Source: Dehalococcoidia bacterium (GTDB lineage: Bacteria > Chloroflexota > Dehalococcoidia > UBA2979). Taken from it: a DNA stretch of 64,000 nt. Under the pieces are notes generated by a model, which did not search any database, had not been told where the DNA came from, and worked only from the letters and a program-made list of their open reading frames with translations. The DNA lies in assembly GCA_965219085.1 (NCBI GenBank), contig OZ244720.1, forward strand, positions 1,120,001 through 1,184,000, written 5' to 3'. The translations under genes were made by a program, and so were the position numbers. Positions 1 to 64,000 of the stretch are shown here, piece after piece; position 1 is the stretch's first letter, and the number at the start of each line of letters is the position of its first letter.

Positions 1-1014
1 GTGGGCGTGACGCTGCGGCTCTACACCGAGGCCGACGACACCGCGCTGCGCTCGCGTCGCACTTGCTGCGGCGTCGAAGACGTCGCGGACGCGCGCGCCG
101 CCGCCCAGCGCATCGGCATCCCGCACTACGTGCTCAACATGGAGCGCGAGTTCGAGCGCGATGTGATCGACGTGTTCACGAGCGCCTACGCCGAGGGCCG
201 CACGCCCAACCCCTGCCTGGCCTGCAACGACCGCATCAAGTTCAGCACGCTCCTCGACCGCGCGAACGCGATGGGTATCGAGCAGCTCGCGACCGGGCAC
301 TACGCACGGATTCGCGAGCGCGACGGGCGGTGGACACTCCACGCCGCGGCCGACGACGCCAAGGACCAGTCGTACGTGCTGTACACGCTCAAGCAGGAGC
401 AACTCGCGCGGCTGCGCTTCCCCCTCGGCGACCTGCCGAAGCCGGAGACGCGCCGCGTGGCCGCCGAGCTCGGGCTCGGCGTCGCCGACAAGCCCGACAG
501 CGCCGACATCTGCTTCGTCCCCGGCGGCGACTACCGCGAGTTGCTGCGCGCGCGCGGCGTCACGTCACGCGCGGGGGCCATCATCGACGCGGACGGGGAG
601 GAGCTCGGCCGCCACGAGGGCGTCGCCGGCTTCACCGTCGGCCAGCGGCGCGGGCTCGGCATCGCGACGCCGGGACGCCGTTACGTCACGTCAATCGACG
701 CCGACGCGGGCGTGGTCACGGTCGGCAACGCCGACGACCTGCTCACGAGCAGCATCGAGGCCTCCGCGCCGAGCTGGGTCGGCGAGCCGCCGCAGCCCGG
801 CGAGCCGCTGCTCGCCCGCGCGCGGTACCACGGCGAGCCCGTGCCGGCGCGGATCGTCGACCGTTCCGGGGACGGCTTCCGCCTCGCCCTCGACCGCCCG
901 GTGCGGGCGGCCGCGCCGGGCCAGGCGGTCGTGCTCTACCGGCCGACGCCGGGCGACGGCGACGAGGTGGTGGGCGGGGGCGTGATCGAGCGAGGGGCGC
1001 GCGCGGCGCTCTGA
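1..1014 (+). CDS. mnmA: tRNA 2-thiouridine(34) synthase, 5'-truncated by window edge
   Basis: Motifs TPNPCLACN, ATGHYAR, KDQSYVL, KPDSADICF, FTVGQRRGLG, PGQAVVLY. Confidence 0.97.
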   Translation: MGVTLRLYTEADDTALRSRRTCCGVEDVADARAAAQRIGIPHYVLNMEREFERDVIDVFTSAYAEGRTPNPCLACNDRIKFSTLLDRANAMGIEQLATGHYARIRERDGRWTLHAAADDAKDQSYVLYTLKQEQLARLRFPLGDLPKPETRRVAAELGLGVADKPDSADICFVPGGDYRELLRARGVTSRAGAIIDADGEELGRHEGVAGFTVGQRRGLGIATPGRRYVTSIDADAGVVTVGNADDLLTSSIEASAPSWVGEPPQPGEPLLARARYHGEPVPARIVDRSGDGFRLALDRPVRAAAPGQAVVLYRPTPGDGDEVVGGGVIERGARAAL

Positions 1015-1027
1015 GCCCCTCGCGCGG

Positions 1028-1426
1028 TCACTGCCGCGCGTCGAGCGTGTCGAGGTCTCCGGGCCAGTCGAGTAGCCGGCGGTCCGCCGTCACCAGCAGG
1101 TGGCCATCGAGCGCGGTGGCGGTGATCACGCGGTCGGCAGGGTCGCCGTGCATGTCGGGGAGGGCGCCCGCGCGCGCGGCGATGACGGCATTCACCGGGA
1201 TCTCGACGAGCCCTTCGTCGATGAGCGTTGTGCGCCATGCGCCGACTTCGCGGCGCAGCGTGTATCGGCCCTTGTCCTGGAGCATCGCCAGTTCCCAGAA
1301 CGAGATGGCGGACACGGCGAGCTCGCCCTGCCGCCACGCCTGCTCGACCTGTGAGCGCGCGCTGCTGCCGAGCCGCAGGTCGCCGGACCGGCTCCACAAC
1401 AGGACGTGCGTATCGAGCAGGATCAT
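1028..1426 (-). CDS. vapC: PIN-domain toxin (VapC family)
   Basis: MILLDTHVLLW...SAISFWE...HGDPADRVITATA...LVTAD; ATG overlaps antitoxin stop (ATGA). Confidence 0.93.
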   Translation of the reverse strand: MILLDTHVLLWSRSGDLRLGSSARSQVEQAWRQGELAVSAISFWELAMLQDKGRYTLRREVGAWRTTLIDEGLVEIPVNAVIAARAGALPDMHGDPADRVITATALDGHLLVTADRRLLDWPGDLDTLDARQ

Positions 1427-1704
1427 GGATTGAGGACGCGGTCCGGGTTCGCCTCCGCCTCCCACGCGACATCGACGGGCTCGATGATGTCGCCGTGGAT
1501 CTCGATGATGTCCCGGTCGCGCCCGAACCACTGCTTCGGCCTGACACGGTAGGGGGTGAGCTTCGCGACCGGCCGGCCACGCTTCGTGATCACGATCTCC
1601 TCGCCGCTGTCGGCGACCTCATCCATGAGCTTCAGGCACTTCGCCTTGAACTCGGCCGCCTTCATCGTGCGGCTGACATCGTCCGAGGTGACCTCGCCGT
1701 CCAT
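1423..1704 (-). CDS. Phd/YefM family antitoxin (start may be 1665)
   Basis: MKAAEFKAKCLKLMDEVADSGEEIVITKRGRPVAKL; directly upstream of PIN toxin. Confidence 0.93.
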   Translation of the reverse strand: MDGEVTSDDVSRTMKAAEFKAKCLKLMDEVADSGEEIVITKRGRPVAKLTPYRVRPKQWFGRDRDIIEIHGDIIEPVDVAWEAEANPDRVLNP

Positions 1705-1725
1705 GCGGTGCTCCCGTCGTCCGTT

Positions 1726-1756
1726 CGTGACCAGTATCGTACGTCATATGGTCACG
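1726..1756. promoter_or_regulatory. Inverted repeat upstream of antitoxin, probable autoregulatory operator
   Basis: CGTGACCA-N15-TGGTCACG just upstream of the antitoxin start. Confidence 0.55.
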
Positions 1757-1994
1757 TTGCGCCGCTCACCCGTCGCGTCGCGCGGTCGCGTGATCGAGCG
1801 AGGGGCGCGCGCGGCGCACCGAGCCCCGGACTACCAACGCTGACTGTGGTTACATCGTGCGCACGTTGCGCATCGACACCTCCAGGATTCGTTGTCCGCC
1901 AATACGCGCGCGGCTACGATGACCGTGCGGGGTGCGGCACGGTCGTACCCCCGACATTGCGACTTACACGCGGAACGGCGAGGACGGCAGCACG

Positions 1995-2423
1995 GTGCGA
2001 TACGTCGTCCTCCTGTTCTTCCTGTTCATGCTCGCCGCGGCCGGTGGCGTTGCGGGCGTCCTCTACTTCAACATCACGATGGAGGCGATCCGCGACGGCG
2101 TGATCATTGCCTACGGCCTCCTCGGCGCGCTCTTCTTCTTCGTCGGCATCCTCGTGCTGCTCGGCGTCTTCTTCGCCCTGCGGACTGCTTCCGACGCGAC
2201 CGGCGAGGTCTTCAACGAGTCGGTGCGCCCCGTCACGAACGACGCGCGCGAGATGGTCGGGGACGCACGCGAGATGGTTCGCACCGCCCGCACCAGCGTC
2301 GAGTTCGTGACCGACAACGCCGTTTCGCCCGTGATCCGCGCCGTCGCCGTCGTGCGCGGCGTGCGACGCGGCCTGGAGAGCATGGTCGGGGCACGTGCCC
2401 GCCGCGGAGGACCGGGAGGCTAG
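1995..2423 (+). CDS. Hypothetical membrane protein (2 TM plus amphipathic tail)
   Basis: GTG start after GAGGA; two hydrophobic stretches; GC3-biased frame. Confidence 0.7.
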   Translation: MRYVVLLFFLFMLAAAGGVAGVLYFNITMEAIRDGVIIAYGLLGALFFFVGILVLLGVFFALRTASDATGEVFNESVRPVTNDAREMVGDAREMVRTARTSVEFVTDNAVSPVIRAVAVVRGVRRGLESMVGARARRGGPGG

Positions 2424-2425
2424 GC

Positions 2426-2860
2426 ATGCCAGGCCTGTTCCGCCGACGACGCCGCACGAGGCCGCAGGGCCGGTCCTCGTACCAGGTGGCCGAGGTCATC
2501 GGCTCCTCGGTCAACCTCGACGACGCGATCGAGGCGGCGGCGATGCGCATCGCCGCCCGGAATCGCGCGGAGCGCGCTTCGCGGCGCGGCGACTTCGCCG
2601 CCTGGGCGTTCATGGGCATGGTCGCGGCCGGCGCCTACGCCGCCGTGCGCGCGCTGATGAGCCGCGAGAGCCGCGACTTGCTGGACATGCCCGCCCCGCT
2701 CGGCCCCCTCGCCGCGAGCATCGCCGACGACCTGCGCTCGGCGCGCACGAAGGTGCGCGAGGGCATCATCGAGTCGCGCCGAGCGGCGGACGAGGCGAGG
2801 AGCGAACTCGAATCGGAGTACCGCGACCGCATGGGGCGTGCCGACCCCGACGACGCATAG
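2426..2860 (+). CDS. Hypothetical protein with one hydrophobic helix and C-terminal coiled coil
   Basis: ATG after GGAGG, 2 bp after previous stop; WAFMGMVAAGAYAAVRAL. Confidence 0.65.
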   Translation: MPGLFRRRRRTRPQGRSSYQVAEVIGSSVNLDDAIEAAAMRIAARNRAERASRRGDFAAWAFMGMVAAGAYAAVRALMSRESRDLLDMPAPLGPLAASIADDLRSARTKVREGIIESRRAADEARSELESEYRDRMGRADPDDA

Positions 2861-2881
2861 CTCGGCGCCGAAACCCCGGCC

Positions 2882-2887
2882 TATACT
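2882..2887 (+). promoter_or_regulatory. -10 element for the tRNA pair
   Basis: TATACT 6 bp upstream of the first tRNA. Confidence 0.5.
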
Positions 2888-2893
2888 GGCTGT

Positions 2894-2979
2894 GGAGAGG
2901 TGTCCGAGCGGTTTAAGGTGCTGCTCTCGAAAAGCAGTAGGCGAAAGCCTCGTGGGTTCGAATCCCACCCTCTCCGCCA
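2894..2979 (+). tRNA. tRNA-Ser(CGA)
   Basis: GGAGAGG/CCTCTCC acceptor stem, anticodon arm CTGCT-CTCGAAA-AGCAG, long variable arm, GGTTCGAATCC, encoded CCA. Confidence 0.96.
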
Positions 2980-3052
2980 GCCTCGAACCCCGACGACCGG
3001 GTCGCCCCGGCGAGGGGCGCACGACAAGCCAATGGCGCGGTCAGCGTCACGC

Positions 3053-3143
3053 GGAGAGGTGCCGGAGCGGCTGAACGGGCTCGCCTGGAAAGCGGGTAGA
3101 GGGTATCCCCCTCTCGTGGGTTCGAATCCCACCCTCTCCGCCA
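3053..3143 (+). tRNA. tRNA-Ser(GGA)
   Basis: GGAGAGG/CCTCTCC acceptor stem, anticodon arm CTCGC-CTGGAAA-GCGGG, long variable arm, T-loop, CCA. Confidence 0.96.
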
Positions 3144-3274
3144 GCCTGACCCCCCACCCCCACCCGGGTTCGCTGCTCCCGGACCGTCCCCATCCGGCTC
3201 GCCGTGTGCGGAGCCGATGTCCCGGCGCGCCCCCCTATAGTGTCCGCACCCCGATCGGCTGAATCGGAGCGCGC

Positions 3275-6200
3275 ATGCAGCGCGAGCCCGCTGGCAGCGG
3301 CGTCGGCGACAGCGCGAAGCGGCGCGTGCGCGCTCGGCGCTCGGCGCTGCGCGTCGCGCTCGTCGTGGCGGGCTCGGCCGTGTTGGCTGCGCTCGTGTTC
3401 GCCGGACCGTTCGCGCCGGGCGGCGCCGGCTCGCTGTCCGCCGAGGTCTCCACCGGCTCGGTGGAGACGGATCGGTCCGCGCTGCTCGCCGTCTACGAGT
3501 CCGCGAACGGCCTCTACTGGCAGCGAGACGACCATTGGAACAGCGACGAGCCCCTCGATGCGTGGAGGGGCGTCACCACGGACGAGGACGGGCGCGTCAC
3601 GGCCCTCGAGCTCTCGTTCCTCGGCGACGTGAGCGGGACCCTCTCGCCAGCGCTGGGGAACCTCGACCGGCTGGAGAGCCTGACCGTGTCGTTCACGGAC
3701 CTGAGCGGACCGCTCCCAGCCGAGCTCGGGAACCTCACCGACCTGCAGACCCTGAACCTGTCGTTCAACGAGTTCAGCGGGCCGATCCCGCCGGAGCTGG
3801 GGAACCTCACCAACCTGCAGTCGCTCACGCTGGCCTACAACCAGCTCAGCGGACCGATCCCACCCGAGCTCGGGAACCTCACCAACCTCGAGTCGCTGAC
3901 GATCACGAGTCACCCGTCGAGCGCCCCGACCGACCGCGCCTCGCGCCGCCTCGGCGCCTTCCTGGGGCTGCGAGTAAGCGAGAACCGAGTCGGCGGACAG
4001 ATCCCGCCCGAACTGGGCAAGCTCAGCAGCCTGCAATCCCTCGAGCTGTCATCGAACGCGCTCAGCGGGCCGATCCCGCCCGAGCTCGGCAACCTGACCA
4101 ACCTGGCGTCCCTCTCGCTCGCGAACAACCAGTTGAGCGGACCGATCCCGCTGGAGCTGGGCAGGCTCGCCAACCTGCAGTCGCTGGGGCTGAACGAGAA
4201 CGAGCTCAGTGGCTCGATCCCGCCGGAGCTGGGGCAACTCGCCAGCCTGCAAGTGCTGGGCCTGAGCCGGAACGAGCTCAGTGGCTCGATCCCCCCGGAA
4301 CTGGGGCAACTCGCCGGCCTGCAGGGCATCGTCCTCGCCAACAACCAGTTGAGCGGCTCGATCCCACCCGAGCTGGGCGACCTCACGCACATGCGAGCGC
4401 TGGTCCTCTCCGATAACGAGTTGAGCGGCCCGATCCCGGCCGAGCTGGGCAACCTCGCCGGCCTCCAGTTCGTGCGCTTCGCCGGCAATCCAGGCTTGAG
4501 CGGATGCGTGCCCCGCACCCTGCGCCATCTCCTCACCCTCCCGACATTCTCCCTGGCAGGGCCCGGCCATGACTTCGTCGAGGTGGACGTGAACGGCGAC
4601 GGCGATACCGATGACGCGCTGGACGGCGACGTGCCCGGTCTGGGGCTGCCGTTCTGCATGCTGCGCGACCTGCAGCTCGGCGGCGCCACCCTCGACCCGC
4701 CCTTCGCCGCCGGCGCCCCGGCCTACACCGCCTCCGTGGACGGCTCCGTCGCGCACACGGCGGTGACCGCGACGCTCATCGACGGCCACGCCTACGTGCT
4801 GGTCCGCAAGGGCGGGCGGACCTACGCGAGCGGCGAGCCGGTGCCGCTCGACCCGGGCGTGAACGCCCTCAGCATCGAGGTCGCACCGCTGGACGCCACG
4901 CCCCGCCAGGTCTTCACCGTGGCGGTGACACGAGGAGCCGTCGTTCCGATCACGCTCGAGCTGCGCGATGGCAGCGACCTCGTGATCGCGCCCCCCGGCA
5001 CGGCCACCACGGCCGCGAGGCTCCTGGACGGGACCGACGTGCAGGTCGCGTGGAAGTACAACCGCGACACGCGTGCGTGGGACCGCTCGTACCTCCCGGC
5101 GATCGGCTTCGGGGGCTTCCCGATCGGGGCCGGCGACGCGCTCTGGGTCATCGCCGGCAGCGACCAGACGCTGACCGTCGAGGGAGCGCGACCTCCGGCC
5201 GGGGCACAGCCGCCCGGCCCCGTCACGCTCGCCGTGCGCGAGGGCAGCGACCTCCTCGTTGTACCCGCGGGCGCGCCCACGACAGCCGCCGCACTGTTTG
5301 GTGGGACCGACGTGCAGGTCGTGTGGAAGTACGACCGCGCTTCGCGGGCCTGGGACCTCTCCTACCTTCCCGGCCCGGGGTTCGGGGGCTTCGACATCGC
5401 GCCCGGCGATGGGCTCTGGGTGATCTCGCCGCGCGCCCAGACGCTCGGCGGGGCGCCCGCACCGGCGCCTGTCGAGCCGCGGATCGCGGACCCGGTGGCC
5501 GAGGTCAGTACGAGCGAGACCCATACTTGCGCGCTGCGCGAGTCGGGCGAGGTCCTCTGCTGGGGGGCGAACGACCAGGGTCAGACCGACGTGCCGCCGG
5601 AGCGGTACCGCGCCGTCGCCGCGGGTTCGGAGCACACGTGCGGCCTGCTCGAGTCGGGCGAGATCGTCTGCTGGGGGAGCGACCGCGGGGGCCCGTTGGA
5701 CGTGCCGGACGGAACGTACATCGCCGTCGGCGCCGGGTACGCGCGCACGTGCGCGCTTCGCGAGTCGGGCGAAGTCGCCTGCTGGGGATCGTACGGGAGC
5801 GCGCACCAGGACGTTCCATCGGGGACCTACCGCTCGCTGAGCGTGGGGTTCACGCACGCGTGTGCGCTCGGCGAGTCGGGCGAGGTGGTCTGCTGGGGCA
5901 GCAGCGCATTCGACCAGAGCGATGCACCGTCGGGGGTGTACAAGTCGGTGAGTGCGGGCCGAAGCCACACATGCGCGCTTCGGGAGTCGGGCCAGCTGGT
6001 GTGCTGGGGGCTGAACACGTCCGGGAACCGCATGCCCAACTTGTCCGGTACGTACCGCTCGGTCAGCGCGGGTGACGGGTTCACGTGCGGTGTGCGGGAA
6101 TCCGGGAAGGTCGTGTGCTGGGGGAACAACCACCGGGGGGTGACGGAGGTTCCCGACGGGCGCTACGTCTCCGTCAGCGCGGGCGAGCACCACGCGTGCG

Positions 6201-7726
6201 CGGTGCGCGAGTCGGGGGCGATGGACTGCTGGGGCGGCAGCGAGCACGACTACGGCCAGGCGGATGCTCCGGCCGGGCGCTACCTGTCGGTGAGCGCCGG
6301 CGAGTGGCACAGCTGCGCGGTGACGGAGATGGGTGAAGTGGAGTGTTGGGGCTCGGGCCGCTGGGGCATGGGGCAAGTGCAATCGCCCGCCGGGCGCGGA
6401 TACGGTTCGGTGGTCGCCGGGAACGACCATACCTGCGGGATCCTGCAGTCGGGTGAGGTGCGGTGCTGGGGCAGCAACGCGAGCGGTCAGCTCGACGTGC
6501 CGGCCGGGCGCTACCAGTCCGTGCGCGCCGGCAGGGGGTACACCTGCGCGCTTCCCGAGTCCGGGGACGCGGTGTGCTGGGGCTCGGGCGCCCCCACGTG
6601 GCGGGCCGATCCCCCGGAGATCTACCGGGGCCTGCGAGCGGGCGAGCAAACCTGCGAGACGCTCGAGTCGGGCGACGTGATCTGCCCGGACGGCAGCGCA
6701 TACGTGCAGCACGGCGCGCCCGAGGGCCCGTACGTGGCGCTCACCGCGGGCAGGTGGCACCGATGCGCGCTGCTCGAGTCCGGCGAGGTGGCCTGCTGGT
6801 TGGGTGGGATCGAGTCCCATGGGCGGCCGGCGGTCGTGACTGCCCGGCCTGCGGCGGTACCGCCCGAGCTGGCTGCCCCGCTGCCGACCGCCGATGCCGG
6901 CGACTCGGGACCCGGAGCCCTCGTCGTCGATGCGGGCGCCGAGCACACCTGCGCGTTGCAGGCGTCGGGCGAGGTGCTCTGCTGGGGAGCGGTCGGCTGG
7001 CGCGGCGAGCTCGTCCCGCTGCCGCGGGGTCAGTACCGCTCGATGAGTGTCGGCGGGGACCGGTACACGTGCGGCGTCCGAACGTCGGGTGCCGTTGTGT
7101 GCGCGGGGATCCACGATGCGTCCTTCAACCAGGCCCCGGGTGAGGACCGCTACCAGTCGGTGAGCGCGGGAGGACGTCACGCCTGCGCGTTCCGGGAATC
7201 GGGTCAGCTGGACTGCTGGGGCGACAACCGGTTCAGGCAGGCGACCGTGGCGCCGGGACCCTACTCGGCGGTCAGCGCGGGCGAGTTCCACACCTGCGCG
7301 GTGCTCGAAGCCGGCCCCGTAGTGTGCTGGGGGCGCAACGAACACCGCCAGGCCGACGGGGCGCCGGGCCGGTACACTGCGGTCGCGGCTGGTTCGACGC
7401 ACAGCTGCGCGCTCGCCGAGTCCGGCGAGGTCGTCTGCTGGGGAGACAACGAGCACGGCCAGACGGACGCGCCGGCGGGTCGCTACCTGTCAGTCGGCGC
7501 GGGCGAGACGCACTCCTGCGCCCTCGCCGAATCGCGCGAGGTCGCTTGCTGGGGCGGCAACGAGCACGGCCAGTCGGACGTCCCGGCCGGCAGCTACGAG
7601 GCGGTCACCGTCGGCGGCCTGCACACGTGCGCGGTGCGCACGTCGGGCGAGGTGGTCTGCTGGGGCAATACCGAAGACTTCCGGACCAGCGTGCCTGAGA
7701 TCCTCGCCGGGGCCGGGCCCGGTTAG
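3275..7726 (+). CDS. Exported protein: plant-type LRR region, cadherin-like beta-sandwich, two tandem unnamed domains, RCC1-like repeats
   Basis: N-terminal hydrophobic helix; 24-aa LSGPIPPELGNLTNL repeats; many AGxxHTCALxESGEVxCWG repeats. Confidence 0.92.
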   Translation: MQREPAGSGVGDSAKRRVRARRSALRVALVVAGSAVLAALVFAGPFAPGGAGSLSAEVSTGSVETDRSALLAVYESANGLYWQRDDHWNSDEPLDAWRGVTTDEDGRVTALELSFLGDVSGTLSPALGNLDRLESLTVSFTDLSGPLPAELGNLTDLQTLNLSFNEFSGPIPPELGNLTNLQSLTLAYNQLSGPIPPELGNLTNLESLTITSHPSSAPTDRASRRLGAFLGLRVSENRVGGQIPPELGKLSSLQSLELSSNALSGPIPPELGNLTNLASLSLANNQLSGPIPLELGRLANLQSLGLNENELSGSIPPELGQLASLQVLGLSRNELSGSIPPELGQLAGLQGIVLANNQLSGSIPPELGDLTHMRALVLSDNELSGPIPAELGNLAGLQFVRFAGNPGLSGCVPRTLRHLLTLPTFSLAGPGHDFVEVDVNGDGDTDDALDGDVPGLGLPFCMLRDLQLGGATLDPPFAAGAPAYTASVDGSVAHTAVTATLIDGHAYVLVRKGGRTYASGEPVPLDPGVNALSIEVAPLDATPRQVFTVAVTRGAVVPITLELRDGSDLVIAPPGTATTAARLLDGTDVQVAWKYNRDTRAWDRSYLPAIGFGGFPIGAGDALWVIAGSDQTLTVEGARPPAGAQPPGPVTLAVREGSDLLVVPAGAPTTAAALFGGTDVQVVWKYDRASRAWDLSYLPGPGFGGFDIAPGDGLWVISPRAQTLGGAPAPAPVEPRIADPVAEVSTSETHTCALRESGEVLCWGANDQGQTDVPPERYRAVAAGSEHTCGLLESGEIVCWGSDRGGPLDVPDGTYIAVGAGYARTCALRESGEVACWGSYGSAHQDVPSGTYRSLSVGFTHACALGESGEVVCWGSSAFDQSDAPSGVYKSVSAGRSHTCALRESGQLVCWGLNTSGNRMPNLSGTYRSVSAGDGFTCGVRESGKVVCWGNNHRGVTEVPDGRYVSVSAGEHHACAVRESGAMDCWGGSEHDYGQADAPAGRYLSVSAGEWHSCAVTEMGEVECWGSGRWGMGQVQSPAGRGYGSVVAGNDHTCGILQSGEVRCWGSNASGQLDVPAGRYQSVRAGRGYTCALPESGDAVCWGSGAPTWRADPPEIYRGLRAGEQTCETLESGDVICPDGSAYVQHGAPEGPYVALTAGRWHRCALLESGEVACWLGGIESHGRPAVVTARPAAVPPELAAPLPTADAGDSGPGALVVDAGAEHTCALQASGEVLCWGAVGWRGELVPLPRGQYRSMSVGGDRYTCGVRTSGAVVCAGIHDASFNQAPGEDRYQSVSAGGRHACAFRESGQLDCWGDNRFRQATVAPGPYSAVSAGEFHTCAVLEAGPVVCWGRNEHRQADGAPGRYTAVAAGSTHSCALAESGEVVCWGDNEHGQTDAPAGRYLSVGAGETHSCALAESREVACWGGNEHGQSDVPAGSYEAVTVGGLHTCAVRTSGEVVCWGNTEDFRTSVPEILAGAGPG

Positions 7727-7756
7727 CCGGACCTCAGGCAGCGCCGCAGCTCGCCG

Positions 7757-9175
7757 TTAAGCGTCCTCCGCGCCCGGTGCATCGTCGGGCGGCGCCTGCA
7801 GGTGCCAGTCCGTCACCTGCTGGTAGGCATGGCCCATCCGGGCGAGCAGCGCCTCGGCGAACGGGGCGCCGACGATCTGCGCCGACAGCGGCAGCCCGAG
7901 CTCGGATGAGAACCCCGAGGGCAGCGCCAACGCCGGGTAGCCCAGCAGGTTGAACGGCCCCGCGTAGCTGGGCATCGTCAGACGCCGGTTCAGGTCGGGA
8001 GGCGGGTACTCCGGCGCGGGCTCCGGGGTCATCGGCACGACGAGCGCGTCGACGTCGGCCATCACGCGCGCGGCCTGCTTCGCGTACCAGCTGCGGAAGC
8101 GCTGGGCCTGGATGTAGTCCGCCGCCGAGTAGAGCGCGGCGCGGCCGATCATGAGCCGCGCCCCCTTGCCGTACTCGGTCCAGCGGTCGCTGGCCATGTC
8201 CATGCGGTGGTAGGCGAAGGCCTCGGTGAGCATCGTCAGCGTGTTGGCGTCCTTCGCGATGTCCGAGTGCGGCAGGTCGACCTCGACGACCTCCGCGCCG
8301 AGGCCGGCGAGCGTCTCGATGACCGCCTCGGCCGCCGCCGCCACCTCCTGATCGAGGTCCTCGTGGTCGAAGAAGTACGCGCGCGGCACCCCGATGCGCA
8401 GCCCGGCCACACCGGCGTCGACGCCTTCGAGGTAGTCCTCGGTGGGCTCGGTGGAGGCGGTGGGGTCACGCGGGTCATGGCCGGCGATGACGTTGAGGAT
8501 CGCGCCGCAGTCGTAGGCCGAGCGGGCCATCGGGCCGATCGAGTCGAGCGAGTAGCCGAGCGGTACGCAGCCCCACTTCGGGACGCGCCCGTACGTGACC
8601 TTGAGCCCCGTGTGGCCGCAGTAGGCAGCCGGGAAGCGCACCGAACCCCCGGTGTCCGTCCCGAGCCCGCCGAGCACCATGCCGGTGGCGACGGCGATCC
8701 CTGTGCCCGACGACGAGCCGCCGGGCGTGCGGTCCAGCCGCCACGGGTTCAGCGGGATCGGGAACGGCTTCTCCTCGTCGGGCGTCCCGAGGGCGAACTC
8801 GGAGAGCACGAGCTTGCCCATGATCACGGCGCCGGCCGCGCGCACGCGCTCGCTGACCACCGCGTCGTAGCCCTCGCCCCACGCCGGGTCGAGGATGAGC
8901 GAGTTCGCCGTGGTCGGCTGGTCCACCGTGGCGAGCAGGTCCTTGATGCCAAACGGGATGCCCTGCAACGGCCCGCGGTCGACGCCGGCCGCGAGGTCGG
9001 CGTCGGCCTGCGCGGCCTGCTGCATCGCGCCCGCCTCGTTGACGGCGATGAACGCGCCGAGGCGCGCGTCGAGCGCGCCGATTCGCTCCAGCGCCTCCCC
9101 GGTCAGCTCGACGCTCGTCACCTCGCCGCCGCGGAGTGCGGCGGCGGCCGATGCGATCGTTCGTGGCGACGTCAT
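7757..9175 (-). CDS. Amidase signature family protein (GatA/AtzE-like)
   Basis: GPLQGIPFGIKD, PGGSSSG, GTDTGGSVRFPAAYCG. Confidence 0.95.
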   Translation of the reverse strand: MTSPRTIASAAAALRGGEVTSVELTGEALERIGALDARLGAFIAVNEAGAMQQAAQADADLAAGVDRGPLQGIPFGIKDLLATVDQPTTANSLILDPAWGEGYDAVVSERVRAAGAVIMGKLVLSEFALGTPDEEKPFPIPLNPWRLDRTPGGSSSGTGIAVATGMVLGGLGTDTGGSVRFPAAYCGHTGLKVTYGRVPKWGCVPLGYSLDSIGPMARSAYDCGAILNVIAGHDPRDPTASTEPTEDYLEGVDAGVAGLRIGVPRAYFFDHEDLDQEVAAAAEAVIETLAGLGAEVVEVDLPHSDIAKDANTLTMLTEAFAYHRMDMASDRWTEYGKGARLMIGRAALYSAADYIQAQRFRSWYAKQAARVMADVDALVVPMTPEPAPEYPPPDLNRRLTMPSYAGPFNLLGYPALALPSGFSSELGLPLSAQIVGAPFAEALLARMGHAYQQVTDWHLQAPPDDAPGAEDA

Positions 9176-9179
9176 CGTG

Positions 9180-9380
9180 CTACTCCCGCACCGGCGGAAC
9201 CGGCGCGAAGATCAGCGCGGGCTCCTCGTAGCGGACCTCCTCGATGAAGAGGCGGTCCGCCTGCTCGCGCAGGGTCGGGTAGCCCTCGACGAGCGATTCG
9301 AACTCCTCGTCGCTGAGGGGCAGGCCGGCCGCATCGATGAGCGCGCGGACGGTCGCCTCGACGTTGTCTGGGACGGGCAT
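9180..9380 (-). CDS. Small amidase partner protein (GatC/AtzG-like)
   Basis: 66 aa MPVPDNVEATVRALIDAAGLPLSDEEF...EEPALIF immediately upstream of the amidase. Confidence 0.7.
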   Translation of the reverse strand: MPVPDNVEATVRALIDAAGLPLSDEEFESLVEGYPTLREQADRLFIEEVRYEEPALIFAPVPPVRE

Positions 9381-9539
9381 CGGTTCCCCCCACCCGCGCC
9401 CCGTCTCCGCCCATCGGGCGGAGGCGCGGCGCCGCGTAGCCACTGAGTGTGCGCCGCCGCCGCCGCGCGATCGCTTGCGGCGGCGACGGGGCGAAGCATA
9501 GCGCCCGCACGTTGCGTCGATGCGTCGGGCCGCGCGGCC

Positions 9540-10691
9540 TTACTCGGCCACGAACGAGACCGTCACGTCCGAGTTCACCGTCACCGTGTACTCCCGACCC
9601 GGCTCGAAGCCGCCGCCGAGGGGCACAGTCGTCTCGACGATGGGGAGGTCCGCGGTGCACGCGACGTTCGGGTCGACGTTCTCGTGGTGGGTCACGACGA
9701 CATCGATGCGGTCCGGCTCGCGCCGCTGGATCTCGTAGCCGTTGAACTGCGAGCAGCTACTCCCCTTCGGCATGGCGGAGACGACCTGCAGCTCGTACGC
9801 CGGCGGCGTGCCCTCGAGCCGCACGACCTCGGCGCGCTCGATAGACGGCTCGGCCAGCGCGCTGTGGCGTAAGGCGGCGTCGGGCAGGGTGAAGGCAGCG
9901 GCCACCACGTCGTTCACCGTGACCTCGTACATCAGCCCGCTCACCAGCGACGGCCCGAGCACCATGATCGTGTCCAACTCCACGCGTTCCCTGTCGCAGT
10001 CGATCCCCCACGGCGTGGGCGGCGGCTGCATGAGCGTGACCCACGCCTTGATCTGGGCGCCCCGGATCTCCCACCCCTCGTTGCCGGGCCGGGCGCAGTT
10101 CTCGATCGTCGACTGGTAGTAGGCGATGCGCAGCGGGTGGTCCGGCTCGTTCGCGATGAGCGTCGCCAGCACGATCCGCGCGGGCGTCTCCACCCACTGC
10201 CGCCAGTCCAGGTCCGCGTCGACGAGGCCGGGCGGCGGCTCCACCAGCACGAGGAGCATGTCGACCCGGCTCGGGTGACCGCGCGTGATGACGTCGTATG
10301 CGGTGTCGTTGGTGAACGCGAGACGGCCGTCCGACTCGATGATGCGCGCGGTGATCCCGTAGACGTTGCCGTCGTCGATGTCGTCGCGGTGGTAGCCGAC
10401 CTCGAAACGGATAGCGACCTGGCCGGGGTTCTCGATGGTCTGGCGCGCGATGAGTGGGGCGGCGGCGTCCTGGTAGGACACGTCGCGAAGCTCAACCACG
10501 AGCATCGCCTCCTCGGTCAGCGCAAGGCGCTCGCGGTAGGTGACCGTGCCGCTGACCGACGCGTTGGGGCTGCGGCCCGAGGTCACCTCGAGCTCACCGG
10601 CTGGCTCGGGGTCGCTACTGCAGGCGGCAGCCGCCAGCATGAGCAACAGCGCCACGGCTGCCAGCAGCGCGCCCGTGATCCGTGCAGTCAT
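9540..10691 (-). CDS. Lipoprotein with YbaY-like domain and Cys-containing C-terminal domains
   Basis: Lipobox LAAAAC; VSGTVTYRERLAL...VELRDVSYQDA...YGITARI; GGAGG RBS. Confidence 0.85.
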   Translation of the reverse strand: MTARITGALLAAVALLLMLAAAACSSDPEPAGELEVTSGRSPNASVSGTVTYRERLALTEEAMLVVELRDVSYQDAAAPLIARQTIENPGQVAIRFEVGYHRDDIDDGNVYGITARIIESDGRLAFTNDTAYDVITRGHPSRVDMLLVLVEPPPGLVDADLDWRQWVETPARIVLATLIANEPDHPLRIAYYQSTIENCARPGNEGWEIRGAQIKAWVTLMQPPPTPWGIDCDRERVELDTIMVLGPSLVSGLMYEVTVNDVVAAAFTLPDAALRHSALAEPSIERAEVVRLEGTPPAYELQVVSAMPKGSSCSQFNGYEIQRREPDRIDVVVTHHENVDPNVACTADLPIVETTVPLGGGFEPGREYTVTVNSDVTVSFVAE

Positions 10692-11327
10692 CGGAGCCTC
10701 CCTCCGTACATGTGGTACGCGGGGAGGAGCGCATCCGGGTGCAGGAAGCGGCGCCGAACCTAGCGCTCCTCGGCCCCTGCATACCTCGTGATACATCATC
10801 TCACTTTAGGCGCGGCGCTGCACGTCGGGTGCTGACCGCCGAGGACTTCTCGACGGCTCGGGCGGGCAGGCGCTCGCGCGCATCGAGGCTCGCCGATGCG
10901 TCGAAGCGAACACCTCGCCTACGGCCTTGCAGATCGGGCCGGCCCTCATAGCAAGAAGGTTGACGCGTCGTCGCCACGCCCTCGCCCGTCGATCTCCTCC
11001 CGCCCGCGGAGCCGGACTGCCACGACAACCGCCCGCAGCGCTTGACATCCGGTCGCGCCATATGGGCGTATAGAGTGGTGCTAGCCTGTGGAGATCGCCG
11101 TCATCATGACGCCAGGACAGATTGAACCGGACCGCCGTTACGCGACATGTGCGGGAGAGATCGATGTGCGGTCACTTCACGCCCGCATGGACGACGGACA
11201 CCCTCACCCGCGGTGTGCTGGCGCTCCGGGGGGCGCCCGCCGCCGATCTCCGGACCCGCGCCGCTGCGGCGCCCCCGCCGACATGCCCACCGCCGCGCAG
11301 CGCGGCGTGGCCAACTGAGGGGCAGCA

Positions 11328-14300
11328 GTGCCCCGGTTCCGCGCGGTGGTCGGTGCGCTGCTTGCGCTCGGCGTTCTCGCGTTCGCGGCGCAGCAGGCGC
11401 GTGCGCAGGAGGTCGACAGCACAGCTCCGGCCTTCATGAGCGCACGCACCGACACTAACGGCGAGAACATCATCGTCACGTTCAGCGAGCCTGTCACCAT
11501 CAACCCCGCCGTGACGCAGATCAGCGATCTGCACAACGTCCCCGTGCTGGATCTCATTCGGGGCGTCCTGAGCGTGACGATCGATGGCAGCGAAGACCTC
11601 CTGTCCGGCGCGGCCGTGTCGGGGAGCGAACTCACGATCCGGCTGACCGCTCCCGGAATAGAGGCCGGCCAGGCCGTGAGCGTTGCTTCCGACACGGTGT
11701 TCGCCCGCGACTTCGTACCCCTCTTCGTCGATGCTGACGGGAACGCCGTTCCGCTCTTCTCCTCGCGGAGCGTGCAGAACCTCTCCGTCATCCCTCGGGG
11801 CCCCGGTGTCGCTGCGGGCCCAGTCGTGAGCACGAACTACCTGCGGATAGCCGAGGGGGAGAGCGAGAGGTACACCGTGAGGCTCCCATCGCGGCCATCG
11901 GGCGACGTCACCGTCGAGCTGTTCGTCTGGCGGCTCGGGGCGATCCGAGTGGAGCCGCACCAGATGACGTTCACGAGCAGCAACTGGAACGCGCCCCAGA
12001 TCGCGACGGTCCTCACCGACAGCGACGACGACTCCCAGGATATCTGGACGGTGATCCTCCACACACGCAGCGACGCCAGTCTGGGGAGGGCTGCGGCGAT
12101 CGTGCGCGTGATCGTGGACGACGAGAACGAGCTGCTGCGTGTGTCCGGAAGCAGCACGCCCGAGTACACCGAGAACGCCTCCACAACGGTGGCTACGTAT
12201 GTCGCCCCCTGGACGTCGGGTGTGGCGTGGTCGCTGTCCGGCGCCGACAGCGACCACTTCTCCATCAACAAAGAGGGCGACCTCTCATTCGTCGCGCCTC
12301 CCGACCACGAAGACCCGGCGGACGCCGACGCGGACAACGTGTACCACGTGGGCGTCCACGCATCCGACGGATCCGCGTCGGGCTTTCTCAGGGTGAGCGT
12401 CACCGTCACGGACCTGAACGAGCCGCCCGATGTCTTCGGCCCGGTCGGCGTCGGCGTCGAGGAGGACTCGGGCACATTGGTGGGGGCCTACACCTACGAC
12501 GACCCGGAAGATGGCGCCGCGAGGTGGTCGCTTGCGGGGAGCGACCACCACCACTTCACCGTCACGAACGGTGAGCTGCACTTCAGGGAGGCGCCCGACT
12601 TCGAGAGCCCGGCCGATGCGAACGGGAACAACCGCTACGAGGTCACTGTCCTCGCCGAGGATGGAGGCGACCTCCCCGGGAAGCGCCGCGTGACCGTCTC
12701 CGTGATCGACGTCAACGAGGAGCCCTCGATCGACGGACCGGCGAACGTTGCCTACGCGGAGAACCGTACCGGGGCCGTCGCCGCCTTCACCGCCACCGAC
12801 CCGGAGCAGCACACGATCCTCTGGTCACTCTCGGGCGCCGGCGCGGACGACTTCACGATCACCGGCGGCGTGCTGCGCTTCGTCGAGGCACCAGACTACG
12901 AGAGCCGAGCCGACGCCGGCGGGAACGGTGCCCACGGGGTGACGGTGCAGGCCTCCGACGGCGCGCTGACCGCCACGCAGGCGGTGACCGTCACCCTCAC
13001 GGACGAGGACGAGGCGGGAGCACTCGTCCTCTCCTCCGGGCAGCCGCAGGTCGGCGCCCTCCTCGCGGCGACCCACACCGACGCGGACGGGATCGTCAAC
13101 GAATCGTGGTCATGGGCGCGCTCGACCAACCGGAGCGACTGGAGCGCAATCGCAGGAGCGACGACCGACCGGTACACGCCCACGGGCGCCGACCTGAGGC
13201 ACTACGTGCGGGTCACGGTGCAGTACGACGACGGCCACGGCCCGGGCAAGAGCCGCGGCAGCGTATCGGACCGTCGGGTGAGGGCGCGGCCCGCGGCGAA
13301 CCGAGCCCCGGAGTTTCCCTCCCCCACAGCAGCCCGTTCTCTCCCCGAAAACGCCGGCCCCGGCACGTCGGTCGGCGCACGGGTGGCGGCCACCGACGCC
13401 GACGGCGACCTGCTCCGATACTCCCTCTCGGGTCCGGGTGCGGAGACGTTCGTCATCGACGGAGCCAGGGGAACGATCCAGGTGGCTCCGGGGAGGCTCC
13501 TCAACCACGAGGCGCAGAACTCCTACTCCGTCACGGTGACCGCCACTGACCCGTCGAACTCCCGCGCCGCGGCGACCGTGACGATCGCCATCGAGGACGT
13601 CAGCGAGGCGCCGACGGCCGTGGGGGACACGGCGTCGACGAACGAGGGCGAGGCGGCATCGATAGACGTGCTTCACAACGACGCCGACCCCGAGGGCGAC
13701 CTCCTGACGGTGTCGCTTGAGTCCGCGCCTGAAGGCGGCGCCGCGACGGTGGAGGCCAACGGCGCCATCACCTACACGCCCCGGCCCGACCACCACGGCC
13801 CCGACGCCTTCACGTACAGCATCTCCGATGGCGAATACTCCGCCACGGCCACGGTCGTCGTGAACGTGCGAGCCGTGAACCACGCGCCCGCGTTCCCCAC
13901 CGCATCGACCGTCCGATTCGTCGACAGCCGCTCGGCCGCCCGCACCAACGTCGGCCCGCCGGCCGCCGCGATCGATCAGGATGGCGACCAGGTGACGTAC
14001 CGGCTCTCCGAGCGCGCGGCCCGGACGTTCGACATCGACGAGCACACGGGCCAGATCCGACTGAGAGCGGGCACGGTGCTCGATCCCGCCGAGCGAGACT
14101 CCTACGGCGCCACGGTGACCGCGACCGACCCCTCGGGTGCGACCGCGAGCATCAACGTGACGATCACGGTCACCGAGCCATCCCGCTCCCGGTCGGACGG
14201 GCCGTCCCGGCCTCCCAGCGGCGTCGACTTCGAGTGGACCGTCGAGCACGATCTCGACGAGCTCGACGCCCACAACGAGTGGCCCACGGGACTGTGGTCC

Positions 14301-15524
14301 GACGGCACGACCTTCTGGATCACTGAGGCCGGCCCGGACTCCGACGGCGGCGTCTATGCCTACGACCTCGCGAGCGGCGAACGCAGGGAGCGGGCAGAAT
14401 TCGATCTCGATGAGCGGAACCGGGCCCCGCGCGGCCTCTGGTCCAACCGCGAGACGGCCTGGATCTCCAACCACGACCGGAACCGGCTCTACACCTACGA
14501 CCTCGCGAGCGGGGAGCGCGCCGAGCACCGCGACATTGTCCTCGACGCGCGGAACGGCGACGCGCACGGTCTCTGGTCCGACGACGAGACCGTGTGGGTC
14601 GTGGAGGGCGAGAAGGCGGCCCTCTTCGCCTACGATCTCGGGAGCGGCGATTTCCTGGCCGAGTACAGACTCGATTTCGCAAACGACGACCCGCGCGGAG
14701 TCTGGTCCGACGGCGTGACGGTCTGGGTCTCCGACGATGGAGCCAAACGCCTCTTCGCCTACCGCCTGCCCGTGCCGCGGCAGGCCGGGTCGATCAGGCT
14801 CGAGCTCGTCGCAGAGGAGGACTTCGGGGAGCTCTTCCTCTCAGAGGCAAGCAACAACAGCCCGCGCGGCATCTGGTCCGACGGCGGCGTGATGTACGTC
14901 GCGGACGAGCACGACGGCCGCGTCTACAGCTACAACATGCCCGATGCGATCGACGCACGCCTCGCCTCGCTCACGCTCAGCGGCATCGACATCGGCGAGT
15001 TCTCACCCATCAGGAGGGAGTACGCGGCCGTCGCTCCCACCGGGGTCACGGAGACGACGATCGATGCCCGCGTTGAGCAACCCGGGACGAGCGTGGCCAT
15101 CGCGCCCGACGACTCAGACGCCCGCACCAGCGGGTACCAGGTGGCGATCGCGGACGGCGTGGAGGTCACGGTCACCGTGACCTCATCCGACGGGAGCCGG
15201 AAGGGCGTCTACCACGTGCGGATCGCCCCCGGGCCAGCGGCGCCCTGCCTGCGGGGCGCCGTCGCCGTCGGCTTCAGCCTCCTCACCTACGCAGGGGGGA
15301 GCGTCGAGGAGCTGATGTCGTGCGCGGAGGACCGACACGTCACGGCCCTCTATGCCACACGGGACGGCGCCCTCGTTTCCTACATTCTCGGGGCGCCGGA
15401 CCTCGTGAACCGCACCTTCCGCGAGTTCTACGCGGACGGCGTCCCCATCAACACTCCCCTGCTCGCTAAGAGTGACGGCCCGGCCTCGCCCGACACCAAC
15501 GGCGAGGGCGACACTCAACCCTGA
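11328..15524 (+). CDS. Exported cadherin-repeat/Big_9 protein with WSDG beta-propeller, cadherin-like domain and shared C-terminal domain
   Basis: Signal peptide ending AQQARA; PDFESPADANGNNRYEVTV cadherin motifs; repeated PRGxWSDG. Confidence 0.92.
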   Translation: MPRFRAVVGALLALGVLAFAAQQARAQEVDSTAPAFMSARTDTNGENIIVTFSEPVTINPAVTQISDLHNVPVLDLIRGVLSVTIDGSEDLLSGAAVSGSELTIRLTAPGIEAGQAVSVASDTVFARDFVPLFVDADGNAVPLFSSRSVQNLSVIPRGPGVAAGPVVSTNYLRIAEGESERYTVRLPSRPSGDVTVELFVWRLGAIRVEPHQMTFTSSNWNAPQIATVLTDSDDDSQDIWTVILHTRSDASLGRAAAIVRVIVDDENELLRVSGSSTPEYTENASTTVATYVAPWTSGVAWSLSGADSDHFSINKEGDLSFVAPPDHEDPADADADNVYHVGVHASDGSASGFLRVSVTVTDLNEPPDVFGPVGVGVEEDSGTLVGAYTYDDPEDGAARWSLAGSDHHHFTVTNGELHFREAPDFESPADANGNNRYEVTVLAEDGGDLPGKRRVTVSVIDVNEEPSIDGPANVAYAENRTGAVAAFTATDPEQHTILWSLSGAGADDFTITGGVLRFVEAPDYESRADAGGNGAHGVTVQASDGALTATQAVTVTLTDEDEAGALVLSSGQPQVGALLAATHTDADGIVNESWSWARSTNRSDWSAIAGATTDRYTPTGADLRHYVRVTVQYDDGHGPGKSRGSVSDRRVRARPAANRAPEFPSPTAARSLPENAGPGTSVGARVAATDADGDLLRYSLSGPGAETFVIDGARGTIQVAPGRLLNHEAQNSYSVTVTATDPSNSRAAATVTIAIEDVSEAPTAVGDTASTNEGEAASIDVLHNDADPEGDLLTVSLESAPEGGAATVEANGAITYTPRPDHHGPDAFTYSISDGEYSATATVVVNVRAVNHAPAFPTASTVRFVDSRSAARTNVGPPAAAIDQDGDQVTYRLSERAARTFDIDEHTGQIRLRAGTVLDPAERDSYGATVTATDPSGATASINVTITVTEPSRSRSDGPSRPPSGVDFEWTVEHDLDELDAHNEWPTGLWSDGTTFWITEAGPDSDGGVYAYDLASGERRERAEFDLDERNRAPRGLWSNRETAWISNHDRNRLYTYDLASGERAEHRDIVLDARNGDAHGLWSDDETVWVVEGEKAALFAYDLGSGDFLAEYRLDFANDDPRGVWSDGVTVWVSDDGAKRLFAYRLPVPRQAGSIRLELVAEEDFGELFLSEASNNSPRGIWSDGGVMYVADEHDGRVYSYNMPDAIDARLASLTLSGIDIGEFSPIRREYAAVAPTGVTETTIDARVEQPGTSVAIAPDDSDARTSGYQVAIADGVEVTVTVTSSDGSRKGVYHVRIAPGPAAPCLRGAVAVGFSLLTYAGGSVEELMSCAEDRHVTALYATRDGALVSYILGAPDLVNRTFREFYADGVPINTPLLAKSDGPASPDTNGEGDTQP

Positions 15525-15674
15525 ACGGCATGTCGGCGCGGAGCCCCGGCCACGGACTTCCGCACCGAGTCCTACCGGCTGCGTCTCACCACCGCCACGA
15601 AGAGGGTCCGCTGAGGACTCCTCGTCGGCTCGGGCACGCCGGCGCGATGGTTGAGGGCCCGTTGCGTCGATGGC

Positions 15675-16457
15675 TCAGCGGCCGCGGCGGCGCTGGCGCT
15701 GGCCGTACGAGCGGATCGCGCGCAGGAAGTCGATGCGGCGGAACGCCGGCCAGTACGCATCGCAGAAGTAGTACTCGCTGAACGCGCTCTGCCACAGCAT
15801 GAACCCCGACAGCCGCAGCTCCCCCGACGTCCGGATCACGAGGTCCGGATCCGGGATGTCCGGCGCGTACAGGTAGCGTCCGAGCTCGTCAGCGTCGAGG
15901 GCGCGCGCGATGTCCGCGAGCGAGTCGCCGCGCTCGGCGCGGTCGTCCATCATCCGCCGCACCGCGTCGACGATCTCGTCGCGGCCGCCGTAGCCGACGG
16001 CGACGACCAGGTCGCCGTCGCCGTTCCCGGCCGTCGAGCGCTCGACGCGCTCGATCGCCTCGACGGTCGAAGTCGGCAGCAGGTCGCGGCGGCCGACGGC
16101 GCGGATGCGCCGCGGCAGCGCGGCGTGGCGCTGCTGCTCGGCGAGCGCCTCGACGCGCGTCTCGACAATCTCGTAGATGGCGTCGAGCTCGGCGGCGGGG
16201 CGCTGGAAGTTATCGGTCGACAGCACCCAGATCGTGACGACGGGGATGCCGAGTTCGTCGCACCAGGTGATGAGGCGTTCGATGTTGTCCGCGCCGTCGC
16301 GGTGGCCCGCGCCGACGTTCGCGAGGCCCGCGGTGCGCGCGAAGCGGCGGTTGCCGTCCGGGAGCACGCCGACGTGGTGGGGGATCGCGCCGCGGCGCAC
16401 CTCCGCCTCCAGCCGCCCCTCGTAGAAGCGGTAGACGAGCCGGCGCAGCAAGTCCAC
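15675..16457 (-). CDS. uppS: cis-isoprenyl diphosphate synthase (UppS family)
   Basis: HVGVLPDGNRR, LSTDNFQR, YGGRDEI, DPDLVIRTSGELRLSGFMLWQ. Confidence 0.93.
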   Translation of the reverse strand: MDLLRRLVYRFYEGRLEAEVRRGAIPHHVGVLPDGNRRFARTAGLANVGAGHRDGADNIERLITWCDELGIPVVTIWVLSTDNFQRPAAELDAIYEIVETRVEALAEQQRHAALPRRIRAVGRRDLLPTSTVEAIERVERSTAGNGDGDLVVAVGYGGRDEIVDAVRRMMDDRAERGDSLADIARALDADELGRYLYAPDIPDPDLVIRTSGELRLSGFMLWQSAFSEYYFCDAYWPAFRRIDFLRAIRSYGQRQRRRGR

Positions 16458-16487
16458 GCGAGGGCCGTGCGAGGCGCTCCCGCGCGC

Positions 16488-17396
16488 CTACGCGCGCTCC
16501 GCCCGCACGATGAAGCGATCGCGGTACGACTTCGTCGCGACGTCGAACTCGCCGCCGCAGGTGATGAGCGTGATGCTGTCGACCGGCACGTCGCCGCTGA
16601 GGACCGGGAGCCACTCGGCATCGGGGCCGTCCGCCTCGATCTGGCGGGTCCACGTGACCGTGTACTGCAGGACGTTGCCGCCGACCTCCACCTCGATCAC
16701 GTCGCCGGGGGAGAGCAGGCGCAGGCTGAAGAAGACGCCCTGGCCGCGGTAGTTCGCCTCGGCCCACGGGATCGTGTGGTTGTAATCGACGTGGCCGGAG
16801 AACACGGCGTTCTTGCCGCCGCCCGGCACGCCGCCGAGGCCGTCCCACTCCGAGAAGTCGTACCACACGACGTCGCCGGGGCCCGTCGGGTTGGGCATCT
16901 TCGCGCCCACGTAGCGCTGCCCCACCGGCGCGTCGACGCCGAGCACCGGGATGCGCAGCCGCCCGAGCGTCGCGTCCGGCGCCTCGCCGAACAGCCGATG
17001 CAACTCGTCCAGGCTGAACACCGTCGGCGCCCCCGCGGGTTGCGCGGGCGCGGCGACGGCATCGTCGCCGTCGTCGGGCTCGGGCGTCGGCGTGGGGGTG
17101 GGCGTCGGCGTGGCGGTCGGCGTGGGCGTCGCCGCCGGGGGTGGCGTCGCCACGGGCGGCGACGGTGTCGCGGTCGCCGAGGCGGCGACGGCGGGCGGCT
17201 GCGCCTCGGCGGCCGGCGCCACGGACGTGATCACCACGTCCGGGGGGTCGTCGTCGCCGCCTGTGAGGACGAACGTCGCCGCGATCAGGATGCCGGCCAG
17301 CACGCCGGCGACAACGCCGATCGCGGCCCAGCGCGCGAGCGGCGACCTGCTGGATGAGAACAGCGTGTCGAGGAAGCGCGGGCGTTTCGAGGTCAT
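16488..17396 (-). CDS. Class F sortase with N-terminal TM and Pro/Thr linker
   Basis: RLRIPVLGVDAPV, NAVFSGHVD (His), ITLITCGG (Cys), DRFIVRA (Arg). Confidence 0.92.
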   Translation of the reverse strand: MTSKRPRFLDTLFSSSRSPLARWAAIGVVAGVLAGILIAATFVLTGGDDDPPDVVITSVAPAAEAQPPAVAASATATPSPPVATPPPAATPTPTATPTPTPTPTPEPDDGDDAVAAPAQPAGAPTVFSLDELHRLFGEAPDATLGRLRIPVLGVDAPVGQRYVGAKMPNPTGPGDVVWYDFSEWDGLGGVPGGGKNAVFSGHVDYNHTIPWAEANYRGQGVFFSLRLLSPGDVIEVEVGGNVLQYTVTWTRQIEADGPDAEWLPVLSGDVPVDSITLITCGGEFDVATKSYRDRFIVRAERA

Positions 17397-17608
17397 GCGG
17401 GGAGTCCTTCGGTCTCGACCCGGCTGCGCGCGGTCACGCCGCCGGTTCGACTCCCACCACTCGTGACATATCGTTCACGATGCGGCGCGTGCTTGCAACA
17501 CCCATCGTCGCGCCGAACGTACGCTTATCACGATTGTTTGGCTGTAATCCAACCATTGACCCGCTACACTGGCAGCGCACCCGCCCCCACCGACCGAGGG
17601 GAGCAGCG

Positions 17609-17890
17609 ATGGCCTTCGACACCGAGCGCGCAGCCCGCCGGCTCACGGACGCCGGCTTGGACGAACGTGCCGCGAACGGCGTGGCGGACGTTGTGGGCTC
17701 CGCTACCGACGGACTCGCCACCGAGGCGAGCCTCGAGTCCGGCTTGCACGCGCTCGAGACGAGCTTGCTGGAAGTCAAGTCCAGCATCGCGGCGCTCGAG
17801 GCGCGCATCTACCGCGCGCTGTGGCTGCAGGGCATGGGCATCCTCGCCGGCACCGCCGCGATCGTCACCATCATCAACGTGCTCAACTGA
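17609..17890 (+). CDS. DUF1640/CCDC90-like coiled-coil membrane protein, array A copy 1
   Basis: MAFDT head, LATE neck, coiled coil, C-terminal TM. Confidence 0.85.
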   Translation: MAFDTERAARRLTDAGLDERAANGVADVVGSATDGLATEASLESGLHALETSLLEVKSSIAALEARIYRALWLQGMGILAGTAAIVTIINVLN

Positions 17891-17923
17891 CGCACCCGCC
17901 CCCACCGACCGAGGGGAGCAGCG

Positions 17924-18238
17924 ATGGCCTTCGACACCGAGCGCGCAGCCCGCCGGCTCGCTGACGCCGGCTTGGACGAACGCGCCGCCAACGGCGTCGC
18001 CGACGTGGTGGCCAGCGCCACCGACGGACTCGCCACCGAGGCGAGCCTCGAGTCCGGCTTGCACGCGCTCGAGACGAGCTTGCTGGAAGTCAAGTCCAGC
18101 ATCGCGGCGCTCGAGGGCCGCATCGACGCCAGCATCGCGAAGCTTGAGGCGCGCTTCGCTCGCGCGCTGTGGCTGCAGGGCATGGGCATCCTCGCCGGCA
18201 CCGCCGCGATCGTCACCATCATCAACGTCCTCGACTGA
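17924..18238 (+). CDS. DUF1640/CCDC90-like protein, array A copy 2
   Basis: Near-identical to copy 1 plus one extra 11-aa unit. Confidence 0.85.
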   Translation: MAFDTERAARRLADAGLDERAANGVADVVASATDGLATEASLESGLHALETSLLEVKSSIAALEGRIDASIAKLEARFARALWLQGMGILAGTAAIVTIINVLD

Positions 18239-18270
18239 CGCACCCGCCCCCACGAGCGAGGGGAGCAGCG

Positions 18271-18552
18271 ATGGCCTTCGACACCGAGCGCGCAGCCCGC
18301 CGGCTCGCTGACGCCGGCTTGGACGAACGCGCCGCCAACGGCGTGGCGGACGTTGTGGGCTCCGCTACCGACGGACTCGCCACCGAGGCGAGCCTCGAGT
18401 CCGGCTTGCACGCGCTCGAGACGAGCTTGCTGGAAGTCAAGTCCAGCATCGCGGCGCTCGAGGCGCGCATCTACCGCGCGCTGTGGCTGCAGGGCATGGG
18501 CATCCTCGCCGGCACCGCCGCGATCGTCACCATCATCAACGTCCTCGACTGA
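18271..18552 (+). CDS. DUF1640/CCDC90-like protein, array A copy 3
   Basis: Near-identical to copy 1, same GAGGGGAGCAGCG leader. Confidence 0.85.
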   Translation: MAFDTERAARRLADAGLDERAANGVADVVGSATDGLATEASLESGLHALETSLLEVKSSIAALEARIYRALWLQGMGILAGTAAIVTIINVLD

Positions 18553-18584
18553 CGCACCCGCCCCCACGAGCGAGGGGAGCAGCG

Positions 18585-19070
18585 ATGGCCTTCGACACCG
18601 AGCGCGCAGCCCGCCGGCTCACGGACGCCGGCATGGACGAACGCGCCGCCAACGGCGTCGCCGACGTGGTGGCCAGCGCTACCGACGGACTCGCGACCGA
18701 GGCGAGCCTCCAATCCGGCCTGCACGCGCTCGAGACGAGCTTGCTGGAAGTCAGGGCCAGCATCGCCGCGCTCGAAGGCCGCATCGACGCCAGCATCGCG
18801 AAGCTTGAGGGCCGTATCGACGCCAGCATCGCCGCGCTCGAGGGCCGCATCGACGCCAGCATCGCCACGCTCGAGGGCCGTATCGACGCCAGCATCGCCG
18901 CGCTTGAGGGCCGCATCGACGCCAGCATCGCCACGCTCGAGGGCCGTATCGAGGCCAACATCGCGAAGCTAGAGGCGCGCATGATCAAGTGGACCGTCGG
19001 CGCAATCCTCGCCGGAATGAGCGCATCGGCCGCCATCGCCGCGGCCATCGTCCAGCTCATCGGCGGGTGA
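18585..19070 (+). CDS. DUF1640/CCDC90-like protein, array A copy 4 (long stalk)
   Basis: About six 33-bp (ASIAxLEGRID) repeats; different TM tail MIKWTVGAILAG. Confidence 0.85.
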   Translation: MAFDTERAARRLTDAGMDERAANGVADVVASATDGLATEASLQSGLHALETSLLEVRASIAALEGRIDASIAKLEGRIDASIAALEGRIDASIATLEGRIDASIAALEGRIDASIATLEGRIEANIAKLEARMIKWTVGAILAGMSASAAIAAAIVQLIGG

Positions 19071-19075
19071 GCACG

Positions 19076-19363
19076 ATGGCCTTCGACACCGAGCGCGCAG
19101 CCCGCCGGCTCACGGACGCCGGCATGGACGAACGCGCCGCCAACGGCGTCGCCGACGTGGTGCGCAGCGCCACCGACGGACTCGCGACCGAGGCGAGCCT
19201 ACTGGAACTCACGGCCAGCATCGCCGCGCTCGAGGGCCGTATCGAGGCCAACATCGCGAAGCTTGAGGCGCGCATGATCAAGTGGACCGTCGGCGCGATC
19301 CTCGCCGGCATGGGCGCGTCGGCCGCCATCGCCGCGGCCATCGCGCAGCTCGCCGGCGGGTGA
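19076..19363 (+). CDS. DUF1640/CCDC90-like protein, array A copy 5
   Basis: Same head, short stalk, MIKWTVG tail. Confidence 0.85.
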   Translation: MAFDTERAARRLTDAGMDERAANGVADVVRSATDGLATEASLLELTASIAALEGRIEANIAKLEARMIKWTVGAILAGMGASAAIAAAIAQLAGG

Positions 19364-19428
19364 CCGCGGACGCCGCCATGCGGGTCGGGATCGATGCAGC
19401 CTCCTCCCACCACGTCACACGGCACCCC

Positions 19429-19501
19429 GCGGGGTATCCCCGCGTGCAGCCAAACACGGGGTATCCCCGCGTGAAAGCCACACACGGGGTATCCCCGCGT
19501 G
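19429..19501. repeat. Three tandem copies of the CGGGG-TAT-CCCCG palindrome (27-28 bp period)
   Basis: Read directly at 19429, 19455 and 19483. Confidence 0.85.
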
Positions 19502-19514
19502 AAAGCCACACAAG

Positions 19515-19576
19515 GAGAGGGCCCCCACATGGGGGGCCCTCCCGCGATCAGCGTCCGAGGGGGCGCTAACGCCCCC
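19515..19576. terminator. Two GC-rich hairpins between convergent genes
   Basis: GAGGGCCCCC-ACAT-GGGGGGCCCTC and GGGGGCG-CTAA-CGCCCCC. Confidence 0.55.
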
Positions 19577-19591
19577 GCGTGGCGCCGAAGG

Positions 19592-20203
19592 TTAGTCGAT
19601 GCGGCCCGTCACCGTGCGCGCACCCGCGACGCCGGCAGCAGCCAGCGCGCCGAGCGCGAGGACGAGGAACATCGAGGCCGAACCGGACTCGGTCGCGAGG
19701 CCGGCGTTGCCGTCATCCGGCGGCTCCGGCGTCATGCCGTTCTTGTCGTCGTCCTCGGGCATCGCTGGCGTTGCCTCTGGCGTCGCCTCGGGCATCGCTG
19801 GCGTTGCCTCAGGTGTCGCCTCAGGCGTCTCCACCGGAGGAGGCGGCGCGATGGTCAGCGCGATGACCTGGGCGTCGGACGCGGCCCACGTGGCCGTCTG
19901 CTCGGCGGCCTGGCCGTTGACCTGGAAGGTCACGGTCGCGCCGTCGACGGCGCCGCCGCCACAGTCCTCCTCGTCGACCCAGATGGCCCACTCGCCGGCG
20001 TTGTCGACCTCGGTGGAGTCGCAGACGACGCCGCCGATCAGCGCGGTGATGGTGCCGCCCGCCTCCTGGCCGCCACCGTAGTAGATGGCCTGGGTCGGGC
20101 CCTGCGCGAGCGCGGAGTGCGCACCGAACGCGAGCGGCCCGAGCAGCAGCGCGAGGAGCGCCGCCACGAAGGCGAGCCGCGCGGGTCCCTTCGTCATGTT
20201 CAT
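19592..20203 (-). CDS. Exported surface protein with putative sortase sorting signal
   Basis: Signal peptide; two-Cys domain; PEAT linker; PPDDGNAGL, hydrophobic helix, then RTVTGR. Confidence 0.85.
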   Translation of the reverse strand: MNMTKGPARLAFVAALLALLLGPLAFGAHSALAQGPTQAIYYGGGQEAGGTITALIGGVVCDSTEVDNAGEWAIWVDEEDCGGGAVDGATVTFQVNGQAAEQTATWAASDAQVIALTIAPPPPVETPEATPEATPAMPEATPEATPAMPEDDDKNGMTPEPPDDGNAGLATESGSASMFLVLALGALAAAGVAGARTVTGRID

Positions 20204-20361
20204 TCAGTCTCTCCTTGCCGGGCTCATCGCTTCCGGGTCCGCCACCCGGGAGCGCCCTTTGGGCTTGACGTTTCGGATGGGAGAGCGGGCCCCGGACCGG
20301 TCAGACCGGTACCGCGAGCCCGCTGCTCCTCTCCTGTTCAAGGCCGAGGCGTCGTGACGCC

Positions 20362-21378
20362 CTAGCCCTCCATGCCGTTGTCGCCCATGGAGTCGTCCAT
20401 GCCGTCGTCGCCCATGGAGTCATCCATGCCGTCGTCGCCCATGGAGTCTTCCATGCCGTCGTCGCCCATGGAGTCTTCCATGCCGTCGTCGCCCATGGAG
20501 TCTTCCATGCCGTCCATGCCGTAGTTGCAGTCGCTCACGATGACCGCTTCAGGGCCATCGAAGCCGTCGCCGTACGCGCTCATGAACGGGGCGTTGACGA
20601 TGCCGAACTCGGGGTTCGGGACGAACGGCAGGTAGCCCTCGCCGTCCGGCTCGTTGACCCAGATGGTCGAGCTACCGGGGCACACGGCCAGGGCCGCGGC
20701 CTCGAGCTGCTCCACCGAGCCACCGCTGAAGATCGCCAGGCCCTGCGAACCGCTCAGCGACGGAGGCGCGGGCGGAGGCGCGGGCGTCGCTTCGGGCGTT
20801 GCCTCAGGCGTTGCTTCAGGCGTTGCCTCAGGCGTCGCTTCGGGCGTTGCCTCAGGCGTTGCCTCAGGCGTTGCCTCAGGCGTCGCTTCGGGCGTTGCCT
20901 CAGGCGTTGCCTCAGGCGTCGCTTCGGGCGTTGCCTCAGGCGTCGCTTCGGGCGTTGCCTCGGGCGTCGCCTCAGGCGGAGGCGCAGCGGCGACCGTCAG
21001 CGCGATGCCGTGCAACGGGTCGGGCGGCAGGTAGCCGGCCGTCCAGTCCAGGGTCTCAGCAGCGGGGTCGCCGTTGATGGTGAACGTGATGGTCGCGCCT
21101 TCCACGGCGCCACCGTCACAGTCGGCCGGGTGGATCGTAAAGGCCCACTGGCCGTTTGCGGCGGCAGTCATCGTGCCGCACTCCACGTCGCCGATCGAGG
21201 CGGCGATTACGTCACCCTCGGCGACAACGCCTCCGGCTTCGGAGTCGCCGTAGACGTTGGCCGGCGGCGGGGTCACCTGGGCGACCACGGAGCCGGCGTT
21301 GAATGCGAGCGGCACCAGGATGAGCGCGAACAGCGCGGCGACGAACCCGAGAGAGGTCAGTCCCTTCGCATTGCTCAT
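20362..21378 (-). CDS. Exported surface protein, paralog of 19592-20203, with (PEAT)16 linker, shared C-terminal domain and MEDSMGDDG tail
   Basis: Same N-domain (IG.V.C...W...DC.GGAV.GAT.TF..NG) and the same AAGGAGAGACTGAATG leader. Confidence 0.88.
   Translation of the reverse strand: MSNAKGLTSLGFVAALFALILVPLAFNAGSVVAQVTPPPANVYGDSEAGGVVAEGDVIAASIGDVECGTMTAAANGQWAFTIHPADCDGGAVEGATITFTINGDPAAETLDWTAGYLPPDPLHGIALTVAAAPPPEATPEATPEATPEATPEATPEATPEATPEATPEATPEATPEATPEATPEATPEATPEATPEATPAPPPAPPSLSGSQGLAIFSGGSVEQLEAAALAVCPGSSTIWVNEPDGEGYLPFVPNPEFGIVNAPFMSAYGDGFDGPEAVIVSDCNYGMDGMEDSMGDDGMEDSMGDDGMEDSMGDDGMDDSMGDDGMDDSMGDNGMEG
20783..20974. repeat. 16 x 12-bp coding tandem repeat (PEAT)
   Basis: GGCGTYGCYTCR units over 192 bp. 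Confidence 0.92.
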
Positions 21379-21415
21379 TCAGTCTCTCCTTCTTGAGGGG
21401 ATTGCGTTTCGGAGC

Positions 21416-21457
21416 GGCCCCCGCGCCCCGGCCGAAACCAGGGCGCGGGGGGCGCGT
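21416..21457 (-). terminator. Hairpin downstream of the S-layer-like gene
   Basis: GCCCCCGCGCCC...GGGCGCGGGGGGC stem. Confidence 0.5.
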
Positions 21458-21481
21458 ATTTCAACCAGGCGCTAATCCCCC

Positions 21482-23416
21482 CTAGCCGCCACAGCCGCCG
21501 ACGAGCAGCGGCTCGTTGGCCGGGACGCCATCCGAGAACAGCGCGTTGAACGGGGCGTTGACCACCTCGACCATCGTGCCCGGGATGAAGGACACGTAGT
21601 TGCCCTGGTAGTCGGTCGCGTACGCCCTGACACCGGCGCCGCAAGCGTCGGTTAGTGCCGTGGCGAGCTCGTCGACCGAGCCGCCCGTGAAGGTCACCAG
21701 GGTGAAACCCTGGGCCGCGGGCTGCTTGCTCAGGCTCGGGGCCGCCGGAGGCGGCACAACCACCTCAACCGGCTCAGAGCCAGTGTTCAGCTCGAGGACG
21801 TGCTGGACGCGCGCGTCACCCTTGCCTGCACGGATCCGGAAGACCGCCGTGCCCTCGCTGAGCGGGGCCGTGTAGGTGAACTTCCCAATACCGTTGGTGG
21901 TCGTGACGGAACCGTCGGTGATGCCCTCAATGAGGCCATCGCCCTGGACCTTCAGGACCTCAACGGTCGTCTCGCCGACAAGGACGCCCTCGTCGTCGCG
22001 GACCGTGATGATGACCTCGTTGTCGCTCAGCGGCACAAGGTACGAACCAGTGGCCGGGCTGGTCTCGAGGGACGACGGCGCACCGGCGACCTCGATCTCA
22101 ACCGAAGCCTCAAGGTCGCCCAGCACGAAGTTAATCGTGTGCACGCCACGGGCCGATGCCTCGTTGTCAGCCGTTCCCGCGACATCCGGGGTGGCCGTCA
22201 CCTCGACGACACACTGGCCGTCGTCGTTCGTGCCGGTCGACGCGAATACGCCCACGACTGGGTCAGGAGTCTGGTCAGGAATGGCCACGACCTCGGTCAC
22301 AGGACCACAAGCCGGGATGTCGCCCTTCTCGATCTCGCCCTGGGTCTTCTTGTCCTTGTTGACGTTGTAGGCGCCGTCCTCGTCCACAGCCGTGGTGACG
22401 AGGTTAGAGTCATCCTCCGGGCCTACGACTTCTTCGTCACCCGCCTCCGGCTGCACACCCTTGACCGGGTTGTCCGCACCGTCGGTGACGGTCAGGACCA
22501 CGAAGACCGATCCGCCGACCTCGATCGAGTCCTGCTCGGCCTCGGCCACGAGGTTCTTCGCATCGCCGAACAGGGTGACCTCGAGCGTCTGGGCGTCGAG
22601 GGTCCCGTGGGTCACCGTGATGGTCGCAGTGCCCTCGCGGTTACCACCGGTCAGCGTGACAACGGCGTTACCGTCGGCACCGGTGTCCCCGGTGAAGTTG
22701 CTCGTGCTCGTCCAGACCTGGCACCACTGCACGTTCTGAGCGGCCGCGATGTTGGTCGGGTTCACGCCCGACGCCGGGCAGTTCAGCGTGCCGAGCGTGG
22801 TGATGAACGTGATGCGCTCATCGTTCATACCATCCTTGGTCTTCTGGTTGTTCGTGACGGTCGCACGAATCTGCGTGGAGCCACCAGCAGCACTGCCGTC
22901 AGCATTGATCGTCGTTGACGCTGCCTTCACCGCCAGCCTGGCCGGCTTCGGCTCCGTCGTGACCGTGATGACCACGGTCGTACTGGTCTCGGTAGTGGGC
23001 ACCGCCAAAGTGTCGGTGAGGACGATGGTGTACCTCAAGATGATGAACCCGTCGGCCGAGTCCTCATCGACGTTCAGCTTAACCTGAACGGAGCCATCAA
23101 TGTCTGCATTGTCCCCGTCGACGCCAGTGTCACAACTACCGTCGTCGCTACAGGCGAGCGTCTGGTCGCCGCCCGATGCGAAGCTACCGGTCGACGTGCT
23201 GTTCTCCCCGTCGATCGTGAACCGTACGATCTCCGCATTGGCAACAGTAATGACCGCTGTGTCGCCTGGCTCGACCTTCGCCGTGTTGGTGCCCCCCACT
23301 ATGACGTCCTTGGCCTCGACGGTTGTCGGGGAGGACGTGATCAGCACAGCGAACGCGACCGCGAATGCGGCGGCGATCACGAGTGCGGATGCGCCTAGCT
23401 TTCGTACGTAACTCAA
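21482..23416 (-). CDS. Ig-like (Big_1-type) repeat surface protein, S-layer candidate, with shared C-terminal domain
   Basis: TTG start after GAAGAGAG; signal peptide; acidic T/V/G-rich beta domains; codon usage visibly less GC3-biased than neighbours. Confidence 0.82.
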   Translation of the reverse strand: MSYVRKLGASALVIAAAFAVAFAVLITSSPTTVEAKDVIVGGTNTAKVEPGDTAVITVANAEIVRFTIDGENSTSTGSFASGGDQTLACSDDGSCDTGVDGDNADIDGSVQVKLNVDEDSADGFIILRYTIVLTDTLAVPTTETSTTVVITVTTEPKPARLAVKAASTTINADGSAAGGSTQIRATVTNNQKTKDGMNDERITFITTLGTLNCPASGVNPTNIAAAQNVQWCQVWTSTSNFTGDTGADGNAVVTLTGGNREGTATITVTHGTLDAQTLEVTLFGDAKNLVAEAEQDSIEVGGSVFVVLTVTDGADNPVKGVQPEAGDEEVVGPEDDSNLVTTAVDEDGAYNVNKDKKTQGEIEKGDIPACGPVTEVVAIPDQTPDPVVGVFASTGTNDDGQCVVEVTATPDVAGTADNEASARGVHTINFVLGDLEASVEIEVAGAPSSLETSPATGSYLVPLSDNEVIITVRDDEGVLVGETTVEVLKVQGDGLIEGITDGSVTTTNGIGKFTYTAPLSEGTAVFRIRAGKGDARVQHVLELNTGSEPVEVVVPPPAAPSLSKQPAAQGFTLVTFTGGSVDELATALTDACGAGVRAYATDYQGNYVSFIPGTMVEVVNAPFNALFSDGVPANEPLLVGGCGG

Positions 23417-23662
23417 AATGTTCTCTCTTCCTTCGAGTTACTTCGTTATCTGTGTTCCGTCGCGTCGCGCTGGTCGATCGCCCTCCTCATATCGGGGCTC
23501 CCGTTGCGAGGGTCTGAACTGCGGGGCTTGTGCCGCCGCTCGAGCTGGACGCCGCAAGCATCCCGCCTGTCATCCCGTTCGCTGGAAGCCGGTCTCCTGT
23601 TCTCGCGCCTGGCTTGCCGCCGCGCAGCGCACAACACGCCACGACCGGGCAGCCCCCCTTCA

Positions 23663-23755
23663 TGCGGGGATACCCCGCAAGGGCCGGCACATGGGGAGTA
23701 ACGCGCGGGAGCGGCCTCGGGTTAATGCAGGTCAGCAATGCGGGGATACCCCGCA
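23663..23755. repeat. Two copies of TGCGGGGATACCCCGCA palindrome upstream of the S-layer-like gene
   Basis: At 23663-23679 and 23739-23755; reverse complement of the 19429 motif. Confidence 0.85.
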
Positions 23756-23943
23756 GGGAGCGGCATGTGCGCACACCCCGCCCCCACCCGTTGGCCCTCG
23801 CTGCGTGGAGATGCCCGTGGGCGCCTCGTATCCCCCGGCGTCGGGGCACGCGTTCTCTCCACGTGCAGTGATAGCGCACGCAGCCGCAAGCGTCGACCCG
23901 CGGGGTATGTTCGCCGCCACCCGGCGAGCGCCCGCCCGTCCCC

Positions 23944-25179
23944 CTACTGCCCCGTCGACGCCTCGCCGGCCAGCACGCACACCAGGTCATCGTTCGCCAA
24001 CCCTGCGTACGCCTCGCACACGTAGCCGTCGCCGTCGCCGTCGAACTCCAGCGGCACGCGGTAGTCCGGGAACCCGCCCCCGTCGCTGAACGACCGCGGC
24101 GAGATGTAGCGCGCCGCCTCCCGGCACGACCCGTACGCCAGCGCCCGCATCGTCGCCTGCTCCCGCACCGCCCACGCCTCGAAGTCCGCGTAGAGCTGCT
24201 GGAGCGGGACGCCGAACGCCGCCTCGAACGCAGTGTGCAGCTCCGCGCCGTCACGGACGTCGTCGTAGAACGCCAGCCAGTCCTCGAACGCGCCGTACGA
24301 CTCGATCGCGTACAGCGCGGCCGCCCCCATCAGGTCCTGATGCGCCCGGCCCGCGCGGAAGTCCGTGGCCGGCTCGTGGAAGACCGCCGAGCGGTAGCGG
24401 TCGTTGCGCACGGTGGGGGGCTCCCCCCGCTGGTACCAGGTCCAGTAGTACTCGAACGTGGCCGCCCCCACCCAGCGCGCGCTGACGTGGTGGGGCTGCA
24501 CCGCGCGGATGAACCACTCCCGCGCGATCGCCGTCGCGTCCGTCCGGCACTCCGGCCCAACAAAGATGTGCGCCCCGCGCTGGAACGCGCACTCGCCCGG
24601 CAGCTCGTCGAGCGCCTCCCCGAACGCCTCCTGGTAGCGCACGAGCAGGCCCGCGGGCGTGTACGCGATGTTGATCGTGATCGGCCCCTCGTGGGTGAGG
24701 CCGAGGTTCGTGCGCGCGTACGTGATCACCCTGCGCATCTCCGTCGCGATCGCGCGTTGCTTCGCGCGGTCGTCCCACATCCCTCGCACGCTGCAGCACG
24801 TGGCGCGCCCTGTCAGCGCCTCGCCGGGCGGGAGCAGATGCGGCGTCGCGGGGGTCAGGGGCGTGAACGGCAGCGCTTCCACCCCGCCGACCTCGACCTC
24901 GACGGTGACGGGCACGGAGATGGTCACCGGGTCGCTGAACAGCAGGGTCGGGATGCCGGGGTACTGCTCGAGATCCACGCGGAAGTCGTGGGTGATCCAC
25001 TCGTGGCCTCCTGGCCCGAGCTGGCGCGTGCTCACGAAGGCCGACTGGGAGCGGAGGCTGACCCAGAACTCCAGCTCGACCTCGACGCTGGTCTCGACGG
25101 TGCGTGTGGCGGCGAAGGCGCTGAGCGCGCCCGCGGCGGCGAGCACGGCGAGGAGACCCACGATGGCGGCACTTTTCAT
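23944..25179 (-). CDS. Exported hypothetical protein with C-terminal Excalibur-like Ca-binding motif
   Basis: Signal peptide MKSAAIVGLLAVLAAAGALSAFA; YGSCREA...FDGDGDGYVCE. Confidence 0.8.
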   Translation of the reverse strand: MKSAAIVGLLAVLAAAGALSAFAATRTVETSVEVELEFWVSLRSQSAFVSTRQLGPGGHEWITHDFRVDLEQYPGIPTLLFSDPVTISVPVTVEVEVGGVEALPFTPLTPATPHLLPPGEALTGRATCCSVRGMWDDRAKQRAIATEMRRVITYARTNLGLTHEGPITINIAYTPAGLLVRYQEAFGEALDELPGECAFQRGAHIFVGPECRTDATAIAREWFIRAVQPHHVSARWVGAATFEYYWTWYQRGEPPTVRNDRYRSAVFHEPATDFRAGRAHQDLMGAAALYAIESYGAFEDWLAFYDDVRDGAELHTAFEAAFGVPLQQLYADFEAWAVREQATMRALAYGSCREAARYISPRSFSDGGGFPDYRVPLEFDGDGDGYVCEAYAGLANDDLVCVLAGEASTGQ

Positions 25180-25281
25180 GACGGCGAGGATAGCGCGCGT
25201 GTAGGGATGGGTAGCAGGGTTGGGTTGCTACACAGTACAACGCGGGTGACGGAGGGCTACGTGAAGGAGCCTGGTTGAGGA

Positions 25282-25491
25282 CTAGTTGAGGACCTGCGCG
25301 ATGGCGGCGGCGATCGCGGCAGCGATGCCCATGCCGGTGAGGAGCGTGCCGACGGTCCAGCGCGTGAGGCGCGTCTCCATCTGGTGCATCTCTACTCGCA
25401 GGCGCTCCTCGGAGAGCCGCACCTCGTGGCGGAGCAACTCGAGGTCCCCTTTGGTGGCGAAGTCGCTCGGAGCTGCTTGGGCTGAGGTCAT
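25282..25491 (-). CDS. DUF1640/CCDC90-like protein, array B copy 3 (headless)
   Basis: ATG after GGAGGAG; FATKGDL neck, coiled coil, RLTRWTVG TM tail. Confidence 0.78.
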   Translation of the reverse strand: MTSAQAAPSDFATKGDLELLRHEVRLSEERLRVEMHQMETRLTRWTVGTLLTGMGIAAAIAAAIAQVLN

Positions 25492-25546
25492 GCACTCCTC
25501 CCTGGGAGTTTGGCGGCGCGCAGCGTGTCGAATAGCGCCACGGCGG

Positions 25547-25825
25547 CTAGCCCAGCGCGACGATGACGGTGGTGGCGAGTGCGATGACGGCCGTGAGGAA
25601 GGTGGCGGCGGCGCCGACGGCGAGGTAGATGCGGTTGAGCAGGCGCTGCTCCGCGAGCGCGAGGTCCGAGCGCAAGAGCGCAATCTCCCGGTCCAGGTCG
25701 TCCCTCGTCGCCAGGCTCGCGCCGAAGTCCTCGGCGAACGTGGTGACGAGCACCTCGGCCTGCTCGGCGGGAATACCCGCCGCCTGGAGTTGTTGTGAGG
25801 CGCGCAGCGTGTCGAGCATCGCCAT
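25547..25825 (-). CDS. DUF1640/CCDC90-like protein, array B copy 2
   Basis: MLDTLRASQQLQAAGIPAEQAE head, LATRDDL neck, TM tail. Confidence 0.85.
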   Translation of the reverse strand: MAMLDTLRASQQLQAAGIPAEQAEVLVTTFAEDFGASLATRDDLDREIALLRSDLALAEQRLLNRIYLAVGAAATFLTAVIALATTVIVALG

Positions 25826-25830
25826 GGTGG

Positions 25831-26238
25831 CTAGTCCAGGGCGACGATGACGGTGGTGGCGAGGCCGATGACGGCCGTGAGGAAGGTGGCGGCGGCGCCG
25901 ACGGCGAGGTAGATGCGGTTCACGACGCGGTGCTCGGTCTGCGCGATCTCGCCGCGCAGGCGCTCCTCGGTCTGCGCGAGATCGCCGCGGACGGCAGCGA
26001 TCTCGCCGCGCAGGCGCTCCTCGGTCTGCGCGAGATCGCCGCGGACGGCAGCGATCTCGCCGCGCAGGCGCTCCTCGGTGCGCTCGAGGTCGGAGCGCAA
26101 GGCGGCAAGGTCGACCTTCGTTGCGACGCGCTCACCGACGTCTTCCGCGAAGGCGGTGACGATGGCGTCGGCCTTGGGGGCCTCGAAGCCGGCCTCCTGG
26201 AGTCGTTGCGACGCGCGCCGCGTGTCGAATAGCACCAT
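25831..26238 (-). CDS. DUF1640/CCDC90-like protein, array B copy 1
   Basis: FDTRRASQRLQEAGF head, VATKVDL neck, 54-bp (18-aa) stalk repeats, tail near-identical to copy 2. Confidence 0.85.
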   Translation of the reverse strand: MVLFDTRRASQRLQEAGFEAPKADAIVTAFAEDVGERVATKVDLAALRSDLERTEERLRGEIAAVRGDLAQTEERLRGEIAAVRGDLAQTEERLRGEIAQTEHRVVNRIYLAVGAAATFLTAVIGLATTVIVALD

Positions 26239-26700
26239 GGTGGCATGCTACGTCGCCACGCGCGGTTCTCGCTACCAACAAGACGGATTATTCGGATCCG
26301 GATATAGCGGGGCGCGGGCGAGGGATACGACCGGGCAACAACAAGGCCGGGCATACGCCCGGCCCCGATGCGCGTCGGTTCGCTGCTGGGACTGACGAGA
26401 CCCGTCGCGGGCAGTGTGCGGAGACGCGGCGGGGATGTCAAGTTGATTGCGATTGTTCGGTACAGCAGCACTCTCACCCACTCCGCCCGCACCCATCGCT
26501 CATCACGTCCGCCGTTACGTCGCGTTAACCCGATCGGCTGCGGCGCGTTTACCGGGGTGCGATGGGAGCGTGGCGGGTGAGCCGAATCAGGCGTGTCGAA
26601 CGGTCGCGCGGCAGCTATGAGCGCCGGGGCGCATCCCGGGGCGCATCCCGGGGCCCGGAGGGCCCGGGCGACCTCGGCAGCCCCGTACACGGGCAGTCCG

Positions 26701-26706
26701 TATACT
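26701..26706 (+). promoter_or_regulatory. Possible -10 element upstream of the ECF sigma gene
   Basis: TATACT about 120 bp upstream of the ATG. Confidence 0.4.
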
Positions 26707-26741
26707 GGTGCGCGGGCCCCGCGACGGCGGACCTCGTGCCC

Positions 26742-26810
26742 GCGAGGTATCCTCGCATAACCGGCCCCGCGAGGTATCCTCGCATACCCGGCCCCGCGAG
26801 GTGTCCTCGC
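26742..26810. repeat. Three tandem GCGAGG-TRT-CCTCGC palindromes (27-bp period) in the sigma factor leader
   Basis: At 26742, 26769 and 26796. Confidence 0.88.
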
Positions 26811-26823
26811 ATAACCGGCCCAG

Positions 26824-27450
26824 ATGCCGTACGAGATGCCGAACCCTCCATCACACAGCCTCACACCGGACGAAGAGCGATCGCTGGTCGATCGCGCGCG
26901 CTCGGGCGACCAGGACGCCCTCGGCGCGCTCTACGACGCCTACGCGGACCGGCTGTATCGCTACTGCCTGACGCGCGTGGGCGACGAGACGGAGGCGGAG
27001 GACCTGGCCGAGGACGTCTTCCTGAAGGTGCTGGGCGCGATCGAGCGCTTCGAGTGGCGGCCCGGCGAGGACGGCCAGCGCATCCCGTTCGGGGCCTGGC
27101 TGTTCCGCATCGCCCGCAACGAGATCGCCTCGTACCGTCGTCGCGCGGCCTCGCGGCCGCAGCAGACGGAGCTGCCGGAGGTGCTGCACGACACGCGGCG
27201 CGGCCCGGCCGAGCTGGCGGAGACGAAGCTGACCATCGAGGAGGTGTTCCGGGCGGTGCGCGAGCTGCCCGACGCGCAGCGGGAGGTGATCCTGCTGCGC
27301 TTCGCCTCGGGCCTGACGGTGGCGGAGACCGCCGCCGCCCTGGGCAAGAAGGTACCGAACGTGAAGGTGTTGCAGCACAAGGGCGTCCAGCGCCTGCGCG
27401 CACTCTTCACCACCCCGCCGCCCCGCGGGGTATCCCCGCATCAAAGATGA
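26824..27450 (+). CDS. ECF sigma-70 factor (start may be 26836)
   Basis: GDQDALGALYD, AEDLAEDVFLK, AWLFRIARN, region 4 LPDAQREVILLRF...HTH. Confidence 0.95.
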   Translation: MPYEMPNPPSHSLTPDEERSLVDRARSGDQDALGALYDAYADRLYRYCLTRVGDETEAEDLAEDVFLKVLGAIERFEWRPGEDGQRIPFGAWLFRIARNEIASYRRRAASRPQQTELPEVLHDTRRGPAELAETKLTIEEVFRAVRELPDAQREVILLRFASGLTVAETAAALGKKVPNVKVLQHKGVQRLRALFTTPPPRGVSPHQR

Positions 27451-27480
27451 TCGCGGAGCGGGCGGGCGGACGGTGACGCC

Positions 27481-28686
27481 ATGACGAACATGCACGACGA
27501 ACCCTTCGACGACCTGCGCAGTGGCGATCTCAATGGCGACATGCCGGGCGAGATGCCCGGCGACGAGCTGCTGAGCGAGATCGACCTCGCCGACGCCGAG
27601 CGCTTCGCCGAGGTCATCGACCGCCTCGAAGCAGGCGGCGGGGTCGACCTCGACCCGCGCGAAGACCCGACGCTGGCCGCGCTGACCACGGTGGCCGCGC
27701 AGCTCCGCGACAACGCCCGCGACGCCACCTCGACGCCGCGCTTCGAGTCGTACCGCGCGCGGTCGCGCGACTACCTGCTGCACCGCATCGCGCGCGAGCG
27801 CGAGGTGCTGGCGGCCTCGGCGCGCCCGCAGCCTGAGCGCGAGGAGCCCTCGGGGCTGGGCGGCATCCCGTTCCTGCGCTGGAACGTGCTCTCGCCGATC
27901 GCCAGCGCGGCGGCGGCCGCGGTCGCGGTGCTCGCGTTCGTCGCGTTCACCGGCAGCGACACGCCGGCGCCGGTCGCGCCCGAGCAGGCCGCGGTCGTCG
28001 ACACCCCGGCCGTGGCGCCGGTCGCCGACGACGCGGACGAGCAGGACGCGGTCGAGCCGGTGACGCCTCAGCCCGACCCGGTGCGGGTCGCCACCCTCAT
28101 CCTCTCGAGCCGGCCGTCGAACGAAGAGATCCTCGACCGGTTCGCCGCGGCGACGAGCGTGCGCTACGCGGCCATCGCGGACGACGCCGTGGTCGCGGCA
28201 GTGGACGACACCGCCGCGGATGACGTCGTGGACGAAGCGCCGGCGGCCGAGGCCGCCCCGGCGCCCGCGACGCCGCCTGTCACGGTGGCCGTGGCGCCCC
28301 GGCCCGTGCCGGTGGCCGCGGCGACCAGCGAGGTGTTCAGCGTGTCAACGCAGCGCGCGACGCCTCGGACGCTCCCGGACCAGCTCGACTACATCGACAC
28401 GCTGCTGGGCGAGTTGACGGTGATGGTGGAAGGGCAGGAACGGGTGCCCGCGCAGCTGCTGCGCGAGATCACCGAGTCGATCGCCGCGGTGGCGTACCGC
28501 ATCGAGTCGCGCCCGGACGAGGTGACGCACGCGCAGGTGGTCGCCTACATCCACGCAGCGGCGGACGGCCGGTTCCTCCTCGCCGCGGCGGTGGCGGACG
28601 AGGCGGACGAGGCGGCGCTGAACGCCGCGCGCCGCGTGGCGCAGGACGGCGTGGTGGTGGCGGGCTGGTACTTCAAGTACCGCTAG
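27481..28686 (+). CDS. Membrane-anchored putative anti-sigma factor
   Basis: Directly downstream of ECF; N-terminal cytoplasmic part, single TM, Pro/Ala linker, helical C-domain. Confidence 0.7.
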   Translation: MTNMHDEPFDDLRSGDLNGDMPGEMPGDELLSEIDLADAERFAEVIDRLEAGGGVDLDPREDPTLAALTTVAAQLRDNARDATSTPRFESYRARSRDYLLHRIAREREVLAASARPQPEREEPSGLGGIPFLRWNVLSPIASAAAAAVAVLAFVAFTGSDTPAPVAPEQAAVVDTPAVAPVADDADEQDAVEPVTPQPDPVRVATLILSSRPSNEEILDRFAAATSVRYAAIADDAVVAAVDDTAADDVVDEAPAAEAAPAPATPPVTVAVAPRPVPVAAATSEVFSVSTQRATPRTLPDQLDYIDTLLGELTVMVEGQERVPAQLLREITESIAAVAYRIESRPDEVTHAQVVAYIHAAADGRFLLAAAVADEADEAALNAARRVAQDGVVVAGWYFKYR

Positions 28687-28740
28687 CTGTAGTGCCTACA
28701 CACCTGCGAGACACCTGATCGTAAAGGGTGGGCAGTACAG
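28687..28740. mobile_element. 54-bp inverted-repeat-bounded mini element or IS scar with CTAG duplication
   Basis: CTAG|CTGTAGTGCCTAC...GTGGGCAGTACAG|CTAG. Confidence 0.65.
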
Positions 28741-28832
28741 CTAGTCCGGCCGCGAACGCGGTCACTAAGGCCTCCATCTCCTATTCAGCAAGACGGGGGA
28801 TAACTGGAAGGTCGTCGTCGACCACAGGGGCA

Positions 28833-29198
28833 TCACTCCTCAGGCTTCTCCTGGACGCACGCGGAACCAGACCGAACGAACGTCTGTGCCGCCTCGTCGC
28901 TGATCGGGCGCCCCGTAGCCATCGCAGCGCTCCACGCCAGGTAGTCGTCGAGTGATGCGTTCTGCTCCCACCAGTCGAAGATACACGTGCACTGCTCACG
29001 GTCGGCACCCTGGGCGATGCAGCCGTCGACCATCCCGGCCTTCATCACGGCTGGCCACGGCACTACCTGATCGGTGGCCTCGACAGCGCCGCGCTCCTCG
29101 TCGCCCGAATGGTGCAGGTGCCCATAGTGGAGCCCCATCGCAAGCCCGATGAGCCCGGCGTTTATGGCGAGCAGAAGCAGGTAGTGGCGCCAGTTCAC
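28833..29198 (-). CDS. Small membrane-anchored protein with C-x9-C-x-C motif
   Basis: GTG start overlaps upstream stop (GTGA); N-terminal hydrophobic helix; GCIAQGADREQCTC. Confidence 0.7.
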   Translation of the reverse strand: MNWRHYLLLLAINAGLIGLAMGLHYGHLHHSGDEERGAVEATDQVVPWPAVMKAGMVDGCIAQGADREQCTCIFDWWEQNASLDDYLAWSAAMATGRPISDEAAQTFVRSGSACVQEKPEE

Positions 29199-29482
29199 GA
29201 GCGGAACCACTCTTTGATCGCCTCGCCCCACCGCCACCGGATGAGGATGGCCATGGTGGTCAGAACCGCGACGACGATGGCCACGCTGAACGGCCCCAGC
29301 AGATCGTGCGGTATCAGGTCGGGAGCGAGCGCGTCGCTCCCGAACATGACACCGGCGATGACGAGGCCGGTGACGGCGCCGCCCACGGCCTCCCACCACT
29401 TCACCGATCGCGGCCGATCCCTCGCGCTGGCGTAAAACAGCACGGTCAGGATCGCCAGCGACACGATCAGGCTGGTGGCCAT
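29195..29482 (-). CDS. 95-aa three-TM protein, candidate immunity protein
   Basis: Three hydrophobic segments; starts 3 bp after the Cys-rich precursor stop. Confidence 0.72.
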   Translation of the reverse strand: MATSLIVSLAILTVLFYASARDRPRSVKWWEAVGGAVTGLVIAGVMFGSDALAPDLIPHDLLGPFSVAIVVAVLTTMAILIRWRWGEAIKEWFRS

Positions 29483-30138
29483 GGGCTAGTCCTCGAAGAA
29501 CTGCACGTGGCATACCACGATGGACGTGTACGCGCAGACGAGAAAGCACGCCAAGCCCCACAGTGCGGTGAAGAGGACGACCCACCGGCAGACGTTCCAG
29601 CACGTCAGGATTCGCACCGTCTGGCAGATCTCCAGCTCGCCTCGGGCGGCGGCTCCCGAACCGGCCGCATCAGGCGGCTGCGGTGTGCCAGACCACACGC
29701 CATCGGTGACCGATACGTCATGGCCTTTCCCCTTCATCCGAAGTGTCCCTGCGAACGGGCGCAGTGGTTGGCCGGACGCATCGTACGTCGTTGCGATGGT
29801 CGAGCGGACCGTCACCGTGATGTCGGCGCCCTCCACGAAATTGGTGAGCGCCGGGTCACTGAACGAGTTGTCACCGTCCAGCACGCCACTGGCGGTAACC
29901 GACCCCTGCTTCACGACGAGGGTGTAGCCCTCGTAGTCGCCAAGGCGTTCGTTCTGCTGCTCGAACAGCGTGATCACACCGTCCCGCAGGTTGATCACGA
30001 AGCGACTGACCTCGCTGTCGGCGAACTCCCATTCATCACCCACATCGAACCTGAGTTCGTTGACCTGACCCCTTGAAACGGGACCACCGTTGATGAGAGT
30101 CCTTTGGCCCATGAAAGTGGGCAGAGGAGGACATCACG

Positions 30139-30417
30139 GTGAAACGACGCAGGCACACGCCCGAGCAGATCGTGCGTAAGCTGCGGGAGGTGGAGCGGCT
30201 GCTCGGCGAAGGGCAGACGATCGCCGAGGCGGCGAAGCAGATCGAGATCTCGGAGCAGACCTACCACCGCTGGCGCAACCAGTACGGCGCGATGAAGGCC
30301 GACGACGCCAAACGGCTGCGCGAGCTGGAGCGCGAGAACGTCCGGCTGAAGCGGATCGTCGCCGACAAGGAACTCGAGATCGACGCGCTCAAGGAGATCG
30401 CCCGGGGAAACTGGTAA
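30139..30417 (+). CDS. IS3 transposase OrfA
   Basis: KRRRHTPEQIVRKLRE HTH, RLRELERENVRLKRIVAD zipper; GGGGAAAC frameshift window. Confidence 0.95.
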   Translation: MKRRRHTPEQIVRKLREVERLLGEGQTIAEAAKQIEISEQTYHRWRNQYGAMKADDAKRLRELERENVRLKRIVADKELEIDALKEIARGNW

Positions 30418-30446
30418 GCCCGTCGCGCCGGCGCGAGGCAGTCTGC

Positions 30447-31268
30447 ATGTTGCAGGACCGCCTCGAGTTGTCGGAACGGCGGGCATGCCGGGTCACCGGC
30501 CAGCGCCGCTCCACACAGCGCCGCCTCCCGGTGCGCGGCCGCGGCGACGACGCGCTGCGCGCGGAACTCCACGCCTTCTCGCGTGGCCACCCCCGCTGGG
30601 GCTACCGCCGGGCCTGGGCGACCTTACGCGAGGAGGGCTGGGGCGTGAATCGCAAGCGGGTGCAACGGCTCTGGCGCGAGGAGGGGCTGCGCGTCCCGGT
30701 GAAACGACGCAAGCGTCAGCGTCTGGGGGACTCGGCTCAGCCCGCCAGGCGGCTGCGTGCCGAGCGGCCGAACCACGTCTGGGCGCTGGACTTCCAGTTC
30801 GACCAGACCGCCGACGGGCGGGTCCTGAAGCTGCTCAACGTCGTCGACGAGCACACGCGGGAGGCGCTGGCTATCGTGGCCGCCAGGAGCATCAACGCCG
30901 ACGCCACGGCCTCAACGCTCGAGGGGATCGTCGCCCGGCGCGGGACGGCGCCTGGGTACATCCGCTGCGACAACGGTCCAGAGCTCACGGCCAACGCGCT
31001 GCGCGACTGGTGCCGGTTCTCCGGCACGGGCAGCAGCTACATCGAGCCCGGTGCGCCGTGGGAGAACCCGTACGTGGAGTCGTTCAACGGCCGGCTGCGC
31101 GACGAGTTCCTGGCCGTCGAGCAGTTCGACAGCCTGCTCGAGGCGCGGGTGCTCGAGGACTGGCGGATCGAGTACAACACGAAGCGCCCGCATAGCAGCC
31201 TGGGCTGGCTCGCCCCGGCTGCCTACGCCGAGCGCTGGGAGGCTCAGCAACACGCTGGACTCTCATAA
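30447..31268 (+). CDS. IS3 transposase OrfB (DDE catalytic core)
   Basis: WALDFQFD, IRCDNGPE, NPYVESFNGRLRDE. Confidence 0.95.
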   Translation: MLQDRLELSERRACRVTGQRRSTQRRLPVRGRGDDALRAELHAFSRGHPRWGYRRAWATLREEGWGVNRKRVQRLWREEGLRVPVKRRKRQRLGDSAQPARRLRAERPNHVWALDFQFDQTADGRVLKLLNVVDEHTREALAIVAARSINADATASTLEGIVARRGTAPGYIRCDNGPELTANALRDWCRFSGTGSSYIEPGAPWENPYVESFNGRLRDEFLAVEQFDSLLEARVLEDWRIEYNTKRPHSSLGWLAPAAYAERWEAQQHAGLS

Positions 31269-32596
31269 GCGGTGGTCTCGCGAAGGGGGTCCGGTCATCG
31301 TTATATGTGTCCTGGCCCTGCGGGCCGATGTGGACCGTTGTGTCGCGTCCTGCGGCGAGACTGTCCAGGTCTGCATCGGTGATGGTGGCCAGGTTGGCTG
31401 GGCCGAGAATGCCAGTCACGCTGTAGGTGTTGGTGCCATCAGTCTGCGTGATGCGGATCTCGTAGCCCGAGCGTGGGTGGTCGTGGCCAGTTCCGTGTCC
31501 TCGTCGACCTCGACGAGGTTGGCGCCCGGAACGATGCGTATAAGTTCGACCGGCAGACTCTCCCCGTCGCGCGTGATGTGCCATGGGGAGTTGGGGCGCG
31601 CTTCGATGGTGGTGTGCACCACGCCGTGGACGTTGCCCAGCCCAGACCTCACGGAGCCGGATGGGACGACAACGTTGTGTGTGGTCTGCTCGACACCACT
31701 CCCATCGATCGTGCGCGACTGATTGATTGGTTCCCGGACCTCGGTCGCATCGACATGGGTTGCCACCAGGACCTTCTTGCTGGTGGCGTCCACCATCGCC
31801 TGCATGTAGTACCCGTCGGCGCGGTTGCCCTGGCTGTCCACGTAGGACAGCACGAGGCCGACGAAGCGCTTACCGTCCCGCTCACCGCCGAGGAACACGC
31901 CTACGGTGTCCCCGATGAAGCCACTTTCGTGCGCTTCCAGGTTGCTACTGCGCTGATGCCGAACACCGTCCGCAACCGCAGCCCTGTGTGCCTCTGCGTA
32001 CTCGGACGAGGCGAGCAGGAGCGTGTAGGCAGCCTGTGCCTCAAGCGCCGTCAGCGGGCTCGGCTCGCTCTCAGTCGCGGTCGCGGTCTTGGCGCTGGCA
32101 GTCGCGGTCTTGGCGCCCAGCACGCCGGCCAGGGGCAGGACGGCTGCGGCGCGCGCAGCCTTGAATAGGAAGCGGCGGCGCGACGCGTCGAACTTGGTGT
32201 CCGACATCGCGTTACGTGCCAGTACGGCGATGCGGTAGGCACGCCGCATTCCGACGAGCTTTACGAGGTCGATGCCGACCCTGTACCCGGTGGTCGTGCG
32301 AGCGGAGTCACCATCGAGGTGGAGCAGCGTCGACTCAAACTTCCCGACGTACCCCTTGTAACGCTCGTCGTGCAGGCTGCCGATTTCGAGGATGGAGCCC
32401 TTGGTCAGTCCCTCGTCCTCGATTCGCTTGCCGAACTCCGAGCATGGAGCGCATAAGGCGTCCAGTAGCGGGATTGCTTGCTTCTCAATCCCTCCCTTTC
32501 GCTGCGGGAAGCAGGCGATCACATACGACATACATGGTTGCTGGCCATTTGTAAGCAGGCTAATGAGAGGGGTGTTGTTGTTCAGCAGCCTGTTAG

Positions 32597-33772
32597 GGAA
32601 GGTCTGAACAGGTGGCGTATCGGGCGCGGTGCGGGCCGATCGGCGTCCCGAGCCGCGCTGCGGGGGCCGATGCCGCGGTTCAGGGGGCGATCCCGCCCCG
32701 ATTCCGCTTCGGGATCGCCTGCGGGAGCGATTCCGGACGCAGCGCTCCCGCGATCAGGCGAGTTGAGGCTCGGCTCGCAACAGGTTCGTGAAGCCGAGCA
32801 GCAGCATGAGACGCTGGCGGTTCTTCTCAAGACCCCGGTAGCGGACCTGCGCGTACCCGAAGTGCCGCTTCACGTAGAGAAACGGATGCTCAGCCTTGGC
32901 GCGCACCGAGGCCTTGCGCCGCTCCGCCTGCGCCTCCTCGCCCCCCGGCGCCAGCTGCCGCCTGAGACCCGGACGCAGCGCCACCTGCCAGCTCACCTCC
33001 GACCCCGCGTGCTCCGGGCGCTTCTCCACTCCCTGGTAGCCGGCGTCGCCCCACGCCTCCGTCTCGCCCCCGTGCAAGAGGCGATGCGCCTCGGTCACGT
33101 CGGAGACGTTCGCCGCCGTCGTGCTCACGCTGTGGACCAGCCCCGTCCGCGCATCCGTGCCGGTGTGCAGCTTCATCCCGAAGTACCACTGCCGGCCCTT
33201 GCTGGTCTGGTGCATCTCGGGGTCGCGCGCACGCTCGCGGTTCTTCGTCGATGACGGCGCGCTGATGATCGTGGAGTCCACGATCGTGCCCTCGCGCACC
33301 TGCAGACCCTGCCGTGCCAGGTGCGCGTTGATCGTCGCGAACAGCGCCGTTCCCAGCTGATGGCGCTCCAGCAGGTGGCGGAAGTTGAGGATCGTCGTCT
33401 CATCGGGAATCGGCTCGGAGAGGCTGAGACCGGCGAACTCGAGCATCGAGCGGGAGTCGTAGAGTTCCTGCTCCATGCCGGGGTCGCTGAGGTTGAACCA
33501 GAGCTGCAGGCAGTGGATGCGCAGCATCACGCGCAGCGCGTAGGGGCGGCGTCCGCGGCCGCGCTTCGGGTAGACGGGCGCGATGCGCTGCTCCAGCTCA
33601 GCCCAGGGGACGAGCCCGTCCATGCGCTCGAGGAACGCCTGCCGCCTCGTCTTGACCTTCTTGTGCTCGTACTCGACGCTGCCGAACGAACGCTGCTGCA
33701 TGGGCCGCCCCTCTCCGGGTCGCCCCATGATCGCATCTGCTCACCCGCTCAGGCGAGTTGTTCAGACCATCC
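32597..33772 (-). mobile_element. IS5 family element
   Basis: IRs GGAAGGTCTGAACA / TGTTCAGACCATCC; TTAG duplicated at 32593 and 33773. Confidence 0.96.
32754..33701 (-). CDS. IS5 family transposase
   Basis: IPDETTILNFRHLL, GTIVDSTII, WYFGMKLH, WGDAGYQG, RAKAEHPF. Confidence 0.96.
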   Translation of the reverse strand: MQQRSFGSVEYEHKKVKTRRQAFLERMDGLVPWAELEQRIAPVYPKRGRGRRPYALRVMLRIHCLQLWFNLSDPGMEQELYDSRSMLEFAGLSLSEPIPDETTILNFRHLLERHQLGTALFATINAHLARQGLQVREGTIVDSTIISAPSSTKNRERARDPEMHQTSKGRQWYFGMKLHTGTDARTGLVHSVSTTAANVSDVTEAHRLLHGGETEAWGDAGYQGVEKRPEHAGSEVSWQVALRPGLRRQLAPGGEEAQAERRKASVRAKAEHPFLYVKRHFGYAQVRYRGLEKNRQRLMLLLGFTNLLRAEPQLA

Positions 33773-33799
33773 TTAGAGCGATGACTGGATCACTTCATG

Positions 33800-34050
33800 A
33801 GCCGACGTTGACAGTAGGCGTAACGGCTGTGGTCGGCGACGGCGACGTGCACGTAGTCGAGGCTGCGCGTGCGCGGAGTGGTCCGGTCACGGCCATGCAC
33901 GCGGTGCCCGCCGCCCTTGGGGATACGGCCGAGCTTGTTGACGTCGAGATGCGGCAGCTAGCCGCGTGCTCGTATCGCATCTGGCACCTGCTCACGCAGT
34001 GCGGGCGGTGGAGCGGGCGAGGCCCGAGCGTGTTGGCGATGCGGTAGCGG
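33800..34050 (-). pseudogene. Degenerate IS481-family transposase fragment
   Basis: Across frames RYEH...HLDVNKLGRIP..GGGHRVHG...DYVHVAVADHSRYAY; boundaries approximate. Confidence 0.72.
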
Positions 34051-34393
34051 CCAGAGTCTCCGCGACGTCGCACCGCCCAGCGCGCTGTTCGACCTCGAGT
34101 GGCGTGCGCCCGAGGCGGAGTGTGGGGCGGAGGTGCGGTCATCGGCGCCCGGCACGCTCTCCCCGCGGTAGCGTCGTACCCGCATGCTCCATCATCGCCT
34201 ACCGGTGACGCTGTTGAGCCCCGCCCGCAGCTTGGCTTCGGTACGGCGATTCTGAGTTCTGGGCGCTATCTGGGGTCCGATAACTTCTGAGGAACAACGA
34301 CCCCTCGCGCGGCGCCGGAGCCTGCGCTACGCTGGATCGGCGGATGCGCCAAGTCGCCGACCGGCGGCGCGCGAGGGACGGACGAGCCACGAC

Positions 34394-34600
34394 ATGAAGC
34401 TGCTCGATCGCCTGCGAGGTTCCGGACCCGCGGGCAACGTGCCCCCCGCGCAGACCTGTGCACATGAGAACCTCGTCCCACGCTGGCGCGGCCCCGAGGT
34501 CATGGACGACGACGCGCAGGCGATGGGGTTTGTCTGCCACCGCTGCCACAGCGAGTTCCTGCCCTCGGCGGTGGTGAACAGACGGCTGCGCCGCCGCTAG
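34394..34600 (+). CDS. Small putative zinc-binding protein
   Basis: C-x-H...CxxC; 68 aa; precedes the thioredoxin operon. Confidence 0.65.
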   Translation: MKLLDRLRGSGPAGNVPPAQTCAHENLVPRWRGPEVMDDDAQAMGFVCHRCHSEFLPSAVVNRRLRRR

Positions 34601-34640
34601 GCGGACGCGCGCCGGCCCACCCGGACGCGCCGGATCCAGG

Positions 34641-35822
34641 GTGAGTACCGTGACCAGCGCCACACTCCGCCTCGCTCGCGGCGCGCTCGCCGACCCCCTG
34701 CACGCTCGCGGTACGCTCGCAGGCCTCGCGCTCGTGGCCGCCGTCCTCGTGGCCTCATGCGGCGCCGGCGACGACGTGGGCGTCGCGCCCGACGGCTCCG
34801 TCACCCCGCAACGCGAACTGACGGGGCTGACCGCCTGGCTCAACTCGGAGCCCCTCACGATCGCCGCGGAGCTCGAGCAGGGCCGCGTCGTGCTCGTCGA
34901 CTTCTGGACCTACACCTGCATCAACTGCATCCGCACGCTGCCTTACCTGCGCGAGTGGCACGAGAAGTACGCCGGCAGCGGCCTCGTCATCGTCGGCGTG
35001 CACGCCCCGGAGTTCGACTTCGAGCACGAGGCAGACAACGTGCTGGCGGCGATGGACCGCCTCGGCGTCGCATGGCCGGTGGCGCAGGACAACGACTTCC
35101 GCACGTGGCGCGCGTTCGAGAACCGCTTCTGGCCCGCCAAGTACCTGTTCGGCGTCGACGGCCGCATCCGCTACTCGCACTTCGGGGAGGGCGACTACCT
35201 CGAGACCGAGGAGGAGATCCGCGCCGCGCTCACCGAGGCCGGTCACGACGTGAGCGCGATCCAGCTCGGCAGCGCCGCACCCGCCCGGGACCCCGACGCC
35301 GGCGCGCAGACCCGCGAACTCTACGGCGGCTACGAGCGCAACTACAGCCCTCGCGGCCTCTACGCCGCGCAGGACGAGTATTACGCCGCCCCGGACCTCG
35401 AGCTTGAGTACGAGGACATCGACACCACCAGGGGCGAACGCGACCACAATCGCTGGTACCTGCAGGGGCTGTGGCGCAACGAGCGCGAGGCGATCGTCCA
35501 CGCGCGCACGACGTCGAACTTCGACGACTACTTCGCGCTCCGCTTCGTCTCGCGCAGCGTGAACGTCGTGCTCAACCCGCCGCCGGGTGAGCCGTTCACC
35601 GTGGTGATCGAGCTCGATGGCCGCGCACTCAACCGCGAGGAGGCGGGCGCGGACATCACGTACGACGAGGCGGGCCGCAGCATCATCGTTGTGACCGAGC
35701 CGCGCGCGTATGCGATCGTGGAACTGCCCGAGTGGGGCGACCACGAGCTCAAGCTGCGCTCCAACTCAGACCACTTCGCGATCTTCGCTCTCACCTTCGG
35801 CAACTACCTGGAGGGCGCATGA
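34641..35822 (+). CDS. DipZ-like thioredoxin lipoprotein (no DsbD/CcdA domain)
   Basis: Lipobox VASC; LVDFWTYTCINC, GVHAPEF, WPAKY, HFGEG. Confidence 0.9.
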   Translation: MSTVTSATLRLARGALADPLHARGTLAGLALVAAVLVASCGAGDDVGVAPDGSVTPQRELTGLTAWLNSEPLTIAAELEQGRVVLVDFWTYTCINCIRTLPYLREWHEKYAGSGLVIVGVHAPEFDFEHEADNVLAAMDRLGVAWPVAQDNDFRTWRAFENRFWPAKYLFGVDGRIRYSHFGEGDYLETEEEIRAALTEAGHDVSAIQLGSAAPARDPDAGAQTRELYGGYERNYSPRGLYAAQDEYYAAPDLELEYEDIDTTRGERDHNRWYLQGLWRNEREAIVHARTTSNFDDYFALRFVSRSVNVVLNPPPGEPFTVVIELDGRALNREEAGADITYDEAGRSIIVVTEPRAYAIVELPEWGDHELKLRSNSDHFAIFALTFGNYLEGA

Positions 35823-37315
35823 CCACCCCGACCCACGACACCGCGCGGCGTCGCGGACGCCTCACCTCGTGGGGCGGCGCGCTGACGCTGCTGGCGCTGC
35901 TCGCAGGCCTCGTCGCCTTCGCCTGCACGAGTGACGATGAGCCGGCGCCGGAGGCTACGAGCACGCCGCGCGCCAGCACCCCGGCGAGGGCGACGCCTCG
36001 CCCCGCGACGCCAACCGCGACCCCAACCCCGACTCCTACCCCGACGGAGGCGGCGCGGCGCGACATGACCTCCTCGACGCAGCGGACAACCCCCACCGCT
36101 ACGCCGACGCCGCCCCCGGCGGCAACGGCCACGCCGCCGCTCGCGGCGACACCCCGGCCGGCCACCGCTACCCCGACGCCAAGGCCCCGACCCGCGACTG
36201 CCACACCGACCCCTGTGACGGCGCGACCCACCGCCACGCCCACCCCGCGACCTACGCCGACCCCCACTCCGACGCCCACGCCCGAGCCGCCGCGCGTGAC
36301 GCCCGAGGTCGAGGTCACGGGGCTTGGCCGGTGGTTCAACTCGGAGCCGTTCACCATCGGCGAACAGCTGTCGGCCGGGAACGCCGTGCTGATCGACTTC
36401 TGGACGTACACCTGCATCAACTGCGTGCGCACCCTGCCCTACCTGCGCGACTGGCACGACAAGTACGCCGAGCACGGCCTCGTGATCCTCGGCGTGCACC
36501 GCCCCGAGTTCGCCTTCGAGCACAACGCCGACAACGTCGAGGCCGCGATCGAGCGGTTGGACGTGGCCTGGGCGGTCGCGCAGGACAACAACTCCCGCAC
36601 CTGGCGCGCGTTCAACAACCGTTACTGGCCGGCCAAGTACCTCTTCGACACGACCGGGAAGATCGTCTACAACCACTTCGGCGAGGGCCGGTACATCGAG
36701 ACCGAACGCCAGATCCGCGCGGCCCTCACCCGTGCCGGCCGCGACGTAAGCAGCGTACCATTCGGCCGCGGCGACCAGGCGCGCGATCCGGAGCGCCGGA
36801 ACCAGACCCGCGAGCTCTACGGCGGCTATGGCCGCAACTACGGCAGCGTCCAGTACGCCGCCCAGCATGAGTACTACCTCGGCGGGGACCGCGTCGTGGA
36901 GTACGAGGACATCGACACCTCGACGACGTCACGCCAGAACCACAAGTGGTACCTGCAGGGACTGTGGCGCAACGAGCGCGAACAGATCGTGCATGCGCGG
37001 GAGACCACGAACCTGGAGGACTACTTCGCGTTCCTCTTCCGCGCGCGCAGCGTGAACGTGGTCCTCGATCCGCCCACCGGGACGTCTTACGACGTGTACA
37101 TCAAGATCGACGGCAGGCCGCTCACCGAGAGCGAAGCCGGAGCCGACGTAGAGTTCGACGCGGCGGGGAACAGCCTCATCCGCGTCAGCGAGCCACGCCA
37201 CTACGCCATCATCGAGTTGCCCGAGTTCGGCGAGCACGACCTGCAGCTCGCCTCGAACTCCGGCAAGTTCGGGATCTTCGCTCTCACCTTCGGGAGCTAT
37301 CTGGAGGGGCCATGA
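35819..37315 (+). CDS. Second DipZ-like thioredoxin lipoprotein with long Pro/Thr linker
   Basis: Lipobox AFAC; LIDFWTYTCINC; ATGA overlap with upstream paralog. Confidence 0.9.
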   Translation: MTTPTHDTARRRGRLTSWGGALTLLALLAGLVAFACTSDDEPAPEATSTPRASTPARATPRPATPTATPTPTPTPTEAARRDMTSSTQRTTPTATPTPPPAATATPPLAATPRPATATPTPRPRPATATPTPVTARPTATPTPRPTPTPTPTPTPEPPRVTPEVEVTGLGRWFNSEPFTIGEQLSAGNAVLIDFWTYTCINCVRTLPYLRDWHDKYAEHGLVILGVHRPEFAFEHNADNVEAAIERLDVAWAVAQDNNSRTWRAFNNRYWPAKYLFDTTGKIVYNHFGEGRYIETERQIRAALTRAGRDVSSVPFGRGDQARDPERRNQTRELYGGYGRNYGSVQYAAQHEYYLGGDRVVEYEDIDTSTTSRQNHKWYLQGLWRNEREQIVHARETTNLEDYFAFLFRARSVNVVLDPPTGTSYDVYIKIDGRPLTESEAGADVEFDAAGNSLIRVSEPRHYAIIELPEFGEHDLQLASNSGKFGIFALTFGSYLEGP

Positions 37316-38412
37316 TCCAGCTACTCGCAGGCCGCGCGCCCGCGCGACGCTTCGCGCTCGGCGTGCTGCTCGCAGCCGCGCTCGCCTTCGCCCTCGCATG
37401 CGGGGGCGACGATGGCAGCCAACCCGGCGAGACCACCGACGCGGACGGCGGGGCAGCGACGACCACGCGCGCCACGCGCACGGCCACACCGGCAACAGCG
37501 ACCGGGGCCGCGACCGCCGAGGCAACCCAGGCAGCGGCGACAGGCCACAGCGAGGCGTCCGCGCCTCGGGCCGTGGGGGTGGGCGACGCCGGCTTCGACA
37601 GCGGCTACCCGCGCTTCGTCGACGAAGCAGCGGGCCTCACGGTCGTCTTCGGGACCCCGGACCTCGGCCTCGGTTCGCAGCGCGTCGCGTTCGTGGTCAG
37701 CGACAACCTCGGGCTCGTGAAGCTGCCGATCGTGAGCGTCACCGCCACGTTCAAGGGGGACGCCGAGGTCGGCGCACCCACGCTCGCGAAGTTCTACGAC
37801 TTCCCCGAGGGCATCCGCGGCATCTACGTCACGCAACTGGAGTTCGACCGCACCGGCGAGTGGACGCTCGGCGTCTCGTTCCCGCGGCCCGACGGGTCGA
37901 CGGGTGGGACGAGCTTCCCCGTGCAGGTCGCCGAGCGGACGCACGCCCCGGACGTCGGCGACGCGGTCCCGGCAAGCCGCAACCGCACGCTCGCTGACGT
38001 CGCCTCGATACACGAGCTCTCCACGGGCGCCGAGCCCGACCCCCTGCTGTACGCGCAGACGATCGCCGAGGCGCTTGAGGACGCCCGCCCGCTCGTCGTC
38101 GTGTTCGCCAGCCCGGGCTTCTGCACGAACGCACTCTGCGGGCCGCAGGCCGAGGTGGTGAGCATCCTGCGCGAGCGCTACGCAGGCGACGCGAACTTCA
38201 TCCACGTCGACCTCTACGAGAACCCCGAGGAGATCCGCACCGGCGGCCTCGACCTCGCGATCGAGACGCCGCTGCTCGAGGAGTGGGGCCTCGAGACCGC
38301 CGAGTGGACGTTCATCATCGACGCCGACGGCATCGTCGTGCATCGCTTCGAGGCGTTCGCCGCCGAGTCGGAGATCGAGCAGGCGCTGCGCGAGGTGATC
38401 GAGCGCTCCTGA
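37312..38412 (+). CDS. Lipoprotein with C-terminal thioredoxin-like fold (C-x4-C)
   Basis: Lipobox ALAC; VVVFASPGFCTNALCGP, FIHVDLY, WTFIIDADG; ATGA overlap. Confidence 0.82.
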   Translation: MIQLLAGRAPARRFALGVLLAAALAFALACGGDDGSQPGETTDADGGAATTTRATRTATPATATGAATAEATQAAATGHSEASAPRAVGVGDAGFDSGYPRFVDEAAGLTVVFGTPDLGLGSQRVAFVVSDNLGLVKLPIVSVTATFKGDAEVGAPTLAKFYDFPEGIRGIYVTQLEFDRTGEWTLGVSFPRPDGSTGGTSFPVQVAERTHAPDVGDAVPASRNRTLADVASIHELSTGAEPDPLLYAQTIAEALEDARPLVVVFASPGFCTNALCGPQAEVVSILRERYAGDANFIHVDLYENPEEIRTGGLDLAIETPLLEEWGLETAEWTFIIDADGIVVHRFEAFAAESEIEQALREVIERS

Positions 38413-38507
38413 GCCCGCCGCCGATTGCCCGGCAGCGCGCGCCGTCGCTGTAGCCTTCGCTGCGCACGCCGCGCCCCGGCCGGGGCGCGGCGAACGGCGA
38501 GGGCTCG

Positions 38508-39737
38508 ATGACCACCACGCGCCAGGACGACACCGCCACCGCCGGGATGTTCGACTCGTTCCGGGCGCCCGGGTTCCTCCGCGCGTGGATCGGCGCGGTG
38601 CTGTTCGCCCTCGGCATCTGGATCGAGCGGCTCGCGATCGGCTGGTTCGTCCTCGACGTGACGGGCTCGGTGTTCCTCGCCGCGCTCTCGCTCGGCATCC
38701 GCTCGATCCCCAACCTCATCCTCGGCCCCGTCGGCGGGGCGGTCTCCGACCGGCTGCCGCGCGGCCGCGTGCTCATGGTCACTTCGCTCGTGCGCGCGGT
38801 GGCGGCGGCGCTCATGGCCGTCGTCGTGGTCATCGACGTGGCGACGGTGCCGCTGCTGCTCGCGCTGGTGTTCGTGACGGCCTCGACGCTCGCGTTCCAC
38901 AACACCTCGTTGCAGCCGCTGCAGGTGGAGCTGGCCGGGCCCGAACGCCTGGGCAGCGCGATCAGCCTCACGTCCTTCGGGCAGCGCTCCGTCGGCGCGG
39001 CCGGGGCGCTCGGCGGTGGCGTGCTCATCGGCACACTCGGCCCCGCGCCCACGTTGATCGTCGCCGCGCTCCCGCTCGCGTTGGCCACGGCGGTCTTCGC
39101 CCGCCTCCCCTCGCCCGCGAAGTCGCCTGTGACGCGCCCGCACCTGGCACGCGACGTGCTCGATGGCCTCCGCCTGCTCGCGCGCACGCCGACGATTCGC
39201 CTGCTGCTCGGGATGATGATCGTCATCGAGATCCTCGGCTTCTCGTTTGCGAGCCTGCTCCCGGCGGTCGCGGAACGGGTGCTCGAGGTGGGACCGGAGC
39301 GCCTCGGCGTGCTCACGGCGGGGATGGCCGTGGGCGCGATGTTCGGTACGGCGCTGCTGGTGGTGACGGCAGACCGGCTGCCACGCGGACCGATGCTGGT
39401 GACCGTGTTCGTGACGTTCGGGGTGCTCGTGGTGGTGCTGGGCAACTCGGATGTGTTCTGGCTCTCCGTCGCCGCCACCGCCGGCATCGGCGCGTCGGCC
39501 GCGATGGTCGACTCGCTCGAGTGGATCATGCTGCAGGCGAGCGTGCACGCCGATGTGCGCGGGCGCGCCCTCGGCGGGTGGAACTTCGCGATCGGCTGGG
39601 GCTGGCTGGGCCCGCTCAGCCTCGGCGCCATCGCCGACGCGACGAGCGTGCCGGCGGCGCTGACGTTGAGCGGGGCGTTGCTCGTGGTGTTCGCATTCGC
39701 GGCGCTCGCCGCCTCGGCGACGCTGCGCGAGCGGTGA
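38508..39737 (+). CDS. MFS transporter
   Basis: About 12 TM; GGAVSDRLPRGRVL motif A. Confidence 0.92.
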   Translation: MTTTRQDDTATAGMFDSFRAPGFLRAWIGAVLFALGIWIERLAIGWFVLDVTGSVFLAALSLGIRSIPNLILGPVGGAVSDRLPRGRVLMVTSLVRAVAAALMAVVVVIDVATVPLLLALVFVTASTLAFHNTSLQPLQVELAGPERLGSAISLTSFGQRSVGAAGALGGGVLIGTLGPAPTLIVAALPLALATAVFARLPSPAKSPVTRPHLARDVLDGLRLLARTPTIRLLLGMMIVIEILGFSFASLLPAVAERVLEVGPERLGVLTAGMAVGAMFGTALLVVTADRLPRGPMLVTVFVTFGVLVVVLGNSDVFWLSVAATAGIGASAAMVDSLEWIMLQASVHADVRGRALGGWNFAIGWGWLGPLSLGAIADATSVPAALTLSGALLVVFAFAALAASATLRER

Positions 39738-39774
39738 AGCAACCCATGATACGCTCCCAATCGCAAGGAGTTGA

Positions 39775-42543
39775 ATGCAGCACTACCTTCTTGCTCGATC
39801 CTGGCGCCGGGCGGCGCTCGCGGCCCTGCTAGCTATGAGCGTCATCTCAATTCAGAGTGGCCAGCTCAACGCGCAGGAGCCGCCCACCAACAATGCGGCT
39901 ACAGGCACCCCCACCCTCATCGGCCCGCTCCGGGTCGGTGCAGTCCTGCGCGTGGACACCTCCTCGATCGTGGACACCGACGGTCTCACGAACCCGAGCT
40001 TCAGCTACACCTGGCTCGCAGATGACGATCTCCTCGAGCCGGGTGCCTTTCTTCGGGCCTTGTCGTCTGTCAACGAGTACCCGGTCGCGCCGTACGACGC
40101 CGGGCTGACAATCAAAGTGCAGGTGCATTTCGAGGACGACAACGGCAACAGGGAATCCCTCGATGTAGAAGCGACAAGCACCGTCGCCGCTGTGGCGCCG
40201 GACGCGCCACCGAACCTCAGCGCCTCGCTGGGTGACCCCGGCGAGCTTGACCTGAGCTGGTCGACCCCTGCGGTCTGTGACTTCACCCTTGTCTTCGACT
40301 GCTGGCTCGACCTCGACCGAACGTTCAGCGTTGGAGACGGCGGTTCAGACATCACCGGCTACACGGTGCAATGGAAGCTGGCGTCTGGAAGCTGGGGCGT
40401 CGCGTCCAATGTCTCCGAAGCGGAGGTGACGACGACGTCCCATACCGTCACCGGGCTGAGCGCGAGCAGTACGTACACCGCGCGCGTGCTCGCACGAAAT
40501 GCAGTCGGCGCGGGCACTCCTTCGACCGAGGTGACAGTCAGCGACACCAACCTCAACGTGGGGCCGGTCGTCTCAGGAAGGGCGGCGCCAAGCTTCTTTG
40601 AGACCAACCCAAGGGACGTAGAGACGTATACCGCGACCGATCCCGAGAGCGACACCATCACCTGGTCGCTCTCGGGTCCCGATGCAAGCTTCTTCAGCAT
40701 CGCCGACGGTGTGCTCAATTTCGATTCCGCCGGGGACTATGAGGACCCGAGGGACGCTGACCGGAACAACGCGTATGAGGTGACCATCCATGCGTTCGAC
40801 GGGGCGAACAGCGCGGTTTTCCCCGTCACCGTCGTCATCAACGAGGTTGATGAGCGTCCTGTCATCGCTGGGCCCGCCAGTGTGAATGTCAGGGGAGGCA
40901 CGACGGCCTACGTGGGCCGCTACGGCGCAACCGACCCGGAAGGATTCGTGACAAGCTGGGAGCCGCTTTCGGGCGTGGACGCACAACACTTCGAGTTCTC
41001 CGATGCCGGAGACCTGAGCTTCACCGCCGTGCCCGACTTCGATAGTCCGGCCGACACCAACGGCGACAACAGGTATGAGGTCACAGTCAGCGCTTCGTCC
41101 GACGGCGATCGGGGAACGCGGACTGGAACGTTGGACGTGGTAATCACTGTCACGGATCCGAACCAGCCGATCAGGCCACCGATCATCATCCCAGGAGGAG
41201 GTGGCGGCGGCGGGGGCGGCTCGCGCGGCCCGACCCCGAGCGAGGCCGACTACGAGTGGACCGTGAAGCACGACATCGATGAGCTCGACGGCGGCAATGA
41301 CGAGCCCACCGGTACCTGGTCCAACGGCACGACGCTCTGGGTGGCCGACAATCCGAACGGCGCCGGGGACGCCGTTTACGCCTACGACCTCGCCAGCGGC
41401 AAACGGGTCGAGGAGCTGGAGTTCGAGCTTGACGAGACGAACCGCGCCCCGCGCGGAGCCTGGTCAGACAAGGAGACCATCTGGATCCCCGACAGCGGCC
41501 AGGAGCGGCTCTTCGCCTACGACCTCGCCACGGGAGAGCGGCTCAAGGACCGCGACATCGAGCTTGCCGAGCGCAATGACGATCCTCGCGGCATCTGGTC
41601 CGACGGCGTCACGATGTGGGTGCTCGACAATCGCCGTGACGCACTGTTCGCGTACGACCTCGGGACGGGTGAGTTGCTTGCCGAGTACGCCCTCGACTCC
41701 GCGAACAGTCAGCCGCACGGCATCTGGTCCGATCGCTTCACCGTCTGGGTCTCCAACCACGACCCCAAGCGCCTCTTCGCCTACCGGCTGCCAACTCCCG
41801 ACGCCGAGGACGCTGATGAGCTCGTCGAGCTTGAGCGTGTCACGGACGAGGAGTTCACGAAGCTGAGCCGCGCCAGCAACAACAGCCCGCGCGGCATCTG
41901 GTCCGACGGCGAGGTGATGTACGTCGCCGACCGGAGCGACGACAAGGTCTACAGCTACAACATGCCGGATGCGATCGACGCCCGCCTCGCCTCGCTCGAG
42001 CTCGCGGGCGTCGACTTCGGCGAGTTCTCGCCGCTGCTCTACGACTACGCCAGCGACACCGTCCCGCACGGCAACATCGCCACCCTCACGGTCACTCCGG
42101 CCCAACCCGGCGCCTCCCTGGAGATACGCCCGCCAGACCACGACGGCGACGAAGCGAACGGGCACCACGTGCGGTTGATCCCGGGGCTCGAGATCACCGT
42201 CACCGTCACCTCGCCGGACGGGAGCCGCATGCGCGTCTACCGGCTGCTCCTCGGCGACGAGGAGGCGACCGGCCCACCTCTCGACTGCCTGCGCGACATC
42301 GTCGGCGCGCGCTTCAGCCCCGTCACGTACGAGGGCGGCGCCGTCACCGATCTTGAGGCGTGCGCGAGCGGTCTCGACGTCATCTCGCTGTACGCCCTCG
42401 ACGCCGACGGGAAGTACGTGTCGTACATCCTCGGCGCGCCGGAGTTCGTGAACCGCGCGTTCGTGGCGCTGTTCCCGGACGGCGTCCCGGCCGACACGCC
42501 GATGATCGCCCAGCGCGCCAGCCCCGACGACGAAGGCTCCTGA
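39775..42543 (+). CDS. Exported fibronectin III/cadherin protein with WSDG beta-propeller and shared C-terminal domain
   Basis: AAGGAG RBS; signal peptide; DGGSDITGYTVQW fn3 motif; cadherin motifs; PRGIWSDG repeats. Confidence 0.92.
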   Translation: MQHYLLARSWRRAALAALLAMSVISIQSGQLNAQEPPTNNAATGTPTLIGPLRVGAVLRVDTSSIVDTDGLTNPSFSYTWLADDDLLEPGAFLRALSSVNEYPVAPYDAGLTIKVQVHFEDDNGNRESLDVEATSTVAAVAPDAPPNLSASLGDPGELDLSWSTPAVCDFTLVFDCWLDLDRTFSVGDGGSDITGYTVQWKLASGSWGVASNVSEAEVTTTSHTVTGLSASSTYTARVLARNAVGAGTPSTEVTVSDTNLNVGPVVSGRAAPSFFETNPRDVETYTATDPESDTITWSLSGPDASFFSIADGVLNFDSAGDYEDPRDADRNNAYEVTIHAFDGANSAVFPVTVVINEVDERPVIAGPASVNVRGGTTAYVGRYGATDPEGFVTSWEPLSGVDAQHFEFSDAGDLSFTAVPDFDSPADTNGDNRYEVTVSASSDGDRGTRTGTLDVVITVTDPNQPIRPPIIIPGGGGGGGGGSRGPTPSEADYEWTVKHDIDELDGGNDEPTGTWSNGTTLWVADNPNGAGDAVYAYDLASGKRVEELEFELDETNRAPRGAWSDKETIWIPDSGQERLFAYDLATGERLKDRDIELAERNDDPRGIWSDGVTMWVLDNRRDALFAYDLGTGELLAEYALDSANSQPHGIWSDRFTVWVSNHDPKRLFAYRLPTPDAEDADELVELERVTDEEFTKLSRASNNSPRGIWSDGEVMYVADRSDDKVYSYNMPDAIDARLASLELAGVDFGEFSPLLYDYASDTVPHGNIATLTVTPAQPGASLEIRPPDHDGDEANGHHVRLIPGLEITVTVTSPDGSRMRVYRLLLGDEEATGPPLDCLRDIVGARFSPVTYEGGAVTDLEACASGLDVISLYALDADGKYVSYILGAPEFVNRAFVALFPDGVPADTPMIAQRASPDDEGS

Positions 42544-42660
42544 GCCTTACGCCTCGATGCGCGACGGCCACCAGTTCCAGCGCGGGATCCGAGGACACCA
42601 GTGCCCTCGACTGCCGGACCGACTCAGGCCTTCCGGTGTGTCCACTCTCAAGGCCGGAAC

Positions 42661-42996
42661 CTAGCCTGTCTCGGGGTGCTCCTCATCCAGTGCTGCGATA
42701 CCCGTCAGTGCGATCGGCGGCCGGTCGGGGAATTCGGCCACCAGGCTGAGCTTCCCGCCCATCGCGCCGACGTAGCTGCTCAGCGTGGAGAGCAGCAGAT
42801 CGCTGCGCTGCTCGATACGCGAGACGTTTTCCTGATTGATTCCCAGCTTCGCGGCAACGCTCGCCTGCGTCTGCTCCCGTGCCTTGCGCAGGTCGCGAAG
42901 CGACATCTCTTCGGCGATGAGGTCCCGGGCGCGTTCCTCGATCCGCTGCCGACGCGACGGCGAGAGTCCGTCCAATCGCTCATCGAGGGTCGACAT
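42661..42996 (-). CDS. XRE-family HTH antitoxin (HigA-like)
   Basis: LRDLRKAREQTQASVAAKLGINQENVSRIEQRSDLLLSTL. Confidence 0.92.
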   Translation of the reverse strand: MSTLDERLDGLSPSRRQRIEERARDLIAEEMSLRDLRKAREQTQASVAAKLGINQENVSRIEQRSDLLLSTLSSYVGAMGGKLSLVAEFPDRPPIALTGIAALDEEHPETG

Positions 42997-42998
42997 GC

Positions 42999-43373
42999 CT
43001 ACCTCCTCACGCCGGGTAACTGGTCGAGATGCTCATCGAATCGTGCATCCGCCCTGCTGACCAGCCGGCTGTAGAAGCGACGCTCGTTCATGCCGCTCTT
43101 GTCGCCAGCCGCCAGCAGGATGGCACGCTGGCGAGGGTCGAACGCGAAGGCGACGCGCCAGACGCCTTGCGCTGCGCGAAAGCGAAGCTCCTTCATGTTG
43201 GCGTGGCGGGATCCGTTCAGCGTATCGACACGCGGGCGACCCAATGTCGGCCCGAACGTCTCAAGGAGCCTCGCCTGTGCAAGCAACTCATCCTGCACCG
43301 CGGTCGGCAGATCGTCGAATTCAGGGTCGAAGGCCCCGTGGAACTCGACTCCCCAAGCCAACGGAGACATCAT
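42999..43373 (-). CDS. RelE/ParE-superfamily toxin (HigB/Gp49-like); real start may be TTG 43361
   Basis: GPTLGRPRVDTLNGSRHANMKELRF...WRVAFAFDP..AILL..GDK; toxin-first gene order. Confidence 0.92.
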   Translation of the reverse strand: MMSPLAWGVEFHGAFDPEFDDLPTAVQDELLAQARLLETFGPTLGRPRVDTLNGSRHANMKELRFRAAQGVWRVAFAFDPRQRAILLAAGDKSGMNERRFYSRLVSRADARFDEHLDQLPGVRR

Positions 43374-43405
43374 GACTTGTCAGTCATATGCTGTCAAGAG
43401 CATAT
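43369..43405 (-). promoter_or_regulatory. Sigma70-like promoter with overlapping operator
   Basis: TTGACA-17 bp-CATGAT on the minus strand; palindrome ATATGCT-N6-AGCATAT surrounds the -35. Confidence 0.7.
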
Positions 43406-43416
43406 CTGCCTCGCCC

Positions 43417-45624
43417 TCACGCCCCGATCCGCGACGGCCACCAGTTCCAGCGCCCGAACATCGCCACGAGCGACGGCACGATCAACGTGCGCGTGATGAA
43501 GGTGTCCATCAGCACGCCGGCCGCCACCGCGAAGCCGAGCTGTAGCAGGTCCTGCAGCGGCAGCGTCATCAGCGCCGAAAACGTCCCGGCGAGGATGAGG
43601 CCGGCCGAGGTGATCACGGGGCCGGTGCGCGCGAGTGCGTACCGGGTCGCCTCGGCCAGCGGCGCCTCGCGCGCCTCCTCGCGGATGCGCGACATCAGGT
43701 AGATGTTGTAGTCGACGCTCAGCGCGTTGAGGAACACGAAGAGGAAGAATGGGACGCCCTGTCCCACTCCCGATTGACCCAGCACGACGACGAAGACCAC
43801 GACGGCGAGGCCGAGCGTCGCGAAGTACGTGAACGCGATCGTCGCCATCAGGTACAGCGGCACGATCAGCGAGCGCAGCAGCAGCGCCAGCACCACCCCG
43901 ATCGCGAGCAGGATCAGCGGCAGCACGACCCGCGAGTCGCGGTTGCCGGCCACCTTCGTGTCAAACGCCTCCGCGGTCTCGCCGCCGATGAGCACGCCGG
44001 CCGGGTCCAGCCCGGCCGCGGCCACGCTCGCGCGCGCAAGCTCGCGCAGCTCGGGGACGGCGTCGAGCGCCTCCGGCGCGTACGGGCTCACCCCGAGCAC
44101 GACGTCGATGCGCGCCTCGTCCCCGTCCTCGGAGACAAAGCCCGCCCGGGCTGCCTCGGCGGCAGGCCCGCTCGCGGACCCCGCCTCGATGCCGAAGGGA
44201 CGGCTGGGACCGGCGGCGCCGGCGACGAGGGGGTGTTCGGTCAGCGCGAGCGTGACCGCGTCGAGCTTCCCGAGCGCACCCTCGTCGAGGGCCTGTTCGC
44301 CGGGCGCGAGCGAGACGAAGACCCGCGTGCGCGCGAGTTCGCCGCCCGGGAAGCCCGTGCGCAGCAGCTCGAAGCTGCGCACCGACTCGGTGTTGTCGGG
44401 CAGGCTCTCGAGCCGGTCGTAGGTCGGCTGGTAGGCGAAGAGGCCGGCGATGAGCAGGGCAAGCACCGCGCTCGTCGCGGCGAGCACGGCGCGCGGCCGG
44501 CGCAGCACCACGCCGCCGATGCGGCCGTAGATGCTCTGGCGCCAGTCGGCGGGGGCGTCGGGCCCCTCGGCGAGGCGCGGCTGCACCGGCCAGAAGACGC
44601 GCCGCCCGATGATCGTCAGCACCGCCGGGATGAGCGTGAGCGCGGCGAGCATCATCAGCGCCACCGCCAGCGCGATGACCGGCCCGAGCGTCTGGTAGGA
44701 GCGCAGCACCGCGAACCACAATGCCGCGGACGCGACGAGGATCGTCGCGCCGGCCGAGGCGACGGCGCCGCCGACGCCGCGCATGGTGCGTCGCATCGCC
44801 TCGTGGCGGTCGGCGTTGCGGGTGAGCTCCTCGCGGAAGCGCGCCGAGACGAAGAGCACGTAGTCCGTCCCGGTGCCGAACAGCACGACGGTCATGATGC
44901 CCGTCGCCTGGCCGGAGATGGGCAGGTCGAACTGCTGCGCGATCCAGGCGGCGATGCCGCCGGCGAGCTGGAAGACGAGCCCCACCCCGAGCAGCGGGAT
45001 CGTGGCCATGATCGGCGATCGGTAGATGGCGATCAGCAGCGCGAGCACCAGCGCCACGGTGACGAGCAGCAGGAACGTGTCGATCTGCCGGAACACCCCG
45101 ACGATATCGACCACGAGCCCGCCCGGCCCGCCCACGGCGACCTCGACGCCGGGCAGGTCGAGCGCCGCCGTGCGTTCGCGGATCGCGTTCACCGTGTCCG
45201 CGAACGGGTCCTCGGCGGGCTCGCCCGAGAGCTCGACGAAGATGTAGAGGGTGGTGCGGTCGGGCGAGATGAGGCCGGGAATGGCGCCCGGCGCGCGCAC
45301 ATCGGTGATGTTGTGCGGCGCGTCGGGGCCCGTCATCCAGGCGACGAGGTCGTCGACCGCCGCGAGCGTGGGTGCGCCGAGTCCGGCGAGCTCGCGGAAG
45401 ACGATCAGCGTGGGCGTGCCCCGTGCCGGGAACTCGTCGCGGGCGAGCTCGTAGGCGAGGGTCGACTCGGCGTCACCGGGGAGGAACAGTGCCTCCTCGT
45501 TCTCGCGCACCTCGTCGAGGCGCGGGAGCTGCGAGAGCAGCACGCCGGCGGCAAGCACCCAGACGAGCAGCGTGACCCACTTGCCGCGTGGGCTGCTGAC
45601 GAAGTCGGTGACGACGCCCAGCAC
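43417..45624 (-). CDS. MMPL family (RND superfamily) transporter
   Basis: GTGTDYVLFVSARFREE and SVDYNIYLMSRIREE; two membrane halves. Confidence 0.94.
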   Translation of the reverse strand: MLGVVTDFVSSPRGKWVTLLVWVLAAGVLLSQLPRLDEVRENEEALFLPGDAESTLAYELARDEFPARGTPTLIVFRELAGLGAPTLAAVDDLVAWMTGPDAPHNITDVRAPGAIPGLISPDRTTLYIFVELSGEPAEDPFADTVNAIRERTAALDLPGVEVAVGGPGGLVVDIVGVFRQIDTFLLLVTVALVLALLIAIYRSPIMATIPLLGVGLVFQLAGGIAAWIAQQFDLPISGQATGIMTVVLFGTGTDYVLFVSARFREELTRNADRHEAMRRTMRGVGGAVASAGATILVASAALWFAVLRSYQTLGPVIALAVALMMLAALTLIPAVLTIIGRRVFWPVQPRLAEGPDAPADWRQSIYGRIGGVVLRRPRAVLAATSAVLALLIAGLFAYQPTYDRLESLPDNTESVRSFELLRTGFPGGELARTRVFVSLAPGEQALDEGALGKLDAVTLALTEHPLVAGAAGPSRPFGIEAGSASGPAAEAARAGFVSEDGDEARIDVVLGVSPYAPEALDAVPELRELARASVAAAGLDPAGVLIGGETAEAFDTKVAGNRDSRVVLPLILLAIGVVLALLLRSLIVPLYLMATIAFTYFATLGLAVVVFVVVLGQSGVGQGVPFFLFVFLNALSVDYNIYLMSRIREEAREAPLAEATRYALARTGPVITSAGLILAGTFSALMTLPLQDLLQLGFAVAAGVLMDTFITRTLIVPSLVAMFGRWNWWPSRIGA

Positions 45625-45873
45625 GGCTATCCGCGCCCGCGCGCGGCGTGCGCGTCGCGCACGGGAGCTGCTGCCGACGTCGTGCGCAAGGTTGGGCTCC
45701 TCGAATGTTCGGGGGCTGCCGGATCGAGGCTACAGGCGGCCCGGCGCGGGGGAAACAGCGCGATCCGGATTGCATGCGGGCAGGCCGCGCGGCCCCGGAC
45801 GATGGGGCGAAGTGGCATAGTGCAACGGACGGGCCCGCGTGCGCGGGCCCTCGGCTCACCCGTGGAGGCGAGA

Positions 45874-46407
45874 ATGCAATACGACGACGCGGCAGCCACC
45901 CCGTTTGTGGGCCGCATGATTGGCGCGGCTCGGCTCAAGGGCGACGTGTACGAGGAGATCGAGCACGACCAGAGCGCGACCAGCCAGGCCGCGATTGTCG
46001 TCGTCGGGACGAGCCTCGCCGCGGGCATCGGCGGCATCTCCACCGGCGGCATTGTCGCGCTCGTCCTGTTCACGATCGTCGGGCTAGTCGGCTGGGCGGT
46101 GTACGCCTGGATCGCCTACTTCATCGGCACACGGCTCTTCGCCACTGCGGAGACCAGCGCCGATTGGGGCGAACTCGCACGCACACTGGGCTTCGCGAGC
46201 TCGCCGAGGATCCTGCTGTTGCTCGGCCTGGTGCCGGGCATCTTCGGGCTCGTCAGCTTCGTCGTCGGGGTCTGGGTCATTCTCACCACGATCACTGCAC
46301 TCAAGGCCGCGCTCGAGATGGGCACGTGGCGCGCGGTCGGGACGGCGCTCGTGGCGCTGATCGCGCAGGGCATCATCTTCAGCATCGTCTTCGCGATCAT
46401 CGGTTGA
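45874..46407 (+). CDS. YIP1-like membrane protein
   Basis: ATG after GGAGG; RMIGAARL...YEEIEHD...ARTLGFASSP; about five TM. Confidence 0.8.
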   Translation: MQYDDAAATPFVGRMIGAARLKGDVYEEIEHDQSATSQAAIVVVGTSLAAGIGGISTGGIVALVLFTIVGLVGWAVYAWIAYFIGTRLFATAETSADWGELARTLGFASSPRILLLLGLVPGIFGLVSFVVGVWVILTTITALKAALEMGTWRAVGTALVALIAQGIIFSIVFAIIG

Positions 46408-46418
46408 GCGAGGCCCGG

Positions 46419-47042
46419 GTGGAGCCGCAGGAACGATTCCCGATCAGCCTCGGGGAGGCGATCTTCTCGCTGCGCGCCATCCGCCGCGTCAAGCCCGACC
46501 CCATCCCCGAGGAGGACCTGCGCGACATCCTCACCGCGGCCATCCAGGCGCCCAACGGAGGCAACGCCCAGCCCTGGCACTTCCTCGTCGTGCGCGACCC
46601 GGAGCTGCGCGCGCGCCTCGGCGCCCTCTACCACGAGGCGTGGTGGGCGAAGCGCGCCGACGAGGGCATCGGCGGCCCCGAGGACCTCCACCCCGCCAAC
46701 CAGGTGTCCGCCTCGGCGATGCGCCTCGCCGACGAGTTCGGCGAGGCGCCGGCCATCGTGCTGGTGTGCGCGATGGCGCAGGGGGCCGGGGCAATGGGCT
46801 CGGTCATCCCGTCGGTCGAAAACCTGCTCCTCGCCGCGCGAGGGCTCGGCGTAGGCGGCACGATCACGACGCTGCACGCCTCGGTCGACGAGCGCGTGAA
46901 GGCGCTGCTCGACATCCCGGCGGAGGTGCAGATCGTCTACGCGGTGCGGCTCGGCTACCCGCGGGGCCGCTTCGGGCCGGTCACCCGCAAGCCGCTGAAC
47001 GAGGTGACCTCGGGGGACCGCTGGGGCGATCCGCTCGCGTAG
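46419..47042 (+). CDS. Nitroreductase family protein
   Basis: RAIRR...AAIQAPNGGNAQPWHFLVV, NLLLAARGLGVG, LGYP. Confidence 0.93.
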   Translation: MEPQERFPISLGEAIFSLRAIRRVKPDPIPEEDLRDILTAAIQAPNGGNAQPWHFLVVRDPELRARLGALYHEAWWAKRADEGIGGPEDLHPANQVSASAMRLADEFGEAPAIVLVCAMAQGAGAMGSVIPSVENLLLAARGLGVGGTITTLHASVDERVKALLDIPAEVQIVYAVRLGYPRGRFGPVTRKPLNEVTSGDRWGDPLA

Positions 47043-49408
47043 CGAGCGAAACCGGCATGTCGACCCTTTGAGGCGCGGCGAGCCCGCGAGGGGCGCGCGA
47101 TCTCCGAACCCGGACCGCGCCGCATTCGCAGGGGCGCGGGTGCAAGGGCTAGTTAGTCGAGGCGTACCATCGGTGAGCGTTGCTGCTCAATCGCAGAACG
47201 GACAAGCCACCCTTGACGGATACGAGCTATCGTGGCACATGAGAAAGACAGAGCATCGCGAGAAGGGAACGGCCGTGCCGACGTACACGATTGATGACTT
47301 CTGGCGGCGGCGCCTCAAGAGTCGTGTTGAATACCCATCTGACAGATCGCCGGTAGCTGGGTGGTCCACCCAGACCGACGGGTTACCAACCTTCCAGGAG
47401 GCCCCCTTTCGCCGAGCGAAGAATTCGCTGATGACGCCGACCCGGAAAACAGCTCTATACTACTCGTCTCCGCCCCTGGTGCCGTTGGGAAGTCCACTCT
47501 CGCCCGCGAGATCGCGCATGCTACGGGCTCGATCTATATTGACCTTGCCGAGGCGGCACCGGTTGGCGCTCAAACCTTGACTGGTGGCCTCGCTAGATCA
47601 GGCCTTTTCGAAGCTTGGGAATCGGAGTCAGTCGCCGCACTGATTGATGGCTTAGATGAGGCCCGCCTGAAGGTAACCCACGAGGCCTTTCGGTCATTCC
47701 TCTCGGATATTGCGGAGCTCTCAGTTAGTCGGACGATACCAACGGTACTCTTCGGCAGAACGCGTGCGATCCAAGATGCGTGGCTTGAGCTAGCAGAAAG
47801 CGACATTGATGTGAGCATCTCGGTGCTGGAGATCGGCTATTTCGATCCGCAGTCATCTCTTGCTCTTGCCGTAAACAAACTGAATCCTAGCAGCCAGCAC
47901 ACGAGCGTGCAGACTGAGGTCATGGAGGTCATACTACAAACCCTAAGAAGGGAGACCAGTAGTGACGGCGATCGCTTTGCTGGATATGCGCCAGTAATCG
48001 AAGCCGTCGCTGCGCACGTCAACGATGAGGATAACCCTGGAGCGCTGCTTGCTAGAGTACGGCAGGGGGATCAACCCGTGTCGATGCAAGCCATTGTGTC
48101 AGCAATTCTGGACAGAGATCACCGTAAGTTACGCGCCATTGAGTTCAAGGATAAAACGTTATCCGAGAGGCTGTACACTCCAGATGAGCAACTCGACCGC
48201 CTCGTCTCGGAGGCATACGGGGCTCCGCCTCCGGAAATGCCGGACATGGATCCGGAGGATGCTCAGAGGTATGAGGGCCTATTGGAGGAGTGGGTAAATG
48301 ATCACCCATTCCGCGATGCCTCAGCAACAGTATTTGACGCTGTAATTTCCACCAGAGGGTTGCAAAGCACTGCGGCGAGTGGTGCAGCGCTGAATAGGGA
48401 ACTAGGCAGGTCAGTAGCAAACCCGTTTCTGTCGGAGTTCTACGCGCTGGGATCCGACCTAATTCAGCCTGAGCATGTAGGTGTCTTCTATGCGTCGGTG
48501 AGAGCTAGGCTCGCGCTCGGAGACTCTGCCAGTCTATACCTAGGAACGGACGAGGAGTCGCGCTCGCTCACGGAGATGGAGATAACCATCACACGGCGAG
48601 ATACCAGTGAGCCTCGAATATTGAGACTGCAGACTGAGGAATCTGGCACGATCATTTTGGGCAGTCAAGTCGAAGATATTCACCTAGCTGTGCCTTGGGC
48701 GAGGGTTACGATCGGCGCAGAGCCAGAGGCCACCTTAGTTGCGCCAGTTATTATTCAGTGCAATGAGCTCTTCATGCCAGCGCCTAAACTAATCATAGAG
48801 GCCCCCGATGGTCGCCATGATAACGCGGTTCTTCTAGAGGCACAAGAATACCTTGGTCGGACGTCGCAAGTGCCCGTTATTCGAGGAGATGTCAGCTTAT
48901 CCGCCTCTTGGCCAGGAGTCGCTACGTATCCTTGGACTGCGTTCGCCATCAACCCGACGAGCGCGGGCGATGAAGATCCGGAACTCGATGAAGCCCTGAG
49001 GCGATTCCGTAATTTCGTGATTCAATTCCGGTCTAACAGGTACGGGGGACTGGCTCGGTACCAAGGGACGATCGACAATACTAGGATGACTAAGGGGCCT
49101 GGGCGAGCCGTTCTGCGCCACATGGAGGAAACGGGGATACTGACTCGCCAGCAGCCAATGTATTTCTTAGACCCCCAACGCTTGTCTGAATTGACTGGTA
49201 CATCCTACGCTGATTGTATGGCTCGTAGATTCGGCGAGAAGGCTGTTTCATTCGTCAGGGAGGCAATGTCGAGCGGCTAGGATTCGAGCCGGTGCAAATC
49301 GTCTACGCGGTGCGGCTCGGCTACCCGCGGGGCCGCTTCGGGCCGGTCACCCGCAAGCCGCTGAACGAGGTGACCTCGGGGGACCGCTGGGGCAGCCCGC
49401 TCGCGTAG
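46925..49408. repeat. 118-bp direct repeat (46925-47042 and 49291-49408) duplicating the nitroreductase 3' end
   Basis: 114/118 identical; both copies end in TAG. Confidence 0.96.
47275..49280 (+). CDS. Lower-GC P-loop NTPase; probable start GTG 47275 with a frameshift near 47405, open frame from 47361
   Basis: Walker A SAPGAVGKST, Walker B ALIDGLDE; visibly AT-richer than flanks. Confidence 0.8.
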
Positions 49409-49525
49409 GCGAGTGCGGTCCCGGGTCAACAACGTGACCGATGAGGGAACCAATCGGGGCTGTGGCGCGTATTCATTACCGGACGAGAACGGCGGGCGCT
49501 CTCATGGCCGCGGAGCGATAGCACG

Positions 49526-52500
49526 ATGCTGAAGCACGTCCTCGCAGGCGCGTTGCTGCTGATGGCCGCCGTCATGGCGGCCGGCGGCGGCGAGTTCGCG
49601 CGCGGGCCACTGGCCGCCGGGGACGCCGAGGGCAACGTCGCGCTCGCCCAGGGCGGCGCAGGCGCGGACGGCGACGCGGTCACCGTCGAGCTCCGCGTCT
49701 GGCAGCTCGTGACCAACGCCGACGTGCTCTACGTCAGCGCCCGCCCCCAGGGCGGCAGCTGGCGCACGCTCGGCACGATCGAGTTCCCGCTCGACGATGG
49801 CCACAGCGCCGACGGCAGCCGCCGCTACGGCCAGCTCACCGTCGGCGACATCGAGCTCCGCGTCTGGCAGGGCGTTGGCGACCCGCTGTCGATCTCGATC
49901 ACGGCGCGCCACGTGGACGGCGAGTGGTTCTCGCTCGGCGCGCTGGCGCTCGACGACGGCGTGAGCAGCGGCGGGCACTATCGCTACGGCGACCTCACGA
50001 TCGTGTCGTCCGCGGATCCGGGCGTCGCGTTCACGCCCAGCGGCGCGGACATCCCGCGCCTCGCGACCGCGACGATCACGTTCCTCAACCCGCCCCTGGT
50101 CACCGACGCGGCGCGCCTCGTCGCCATCGACCCGCCGATCGAGGGCTCCTTCGCCTGGGACGGCGACCGCACGCTGCTGTTCCAGCCGGCGTTCCCCGGC
50201 TGGCAGCGCGGCCAGCGGTACCTCGTGCGGGTCGACGGGCCGGCCGCCGGCCTCGCGCGCGACTACACGCACGCCTTCACCGTCGAGGGCGGACTCGAGG
50301 TGGCCTACGTCATCCCCGGTGACGGGGACGTCGAGGTGCCCGTCGAGGCGCAGATCCTCGTGCAGTTCAACCGCTCCGTCGCGGCGCTGACCGTGCTGCA
50401 GGAGGGCGCGGCGCCGCCCGTGCTCGAGTTCGACCCGCCGCTCGCCGGGAAGGGCGAGTGGCTCAACACCTCGCTCTACCGTTTCATCCCAAGCGACCTA
50501 CAGCCCGCCACCGCGTACCGCGTGCGTATCCCGGCCGGGCTGACCTCGGCCGCCGACGGCGTGCTCGAGTCCGACATCACGTGGAGCTTCGAGACGATCC
50601 AGCCGGTGGTCGCGAGCTTCGAGCCGGCCAACGACACGAAGTGGGTAGAGCCTGACGCGCCAGTGGTGGTCACGTTCAACCAGCCGATGGACCGCGCCTC
50701 GGCGGAGGCGCGGGTGGCGCTGCGCGCCGCGGACGGCACGCCCGTCGCGGCGACGTTCGAGTGGAGCGAGGGCGACACGGTCGCGACGCTCGCGCCGGAA
50801 GCACTGCTGACGCTCGGCGGGTTGTACGAGCTCGTCGTGCCGGCCGGCGTGGAGGGCGCCGCCGGCGGCGCGACCAGAACCGTGCGGCTCACGCGCTTCA
50901 CAGTCGCTGAGACGCCGGGACTGGTGTCGTGGTCGAGATCATTCAGCGCGCGTCACATGTGGATGAGCCTCACCTACAACAACCCGATGGATCCCGATTC
51001 GTTCGAGGGTCGCGTCACCGTCAGTGGTGTCGACCCGGACGACATCAGGATCGACTGGAGCGACCGGCGACCAGAGCGCGTCCGCCTGGACTTCCCGGCG
51101 GAACACGAGACGACGTACACGGTGCGTATCGCGCCAGGCGTGCAGGACCGCGGGGGGCGAGCGACAACCGCGGTACAGACATCGACCTTCACCACTGAGA
51201 AGGAGTGGCTCTTCCCGGAGCTGACCCTCGCCGCTCCCGCGAGCTTCGTGACCTACGCGGCAAACAACGAACAGGTCCTCTACTTCGATGCCCAGAAGAT
51301 CGAGGAGGCACAGTTCTCGCTCCACCGCCTCTCCGACGCGGAAGCTGAGTTGCTCCTGCGCCGGGGCGCCATCGATAGAGGGACGGGTTTCTGGCCGGAT
51401 AGCGATCCGATACGCACTTGGACCGAGCCGATCGCGGAGGAGCTGCGCGACACGTCCAGGGTCTACTCGACGACGCTGGGTGACGGCGAGCCGCTGGCGA
51501 AGGGCCACTACTTCCTCTTCGCGACGTTCGACGAGGCATCGGAGTGGAAGCAGACCAAGCTGGTGGTAAGCGTCGTCGACACGGCGATCGTCACCAAGCT
51601 GGCCTCCGACGAGCTCGTGGTGTGGGCGCTCGACTACGAGTCGGGAACCCCGCTCGTTGAGGCTCCGGTCACCACGGCTCCTCTGGAGTCGCCACCCACA
51701 ACCCCCTACCAGGCCGGGAACACGGACGCGCAGGGCGTTGCCCGGTTCGCGGTCACCCCGCCGGAGACCGTCTCCTACTGGACCCGCTACGGGGACCATG
51801 TGGTGCGGATGGAGGAGGGTGGACGCTTCGGTGTCGCATCTACGTGGTGGGACATGGGCGCTGACCCGTGGGACCTCGGCGCGTCCTCGTACATCCCGGA
51901 GCCAGTCGGCCACCTGTACACCGACCGCCCGATCTATCGCCCCGGTGAGACCGTCTCCTTCAAGGGGGTGCTCCGCGACGAGGACGACGCGTCCTACTCC
52001 GTACCCGGGCCCGGCACAGAGGTCACGATCTCGATCCGGGACTCTCGTTACAACTGGATCCACGAGACCACGACCGAGCTGGACGAGCTGGGCACGGTTT
52101 CCGGTGAGGTGGCGCTGGCCGCCAACGCGCCGACAGGCCGGTACCGGGTGTGGCTCGTCGGGTCTGCGGGCGGCCGCGTGACCACGTCCTTCACCGTCGC
52201 GGAGTTCCGCGTGCCGGAGTTCCTGGTGGAAGTCGAGGCGGGCGCTGCGGAGTACGTGTCCAGAGACAACATCGACACGGAGGCGCGCGCCGACTTCTAC
52301 TTCGGTGGAGCCGTCAGGGATGCCGCCGTCACCTGGGCGGCGCGCTCCTCGCCGACGACGATTCGCGTCGAAGGCTACGAGGACTACTCGTTCTCCGAGT
52401 ACGACTACTACGCCCGCACTCGCACCTCCGGCGATCCGATACGCTCCGAGGGCGAGGCGCGCACGGACGACTCAGGCATCGCGCGCTTCGAAGTGCCGGC

Positions 52501-55500
52501 CACGCTCGAGGAAGGCGCCGGCACGCGCGAGGTCACGATCAGCGCCACCGTGACCGACACGAGCGGTCGAGCCGTCGCCGGCAGCACCGAGGCCGTCGTG
52601 CACCCCGCGACCTGGTACGCCGGCATCAAGCCCGAGTCCTACCTCGGCAAGGCCGAGGAGCCGCTCACGATCCACCTCGTGACCGTCGACTACGAGGGCG
52701 CCATCGCCCCGGGCCGCCCGGTCACCGTGCGCGTGTACGAGCGGGAATGGGTGCGGACGAAGGAGCGGACGAGCTCCGGCTGGTACTACTACCGCAGCGA
52801 GCCGGTCGACACCGAGATCCAGGTACGCAGCGCCACAACGGATGGCAAGGGTGAGGGCTCGTTCGCGTTCGCGCCGCCGAAGTCGGGTGGGTACCGGCTC
52901 GTCGCCGAATCGACGGACGACGAGGGCCGCATCGCGCGCTCGTCGCGCTTCGTGTGGGCGACCGGCAGGGACTACGTGCCGTGGCCGGTGCGCTTCGACG
53001 ACATCATCGAACTTATCGCCGACCGCGAGGAGTACGAGGTCGGCGACGTGGCCGAGGTCCTCGTCCCGGCCCCGTTCGCGGGCTCCACCGCGCTCGTGAC
53101 CATCGAGCGCGGGCGCGTGCTCAGCACCGAGGTGCGCAAGCTGGAGACCAACAGCGAGGTGCTGCGCATCCCGATCGAGGACGCGCACATCCCCAACATC
53201 TTCGTAGGCGTCGTGCTCTACCGCCCGCCCACCGAGGACGACCCCTACCCGCGCTACAGCCTCGGCAACGTCGAACTCCCCGTCTCGACGGCGCCGCGTC
53301 GCCTGGACGTGCGCGTCGAGCCGGACCGTGACGAAGCCGTGCCCGGTGACATCGTGCCGTACGAGGTCACCGTGACCGACGCCGAGGGGCGAGGCGTCGC
53401 AGCCGACGTCTCCGTTGCCGTTGTCGACCAGGCCGTGCTCGCGCTCGCGGCCGACCAGAGCCCGGACGGGATCGAGGCGTTCTGGTACCCCCGCCGGCTG
53501 GGCGTGCACACCACCTCGTCCCTCGCCGTGCTCGTCAATCGTTGGAACGAGACGTATCGCGAGACCGAACCAGCCGAGGAGGGCGGGGTGCGCGGCGGAG
53601 CGTGGAACGAGGCGTCGAGAGGAGGTGGAACCGTCAACGCGATGGCGGCGCCGGCGTCGGCGCGCGAGGCCGGGTTCGCCACATTCACATCCGCGCCTGC
53701 GGATTCCGGCACGCGCGTGCGCTCGGACTTCCGGCACACCGCGCTCTGGGTCGGGCAGCTCACGACCGGAGCTGACGGCACGGCGACCTTCGATTTGCCC
53801 CTCCCGGACAACACGACCACCTGGCGCGCGTTCGCGCGTGCCAGGACTACGGCCACGCAGGTCGGCGAGGGCGAGAGCGAGCTCCGTGCCACGCAGCCGC
53901 TCCTCGTGCGCCCGTCGCTGCCGCGCTTCCTGCGGGTCGGCGACGACGTCAGGCTCCGCACGCTCGTGACGAATCGCACCGCGCAGGCGCTCGCCCTGAC
54001 CGTGACCATCGAGGCCACAGGTGTCACCCTCGACGACAACCGCGCGCGCTCCCTCACGGTCGAGCCGGGCGAGACGGGGATCTTCGAATGGCCCGCGCGC
54101 GCACTCGAGGAAGGCACGGCAGTCGTGCGCTTCGACGCGGTCAGCACAGCCGGCTACGCCGACGCCGTGGAGATCGGCCTGCCGGTGCACCTGGACGTGA
54201 CGCCGGAGGCGACTGCGACGGGCGGCATCGTCGAAGACAGCCCAGCCGTTGAAGCGGTGTACCTGCCCGAGTACCTCATTGCGGGCCAGGGCTCGCTTGA
54301 GCTTTCGCTACAGGGCTCGCTCGTCGGCGCGCTCGACGAGGAGCTCGAGCACTTCAAGCCGTACAAGTACGAGTCGACCATCCGCATCGCGAGCCGCGTC
54401 GTGGCGATCGTCGCCGCGCAGCGCGCGACCGCGGGCGGCCTGGACGCGGCGTGGGAGCACCAGCTCCGCGACGACGTGCAGCAACTCATCAACCGTCGGA
54501 CCTACGTCTACGACTGGGGATACGGTCAGGCCTGGGGCTGGTGCTTGCGGTGCAGCCCGGATCCGCTCGTCACCGGCTGGGTGCTCCTCGCGCTCGGCGA
54601 GGCGCGCGACGCCGGCCACAACGTCCCCGACGACGTGCTCGATGGAGCCGCGAGCGCGATCTCCAGCTACCTCGAGCGCCAGACCGACGTGGAACGGCCC
54701 GCTGATCCGAACCAGCACGCCTTCCTGCTTTACGCCCTCACCGACGCCTCGAACCCCGGGCGAGAAGTGAGCGAGACCGCCCGCGAGCAGGCGCCGAGGA
54801 TGCTCGCCCTCGTCGAGGAGCACCGCGCCAACCTCACGAACTGGGGGCGGGCCTACGTGGTGCTCGGCCTGCTCGCCACCGGTCACGACGCCGACCACGG
54901 CGCCGTACGCGCCATGCTCAACGACCTCACCGCCGACACCATCGCCAGCGCCAACGGCAACCACTGGGAGGAAGACCGCATCCCAGGCTCGATGCACAAC
55001 GGCAGCGTGCGCATCACGGCGATCGTGCTGCGCGCCCTCACCGAGGTCGATCCCCGGCACCCGCTCATCGAGGAGACCGCGCGCTGGCTCGCCCTCGCAC
55101 GCTCCGCCGACCGCTGGAAGACGACCGTCGAGCGCGCGCAGGGCATGGCGTCGCTCGGCGCCTACGCGGAGCTCACCGGCGAGACGCGCGGCGTCTACGA
55201 CTACTCGGTGCGCGTGAACACCACCGAGGTGCTCGACGGCCACTTCGACGTGCCCGCCGGGGACTACCTCGACTCGACATCGGTCGCCCTCGCCGACCTG
55301 CCGCTCGGCGAGGTCAGCCGCGTGCAGTTCGAGCGCGAGGCTGGCGAGCCGGGCCGTCTCTACTACGGCCTCAACCTCCGCTACGTGACCCCGGCAGCCG
55401 GCATCGAGGCGCTGAACCGCGGCTTCGCCGTCTCGCACCGCTACTCGCTGCTCGACGACCCCGAGACGCCCATCACCAGCGCCGCCCCCGGCGACGTGGT

Positions 55501-55912
55501 GCGCGTGACCGTGACGGTCATCGCGCCCGCCGACCGGCTGTTCGTGCAGGTGCAGGACTTCCTGCCGGCGGGCCTCGAACCGATCGACCCGCAGCTACGG
55601 ATCGTCTCGCCGCGGCTGCGCGAGCAGCTCCGGGAGGATCGCGTGGAGGCGCTGCAGGCGAGCACGCCCGCGTACTACGCGCCCTGGTACCGCTGGTACT
55701 ACAGCCCGTGGGACCAGGTCGACCTGCGCGATGACCGCGTGGTGCTGCAGGCCAGCCGCCTGCCACAGGGGGTGCACGAGTACGTCTACTACGCCCGCGC
55801 CACCACCCCCGGTGACTTCTTCGTCGCGCCCGTGCACGCCGAGGAGACCTACTTGCCGGAGGTCTTCGGCCGCAGCGACAGCAGCCGCTTCACGGTCACC
55901 AGCGGCGAGTAG
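49526..55912 (+). CDS. Bacterial alpha-2-macroglobulin family protein with N-terminal Ig-like (Big_5) domains
   Basis: LYTDRPIYRPGETV, VAEFRVPEF, VRSDFRHTALW, LPDNTTTW, LPRFLRVGD, RATTPGDF; CxEQ absent. Confidence 0.95.
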   Translation: MLKHVLAGALLLMAAVMAAGGGEFARGPLAAGDAEGNVALAQGGAGADGDAVTVELRVWQLVTNADVLYVSARPQGGSWRTLGTIEFPLDDGHSADGSRRYGQLTVGDIELRVWQGVGDPLSISITARHVDGEWFSLGALALDDGVSSGGHYRYGDLTIVSSADPGVAFTPSGADIPRLATATITFLNPPLVTDAARLVAIDPPIEGSFAWDGDRTLLFQPAFPGWQRGQRYLVRVDGPAAGLARDYTHAFTVEGGLEVAYVIPGDGDVEVPVEAQILVQFNRSVAALTVLQEGAAPPVLEFDPPLAGKGEWLNTSLYRFIPSDLQPATAYRVRIPAGLTSAADGVLESDITWSFETIQPVVASFEPANDTKWVEPDAPVVVTFNQPMDRASAEARVALRAADGTPVAATFEWSEGDTVATLAPEALLTLGGLYELVVPAGVEGAAGGATRTVRLTRFTVAETPGLVSWSRSFSARHMWMSLTYNNPMDPDSFEGRVTVSGVDPDDIRIDWSDRRPERVRLDFPAEHETTYTVRIAPGVQDRGGRATTAVQTSTFTTEKEWLFPELTLAAPASFVTYAANNEQVLYFDAQKIEEAQFSLHRLSDAEAELLLRRGAIDRGTGFWPDSDPIRTWTEPIAEELRDTSRVYSTTLGDGEPLAKGHYFLFATFDEASEWKQTKLVVSVVDTAIVTKLASDELVVWALDYESGTPLVEAPVTTAPLESPPTTPYQAGNTDAQGVARFAVTPPETVSYWTRYGDHVVRMEEGGRFGVASTWWDMGADPWDLGASSYIPEPVGHLYTDRPIYRPGETVSFKGVLRDEDDASYSVPGPGTEVTISIRDSRYNWIHETTTELDELGTVSGEVALAANAPTGRYRVWLVGSAGGRVTTSFTVAEFRVPEFLVEVEAGAAEYVSRDNIDTEARADFYFGGAVRDAAVTWAARSSPTTIRVEGYEDYSFSEYDYYARTRTSGDPIRSEGEARTDDSGIARFEVPATLEEGAGTREVTISATVTDTSGRAVAGSTEAVVHPATWYAGIKPESYLGKAEEPLTIHLVTVDYEGAIAPGRPVTVRVYEREWVRTKERTSSGWYYYRSEPVDTEIQVRSATTDGKGEGSFAFAPPKSGGYRLVAESTDDEGRIARSSRFVWATGRDYVPWPVRFDDIIELIADREEYEVGDVAEVLVPAPFAGSTALVTIERGRVLSTEVRKLETNSEVLRIPIEDAHIPNIFVGVVLYRPPTEDDPYPRYSLGNVELPVSTAPRRLDVRVEPDRDEAVPGDIVPYEVTVTDAEGRGVAADVSVAVVDQAVLALAADQSPDGIEAFWYPRRLGVHTTSSLAVLVNRWNETYRETEPAEEGGVRGGAWNEASRGGGTVNAMAAPASAREAGFATFTSAPADSGTRVRSDFRHTALWVGQLTTGADGTATFDLPLPDNTTTWRAFARARTTATQVGEGESELRATQPLLVRPSLPRFLRVGDDVRLRTLVTNRTAQALALTVTIEATGVTLDDNRARSLTVEPGETGIFEWPARALEEGTAVVRFDAVSTAGYADAVEIGLPVHLDVTPEATATGGIVEDSPAVEAVYLPEYLIAGQGSLELSLQGSLVGALDEELEHFKPYKYESTIRIASRVVAIVAAQRATAGGLDAAWEHQLRDDVQQLINRRTYVYDWGYGQAWGWCLRCSPDPLVTGWVLLALGEARDAGHNVPDDVLDGAASAISSYLERQTDVERPADPNQHAFLLYALTDASNPGREVSETAREQAPRMLALVEEHRANLTNWGRAYVVLGLLATGHDADHGAVRAMLNDLTADTIASANGNHWEEDRIPGSMHNGSVRITAIVLRALTEVDPRHPLIEETARWLALARSADRWKTTVERAQGMASLGAYAELTGETRGVYDYSVRVNTTEVLDGHFDVPAGDYLDSTSVALADLPLGEVSRVQFEREAGEPGRLYYGLNLRYVTPAAGIEALNRGFAVSHRYSLLDDPETPITSAAPGDVVRVTVTVIAPADRLFVQVQDFLPAGLEPIDPQLRIVSPRLREQLREDRVEALQASTPAYYAPWYRWYYSPWDQVDLRDDRVVLQASRLPQGVHEYVYYARATTPGDFFVAPVHAEETYLPEVFGRSDSSRFTVTSGE

Positions 55913-56133
55913 CACCGAACGACGCTTGGACCCACTCGTGGAGGCGCCCTCGCACAGACCGTCGACCGGGCGCCGGTGGCGGTCTGCCTCCTCGTCGCGT
56001 GGACGCCGCAACGAAATCGGGCGCGATCGGGAACGATCCGGGGCGCCGGTGCGTATCCATTACCAGGATGGAAGTCGTAACCGTGCGGCCAACGGGAGCA
56101 GCGTCCCGGCGACCCGCTCCAGGCGAGGTGCCC

Positions 56134-56682
56134 ATGACCGATGACGAGGCCATCCGCCGCTGCCAGGAGGGCGACCGCGAGGCGTTCCGCCACCTGGTGG
56201 AGACCTACAAGAACTCGATGTACGGCACCGCCCTCCTGATGACCGGCAACCCCGCGCTCGCCGAGGAGCACGTCCAGGACGCACTGCTCAACGCCTGGCG
56301 CGGCATCCGCCGCTTCCAGCGCGGCCGGCCGGTGAAGCCGTGGCTGATGCGCATCCTCGTCAACGCGGTCGTCAGCCAGCAGCGCAGACGCTCGCTCAGC
56401 ACCGTCTCCCTCGACGAGTCGCTCCCGATCGGGGCGCCGGGAGACGAGGCCGAGGCGGTCGAGAACCGCGAGCTGCTGCGCCAGGCCCTCGACCAACTCA
56501 CGCCGGAGCACCGCCAGGTGGTGGTGCTGCGCTACTTCGCCGACCTGACGGTCGCGGAGGTCGCGCGCTCGGCGGGCATCCGCGAAGGCACGGCGAAGTC
56601 ACGACTCCATCGCGCACTCCGCCAGATGCGCGAGCTGCTGGACCAGTCCGGCGTCATGGAGGTTGCCGGCAATGATGCGTAA
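56134..56682 (+). CDS. ECF sigma-70 factor
   Basis: GDREAFRHLV, KPWLMRILVN, LTPEHRQVVVLRY, GTAKSRLHRA; GAGGTG RBS. Confidence 0.95.
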   Translation: MTDDEAIRRCQEGDREAFRHLVETYKNSMYGTALLMTGNPALAEEHVQDALLNAWRGIRRFQRGRPVKPWLMRILVNAVVSQQRRRSLSTVSLDESLPIGAPGDEAEAVENRELLRQALDQLTPEHRQVVVLRYFADLTVAEVARSAGIREGTAKSRLHRALRQMRELLDQSGVMEVAGNDA

Positions 56683-59140
56683 CAACTCACCAGACCCTGA
56701 GATGGAGCGTCGCCTCCGCGATCACTTCGCCGCCGAGGAACCAGACCTGCGCGCCCCGGACGACCTGTGGGACCGCCTCGAAAGCCAACTGGGGGAACAA
56801 CAACCGCCGCGCCTCAGCCTGCTGCGCGGCGGATTGAACTGGACGGCGGAACGGCCGTGGCTGGCGACGGCTGCGGCGGCGGTGCTGGTCCTTGCGATCG
56901 GTGTGACGACGTGGAGCCTTATTGGTGGTGGTGATGGCGTCGACGGCGATGACGCCGAGATGGCAGCGAGCGTCGCGACCACAGGCGAGACGTCATCGAC
57001 CGCGGCCACAACCTCCTCGAGCTCCGCAACCACGACCACCGCCGGTTCGACCGGCACGACGACCTCGTCGGTAACGACCCCGGACAGCGCGTCCGACGAG
57101 GCGAGCGACGGTGACGCGGGGGAGACCTCGACGTTGTCGGACTCGGCGAGCTCCGATCGCGCGGAGTCCGCGGCCACCGCGGAGCCCGAGCCGACGCAGA
57201 CTGCCGCGCGCGTGCTACAGACGCCTCCACCTGCCACGAGCACACCGCCAGCCGCGACCGTGACACAGCCGCCCGCCACCGCGACGCCACCTCCCGCCAG
57301 CGCCTCGCCCGTCGCCACCGCGGAGCCGACTCCCGCTCCCGCGGTCGTCGTGGCTCCGAGCCCGACCCCGGCCCCTGTGGTCGCCGTGCCGCCACGCCCG
57401 ACGCCACCATCGGACGGGGCCGACGAGGGTGACGCCATTACTCCTACTCCTCCGGCCGACGGTACGCCCGCCGAGGCGGATGACGCCGCGCCAACTGAGC
57501 CCCAGGCGGAGGCCGACGGCACGGCCGATGACGGCTATGGCGGCATGGACGACGCCGACGCCATGGGCGAAGGCGACATGGACGACTCCGGCGGCGTCGG
57601 CGACGACGCGATAGATGCGCAGGCCGAGCCACAGGCCGAGCCACAGGCCGAGCCGCAGCCCGCACCCACCCCCGAACCCAGCCCGCCCGTCCCGCAGCGG
57701 CAGCAGCCCACGGACACCACGTTCGAGGACTACGAGCGCATGTCCTTCGTCGACACGTCCGTCGACGCCGTCTCGACCTTCAGCCTCGACACGGACCGCA
57801 CCTCGTACTTCCTCGCGCTCAACTGGGCCCGCAACGGCTACACCGTCGAGCCCGACTCCGTGCGCGCCGAGGAGTGGATCAACGCCTTCAACTACGGCTA
57901 CAGCGAGCCTGGCGACGACCGCTCATTCGCCATCACCAGCGACGTGGTGGGGCACCCCCTCGACGCCGACCGGCACCTCGCGCGCGTCACCTTCCAGGCG
58001 CCGGAGTTTCGCGACGACACTCCGCTCAACGTGACCCTCGTGCTCGACGCGTCGGGCTCGATGTCGCGTGGCAACCGTGTCGCCATCGCGCGCGAGGCGG
58101 CGGAGACCATCCGCGAAAGCCTCGGCCCCGACGACCGCATCGCCGTGGTGCACTTCTCGACCCGTGTCCTGGACCAGTACACCGTCGAGCACAGCGCGCC
58201 CGACGACGCGGATGTCGTGCGGTCGATCACCCGGCTCGCCGCGCACGACACCACCAACGTGCAGGCCGGCCTCGACCTCGGCGTCGAGCTGGCCGACGCC
58301 GCCCGCCGCGAGCGGCCCGACGCCTTCAACTACATCATCCTGATGTCCGACGGCGTCGCGAACGTCGACGCCACCGACCCGTTCGCCATCCTCGAGTCGG
58401 CGAGCGACTCCGACAGCAGCAACCCGCTGCGGCTCATCACCGTCGGCGTCGGCATCGAGAACTACAACGACGTCCTGCTGGAGCAGCTCGCCCAGCACGG
58501 CAACGGCTGGTACCGCTACCTGGACGACACCACGCAGGCGCGCGAGACCTTCAGCCGCGAGCGCTGGCTCGCACTCTCCACGCCCTTCGCCGACCAGACG
58601 CGCGCCCAGGTGACGTGGGACCCAACGGTCGTGCGTAGCTGGCGCATCGTGGGCTACGAGAACCGCGTGACGCCGGACCACACGTTCGAGCAGAACCGCA
58701 AGGAGTTCGCCGAACTCCCCGCCGGCGCCGCCACCACCGTGTTCTACGAGCTCGAACTATGGAGCAACGCCGGTCTCCCGCAGGCTCTGGGCAGCGTCGA
58801 GGTGCGCTGGGTGGAGCCCGCCAGCGGCGAGTCGCGGTCACAGACCGCCGAGGTGTCCGACCGTACCGACGTGTCGTTCGGCAGTGGCGACCACCTGCTC
58901 CGCCTCGGCGCCATCGTCGGCCTCGCGGCCGACCGCTACAGCCGCCTCTCGACGCAAGTCGAGGGCCAGACCGTCGACGCGGCCGGCGTGCACGCCGACC
59001 TCGCGGCACTGCAGCGCGAGCTCGACGCCATCGCAAGCCGCCTCGGCTCGACCGAGGCGTACCGCGACTTCGACTTCCTCCTCGACGCGATCACGGACGC
59101 CGCCGAGGCGCTCGCGCCGTCCTCGGGGTACAGCCGATAG
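56672..59140 (+). CDS. Membrane-anchored YfbK-like vWA protein with anti-sigma-like N-terminus
   Basis: TM helix, low-complexity linker, STFSLDTD, VRAEEWINAF, VLDASGSM (MIDAS), RIVGYENR. Confidence 0.9.
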   Translation: MMRNNSPDPEMERRLRDHFAAEEPDLRAPDDLWDRLESQLGEQQPPRLSLLRGGLNWTAERPWLATAAAAVLVLAIGVTTWSLIGGGDGVDGDDAEMAASVATTGETSSTAATTSSSSATTTTAGSTGTTTSSVTTPDSASDEASDGDAGETSTLSDSASSDRAESAATAEPEPTQTAARVLQTPPPATSTPPAATVTQPPATATPPPASASPVATAEPTPAPAVVVAPSPTPAPVVAVPPRPTPPSDGADEGDAITPTPPADGTPAEADDAAPTEPQAEADGTADDGYGGMDDADAMGEGDMDDSGGVGDDAIDAQAEPQAEPQAEPQPAPTPEPSPPVPQRQQPTDTTFEDYERMSFVDTSVDAVSTFSLDTDRTSYFLALNWARNGYTVEPDSVRAEEWINAFNYGYSEPGDDRSFAITSDVVGHPLDADRHLARVTFQAPEFRDDTPLNVTLVLDASGSMSRGNRVAIAREAAETIRESLGPDDRIAVVHFSTRVLDQYTVEHSAPDDADVVRSITRLAAHDTTNVQAGLDLGVELADAARRERPDAFNYIILMSDGVANVDATDPFAILESASDSDSSNPLRLITVGVGIENYNDVLLEQLAQHGNGWYRYLDDTTQARETFSRERWLALSTPFADQTRAQVTWDPTVVRSWRIVGYENRVTPDHTFEQNRKEFAELPAGAATTVFYELELWSNAGLPQALGSVEVRWVEPASGESRSQTAEVSDRTDVSFGSGDHLLRLGAIVGLAADRYSRLSTQVEGQTVDAAGVHADLAALQRELDAIASRLGSTEAYRDFDFLLDAITDAAEALAPSSGYSR

Positions 59141-59143
59141 CCC

Positions 59144-59208
59144 GCCCTCCCGGCGATCGGCCCGGCAGCCGCGTGGCGGCTCGCCGGGCCGGTAGCCGGG
59201 GCGAGGGC
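59144..59208. terminator. Long GC-rich hairpin after the vWA gene
   Basis: GCCCTC..CCGGC..GGCCCGGC / GCCGGGCC..GCCGG..GAGGGC. Confidence 0.55.
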
Positions 59209-59288
59209 CCTCATCTTCGTCGCGGCCACCGACCGGTGTGACCTGTATGGTAGAAGCGGTGAGTGTCGTTCTACCTGAAGGAACCTCA

Positions 59289-59546
59289 GTGGCGCTGAAC
59301 ATCAAGAACGAAGAGACCTGCAAGCTCGCCCGCGAGTTGGCCGAGCTGACCGGCGAGACGATGACCGGCGCCATCACGGTCGCACTCCGCGAGCGACTCG
59401 AGCGCGAGCGGCGTGAGCGTAGCGTCGAGGCCCGCAAACAGGAGCTGCTGGCCATCGGCCGGCGGGCTGCGCGCCTGCTTGGGGATGGGCCGTCCGCAGT
59501 CGACCACGGAGACCTGCTATACGACGAGCACGGCCTCCCGAAGTGA
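59289..59546 (+). CDS. vapB: VapB antitoxin (Rv0623-like), copy 1
   Basis: LNIKNEETCKLARELAELTGETMTGAI...LYDEHGLPK. Confidence 0.9.
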   Translation: MALNIKNEETCKLARELAELTGETMTGAITVALRERLERERRERSVEARKQELLAIGRRAARLLGDGPSAVDHGDLLYDEHGLPK

Positions 59547-59619
59547 TCGTAGACGCGCCGGCGGTGCGGGCGCTGTATGGTAGACACTGCGATCCCGATT
59601 CTACCTCGAAGGATGTCCG

Positions 59620-59877
59620 GTGAGCCTGAACATCAAGAACGAAGAGACCTGCAACCTCGCCCGCGAGTTGGCGGAGCTGACCGGCGAGACGATGACGGGC
59701 GCGATCACCATCGCACTCCGCGAGCGACTCGAGCGCGAGCAGCGTCAGCGTAGCGTCGAGGCCCGCAAACAGGAGCTGATGGCCATCGGCCGGCGGGTTG
59801 CGCGCAACCTGCGCCCGGGCCCGTCGGCCGTCGAGCACGGCGACTGGTTATACGATGAGCACGGGCTGCCGAAGTGA
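59620..59877 (+). CDS. vapB: VapB antitoxin (Rv0623-like), copy 2
   Basis: Near-identical paralog; stop overlaps vapC start (GTGA). Confidence 0.92.
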   Translation: MSLNIKNEETCNLARELAELTGETMTGAITIALRERLEREQRQRSVEARKQELMAIGRRVARNLRPGPSAVEHGDWLYDEHGLPK

Positions 59878-60078
59878 TCGTCGACACATCGGCGCTCGTC
59901 GCTGTGCTGTTCGCCGAGCCTGATGCCGAGCGCTATGCGCAGGCGATAAGCGATGCCGAGCACTGCCGGATGTCCGCCGCGAACTTTCTAGAGGCCGCGA
60001 TGGTCGTCGAAGGGCGAGGTGACTCCGGCTCCGCTGACGATCTCGACCGCTTCGTGGAGAGGGCTCCCATCGAGTTAG

Positions 60079-61371
60079 CAGGGTGCTGAAAAAGGCGCGG
60101 CCATCTGGCAGGATAGCGAAGGCGGCGGGGGCGTAGCCTGGGAGGCAGCCCCGTGCGAGGCGACGCCGAGCGCCAGACCAACATGTTGCTGGCGGTGACG
60201 CCGGACTCCTTCATCCCGGACGACCACCCGATCCGACGCATCAAGCCGATCGTCGATGCAGCGCTGCAGCGGCTCTCGCCGCTCTTCGGCACGATGTACG
60301 CAACGAGCGGGCGGCCCTCGATCCCGCCCGAGCACCTGCTCAAGGCGAGCCTGCTGATCGCGCTCTACTCGATCCGCAGCGAGCGCCAGTTCTGCGAGCG
60401 GCTGCGCTACGACCTGCTCTTCAAGTGGTTCTTGGACCTCAACATCTCAGACGCGCCGTTCGACGCCTCGAGCTTCTCGAAGAACCGCGAGCGCCTGCTC
60501 GCAGCCGATGTCGCGCGCGCCTTCTTCGCCGAGGTGGTGGCCGAGGCAAAGCGCCGCCGGCTGCTCTCCGCCGAGCACTTCACCGTGGACGGGACGCTGC
60601 TGGAGGCCTGGGCCTCGCTCAAGAGCTACCGCCCGCGCGACGGGCAGGAGCCACCCCCGGGCGGACGCAACCCGGACGTGGACTTCCGCGGGCGGCGGCG
60701 CAGCCGCGATACGCATAGCTCCGGCACCGACCCGCAGGCGCAGCTGTACACAAAGGGAGCGGGGCAGACGGCGAAACTGAGCTACATGGGCCATCTGCTC
60801 ACCGAGAACCGTCACGGCCTGGTGCTGGACGTGGAGTTGACCGAGGCGAACGGGTACGCCGAGCGCGAGGCCGCGGTCACGATGCTGGAGCGCAGCGTGA
60901 GCGGCTGCGGGACGCTGGGCGCCGACCGCGGCTACGACACGCGCGACTTCGTGGCGGAACTGCGCGCGCGCGGCGTGACGCCGCACGTGGCGCAAAACGA
61001 CCGCGGCCGCCGCAGCGCCGTGGACGGGCGCACCACGCGGCATCGCGGCTACAGGCAGAGTCAGCAGCGGCGCAAGATCGTGGAGCAGGTCTTCGGCTGG
61101 ATGAAGACCGTGGGCGGCGGGCGCAAGCTGCGTTTCGTGGGCCGCGAGCGCAACCGCGGCTGGCTGGAGCTCACCGCCGCCGCCTACAACCTCGTGCGCA
61201 TGGCCAGGCTCGAACTCGCCCCTGCGTAGGCGCAGTGCGCCCTCCGGCCGGTCCGGGAGCCCTCAGAGGCCCCCGGGGGCAGGTCAGGAGGCCACCATCA
61301 CGAAGCCGGAGGCGGCTTCAAGCCGCCTCTCGCCACTCCGAGACCCCGGAAGGCGCTTCTTCAGCACCCTG
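60079..61371 (+). mobile_element. IS5-family (DUF772-type) element
   Basis: IRs CAGGGTGCTGAA / TTCAGCACCCTG; TTAG duplicated at 60075 and 61372. Confidence 0.95.
60153..61229 (+). CDS. IS5-family transposase
   Basis: GRPSIPPE, YSIRSERQ, HFTVDGTL, LGADRGYD, RKIVEQVFGWMK. Confidence 0.95.
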   Translation: MRGDAERQTNMLLAVTPDSFIPDDHPIRRIKPIVDAALQRLSPLFGTMYATSGRPSIPPEHLLKASLLIALYSIRSERQFCERLRYDLLFKWFLDLNISDAPFDASSFSKNRERLLAADVARAFFAEVVAEAKRRRLLSAEHFTVDGTLLEAWASLKSYRPRDGQEPPPGGRNPDVDFRGRRRSRDTHSSGTDPQAQLYTKGAGQTAKLSYMGHLLTENRHGLVLDVELTEANGYAEREAAVTMLERSVSGCGTLGADRGYDTRDFVAELRARGVTPHVAQNDRGRRSAVDGRTTRHRGYRQSQQRRKIVEQVFGWMKTVGGGRKLRFVGRERNRGWLELTAAAYNLVRMARLELAPA

Positions 61372-61592
61372 TTAGAGCCCGTCACGGCGGACCATGCGCA
61401 GCGCGCACGCCGCGCGTGGCGGCGGTTCGGGAAGGGCAACCACCCGGCGGGGCTGAACTTCGGTGACTGCTTCGCCTACGCGCTCGCCGAGGCCGCGCGT
61501 GAGCCGCTGCTGTTCAAGGGCGAGGACTTCGCGCTCACCGACATCGACGCGGCCTGAAACCTCATCCCGCCACGCCGCGAGGAGCGCACCAG

Positions 61593-62471
61593 ATGCCCGA
61601 CGCCCGCGCTCGCCACGTCGTGCTGACCGGGGCGACCTCGGGCATCGGCCTCGCGGCGGCGCGAGGTCTCGCCGCCGCGGGCGCGCGCCTCACGCTCGTC
61701 GGGCGCGACGAGGCGCGGCTGGCCGCGCTCGCCTTGGAGCTCGGGGGCGGCCCGGAGTCGGGTGGCGCGGACTGGGTCGCCGCCGACCTCGCGAGCCTCG
61801 CGCAGACGCGGGCCGCGGCGGCCGAGATCCGCGAGCGTCACGACCGCGTCGACGTGCTCATCAACAACGCCGGCGGCATGTTCCGCCACCGTGAGGAGAC
61901 CGCCGAGGGCATCGAGTTGACGCTCGCGCTCAACCACCTCTCGCCGTTCGTGCTCACCTCGGAGCTGCTGCCGCTGCTCCGCGCCGCGGCGGACGCCGAC
62001 CGCGGCTTCGGGGCGCGCATCGTCAACGTCGCGTCGAGCGCGCACCGCTCCGGCGTGCGCTGGGACGATATCCAGTGCGAGCGCGACTACTCGCTGATAC
62101 GCGCGTACGGGCAGAGCAAGGCGCTGATGGTGATGACCACCATCGAGCTGGCCCGACGCCTCGAGGGGTCAGGCGTCGCCGCGAACAGCATGCACCCGGG
62201 CGTCGTGCGCACCGGCATCGTGCAAAAGTCGGGCCACGGGATCGTCGGCACGCTGATCGTGCTCGGCGGGTACATCGTGCTCGCCACGCCGAGACGCGGC
62301 GCGTCGCACCTCGTGCGGCTCGCGCTCTCGGACGAGGTGGCGGGCGTGACCGGTACCTACTGGAACAAACGCCGCGTCGAGGAGCCGTCCGAGGAGGCTC
62401 GCGATCGCGGGAACCAGGAGCGGGCGTGGCGGCTGTCGGAGCAACTCGCCGGGATGACGGCGACCGCCTGA
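61593..62471 (+). CDS. Short-chain dehydrogenase/reductase (retinol dehydrogenase-like)
   Basis: TGATSGIG, NNAG, YGQSK, HPGVVRT. Confidence 0.95.
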   Translation: MPDARARHVVLTGATSGIGLAAARGLAAAGARLTLVGRDEARLAALALELGGGPESGGADWVAADLASLAQTRAAAAEIRERHDRVDVLINNAGGMFRHREETAEGIELTLALNHLSPFVLTSELLPLLRAAADADRGFGARIVNVASSAHRSGVRWDDIQCERDYSLIRAYGQSKALMVMTTIELARRLEGSGVAANSMHPGVVRTGIVQKSGHGIVGTLIVLGGYIVLATPRRGASHLVRLALSDEVAGVTGTYWNKRRVEEPSEEARDRGNQERAWRLSEQLAGMTATA

Positions 62472-62481
62472 GCCCTCGGCG

Positions 62482-62840
62482 CTACACCTCTTCGCTGCCT
62501 CCCGGCCGAACTCGTACTCGCCTCCGCGTCACGACGGCTGTCTTCGCGCATCGCCTCGGAGTACTCGTCAATGAGATGACGCATGGCAGTGACCTTCTCG
62601 GCGACTGACATCTCGGTGAAGCGAATGATGCACGGGTGCGGCAGCCGGCGTACGAAGACAAGCTCGCCAAGTCCTTGTCTTCGGTGATCAGTATCCGATG
62701 CTCTCCGAAAGCCATCCCAGGCAACTCGTCGTAGTAGCCCGAGGCGCCCCGTCCAACGCTGACAGCACATCATGGCCCAGGCCCGCGAGGGTGCCGTGCA
62801 TGCGGCGAGACGCAGCACACGCGTCGAGGAGAAACCTCAA
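62482..62840 (-). pseudogene. DUF5615 PIN-like toxin, multiply frameshifted
   Basis: Fragments in three frames: RFLLDAC..LGHDV / RILITEDKD / GELVFVRRLPHPCIIRF / AVVTRRRVRVR. Confidence 0.8.
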
Positions 62841-63090
62841 GACTCGCGGACGGGCACGAGCTCTGCACTCGCTCACCGGCGATGGAGCGGTGAGCGAAGA
62901 TCAGGCACGCCTGGATGTCTTCCGGCTCCAGCGCCGGGTACTCGCGGAGGATGGTCTCGGCGGAGTCTCCAGCCGCCAGCATCCCCAACACATGCTCCGC
63001 GGCGATGCGCATGTCGCGGATGATCGGCTTCCCGCCGAGCACGCCCGCGCGAACCGTGATGCGATCCAGAAGCTCGGGTTGAGATGTCAC
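62770..63090 (-). CDS. DUF433 antitoxin; the natural stop near 62837 appears lost to a 1-bp frameshift
   Basis: RITVRAGVLGGKPIIRDMRI...ILREYPALEPEDIQACL. Confidence 0.88.
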   Translation of the reverse strand: MTSQPELLDRITVRAGVLGGKPIIRDMRIAAEHVLGMLAAGDSAETILREYPALEPEDIQACLIFAHRSIAGERVQSSCPSASLEVSPRRVCCVSPHARHPRGPGP

Positions 63091-63150
63091 TGGCGTCCCC
63101 CTGTTCCGGACTCCCCCTCGTTCTCGCGGAGCCCGCCTGAGGCCTCGGCG

Positions 63151-64000
63151 CTACGCCGCCACGTCCTCCGCCGCGCGCGCCGGCATCGGCGCGAACGCCG
63201 CGATGACCGTCGCGATCGCGGCGATGCAGCCCGAGTAGACCACGACGCCGTGGAAGTCCCACTGCGTGTTGATGGCCCCGGCGACCACGGGCGAGATCGC
63301 GCCGACGATCGCACCGCCCGTGAACAGCATCGCCACCGCCGAGCCCTCGCTGCCCCCGGCCACCGACTCCATCGCCGCCGCCATCATGATCGAGTTGACC
63401 GAGAAGAGCACGATGCCGAGCAGCGCGAGCGCGACCGTCAGCCCCACCCCGCGATCGACCCACAGGAACGCGAAGAGCAGCAGCGTCATCGTGATCAGCC
63501 CGAACATGATCACCGGCCGCCGCCCGATGCGGTCTGAGACCGCCCCCATCACCGGCCCGGCGAGGATGCCGAGCAGCGTCAGCAGCCCGAGGTGGAACCC
63601 CACGGCCACGTCGGAGTAGCCGAGGTCCTCGTTCATGTAGAGCACGAGGAACGTCGCGAAGGAGAGGTGCGCCATCCCGCGCAGCGCCGTCACCGCGACC
63701 AGCGCGAGCACCGTCGTGTTGCGGAACAGCGGGCGCGCCGTGGCGAGGTACTCGCGCAGCTGCAGGCTCATCTGCCCCGCGCTCTCCGCGGACTTGAAAC
63801 GCATGAGGATGACGACCCCGGTCAGGATCGCCGGGCCGACGTGCAAAAGCGCGACCGTGCGCCAGTCGAAGCCGCCCCACTGCAAGCCGGCGAAGCTCAC
63901 GCCGCCGAGCAGCACGCCGATCACGAATGGCGCCGAGGAGTCGCCGATCGACCCGCCGGAGCGGTGCGCGGCGATCGCGAACGCGCGGCGCTCCGGGTAG
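63151..64000 (-). CDS. MFS transporter, 5' end beyond the window
   Basis: GAVSDRIGRRPV motif; multiple TM helices; frame open to the edge. Confidence 0.9.
   Translation of the reverse strand, partial: YPERRAFAIAAHRSGGSIGDSSAPFVIGVLLGGVSFAGLQWGGFDWRTVALLHVGPAILTGVVILMRFKSAESAGQMSLQLREYLATARPLFRNTTVLALVAVTALRGMAHLSFATFLVLYMNEDLGYSDVAVGFHLGLLTLLGILAGPVMGAVSDRIGRRPVIMFGLITMTLLLFAFLWVDRGVGLTVALALLGIVLFSVNSIMMAAAMESVAGGSEGSAVAMLFTGGAIVGAISPVVAGAINTQWDFHGVVVYSGCIAAIATVIAAFAPMPARAAEDVAA

Follow-up and report, generated by a model that had tools for sequence, protein, structure and literature searches.

A Dehalococcoidia bacterium carries small accessory cassettes between direct repeats that copy the host sequence at the point of insertion, and 21 of them were accepted in its 3.3-Mb genome (G000). 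We propose that these cassettes are "insertions with long target duplication" formed by one-sided homologous recombination completed by one illegitimate joint, a reading to which we give an even chance of being correct. Related genomes hold empty, filled and differently filled versions of the same sites, and in one relative (G016) two parental alleles can be recognised side by side.

Four cassettes between copied gene ends

Four cassettes lying between direct repeats had been reported in a preliminary description of the window, by which we mean the whole 64,000-nucleotide stretch that was analysed. Self-blastn of the window recovered all four pairs, R1 to R4 (Table 1), with identities of 38/40 for R1 (E 2e-10), 33/35 for R2 (42549-42583 / 43419-43453; E 2e-7), 114/118 for R3 (E 4e-52) and 21/22 for R4 (E 0.05). 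For R4, none of 100 shuffles gave any match at two or fewer mismatches. All four pairs are real and beyond chance. When the stop codons are included, R2 shows 34 identities over 37 positions (42547-42583 / 43417-43453); the pair itself stood, and the count of 36/39 previously given for it did not. The repeats do overlap the ends of adjacent genes, as had been claimed, with the stops of mnmA, the MMPL gene, the nitroreductase gene and both the SDR and MFS genes located inside them.

Table 1. Coordinates of the repeat copies and inserts at the four loci of the window
Feature	Positions	Strand	Content
R1 in-gene copy	980..1019	+	last 11 codons of mnmA, stop 1012-1014, 5 nt more
R1 insert	1020..1787	-	VapC (PIN) 1028-1426; Phd antitoxin 1423-1704 (Pfam)
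R1 distal copy	1788..1827	+	mnmA tail without stop, reads on ...AAHRAPDYQR*
R2 distal copy	42547..42583	-	MMPL tail with its own stop, TAA
R2 insert	42584..43416	-	Gp49/HigB-like toxin 43011-43373; HTH antitoxin 42661-42996 (Pfam)
R2 in-gene copy	43417..43453	-	3' end of MMPL, stop TGA (43417-43419)
R3 in-gene copy	46925..47042	+	last 118 nt of nitroreductase, ending at the stop (47040-47042)
R3 insert	47043..49290	+	one 639-aa P-loop protein at 47361-49280, no curated family
R3 distal copy	49291..49408	+	copy of nitroreductase tail, then native downstream sequence
R4 copy 1	62464..62485	+	SDR stop (62469-62471) plus copy of the MFS stop region
R4 insert	62486..63132	-	DUF433 62770-63090; frameshifted DUF5615 remnant
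R4 copy 2	63133..63154	+	copy of the SDR stop region plus working MFS stop (63151-63153, minus strand)

At R1, the host gene has the mnmA Pfam domains PF03054, PF20259 and PF20258, and the cargo matches PIN (8.8e-12) and PhdYeFM (1.6e-9), with a palindrome in the approximately 85 bp upstream of Phd-VapC. The distal copy, the last codon of which resembles the empty allele of the relative G003, leads into native downstream sequence as in the empty site of that genome. Past the mnmA stop, the first ~80 bp are 90% like G016 and the remainder of the cassette 65-76%. At R2 (host gene MMPL, 1.3e-119), a toxin matching Gp49 (HigB/RelE-like, 2.7e-20) lies next to an antitoxin for which the HTH families were all under their cut-offs, and the distal copy adjoins the stop (42541-42543) of a convergent fn3/cadherin gene. 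The two R2 copies differ at species-variable sites, the orphan being G018-like and the in-gene copy G014-like.

The single protein of R3 has a Walker A motif, its sole Pfam match is a sub-threshold AAA_16, and no relatives of it were found in a metagenome scan. Its insert has a GC content of 54-56% versus ~70% for the genome and, like the cassette of locus L039, is unique to G000 among 19 genomes of the genus; the native sequence after the distal copy is common to G016, G008, G003 and G014. For R4, which had been described as a DUF433-DUF5615 cassette, the DUF433 half held (Pfam, 1.1e-21), but no ORF gave a Pfam match to DUF5615. This part is a decayed remnant, because single-base gaps separate it from its intact homologues (the G015, G004 pair).

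The window was also said to lack an integrase, and indeed contains no tyrosine or serine recombinase, but three DDE transposase genes are present: an IS3-type "rve" gene (30139-31268) and two DDE_Tnp_1 genes (32754-33728 and 60153-61229), none of them inside or adjoining a cassette. Across the genome, where trans-acting enzymes might be sought, tyrosine recombinases (PF00589) are limited to XerD and a XerC-like protein, no integron integrase was found among these Xer-type matches, and the eight serine recombinase genes all lie outside the window. The genome also encodes Ku, two LigD Prim-Pol proteins and ComEC.

In Logan contigs, which were assembled from the raw reads of two other studies, each R2 junction lies whole within one contig (42415-43207 and 43179-43705), and the R3 insert is carried from within copy 1 to within copy 2 (46998-49327), with breaks at R3 only at identical 31-mers. 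In read set X8, the R3 insert has a depth of 2.7 versus 12-17 for its flanks; these depths are summed over organisms and can only hint at polymorphism, but a lower depth in the insert would mean a mixed population. No excision or circle junction appeared among the contigs listed, and contigs of 31-mers cannot show one for R3. One X8 contig joins 42488 to 43413, skipping 924 letters with a shorter side of 25 letters. It may come from the empty R2 site of a co-occurring relative, but a 25-letter side is too weak for us to retain it as such.

Cassettes across the genome and in related genomes

A genome-wide scan for such repeats, with a required spacing of at least 300 bp (so that tandem copies without an insert would be missed), gave 40 pairs for inspection. 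Half of them (L013, L016-L018, L020, L022, L023, L026, L027, L030-L033, L037, L041, L047, L049-L052) were dropped as tandem paralogues, repeats within one gene or short chance-level matches, and L029, L038 and L048 were set aside since they contain IS genes. Of the 21 accepted loci, 11 lie at the 3' end and 9 at the 5' end of a gene and 1 is intergenic, so that the process first described for 3' ends is general but not confined to them, 9 of 21 loci duplicating a 5' head. Host genes include mnmA, glnA, nuoB, pheS, aspS and secF. Repeats measure 22-173 bp (median 55) and inserts 0.4-2.2 kb; 18 of 21 repeats exceed 30 bp, the short ones being R4 (22), L046 (27) and L035 (exactly 30), and the copies are identical at L042 (39/39) and L044 (31/31).

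Eight inserts encode toxin-antitoxin systems, four nuclease or NTPase-like proteins and nine family-less proteins, with PADLOC and NCBIfam naming the NYN protein alone among 21 insert proteins. Two inserts are located at the 5' end of hsdR genes, and none of the 21 holds both an R and an M gene. Pfam searches of insert ORFs revealed no transposase or recombinase, none lies beside a cassette of the window, and the repeats have no att core in common: as had been noted for the first four, they are unalike, and all 21 share just 11-13-nt chance matches. Neither do the cassettes behave as DNA transposons, being single-copy in the genome, with duplications of 22-173 bp and ends that are not conserved. 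Homologous DUF433/DUF5615 cassettes occupy three unrelated sites, each with its own repeat, and cassette ends differ between homologues at separate sites. At all 21 loci, native downstream sequence is absent from the far end of the cassette, and no second small duplication of it (at least 4 bp) surrounds the orphan copy. Five further such cassettes were found in 400 kb of one relative. In 200 kb of G020, all three candidate pairs fell inside single ORFs, and in 200 kb of G038 two pairs, candidates by their repeat structure, flank low-GC ORFs.

Comparison of eight loci with relatives revealed the empty alleles that a true insertion calls for, with a single repeat copy, at six of them: R1 (G003), R2 (G018), R3 (G007), R4 (G018, G014, G016, G008), L028 (G016, G018, G007) and L039 (G008, G007, G001, G010, G012, G011). 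At L034 and L045, relatives carry other cassettes or the same structure. The orphan copies of R1-R4 and L028 run into the very sequence that follows the single copy in empty-site relatives. At three of the eight loci, the cassette also occurs in relatives without an orphan copy, and the gene-side junction is common to these carriers, namely at R1 (G016, G014, G007), L034 (G008, G003) and L028 (G012, G017, G013, G011), the other junction being novel, as expected for one-sided recombination. The reading of the cassettes as decayed remnants of larger islands had called for integrase-bearing islands in relatives, and none was found at the eight sites in the relatives compared.

At the G016 locus, alleles of both parental types could be recognised. 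Collinearity with G018 extends over positions 1-1373 and takes in the flank, the NYN gene and the initial 158 bp of a DUF885 tail; beyond 1373 the sequence continues as a G008-type allele, with 19 bp of flank, 39 bp, VapBC and then DUF885, the resulting repeat being 158 bp long at 97.5% identity. In the alignments, this locus is visibly a splice of two alleles, the switch from that of one species to the cassette-bearing allele of another falling 158 bp inside the gene. The repeat of L034 is orthologous between G000 and G016 and goes back to one ancestral event; repeats can therefore be old, and the 97.5% identity in G016 then needs gene conversion or a later event, a point against the origin proposed below.

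Proposed origin of the duplications

According to our proposal, gene boundaries in the genus would be hotspots at which strains carry nothing or differing cassettes, and DNA from a cassette-bearing strain may enter a strain with an empty or differently filled site. Since the incoming fragment would stop within the cassette or shortly after it, only one of its sides, that of the adjoining core gene, would pair with the recipient by ordinary homologous recombination; an illegitimate joint would then attach the other end to the recipient, a few tens of bases into the stretch already paired. Alternatively, the fragment may be circularised first and then enter by a single crossover. Both routes would yield gene, donor tail, cassette, recipient tail and native flank, in that order: a cassette would sit between two copies of 22-173 bp of host sequence, the copy attached to the host gene keeping that gene whole and the orphan continuing into native neighbouring sequence, a duplication for which, most likely, no enzyme of the element is responsible. 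For a RecA-dependent single crossover, repeats of 22-40 bp are on the short side, which fits the linear one-sided route and not the circle route. The repeat as aligned already includes any microhomology at the illegitimate joint. Toxin-antitoxin and defence cargo would be over-represented among survivors because loss via repeat recombination would be selected against. Uptake, crossover, joining and selection are here reconstructed from their products. A general, integrase-free addition of small cassettes at gene ends, either by Campbell-type circles or by uptake that is anchored by homology and closed by an illegitimate second joint, had been put forward from the window. That interpretation is supported: the genome-wide scan, the one-copy empty alleles, the failure to find integrase-bearing islands at eight sites, the Xer-type tyrosine recombinases and the two alleles and single such joint of G016 all speak for it. 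Counting against one-sided recombination, no repeat-less donor allele was found for the R3 or L039 cassette, sliding identity revealed no imported tract along mnmA and its cassette or from MMPL to the nitroreductase gene, and neither circles nor excision products nor uptake events were seen. Furthermore, both repeat copies of R3 and L028 are of G000's own lineage type, and a plain target duplication would look the same there.

A possible though rather doubtful alternative is a true long target-site duplication at primary insertion, in which two nicks or breaks separated by 20-170 bp, whether on opposite strands or on separate copies of the chromosome, would be filled in as Ku/LigD end joining captures a foreign fragment, with no incoming homology needed. 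The geometry is exactly as expected, the genome has Ku and LigD, the cassettes of R3 and L039 are both foreign and unique, and the lineage type of the R3 copies, the identical copies at L042 and L044, the missing native sequence at the far end of 21/21 cassettes and the DUF433/DUF5615 homologues with a separate repeat at each site all fit. However, G016 would require a cut exactly at the stop-codon junction of the repeat-less G008/G003 allele, the same cassettes occur without an orphan copy at three of eight loci, and a divergence of 2-15% separates the copies even at inserts that remain polymorphic in the population. To our knowledge, the naturally competent species with such insertions in the collection of Furuta et al. 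lack Ku. That study reports such insertions mostly from naturally competent species (PMC2853133), which also speaks against this explanation. A dedicated, unrecognised host pathway duplicating sequence at primary insertion, for example by Ku/LigD capture of fragments at staggered gene-boundary breaks, strikes us as improbable. If it existed, the toxin-antitoxin and defence cassettes of these Dehalococcoidia would form a class of mobile unit that is free of recombinases, and the long target duplications of restriction-modification genes, unexplained for 25 years, would have the same origin.

It is quite unlikely that a short tandem duplication of the gene boundary came first and that one copy or both then received cassettes at the same junction in separate insertions, a route proposed as an alternative for similar rRNA operon structures (PMC3457768). 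G016 could be read in this way, as a T-x unit present twice, one copy holding VapBC and the second NYN, as could the interleaved repeats at multi-cassette loci of G015 and G004, but three events are needed where one suffices, and no empty gene-boundary tandem was noticed, although a scan with spacing of at least 300 bp would miss one.

Decay of integrative islands, or trans-mobilisation of elements whose repeats are att sites of lost or remote site-specific recombinases, is very improbable. Gene 3' ends are common targets of integrases, which restore them, elements that have att sites and lack an integrase (CIMEs) are known, and the genome does hold eight serine recombinase genes; against this, serine recombinases leave only 2-bp crossover identity, the tyrosine enzymes are Xer-type only, the 21 repeat pairs have no common sequence and cover lengths of 22-173 bp, the ends of the cassettes show no conservation, and the eight sites in relatives are empty or hold other small cassettes, never a recombinase gene. 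Concatenation of strain alleles during building of the metagenome-assembled genome is hardly credible, for even though an orphan copy with native flank resembles two alleles in series and the low depth of R3 in X8 fits a mixed population, Logan contigs of two studies cross both R2 junctions and fit the R3 structure, the same type of structure occurs in independent assemblies (G016, G007, G013, G014, G015, G004), and the L034 repeat is orthologous in two of the genomes.

Comparison with known systems

Integrase-mediated genomic islands at gene 3' ends also have repeats that copy the end of the target gene, which is thereby regenerated, and integrase-less derivatives are known. The present cassettes share the copied, regenerated gene end but differ in having no recombinase, common core or conserved ends, in their small size (0.4-2.2 kb) and in using 5' ends as often as 3' ends (9 versus 11).

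Insertion of restriction-modification genes with long target duplication was reportedly described by Nobusato et al. in 2000 (Gene 259:99). Furuta, Abe and Kobayashi (2010) collected such insertions and left their mechanism open (PMC2853133). As described there, these are inserts of a few kb without a mobility gene, flanked by long, variable target repeats (>30 bp, on the order of 100 bp) that often span a start or stop codon and leave the target gene intact, with addictive cargo and a one-copy empty site in a related genome (PMC2853133). The cassettes reported here likewise have variable target repeats, one-copy empty sites, no mobility gene and inserts below 20 kb. Their density is nonetheless different, with 21 in one 3.3-Mb genome versus 9 cases in 760 RM locus pairs (Table 1 of PMC2853133), and they consist of type II toxin-antitoxin pairs and defence-like single genes instead of restriction-modification systems, so that the restriction-enzyme cleavage suggested by Furuta et al. 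cannot be the general mechanism. In a further difference from their work, the cross-species series in our genomes suggests that the repeat arises when one allele recombines with another.

Homology-facilitated illegitimate recombination was reportedly described by de Vries and Wackernagel (2002) and by Prudhomme et al. (2002). In E. coli, Amarir-Bouhram et al. (2011) found the homologous segment duplicated around the foreign DNA in 56 of 60 recombinants, through a single crossover of re-circularised DNA; the 14 duplications that were sequenced were 109-950 bp long (PMC3240628). Both kinds of event resemble our cassettes in that homology anchors one side and a non-homologous joint closes the other, but the E. 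coli events were laboratory products of engineered substrates, whereas ours are natural products at many loci with shorter repeats (22-173 bp). Kirchberger et al. (2017) also propose homology-facilitated illegitimate recombination, for C-terminal displacement in Rhs/CDI genes and for type VI secretion orphan immunity arrays, where an incoming module uses the conserved upstream portion of a gene to recombine, the resident 3' portion is left downstream as an orphan and repeated displacements build arrays (PMC5361080). In those systems, the tail that is displaced belongs to one dedicated gene family and is a variable toxin domain; here, it is a near-identical copy of the end of any housekeeping gene.

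It has long been asked by what route toxin-antitoxin and small defence genes pass from chromosome to chromosome in the absence of mobile-element machinery, and this genus offers dozens of natural examples in close, often complete genomes, with sites that are empty, filled, differently filled or doubly filled. At least one locus keeps both parental alleles side by side, which makes the mechanism testable, and the data suggest that cassettes are routinely stacked at hotspots by recombination that uses flanking core-gene ends and leaves a sloppy second joint. For annotation, orphan gene-end copies beside small cassettes provide a usable marker of recent gene flow. Taken together, the recombinase-free footprint has a precedent in restriction-modification genes and is unusually common in this genome.

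Cassettes between duplicated gene ends in the window and the genome

Self-comparison of the window recovered, in their places, all four repeat pairs claimed in the preliminary description (R1-R4), and sequence reading with an ORF scan upheld their gene-end layout, in which small accessory genes lie between two direct repeats copying the end of the adjacent host gene. R4, the shortest pair, was matched by none of 100 shuffles at two or fewer mismatches. The DUF5615 gene named for R4 has no Pfam match in this genome (G000), and this part of the cassette shows single-base gaps relative to the intact pairs of two relatives, G015 and G004. The region is present in runs of two studies, and the R2 and R3 structures are ruled out as assembly joins by contigs built from raw reads with a different assembler, which bridge each R2 junction (one contig apiece) and run from inside R3 copy 1 through the whole insert into copy 2, with R3 contig breaks confined to stretches where both copies have identical 31-mers. 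Depth over the R3 insert was below flank depth in four of four runs (e.g., 2.7 versus 12-17 in run X8), a drop that, with depths summed over organisms, is no more than a hint of an insert-free part of the population.

Features and their coordinates (window positions unless a contig or locus is named)
Feature	Coordinates	Description
R1 repeat pair	980-1019 / 1788-1827	38/40 identical; mnmA stop in first copy; PIN and Phd genes between copies, opposite strand
R2 repeat pair	42549-42583 / 43419-43453	33/35; MMPL stop (minus strand) within copy B; Gp49/HigB-like and HTH genes between copies
R2 pair including stop codons	42547-42583 / 43417-43453	34/37
R3 repeat pair	46925-47042 / 49291-49408	114/118; copy 1 ends at nitroreductase stop; 2248-bp insert, 56% GC, one 639-aa P-loop protein
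R4 repeat pair	62464-62485 / 63133-63154	21/22; spans stops of convergent SDR and MFS genes; encloses DUF433 gene and decayed partner
R2 raw-read contigs	42415-43207; 43179-43705	
R3 raw-read contigs	46998-49327	
DDE transposase genes	60153-61229; 32754-33728; 30139-31268	
IS stretch	~60500-61380	first ~880 bp of L161, overlapping the 60153-61229 gene
Tandem antitoxin-type genes	59238-59877	two Rv0623-like (PSK_trans_fac) genes, 94% identical over 180 nt, 331 bp apart
Very large surface-type protein genes	3275-7726; 11328-15524; 39775-42543; 49526-55912	
Repeated units	17576-19351	four or five ~315-bp units, 91-97% identical, with internal 33-bp repeats
L019	G000:C1:873473-876889	DUF433/DUF5615 just upstream of type I hsdR, between hsdR 5' head copies, 173 bp
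L045	G000:C1:3081175-3084460	MNT/HepT just upstream of type I hsdR, between hsdR 5' head copies, about 102 bp
L161 cassette	L161 3985-4904 (G000:C1:1184484-1185403)	AF2212-like/PIN, just beyond window end, between MFS gene start and L021 repeat
L075	G015:C4:2341500-2346000	stacked cassettes upstream of mnmA
Candidates in G038	L196 8912-9470; L197 11580-12049	35-36-bp direct repeats around small ORFs, 38-39% GC

G000 is a single 3.31-Mb contig of 69.8% GC, in which the window occupies C1:1120001-1184000. Chunked self-blast at a spacing of 300-12000 bp gave 1232 direct and 85 inverted matches, and removal of pairs with other matches within 1.5 kb left 71 direct and 26 inverted pairs. At 44 bits or more, these isolated pairs numbered 40 direct and 4 inverted at 300-3000 bp, and 1 direct and 7 inverted at 3-12 kb. 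Three of the 71 fall in the window (R1, R3 and a tandem antitoxin-gene pair); R2 is missing from the filtered set because of neighbouring repeats, and R4 because of the E-value cut. We vetted 40 further pairs (L013-L052) by ORFs, Pfam and flank comparison, accepting 17, rejecting 20 and setting 3 aside for IS genes; most of the other 28 were either long paralogue duplications or 19-23-mers spaced by over 3 kb.

The resulting 21 cassette loci, including R1-R4, have repeats of 22-173 bp (median, 55) and inserts of 416-2248 bp (median, 818), all 21 inserts (GC, 0.56-0.68) being under the genome GC. The expected position at gene 3' ends held, on ORF reading, for 11 loci (mnmA, MMPL, nitroreductase, SDR/MFS, glnA, DUF885, a thioredoxin-like gene, GAF, nuoB, a 100-aa ORF and secF), but at nine the duplication covers a 5' head or lies just upstream (pheS, crcB, two hsdR genes, an MmeI-like gene, a McrB-like ATPase, a UvrD-like gene, aspS and a deoxyribosyltransferase), and one is intergenic. 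Toxin-antitoxin pairs make up the cargo of 8 of the 21 (two PIN plus a PIN-cassette paralogue identified by DNA similarity only, Gp49/HTH, HicA, two DUF433/DUF5615 and MNT/HepT), four inserts are nuclease- or NTPase-like (P-loop protein, Exo_endo_phos, NYN and DUF3800), and nine contain no family. Both type I restriction hsdR genes of G000 carry such an upstream toxin-antitoxin pair (L019 and L045).

In the whole genome, PF00589 finds two genes, XerD (over the curated cut-off) and one XerC-like; serine recombinase genes number eight, none of them in the window, and none of the window's three DDE transposase genes lies in or adjoins a cassette. The only sequence common to the 21 repeats consists of 11-13-nt matches between loci, and the cassettes are single-copy in G000 save for 66-80% paralogues. 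Homologous DUF433/DUF5615 cassettes occupy three unrelated sites (the SDR/MFS junction and an hsdR head in G000, and upstream of mnmA in G015 and G004), each between repeats of local sequence. Their similarity stops at the operon limits and their ends are not conserved, so that neither a site-specific element nor any transposon whose ends are defined can account for them.

The window holds other repetitive sequence. Since the IS stretch recurs as 99-100% copies at at least five other G000 sites and as 91-94% matches in G012, G017, G004, G013 and G015, this IS is active across the genus. The large surface-type proteins include a 1483-aa protein with LRR and 12 RCC1 repeats, cadherin/Big_9 proteins and a 2128-aa bacterial alpha-2-macroglobulin; 12 or more loci in G000 and relatives repeat the C-terminal ~700 bp of the fn3/cadherin gene (68-80% identity). 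The ~315-bp units encode small coiled-coil/membrane proteins without family.

Allele states in related genomes

Eight loci were compared with their counterparts in the other 18 genus members, a site being scored as empty where flank alignments overlap by one repeat copy. Empty alleles with one copy are present at R1 (G003), R2 (G018), R3 (G007), R4 (G018, G014, G016 and G008) and the vetted loci L028 (G016, G018 and G007) and L039 (G008, G007, G001, G010, G012 and G011). At other alleles the content differs: the R4 site of G007 holds a histidine-kinase-like ATPase gene and a DUF4325 gene between 105-bp SDR-tail repeats (98% identical), the R1 site of G018 a DUF2442/DUF4160 cassette, the L034 site NYN in G018 and DUF3800 in G014, and the L039 site 1.0-1.8 kb of different sequence in G016, G014 and G018. 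Some relatives carry the cassette without the orphan copy, that is, the copy detached from the host gene and running into native flank: G016, G014 and G007 at R1, G008 and G003 at L034, and G012, G017, G013 and G011 at L028. The L045 cassette with its repeat is also found in G013, and orphan hsdR heads in G013, G015, G010 and G018. At none of these sites did the comparison with genus relatives bring up a recombinase gene.

The observation is confirmed and extends through the genome and the genus. Over 400 kb sampled from the complete relative G014, which contained 12 isolated direct pairs, five of eight examined pairs had the same structure, at the ends of a tRNA synthetase gene, recG, GAF, GSDH and ydcZ, with three PIN genes, one T5orf172 gene and one PaREP1/GIY-YIG-like pair as cargo. 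All three candidate pairs in 200 kb of G020, from a different genus, lay inside single ORFs, and two in 200 kb of G038 (same class, 48.6% GC) flank low-GC ORFs and may represent the same phenomenon beyond the genus. At L075 and its G004 counterpart L076, VapBC and DUF433/DUF5615 cassettes are stacked, and the three repeat pairs there (34, 30 and 63 bp) interleave, one of them extending into rsfS. Core-gene identity of G000 to G004 and G013 is only about 78-86%, but the L161 cassette is 92% identical in both, suggesting a recent between-species transfer.

Possible origin of the repeats

The most telling locus is the L034 site of G016. There G016 is collinear with G018, whose site has NYN alone, across the left flank, the NYN gene and the DUF885 tail's first 158 bp. 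Past this point G016 follows the G008/G003-type allele (19 bp of left flank, 39 bp, VapBC and the DUF885 gene). Two alleles of one hotspot thus meet at one novel joint, 158 bp into the gene, and this joint makes the repeat. The window cases can be read in the same way if the recipient site was empty. The gene-side junction of R1 (mnmA stop, 13 nt, VapC stop) is common to its repeat-less carriers, and the R1 orphan copy has the G003 last-codon variant and continues into the sequence after the stop in the empty G003 allele; at R2, the orphan copy is G018-type and the in-gene copy, the host gene's own end, G014-type.

Homologous pairing at one end of an incoming allele, combined with an illegitimate joint at its other end, would leave such a duplicated gene end. 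The preliminary description had proposed integrase-free addition at gene ends through Campbell-type circles or homology-anchored uptake with an illegitimate joint, and in substance this is supported. Single crossover by a re-circularised fragment would be equally expected to give such products. In an E. coli screen for one-sided homology with an illegitimate joint, 56 of 60 recombinants were homologous-segment duplications formed by this route, the 14 sequenced being 109-950 bp long (PMC3240628). Repeats of 22-40 bp are a better fit to the linear route than to the circle. G000 encodes ComEC, Ku and two LigD primase-polymerase genes, so that its gene content would at least permit DNA uptake and end joining.

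For four reasons, a true long target duplication at primary insertion, e.g., by end joining at staggered breaks, stays a serious rival; it would also be the more novel reading. No donor allele is known for the R3 or L039 cassette among the genus relatives compared, both repeat copies at R3 and L028 belong to G000's own type, the surroundings of the cassettes show no imported tract, and some repeats are old. The L034 repeat of G016 (158 bp, 97.5%), for example, is orthologous to that of G000, which has lost ~50 bp since their common origin.

Relation to known insertions

The structures correspond to "insertion with long target duplication", reportedly described in Nobusato et al. 2000. At the level of titles, abstracts and some passages, literature searches listed no report of toxin-antitoxin cassettes inserted in this way, and supplements may contain cases. 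The insertions described by Furuta et al. 2010 (PMC2853133) are restriction-modification systems (types I-IV) that lack mobility genes and lie between long flanking repeats of target sequence, variable in length and often over a start or stop codon, with the empty site known in a related genome; the mechanism is left open there, with double-strand breakage by the restriction enzyme suggested as involved. A model comparable to one-sided pairing with an illegitimate joint has been proposed for orphan immunity arrays and Rhs 3' ends (PMC5361080). The kind of event is already known, while the cargo, the frequency and the allele series described here are new.

Follow-up and report, generated by a model that had tools for sequence, protein, structure and literature searches.

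How proteins exported by a bacterium of the class Dehalococcoidia are held at the cell surface is the question raised by a 64-kb stretch of its genome (64,000 nucleotides, here called the window), in which four predicted secreted proteins share a domain of about 75 residues at or near the C-terminus. To our knowledge, almost nothing has been established about protein display on the unusual monoderm envelopes of the Chloroflexota, whose sponge-associated members are mostly uncultured. The original prediction held that the domain belongs to no named family and acts as a non-covalent surface anchor. The four genes and their parts are the following.

11328-15524, forward strand: gene A (1398 aa), a predicted secreted cadherin/Big_9 repeat protein that ends in a cassette and one domain copy
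14220-15242, forward strand: cassette of gene A (341 aa), five-bladed beta-propeller repeats and a cadherin-like beta-sandwich directly before the domain
15246-15470, forward strand: domain copy A, type 1 (one cysteine at position 1, one in helix 1)
20362-21378, reverse strand: gene B (338 aa), predicted secreted, in the order small N-domain, PEAT linker, domain, acidic repeat tail
about 20764-20988, reverse strand: PEAT linker of gene B
20527-20763, reverse strand: domain copy B, type 2 (one cysteine after helix 1, one at the C-terminal end), the most divergent copy
20365-20526, reverse strand: acidic tail of gene B, 54 residues of MGDDGMEDS-type repeat
21482-23416, reverse strand: gene C (644 aa), predicted secreted, free of Pfam domains, with the domain at its end
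21485-21739, reverse strand: domain copy C, type 2 cysteines
39775-42543, forward strand: gene D (922 aa), a predicted secreted fn3/cadherin-like protein that ends in a cassette and one domain copy
41242-42282, forward strand: cassette of gene D, propeller repeats and a cadherin-like sandwich
42286-42516, forward strand: domain copy D, type 1 cysteines

Translations and alignments of the four open reading frames share the motif G(F)xLxx(F/Y)xGGxVxxL ... (Y/W) ... G.(Y)(V)(S)(Y/F)I.G ... VN..F ... (F/Y).DG(V)P, with L, GG.V..L, G, VN..F and DG positions invariant across copies of roughly 75-85 residues each. The copies were tested with a profile derived only from 13 family members that lie outside the window, E-values being scaled to all 29,610 genome ORFs; it recovers copies A (2.3e-33), D (4.9e-31) and C (1e-11), and gives copy B an E-value of only 0.2. 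Two comparisons tie copy B to the family: BLASTP with copy C (2e-12; 35% identity across 84 columns) and hhalign with the type 1 profile (88%, E 2.9e-6). The motif first read on four exported proteins is thus borne out for every copy; the boundaries proposed for A and D were kept, and those of B (about 20525-20745) and C (about 21485-21712) had to be extended to the positions listed above.

The N-termini of all four proteins read as Sec signal peptides, with a basic start, a hydrophobic core and an A-x-A-type site, as called by eye and by a hydropathy score. By the same means neither a cysteine lipobox nor a hydrophobic tail was seen on any of the four, in agreement with the original prediction. 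What follows the domain is short, polar or acidic, with 17 residues in A, 8 in D and 2 in C; none of the four ends in asparagine. The Pfam matches of gene A are to Cadherin (9.3e-32), Big_9 (3.3e-29) and Cadherin-like PF12733 (1.9e-7). Gene C belongs to a set of 25 relatives, itself included, which are “hypothetical proteins” of 412-685 aa in related metagenome genomes and among which there is no precomputed Pfam domain.

The domain had been taken as a feature of four proteins, and this view does not survive a search of the whole genome, a single contig of 3.306 Mb with 69.8% G+C. A profile of the four window copies matches 82 places, and hmmsearch over the stop-to-stop ORFs yields 81 copies in 45 ORFs. 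The combined length of these ORFs is 94,989 residues, and they take up 8.6% of the genome. The majority of copies form a tandem pair near the C-terminus of giant, predicted secreted cadherin/Ig-repeat proteins: 29 ORFs hold two copies, 14 hold one, one holds three and one holds six. The predicted bias towards the C-terminus is present throughout the genome, with at most 17 residues behind the last copy in 35 of the 45 ORFs; the exceptions include gene B with its acidic tail, an 8473-aa frame whose six copies are all internal, and two enzyme-like proteins. The expected co-occurrence with export signals is likewise seen, since about 30 of the 39 domain-bearing ORFs that reach 300 aa begin with a stretch resembling a signal peptide. 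The other nine have no signal peptide inside the open frame and are possibly decayed or frameshifted genes. As a separate observation, the last residue is asparagine in 21 of the 32 ORFs of this genome that end in the domain, compared with 16 of 1726 background ORFs.

In the giant proteins the domain is part of a larger unit. The 341-aa cassette of gene A is matched by 33 of the 45 domain-bearing ORFs, mostly over its full length, and the match ends just ahead of the first domain copy. A model of a paralogous tail (552 aa, 60-row alignment; pLDDT 80.5, pTM 0.56, with low-confidence linkers) places a beta-propeller first, a Cadherin-like PF12733 sandwich second and two domain copies last. The modelled propeller resembles five-bladed glutaminyl cyclases (Foldseek TMt 0.74-0.75). 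Among 77 related loci, gathered with one peptide pattern and so limited to close relatives, 54 ORFs carry the complete cassette followed by exactly two terminal copies. In the giants, the cassette itself could be the true anchor. The domain also occurs without the cassette, in genes B and C and in the fn3 protein L034, encoded at another place in the genome, and is therefore an independent module.

An AlphaFold2 model of copy A, made from a 32-row alignment, is confident (pLDDT 96.1, pTM 0.84) and predicts the order beta-alpha-beta-beta-alpha-beta, with strands at residues 11-15, 34-39, 42-47 and 70-74 and helices at 20-29 and 52-61. This model, together with the unrelated N-terminal parts that precede the domain in B and C, suggests that it folds independently. 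The type 1 cysteines of A, D and the giants lie at the very start and in helix 1, while the type 2 cysteines of B, C and the fn3 protein lie after helix 1 and at the C-terminal end. Either arrangement is compatible with a disulfide that would staple the exported domain. A homodimer prediction with two chains of the single-copy form scored 0.12 and 0.00, against a mark of 0.42.

The absence of a named family was confirmed by searches of sequence and structure libraries. Pfam matched cadherin, Big_9, fn3 and Cadherin-like regions upstream in the whole window proteins and nothing over the domain, and 32 isolated copies searched at E-values up to 10 returned scattered single chance matches only. 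NCBIfam gave no match to the domain, and a profile search of PDB sequences stayed at chance level, the best hits being asparaginyl ligases at E 0.63. With the domain model, Foldseek found no match in the PDB at E-values up to 0.001, and neither Foldseek nor VIA-align produced a clear fold match. The scores of RCK/TrkA_C-type and other small ferredoxin-like alpha/beta domains fall in the tool's uninformative range; RCK/TrkA_C-type domains are cytoplasmic ligand sensors. The N domain of P-type ATPases (PF13246) reached a cosine of 0.93 in the ESM Atlas, but with only 131 shared features, and was rejected as it is absent from the Pfam matches of all 32 isolated copies. A full-text search of the literature, supplements excluded, gave no description of the domain.

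The neighbourhood of gene B contains a paralogue in which another element takes the place of the domain, as well as two genes connected with the envelope.

19592-20203, reverse strand: paralogue of gene B, with a hydrophobic helix and basic tail, resembling a sorting signal, in place of the domain at the C-terminus
16488-17396, reverse strand: sortase-domain gene (PF04203, E 1.4e-14, 54.4 bits against a cut-off of 26.6)
15675-16457, reverse strand: undecaprenyl-diphosphate synthase (UppS) gene (PF01255, E 1.8e-69), an envelope-synthesis neighbour

The two paralogues had been described as sharing an N-domain and a PEAT linker, and indeed they are 50% identical over 140 residues, linker included. 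The sortase-type end ascribed to the shorter one needs to be qualified: its C-terminus, GLATESGSAS followed by a hydrophobic helix and ARTVTGRID, looks like a sorting signal and has no canonical LPXTG. One other ORF of the genome has a similar tail (VLATERDSGAS, helix, ARAVTGRRRR). The sortase-domain gene lies 2.2 kb from this paralogue and adjoins uppS. It was missed by the whole-genome sortase search and found by a Pfam scan of the window ORF; because that negative proved false, the whole-genome negatives for SLH and exosortase are to be taken with care.

Copies of the domain were also found inside enzymes. The ORF at 2057340-2059280 (reverse strand) runs from a signal peptide through an SH3b-like region and a cysteine-free domain copy to a Peptidase_S11 domain of the D-Ala-D-Ala carboxypeptidase type (E 1.5e-56); its copy aligns with the type 1 profile by hhalign at 97.1% (E 5e-11, 68 columns). 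Fourteen proteins share this domain region, one of them being the database entry for the ORF itself (100% identity); PF00768 is present in all 14 and SH3_3 in five. A second ORF of this genome, 2655695-2657044, combines SH3_3 with two partial copies in which the YVSYIPGAPAFVN core is preserved; it also matches the 3D domain weakly (E 0.0014).

A census of 20 regions round the best matches outside the genus, in which 21 domain-holding ORFs were scanned with Pfam, gave Peptidase_S11 as partner in nine (eight of these also with SH3_3), a proportion biased towards DD-carboxypeptidases because the regions were drawn with a profile of DD-carboxypeptidase copies. SH3_3 is present in 12 of the 21 and is the only other domain in four; TPR with an SLT lytic transglycosylase occurs in one, a CAP domain in two, a BD-FAE esterase in one and a beta-helix in one, and three have no Pfam partner. 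The domain is thus repeatedly found inside wall-active enzymes, beside a classical wall-binding domain and away from the C-terminus. What is new here is the cysteine-free version in peptidoglycan enzymes, between SH3b and the DD-carboxypeptidase and beside the SLT transglycosylase. As these copies are internal, the domain is not intrinsically C-terminal. The two types differ in charge, adhesin-type copies being acidic (median pI 4.3, n = 72) and enzyme-type copies neutral to basic (pI 6.5 to 10.6), which implies that their ligands may differ.

Beyond this genome, a library of 1.84 billion representatives contains 1404 that match the domain at E-values up to 0.001; a limit of 1e-10 leaves 454, and one of 1e-30 leaves 145. 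In the best 150 of the 1404, ordered by summed score and hence favouring two-copy proteins, 135 have two copies; in 119 of the same 150 the last copy is followed by no more than 20 aa, and in none by a membrane-like segment. An N-terminal hydrophobic stretch is present in 49 of 95 representatives with a length of 800 aa or more, compared with 3 of 475 internal control windows. Asparagine is the last residue in 37 of the 119 short-tailed representatives. Where relatives are named, again within the close relatives reached by one peptide pattern, they are metagenome-assembled genomes whose labels read Dehalococcoidia, Tepidiformaceae, Chloroflexi or Chloroflexota, and in the case of one bin, with two short contigs, Gammaproteobacteria.

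In an even sample of the class, in which up to 14 candidates were scored per genome so that the figures are not copy numbers, the total is 34 matching genomes out of 401. By family, matches were obtained in 24 of the 25 genomes from the bacterium's own, in 7 and 2, again out of 25 each, from two others, and in none from the remaining sampled families. The enzyme-type profile matches 31 of 401 genomes, in the same three families as the adhesin type. A phylum-wide sample of 401 genomes contains a single match, the bacterium's own. Within the genomes sampled, the domain is therefore found only in three families of the Dehalococcoidia.

What could such a domain do? The reading we favour, with a probability of roughly 55%, is that it is a non-covalent wall-binding module whose ligand would be peptidoglycan or a polymer attached to it. 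An envelope-binding role is suggested because the domain is the constant and often duplicated end module of dozens of proteins with Sec-type signals and no other retention signal, because the paralogue at 19592-20203 bears a membrane tail at precisely the position that the domain occupies in gene B, and because wall enzymes carry the module in an organism that makes peptidoglycan. Tandem pairs are usual in non-covalent wall binders such as SLH, CWB2, LysM and GW. The genome has three matches to PBP transpeptidases, and the bacterium is most probably a peptidoglycan-making monoderm, the monoderm character being judged from evidence for its class. In the excerpted text of one study, cultured Tepidiforma of the same class is described as a monoderm with a membrane, 20-30 nm of peptidoglycan as well as an S-layer, and lacking an outer membrane (PMC10284905).

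In the proposed model, the proteins would be exported through Sec, the signal peptide would be cleaved and the C-terminal domain would then stick to the wall. It would grip peptidoglycan or an attached polymer without a covalent bond, the handle being one copy in each of the four proteins of the window and two copies in tandem in the giants, and the variable N-terminal cadherin, Ig and fn3 repeats would project outward. The cysteine-free form would target enzymes of the DD-carboxypeptidase and lytic transglycosylase types to their substrate, alongside SH3b. The proposal of a non-covalent surface anchor thus keeps circumstantial backing from the C-terminal bias, the signal peptides, the absence of membrane tails and the paralogue swap; what has changed is the unit itself, which in most carriers consists of two tandem copies closing a larger cassette.

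An unlikely alternative is that the domain docks to an S-layer or another surface protein, in the manner of dockerin and cohesin, instead of binding a wall polymer. The acidity of the domain, a feature of many S-layer parts, and its restriction to three families, as expected of a lineage-specific protein partner, would fit this idea, as would the unexplained protein complexes that the excerpted text of PMC10284905 places on both faces of the S-layer of cultured relatives. However, 108 downstream regions yielded no recurrent partner gene; what recurs there, along with transposases, is the following giant gene in 49 cases, a regulator-like ORF in 14 and a methylase-like ORF in 13. In addition, the SH3b-adjacent copies in peptidoglycan enzymes suit a wall ligand better.

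It is slightly more doubtful still that the domain is an adhesive tip which binds a sponge host matrix, other cells or itself. Its carriers are cadherin, fn3 and Ig repeat proteins, as is typical of adhesins, and the record names of related genomes can be read as those of sponge-metagenome bins. Against this, a variable family seldom uses its constant and most conserved part as the ligand-specific tip, the domain also belongs to housekeeping wall enzymes, and once the signal peptide has been cleaved no other retention element is visible in the carriers. Equally, a structural cap or folding nucleus without a ligand, which would protect or nucleate very long repeat proteins, is improbable: a compact, confidently predicted and putatively disulfide-stapled fold kept at the end of such proteins would suit that role, but it makes little sense on the small protein B or between enzyme domains.

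Least probable, and by our estimate very improbable, is a C-terminal sorting or secretion signal that is read and perhaps removed by a dedicated machine, like the T9SS C-terminal domain or CTERM and sortase signals, since the extreme C-terminal place in 35 of 45 ORFs and the excess of terminal asparagine (21 of 32 against 16 of 1726) have to be set against internal copies in enzymes and in the 8473-aa frame, a tandem duplication foreign to such signals, the lack of a recurrent processing-enzyme gene in the 108 downstream regions, and Sec signal peptides already present on proteins of an organism that is a monoderm by class evidence. Wall binding is favoured over such a signal because the cysteine-free version is internal to peptidoglycan enzymes.

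Like SLH (PF00395), CWB2 (PF04122), LysM, SH3b (PF08239), SPOR (PF05036), GW and the choline-binding repeats, the domain is small, autonomous, probably extracytoplasmic and often in tandem; it is common to many unrelated secreted proteins of one organism, and it lies at one end of surface proteins as well as beside catalytic domains in wall hydrolases. In contrast to these modules it is acidic and probably cysteine-stapled in its adhesin form and is limited to three Dehalococcoidia families; its sequence matches none of them, nor do any of them figure among the structure matches listed. SLH gave no match on five window proteins or on the 32 isolated copies at E-values up to 10, and none was found in the whole genome by the search that also missed the sortase. 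The CWB2, LysM, SH3b, SPOR and PG_binding profiles do not match over the domain, the SH3_3 matches falling in a separate region of the enzymes. The domain model has the beta-alpha-beta-beta-alpha-beta order of SPOR, with no SPOR entry among the Foldseek and VIA-align matches listed. As the domain works like SLH, CWB2, LysM, SH3b and SPOR on the wall-binding reading and is a member of none, it would be a new family, possibly with a new fold, among wall-binding modules.

Sortase anchoring serves the same logical purpose, likewise at the C-terminus of proteins on the surface, whereas the domain is a folded unit of 75 aa and not a motif with a hydrophobic helix and a basic tail; the genome has only a handful of tails resembling sorting signals, compared with 45 domain-bearing frames. 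The T9SS C-terminal domain, PEP-CTERM and PGF-CTERM are likewise family-wide C-terminal elements, carried by numerous large secreted proteins within one lineage. The domain differs in being predicted as alpha/beta, neither a beta-sandwich nor a single helix, and in its tandem and sometimes internal copies. A T9SS C-terminal domain was rejected as its identity on the fold predicted here and on the internal copies in enzymes and one giant frame. Exosortase (PF09721) gave no match in the genome (completeness 92.7%) in the search that also missed the sortase, and there is no CTERM-type tail. Judged by the features tested, the domain is a signal of neither the sortase, the exosortase nor the T9SS type.

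A tentative but plausible history is that a wall-binding domain with a new fold arose in wall enzymes of one Dehalococcoidia lineage and was then recruited, with the addition of disulfides and duplication, as the universal display handle of recombining giant adhesins that take up about one twelfth of the genome; the terminal asparagine may mark an extra attachment or recognition step. The short list of bacterial wall-binding modules would gain one more family, possibly with a new fold. A defined anchoring domain would allow the surface proteome of a symbiont to be predicted from sequence and would offer a handle with which to label or capture cells. It would also explain how a 3.3-Mb genome comes to have 8.6% of its DNA in exchangeable giant adhesins built on one constant tail.

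Besides the ~75-aa domain itself, the cassette that precedes it in genes A and D (14220-15242 and 41242-42282 of the window) is a second unnamed conserved module. Its propeller repeats follow the pattern WSDG.T.WV.D ... Y.YDL.(S/T)GE and received no name in the Pfam scan, the sole exception being a match to NCH3 that is short and probably spurious.

The domain also occurs in unusual arrangements. One open frame of 8473 aa in the same genome (G000:C1:1867596-1893017, minus strand) holds six copies as three pairs, which lie deep inside the frame with 637 residues remaining past the last copy; this frame appears to have arisen from several tails by fusion or recombination. A minority of the relatives in the protein library (P0075, P0091, P0130 and P0148) have an additional tail of 92-204 residues beyond the tandem pair; these tails share a terminal W-S-W-V-(H/R)-(L/E)-R-(Y/F)-L-like motif and possibly represent another unnamed module.

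Among the giants, the very long secreted repeat proteins that end in the domain, asparagine is the encoded last residue in 21 of 32 ORFs of the organism's own genome (for instance in the tails EGPPEAN, EGPAAAN and ...DRDGSASN), compared with 16 of 1726 background ORFs, and in 37 of the 119 library representatives with short tails. Examples from the own genome are:

G000:C1:318061-329403, giant ending in Asn
G000:C1:346096-355335, giant ending in Asn
G000:C1:1924167-1935110, giant ending in Asn

This residue, which is absent from the ends of the window's genes A-D, might serve for recognition or be modified in the giants.

Further genes of the window are:

3275-7726 (+), LRR and RCC1-repeat protein, 1483 aa, large eukaryote-like or surface gene
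16488-17396 (-), sortase-domain gene (PF04203, 54.4 bits)
30447-31268 (+), transposase, rve integrase-core type
32754-33728 (-), transposase, DDE_Tnp_1 type
34641-35822 (+), redoxin / Thioredoxin_10 protein
35732-37315 (+), adjoining redoxin / Thioredoxin_10 protein
49526-55912 (+), bacterial alpha-2-macroglobulin, 2128 aa, large eukaryote-like or surface gene
56663-59140 (+), vWF-A protein downstream of an ECF sigma factor, large eukaryote-like or surface gene

The whole-genome family search gave no sortase candidate, overlooking the one in the window, and its negatives on short or divergent families need caution. Both transposase genes are placed between domain-bearing genes. The two redoxin genes, with an MFS transporter and gene D directly downstream, possibly encode extracytoplasmic thiol-disulfide enzymes, which is noteworthy because the domain is predicted to be cysteine-stapled.

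Gene C (21482-23416, minus strand) encodes a conserved single-copy putative surface protein with 24 relatives besides itself, of 412-685 aa (most 625-685 aa), all annotated as “hypothetical”, from related metagenome genomes and devoid of any Pfam domain. Its product is possibly a component of an envelope layer.

Follow-up and report, generated by a model that had tools for sequence, protein, structure and literature searches.

A decayed three-gene locus in Dehalococcoidia that resembles a conflict cassette with a cysteine-rich precursor

What did this locus encode before it broke, and what might its two intact downstream genes have to do with the broken one? The window is a 64,000-nucleotide stretch from a Dehalococcoidia bacterium, and a preliminary description of it, made from the sequence alone, proposed an inactivated bacteriocin-like operon. 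We recovered all of the elements of that description on the minus strand. Its overall interpretation is partly supported, and all of its checkable comparative predictions were borne out. In our view, the locus is best explained as the decayed copy of a conflict cassette with three genes, belonging to a Chloroflexota (Dehalococcoidia) bacterium. The features are as follows, with the basis for each in parentheses.

28833..29198, minus strand: gene 3, 121 amino acids (open reading frame; helix; Cys domain)
29195..29482, minus strand: gene 2, a 95-amino-acid small membrane protein and immunity candidate (open reading frame; locus comparison)
29486..30060, minus strand: gene 1 fragment B, with domain 3, the conserved motif and the Cys tail (open reading frame; alignment)
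29489..29641, minus strand: six-Cys tail, hypervariable, hydrophobic, predicted helical hairpin (model of the P0002 tail; ladder statistics)
29681..29752, minus strand: conserved junction motif AGTLRMKGKGHDVSVTDGVWSGTP (alignments)
30061..31297, plus strand: IS3-family element splitting gene 1 (HTH_Tnp_1 and rve/rve_3 matches; inverted repeats; copies; empty site)
30139-30417, plus strand: orfA of the IS3-family element (HTH_Tnp_1)
30447-31268, plus strand: orfB of the IS3-family element (rve/rve_3)
31298..31470, minus strand: gene 1 middle piece in a shifted frame, GYEIRITQTDG...DTYN (aligned to P0002 and P0004)
31467..31474, minus strand: 4-nt deletion shifting the frame (frame comparison; run contigs)
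31416..32531, minus strand: gene 1 fragment A, 371 codons to a premature stop (open reading frame; identity to P0002; alignment)
32112..32183, minus strand: internal Tat-type signal (sequence; R118/R119 conservation)
32202..32480, minus strand: N-terminal module (N-module), thioredoxin-fold, DCC1-like, residues 18-110 (conservation, AF2, Foldseek)
32594..33776, minus strand: IS5-like element (extent from same-genome copies; Pfam matches)
32754-33728, minus strand: transposase ORF of the IS5-like element (DDE_Tnp_1 and DUF772)

The reconstructed gene 1 has about 585 codons, ends with a stop codon at 29486-29488, and is 89% identical to an intact relative. This relative, P0002, is 585 amino acids long, and the 89% identity holds across fragment A, so the earlier estimate of a roughly 600-residue reading frame, reached by removing IS3 and repairing a frameshift, was right. 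Fragment A contains the N-module, the Tat-type signal, domain 1 and part of domain 2. As a whole, the protein has four parts: a thioredoxin-fold N-module with a CxxC motif, an internal SRRxFLK Tat-type signal, a modular beta body, and a hydrophobic six-Cys hairpin. Intact relatives range from 382 to 585 amino acids. A structure model of the full-length protein was poor (mean pLDDT of 58.8).

Three lesions affect gene 1: the IS3-family element, a 4-nt deletion near 31470, and the IS5-like element upstream. The IS3-family element has terminal inverted repeats (TG...CA), is flanked by a 4-bp target duplication (ACGA, at 30057-30060 and 31298-31301), and has 7 further full-length copies in the genome (96-97% identity, each spanning query 1-1237); together with orfA and orfB, this is what is expected of the IS3 family. 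Alleles without the element are present in public runs from three studies, and in contigs of X5, X7, and X9 the site is empty, with 30056 joined to 31298. As for the frameshift, the preliminary description had posited a single one, and we confirmed it as a 4-nt deletion that leads into the GYEIRITQTDG... frame. The missing bases, GAGG behind 31470, are present in contigs of X5 and X7 and absent from those of X1, and both P0003 and P0002 read ...TTTHALSGYEIR... uninterrupted across the deletion site. We considered a homopolymer slip as the cause and rejected it. The open reading frames and the run contigs also confirm that an inactivated gene 1 lies beside intact downstream genes.

The IS5-like element is a second insertion that does not appear in the preliminary description. 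It sits upstream of gene 1, 63 bp from the first ATG, and its extent was taken from at least 13 other near-full copies (94-98% identity, query 95-1277 of window:32500-34100).

The N-terminal part of gene 1 had been described as a thiol-redox-like leader with an LLDALCAPC domain. The CxxC of this domain is in fragment A (32442-32453, residues 27-30), and both C27 and C30 are invariant across 118 sequences. AF2 models residues 20-110 with a pLDDT of about 90, as a strand (18-23), the CxxC, and a helix (28-39), that is, as a thioredoxin-like fold in which the CxxC opens helix 1. Almost all of the top Foldseek matches listed are thioredoxins or thioredoxin-domain proteins (E of about 2e-3, TM 0.3-0.5), and a VIA structure comparison gave weak matches (Z of at most 4.9). 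Taken together, AF2, Foldseek, and VIA identify the N-terminal CxxC part as a real thioredoxin-fold module.

The module shares with the DCC1-like thiol-disulfide oxidoreductases (PF04134, COG3011 YuxK) a thioredoxin-like fold in which a strand precedes a CxxC that opens helix 1. PF04134 matches five relatives below the cut-off, all in one register (positions 1 to about 85, E from 1e-4 to 0.17); none of the relatives reaches the gathering cut-off of 27.8 bits (best, 23.8). The window's own N-module had no PF04134 match in the Pfam search, and a PF04134 search of its own genome found no match. With hhalign, an N-module alignment matched 8 true DCC domains with a probability of 65% (E = 6e-5) over just 40 columns, and 4 of 29 relatives carry a DCC/YuxK annotation from JGI. 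In contrast to DCC1-like proteins, whose C-terminal helices do not align with the N-module, this module is fused ahead of a Tat-type signal and a putative secreted cargo.

An SRRRFL motif followed by a hydrophobic helix had been noticed near residue 117, and it is indeed there. SRRRFL occupies 32166-32183 (residues 117-122), the h-region covers 32112-32165, and A-x-A sites follow. The signal region reads SRRRFLFKAARAAAVLPLAGVLGAKTATASA, with AARAAAVLPLAGVLGA after SRRRFL in fragment A. The features thus include an S/T-R-R-x-F-L-K motif, A-x-A, and an h-region that is moderately hydrophobic (top 19-residue Kyte-Doolittle value of 1.54). R118 and R119 are each conserved in at least 90% of 118 sequences. 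TIGR02811 matches the window with E = 0.0013, which is under its cut-off, and TIGR01409 is matched at its cut-off by 2 of 27 scanned proteins (P0039 and P0147). The Tat machinery is found in the genome of this bacterium (G000; TatC at 192 bits and TatA at 63 bits). Tat substrates usually carry an N-terminal signal, but here the motif starts at residue 117. In most relatives it lies near residue 105, behind the folded module and with conserved spacing, and the aligned relatives have no conserved internal Met start. Internal Tat motifs are known from the three-helix Rieske proteins of actinobacteria, where the motif comes after membrane helices, and in tail-anchored Tat substrates a hydrophobic C-terminal segment is handled by Tat. 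Gene 1 is like these proteins in having a twin-arginine motif away from the N terminus or a hydrophobic C-terminal segment. Unlike in the Rieske proteins, its motif follows a soluble folded domain of about 100 amino acids, and the literature that we searched holds no precedent for a Tat signal in that position.

Domain 1 of the body looks like a cystatin or a PepSY propeptide. In the alignment, the beta modules of the body are present or absent from relative to relative, and the body terminates in a conserved WSGTP motif. The G, R, G, D, G, W, G, and T of the junction motif are invariant or nearly so in two alignments. Exactly at this motif, sequence identity drops abruptly. Between the window and P0002, identity is 92% in the N-module, 95% in domain 1, 93% in domain 3, and 100% in the motif; in the tail it is 41%. 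Mean pairwise identities across the family are 66% (N-module), 51% (domain 1), 71% (domain 3), 64% (motif), and 27% (tail), or 18.5% for the tail without its Cys positions. The variable C-termini that had been predicted are therefore real: the tail is hypervariable past a conserved motif.

The symmetric six-Cys peptide of the preliminary description is at the end of fragment B, which reads CQTVRILTCWNVCRWVVLFTALWGLACFLVCAYTSIVVC, with a Cys spacing of 7-3-13-3-7. Of 159 relatives collected, 18 have a ladder of the form C-x7-C-x2-4-C-x11-14-C-x3-C-x7-C in their tails, while 200 shuffles gave this ladder 0.30 times on average and 3 times at most. Its recurrence is not chance. P0004 lacks both C3 and C4, which are the inner Cys pair. 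Because the ladder is symmetric and P0004 has lost C3 and C4 together, we infer that the disulfides would pair in a nested fashion. The homologous tail of P0002 is modelled as two helices (531-555 and 557-578, pLDDT 65-80). Plant alpha-hairpinins are Cys-stabilised helix-loop-helix peptides with a CxxxC...CxxxC pattern and nested disulfides. As modelled, the tail would resemble them as a helix-loop-helix whose mirrored Cys spacing implies nested disulfides; it differs in having three Cys pairs instead of two, in being strongly hydrophobic and bacterial, and in forming the end of a precursor of 380-585 amino acids.

At E<=1e-3, the N-module family comprises 404 representative clusters. Of these, 150 matches were listed, among which 96 are full-length, and 81 of these 96 have at least 6 Cys in their last 60 amino acids. 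So intact homologs exist and retain the Cys-rich tail, on which the preliminary description depended. Among the same listed matches, Cys makes up 14.5% of the tails of the 81 Cys-rich members and 0.8% of their middle part; the Cys count is even in 66 of the 81 tails (binomial p = 4e-9); and 23 of these tails, with a GRAVY below 0.3, are not hydrophobic. Tails differ in Cys pattern and in Cys number, which ranges from 4 to 16, and many are soluble. Two of the 25 relatives scanned have a CHAP cell-wall hydrolase domain in place of the Cys tail. Members of this large and as yet unnamed bacterial family have the look of secreted precursors that give rise to small membrane peptides stapled by cysteines. 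The distribution is patchy: the N-module profile matches 12 of 401 genomes of the phylum, and gene 1 was found in none of 80 genomes of other genera in the same taxonomic family. Within the genus, 7 of the 19 genomes have it, and all 7 copies are broken or remnants. Uniformly broken copies in species-representative genomes would also fit a gene that is simply dispensable.

Downstream, gene 2 has a variable membrane part and a conserved C-terminal RWRWGEAI(K/D)(E/R)WF. It is a membrane gene of 95 codons, as had been described, but in place of three transmembrane segments we see two clear hydrophobic segments and one weaker one. Gene 3 begins with a GTG at 29198 that overlaps the stop of gene 2. 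Its product has a membrane helix at the N terminus, contains an LHYGHLHH motif, and carries four Cys (C-x9-CxC...C) in an extracytoplasmic domain. The "small C-x9-CxC protein" noted before thus has that pattern but is a membrane-anchored protein of 121 amino acids. Gene 3 matches no family in Pfam or NCBIfam. It is conserved and not variable, which is atypical for a cognate immunity protein.

A small membrane gene lies directly downstream of gene 1 at all 7 loci of the genus that could be read. The same is true of 5 of 8 distant loci; one more has an ABC ATPase and a permease in this position, and the remaining 2 have no downstream membrane gene. The loci are mixed as to whether variable tails go with variable membrane genes. 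Two matched types were found among the 7 loci: G017 and G012 (tails identical at 22/24 positions, gene 2 at 51/54) and L014 and G016 (11/23 and 69/93). These two pairs may be close kin. Overall the relation is weak (Spearman correlation between tail and gene 2 similarity of 0.43, p = 0.052, 21 pairs from 7 loci, kinship not controlled), and G013 and L014 have similar tails with dissimilar gene 2 proteins. We also found the modules apart from each other. Tail fragments stand as orphans in L039 and L040, where each precedes another membrane gene; G004, G001, and G007 have genes 2 and 3 but no gene 1; G003 has gene 3 alone; and G012 and G016 have gene 1 remnants with an internal deletion beside an intact gene 2.

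In polymorphic toxin systems such as CdiA-CT/CdiI and Rhs, a conserved N-terminal part and a junction motif precede a variable C-terminal module, and a small cognate gene lies downstream; orphan C-terminal fragments with their own gene, and immunity genes without a toxin gene, are also typical. This locus is like them in its conserved N-terminal part, its junction motif and the abrupt, hypervariable module behind it, the small downstream gene, the orphan tails, and the immunity-like genes without a toxin gene. It differs from them in its export route, apparently Tat where they use type V, VI, or VII secretion; in its variable module, which is either CHAP or a peptide of 45-60 amino acids stapled by Cys, not a nuclease or deaminase domain; and in having a second, conserved downstream gene.

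The preliminary description had pointed to halocin C8. As described in a preprint (bioRxiv 10.64898/2026.07.27.741052), the halocin C8 precursor ProC8 has a Tat-type signal, a pro-region, and a Cys-rich C-terminal peptide, with protection encoded in the locus. Gene 1 shares with ProC8 the Tat-type signal, the long pro-region, the hydrophobic Cys-rich C-terminal peptide, and the even number of Cys. It differs in that its Tat motif is internal, behind a thioredoxin-fold domain; that its candidate immunity is in separate membrane genes, whereas the N-terminal part of the precursor confers halocin C8 immunity; and that its host is a Chloroflexota bacterium and not a haloarchaeon. The likeness stands as an analogy, but the window's tail matches neither TIGR04449 (halocin_C8_dom) nor NF040679 even at E<=10. 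In the wider family, the best TIGR04449 score is 11.7 bits (P0031; cut-off of 24) and the best NF040679 score is 19.2 bits (P0087; cut-off of 200); the tails of three distant relatives give faint NF040679 matches (P0087, E = 7e-4; P0031, E = 0.0098; P0119, E = 0.79). PF22862 (Hac8_like_N) has no match to the window fragments at E<=0.01 or to P0002, P0004, P0008, and P0011 at E<=1. We therefore rejected membership in the halocin C8 family.

Judging from sequence comparisons, gene 1 probably encodes a bacteriocin-like precursor that is polymorphic and exported by Tat, with immunity left to separate genes; it would work like halocin C8 while lying outside that family. The precursor of about 585 amino acids would consist of a cytoplasmic CxxC module, the SRRxFLK signal with A-x-A, a beta-rich pro-region, and, after the GVWSGTP junction, a hypervariable, hydrophobic, helical hairpin with three nested disulfides. 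The Tat pathway would carry the C-terminal part across the membrane while the N-module stays on the cytoplasmic side. The hairpin, released or still attached, might then insert into the membrane of neighbouring cells and damage it. Gene 2 (variable and putatively matched to the tail) and gene 3 (with its conserved 4 Cys) may jointly protect the producer, and non-producers would keep them. This genome would be such a case: its gene 1 is dead, with the IS3 insertion, the 4-nt deletion, and the IS5-like insertion upstream, and its genes 2 and 3 are intact. Tentatively, we suggest that the family could be a class of polymorphic, Cys-rich bacteriocin precursors exported by Tat that has not been described before, in which a cytoplasmic thioredoxin-fold CxxC domain is built into the n-region ahead of the twin-arginine signal and has a role in disulfide chemistry in cis. 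If so, the CxxC domain would act on the cargo before export, by forming or proof-reading its disulfides or by holding on to its cysteines; once stapled, the peptide could satisfy the folding check of Tat, and the CxxC domain would be left behind with the cleaved signal. The six-Cys tail would then be one of many interchangeable warheads, along with other hydrophobic hairpins, knottin-like soluble peptides, and CHAP.

The tail could instead be a mere anchor. Its peak Kyte-Doolittle value is 2.11, and the tail model aligns at Z of about 6 with common transmembrane hairpins, namely those of MscS, HtrII, and ATPase c subunits. Both properties favor an envelope protein at the cell surface, such as an adhesin or a cell-cell recognition protein, held in the membrane of its own cell by a signal-anchor and the Cys hairpin, with gene 2 as a co-evolving membrane partner and no toxin. 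The beta modules that come and go among relatives are also as in surface proteins, and fast decay and variation are usual for variable ones. We think this unlikely. Among the listed matches there are the 23 Cys-rich tails that are not hydrophobic, and 2 scanned relatives have CHAP; therefore the C-terminal position holds cargo, not an anchor. Furthermore, the break in identity falls sharply at the junction motif, the orphan tails of L039 and L040 have their own membrane gene, and genes 2 and 3 are kept where gene 1 is gone, although a partner would be useless without its anchor.

Two other readings also leave out toxicity. The least probable is a transmembrane thiol-disulfide relay like DsbD or CcdA, which would pass reducing equivalents from the cytoplasmic CxxC domain through the three Cys pairs of the hairpin to the product of gene 3 as the acceptor outside. 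The invariant cytoplasmic thioredoxin-fold module, the Cys pairs distributed along two antiparallel hydrophobic helices, and the extracytoplasmic 4-Cys domain of gene 3 would all suit it. However, a catalytic relay should be conserved, yet the tail is the least conserved part, with a variable number and pattern of Cys, many soluble members, and an inner Cys pair that P0004 does without; the extracytoplasmic body has almost no Cys; and the gene is patchily distributed and decaying. In the other reading, which we consider very unlikely, gene 1 would specify a precursor whose Cys-rich product is secreted but harmless: a pheromone or another signal, or a surface coat comparable to hydrophobins or chaplins. 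Genes 2 and 3 would sense or handle it. A precursor architecture and disulfide-compatible, Cys-rich tails are equally expected in that case, and by eye, some distant loci have upstream ORFs that we take to be like LuxR-type regulators. In favor of the bacteriocin-like precursor, conflict systems typically show this combination of a hypervariable part, membrane genes matched to it downstream, and modules that occur as orphans, and a CHAP hydrolase is an alternative cargo. Also, L033 and L045 are followed by transporter genes that by eye are of the ABC-2 type, as in bacteriocin immunity and export loci.

We found every part of the broken cassette that the preliminary description had reported, all on the minus strand. 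Gene 1, the broken precursor gene, is followed by the 95-aa membrane gene reported there (gene 2, the immunity candidate) and by gene 3, which encodes a membrane-anchored protein with four cysteines; the small C-x9-CxC protein reported previously is this 121-aa gene. The window is 70% G+C, and the host genome is 3.3 Mb in a single contig.

Features of the cassette, by position in the window
28833-29198, minus strand: gene 3, 121 aa; its GTG start overlaps the stop of gene 2
29195-29482, minus strand: gene 2, 95-aa membrane gene
29486-30060, minus strand: gene 1 fragment B, with the six-cysteine tail at its end
30061-31297 (exact bounds): IS3-family element with orfA (HTH_Tnp_1), orfB (rve), terminal inverted repeats, and a 4-bp ACGA duplication
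After fragment A, minus strand: gene 1 frameshift, into the frame reading GYEIRITQTDG...
31416-32531, minus strand: gene 1 fragment A, an ORF
32594-33776: IS5-like element, 63 bp upstream of the first ATG

The IS3 insertion and the frameshift that had been read from the sequence both held up, and the frameshift is a 4-nt deletion. Insertion sequences are abundant in the genome: outside this locus there are 7 full-length copies of the IS3-family element (96-97% identity) as well as fragments, and at least 13 near-full copies of the IS5-like element. In public sequencing runs from three separate studies (X5, X7, and X9), contigs of the locus show the empty site, with 30056 joined to 31298, and the X5 and X7 contigs have four extra letters behind 31470. 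X1, the run that contains all sampled words, has the IS ends and lacks the four letters at 31470, in agreement with the window. Together, these contigs imply that the IS insertion and the 4-nt deletion are genuine and confined to this lineage. A homopolymer error in long reads would be another source of a frameshift, and we rejected it because the indel is 4 nt long and because the X1 contigs agree with the window. P0003, a 96% identical relative from another assembly, runs into the same IS end without the frameshift, so the IS insertion appears to predate the frameshift. The IS-free contig of X5 is missing 10 letters at 31329, at a depth of only 3.7, which may be an independent lesion in another population or an error. 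Fragments A and B have no paralogs in their own genome; a scan of 28600-32800 gave 0 promoters and 0 terminators; and no RNA dataset holding the locus is listed among the public runs.

Intact homologs, which the preliminary description had proposed to search for, do exist. Fragment A matched 14 proteins, 8 of them full-length (382 to 585 aa), and the closest, P0002, has 585 aa and is 89% identical. The alignment of the relatives has five parts: an N-module with the motif LLLD-x-x-C-x-x-CS; the segment FDxSRRSFL(I/L)(K/R)AAGAAAVLP; domain 1; one or two optional beta domains; and a junction (AGTLRxKGxGVDxxxTNGVWSGTP), rich in invariant positions, followed by a cysteine-rich hydrophobic tail. The window and P0002 are 92% identical in the N-module, 95% in domain 1, 93% in domain 3, and 100% in the junction, versus 41% in the tail. 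The corresponding family means are 66, 51, 71, 64, and 27%, and 18.5% for the tail without its cysteines. The ladder C-x7-C-x2-4-C-x11-14-C-x3-C-x7-C is present in 18 of the 159 stored relatives, compared with 0.30 expected from shuffled tails. (Pattern matches from the A2 alignment profile in metagenome contigs numbered 72, none of which encodes a relative.) In one relative (P0004), the third and fourth cysteines are both absent, and this joint absence is consistent with a nested pairing of the predicted disulfides.

The AlphaFold2 model of P0002 is poor overall (mean pLDDT 58.8) and confident at residues 140-245. In the model, domain 1 weakly matches 4k90_B (Z 6.8) and YpmB and YpeB (Z 5.2), a likeness to the protease propeptide, cystatin, and PepSY folds. 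The tail is modeled as two helices (531-555 and 557-578) that resemble generic membrane hairpins (Z about 6). Foldseek found no match in the PDB to the full-length model at E<=0.001, and in the Atlas P0002 matches only unnamed clusters (0.91).

A profile built from the eight full-length proteins matched 404 representative clusters (50% identity) among 1.84 billion (E<=1e-3). Most have a length of about 350 aa and only the first ~130 positions in common. In an alignment of 118 sequences, every sequence has C27, C30, and G94, and at least 90% have R118 and R119. With this alignment, the N-module is predicted to fold with a pLDDT of about 90 over residues 20-110. The top Foldseek rows listed for it are almost all thioredoxins or thioredoxin-domain proteins, at only E about 2e-3 and TM 0.3-0.5, and VIA-align gave Z <=4.9. 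Three weak lines suggest a link to the DCC1-like family: matches to PF04134 in five relatives, in one register and below the cut-off; an hhalign match to eight true DCC domains of the phylum (E 6e-5, probability 65%, 40 columns); and the JGI name "predicted DCC family thiol-disulfide oxidoreductase YuxK" on 4 of 29 relatives. Pfam and NCBIfam have no family above cut-off for the fragments, genes 2 and 3, or the intact relatives, and no model of the family. (P0175 has a precomputed match to Pfam PF27906.1.)

Behind the N-module lies a textbook S-R-R-x-F-L-K motif, followed by a moderately hydrophobic stretch (Kyte-Doolittle 1.54, versus 2.11 for the tail) and A-x-A sites. Of the 27 proteins that were scanned, 2 reached the TIGR01409 cut-off; the match in the window itself stays below threshold. 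The genome encodes TatC and TatA. We considered whether Met109 could be the start of a conventional N-terminal Tat signal and rejected this, as this methionine is absent from most relatives and the N-module is in frame, at a fixed spacing, in the 118 sequences. Because the Met109 start is not conserved, the order "folded redox module, then Tat signal" is, as judged from the alignments, a feature of the family. Our literature searches turned up neither this family nor a Tat signal preceded by a thioredoxin-like or DCC domain. Just past the h-region (32085-32130, minus strand), the window has AKTATASAKTATATES, versus AKTATATES in P0002 and AKTATAKTATATES in P0006. The presumed signal-peptidase site here contains a short repeat that varies between relatives; X7 has small indels at 32088 and 32095.

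The C-terminal cargo varies across the family. Of 150 listed representatives, 96 qualified as full-length (an N-terminal CxxC, RR, and at least 280 aa) and 54 partial rows were excluded. Among these 96, 81 have at least 6 cysteines in the last 60 residues and 13 have at most 2 in the tail; cysteine makes up 14.5% of the last 60 residues versus 0.8% of the middle part. The number of cysteines behind the signal is even in 66 of the 81 (p 4e-9, among listed representatives). By GRAVY, 39 of these 81 tails are hydrophobic (>=0.8) and 23 are not (<0.3). Two of 25 scanned proteins (P0059 and P0141) have a CHAP cell-wall hydrolase domain in place of the cysteine-rich tail.

In a family-level sample of 99 genomes, we found gene 1 in 7 of the 19 members of the window's genus, this genome among them, and in none of the 80 genomes from other genera; all seven copies are broken or remnants. 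This genome (G000) has two IS elements and a deletion; gene 1 is split over three reading frames in G013 and split in G009; a stop interrupts the N-module in G017; in G012 and G016, internal deletions have fused the N-module to the tail end; and G011 retains a tail remnant. A small membrane gene lies directly 3' of gene 1 at all seven genus loci read. Genes 2 and 3 occur without gene 1 in G004, G001, and G007, and gene 3 occurs alone in G003.

The preliminary description had proposed to test whether variable C-termini are paired with variable membrane genes. The tail is variable and the membrane gene is always present (7/7), and matched types occur in two pairs of loci, which may be close kin: G017 and G012 (22/24 identical in the tail and 51/54 in gene 2) and L014 and G016 (11/23 and 69/93). 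Over 21 pairs, tail and gene 2 similarity have a rank correlation of 0.43 (p 0.052, by a statistic that ignores kinship). Gene 3 is conserved among the relatives and has no named family (Pfam and NCBIfam, and nothing in the Atlas at >=0.9). One relative, P0179 (207 aa), has the extracytoplasmic four-cysteine domain twice in tandem, preceded by one membrane helix. Three genomes of the genus have a paralogous pair at another site, without any gene 1 (L062, L063, and L064, in G015, G013 contig 26, and G001): a 75-aa membrane protein and then a 132-aa gene-3-like protein (35% identity).

Matches occur in 12 of 401 genomes of the phylum. Downstream of gene 1 at eight distant loci, we found a small membrane gene at 5, an ABC ATPase and permease at 1, and neither at 2. 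L039 (3088-3665) and L040 (2889-3530) hold orphan C-terminal tail fragments that end in ...CCW(N/Q)DPPWGP. A further small membrane gene comes after each fragment, an arrangement that we liken to arrays of displaced toxin/immunity modules. Upstream are ORFs that resemble LuxR-type regulators, as judged by eye.

The best explanation, and a reasonably probable one, is that gene 1 encoded a predicted polymorphic secreted toxin with cognate protection. The tail could instead be an anchor, or the protein an enzyme; four observations fit these less well than they fit a toxin: the sharp junction, the interchangeable cysteine-rich or lytic cargo, the matched and orphan membrane genes downstream, and the patchy, decaying distribution, which includes "shield only" loci. 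A RiPP with a dedicated modifying enzyme was also considered and rejected, as we saw by eye no large enzyme gene beside the cassette in the loci read. The comparison with halocin C8 in the preliminary description stands for the anatomy and fails for family membership. Halocin C8, according to a preprint, is Tat-exported and has a pro-region and a cysteine-rich hydrophobic end (bioRxiv 10.64898/2026.07.27.741052). By analogy, the gene 1 product would share the Tat export, the pro-region, and the cysteine-rich hydrophobic end. It does not qualify for that family, however: the halocin C8 precursor models faintly match the tails of three distant relatives and do not match the window's tail, so we rejected the tail as a member. 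Halocin C8 homologs are reportedly present in bacteria (Makarova et al. 2019, mBio, as cited by the preprint).

What is new here is the thioredoxin-fold module ahead of the signal, which would act on the cargo cysteines prior to Tat export. The architecture bears on how cysteine-rich proteins satisfy the folding requirement of the Tat pathway, and a redox domain fused before the signal would make this question testable by mutating the CxxC. If the predicted toxin is real, then this organism has lost the weapon (gene 1) and kept the shield (the candidate protection genes), and a large gene family would encode ready-made membrane peptides stapled by disulfides, every one of them paired with a protection gene. 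Such a family would also offer a new source of candidate antimicrobials with a narrow spectrum, drawn from Chloroflexota and other bacteria that are poorly cultured.

Convergent with the cassette (26824-28686, plus strand) are an ECF-type sigma factor (Sigma70_r2/r4 matches) and then a 401-aa Ala/Pro-rich ORF without a family; cassettes in other genomes do not share this neighbourhood. A 393-aa ORF (34641-35822, plus strand), situated upstream of the cassette at a distance of about 2 kb, contains the motif WTYTCINC (CxxC) and has a hydrophobic stretch near its N terminus. A 135-aa ORF (25831-26238, minus strand) contains about three copies of a tandem repeat segment, EERLRGEIAAVRGDLAQT, and has a hydrophobic C-terminal end.
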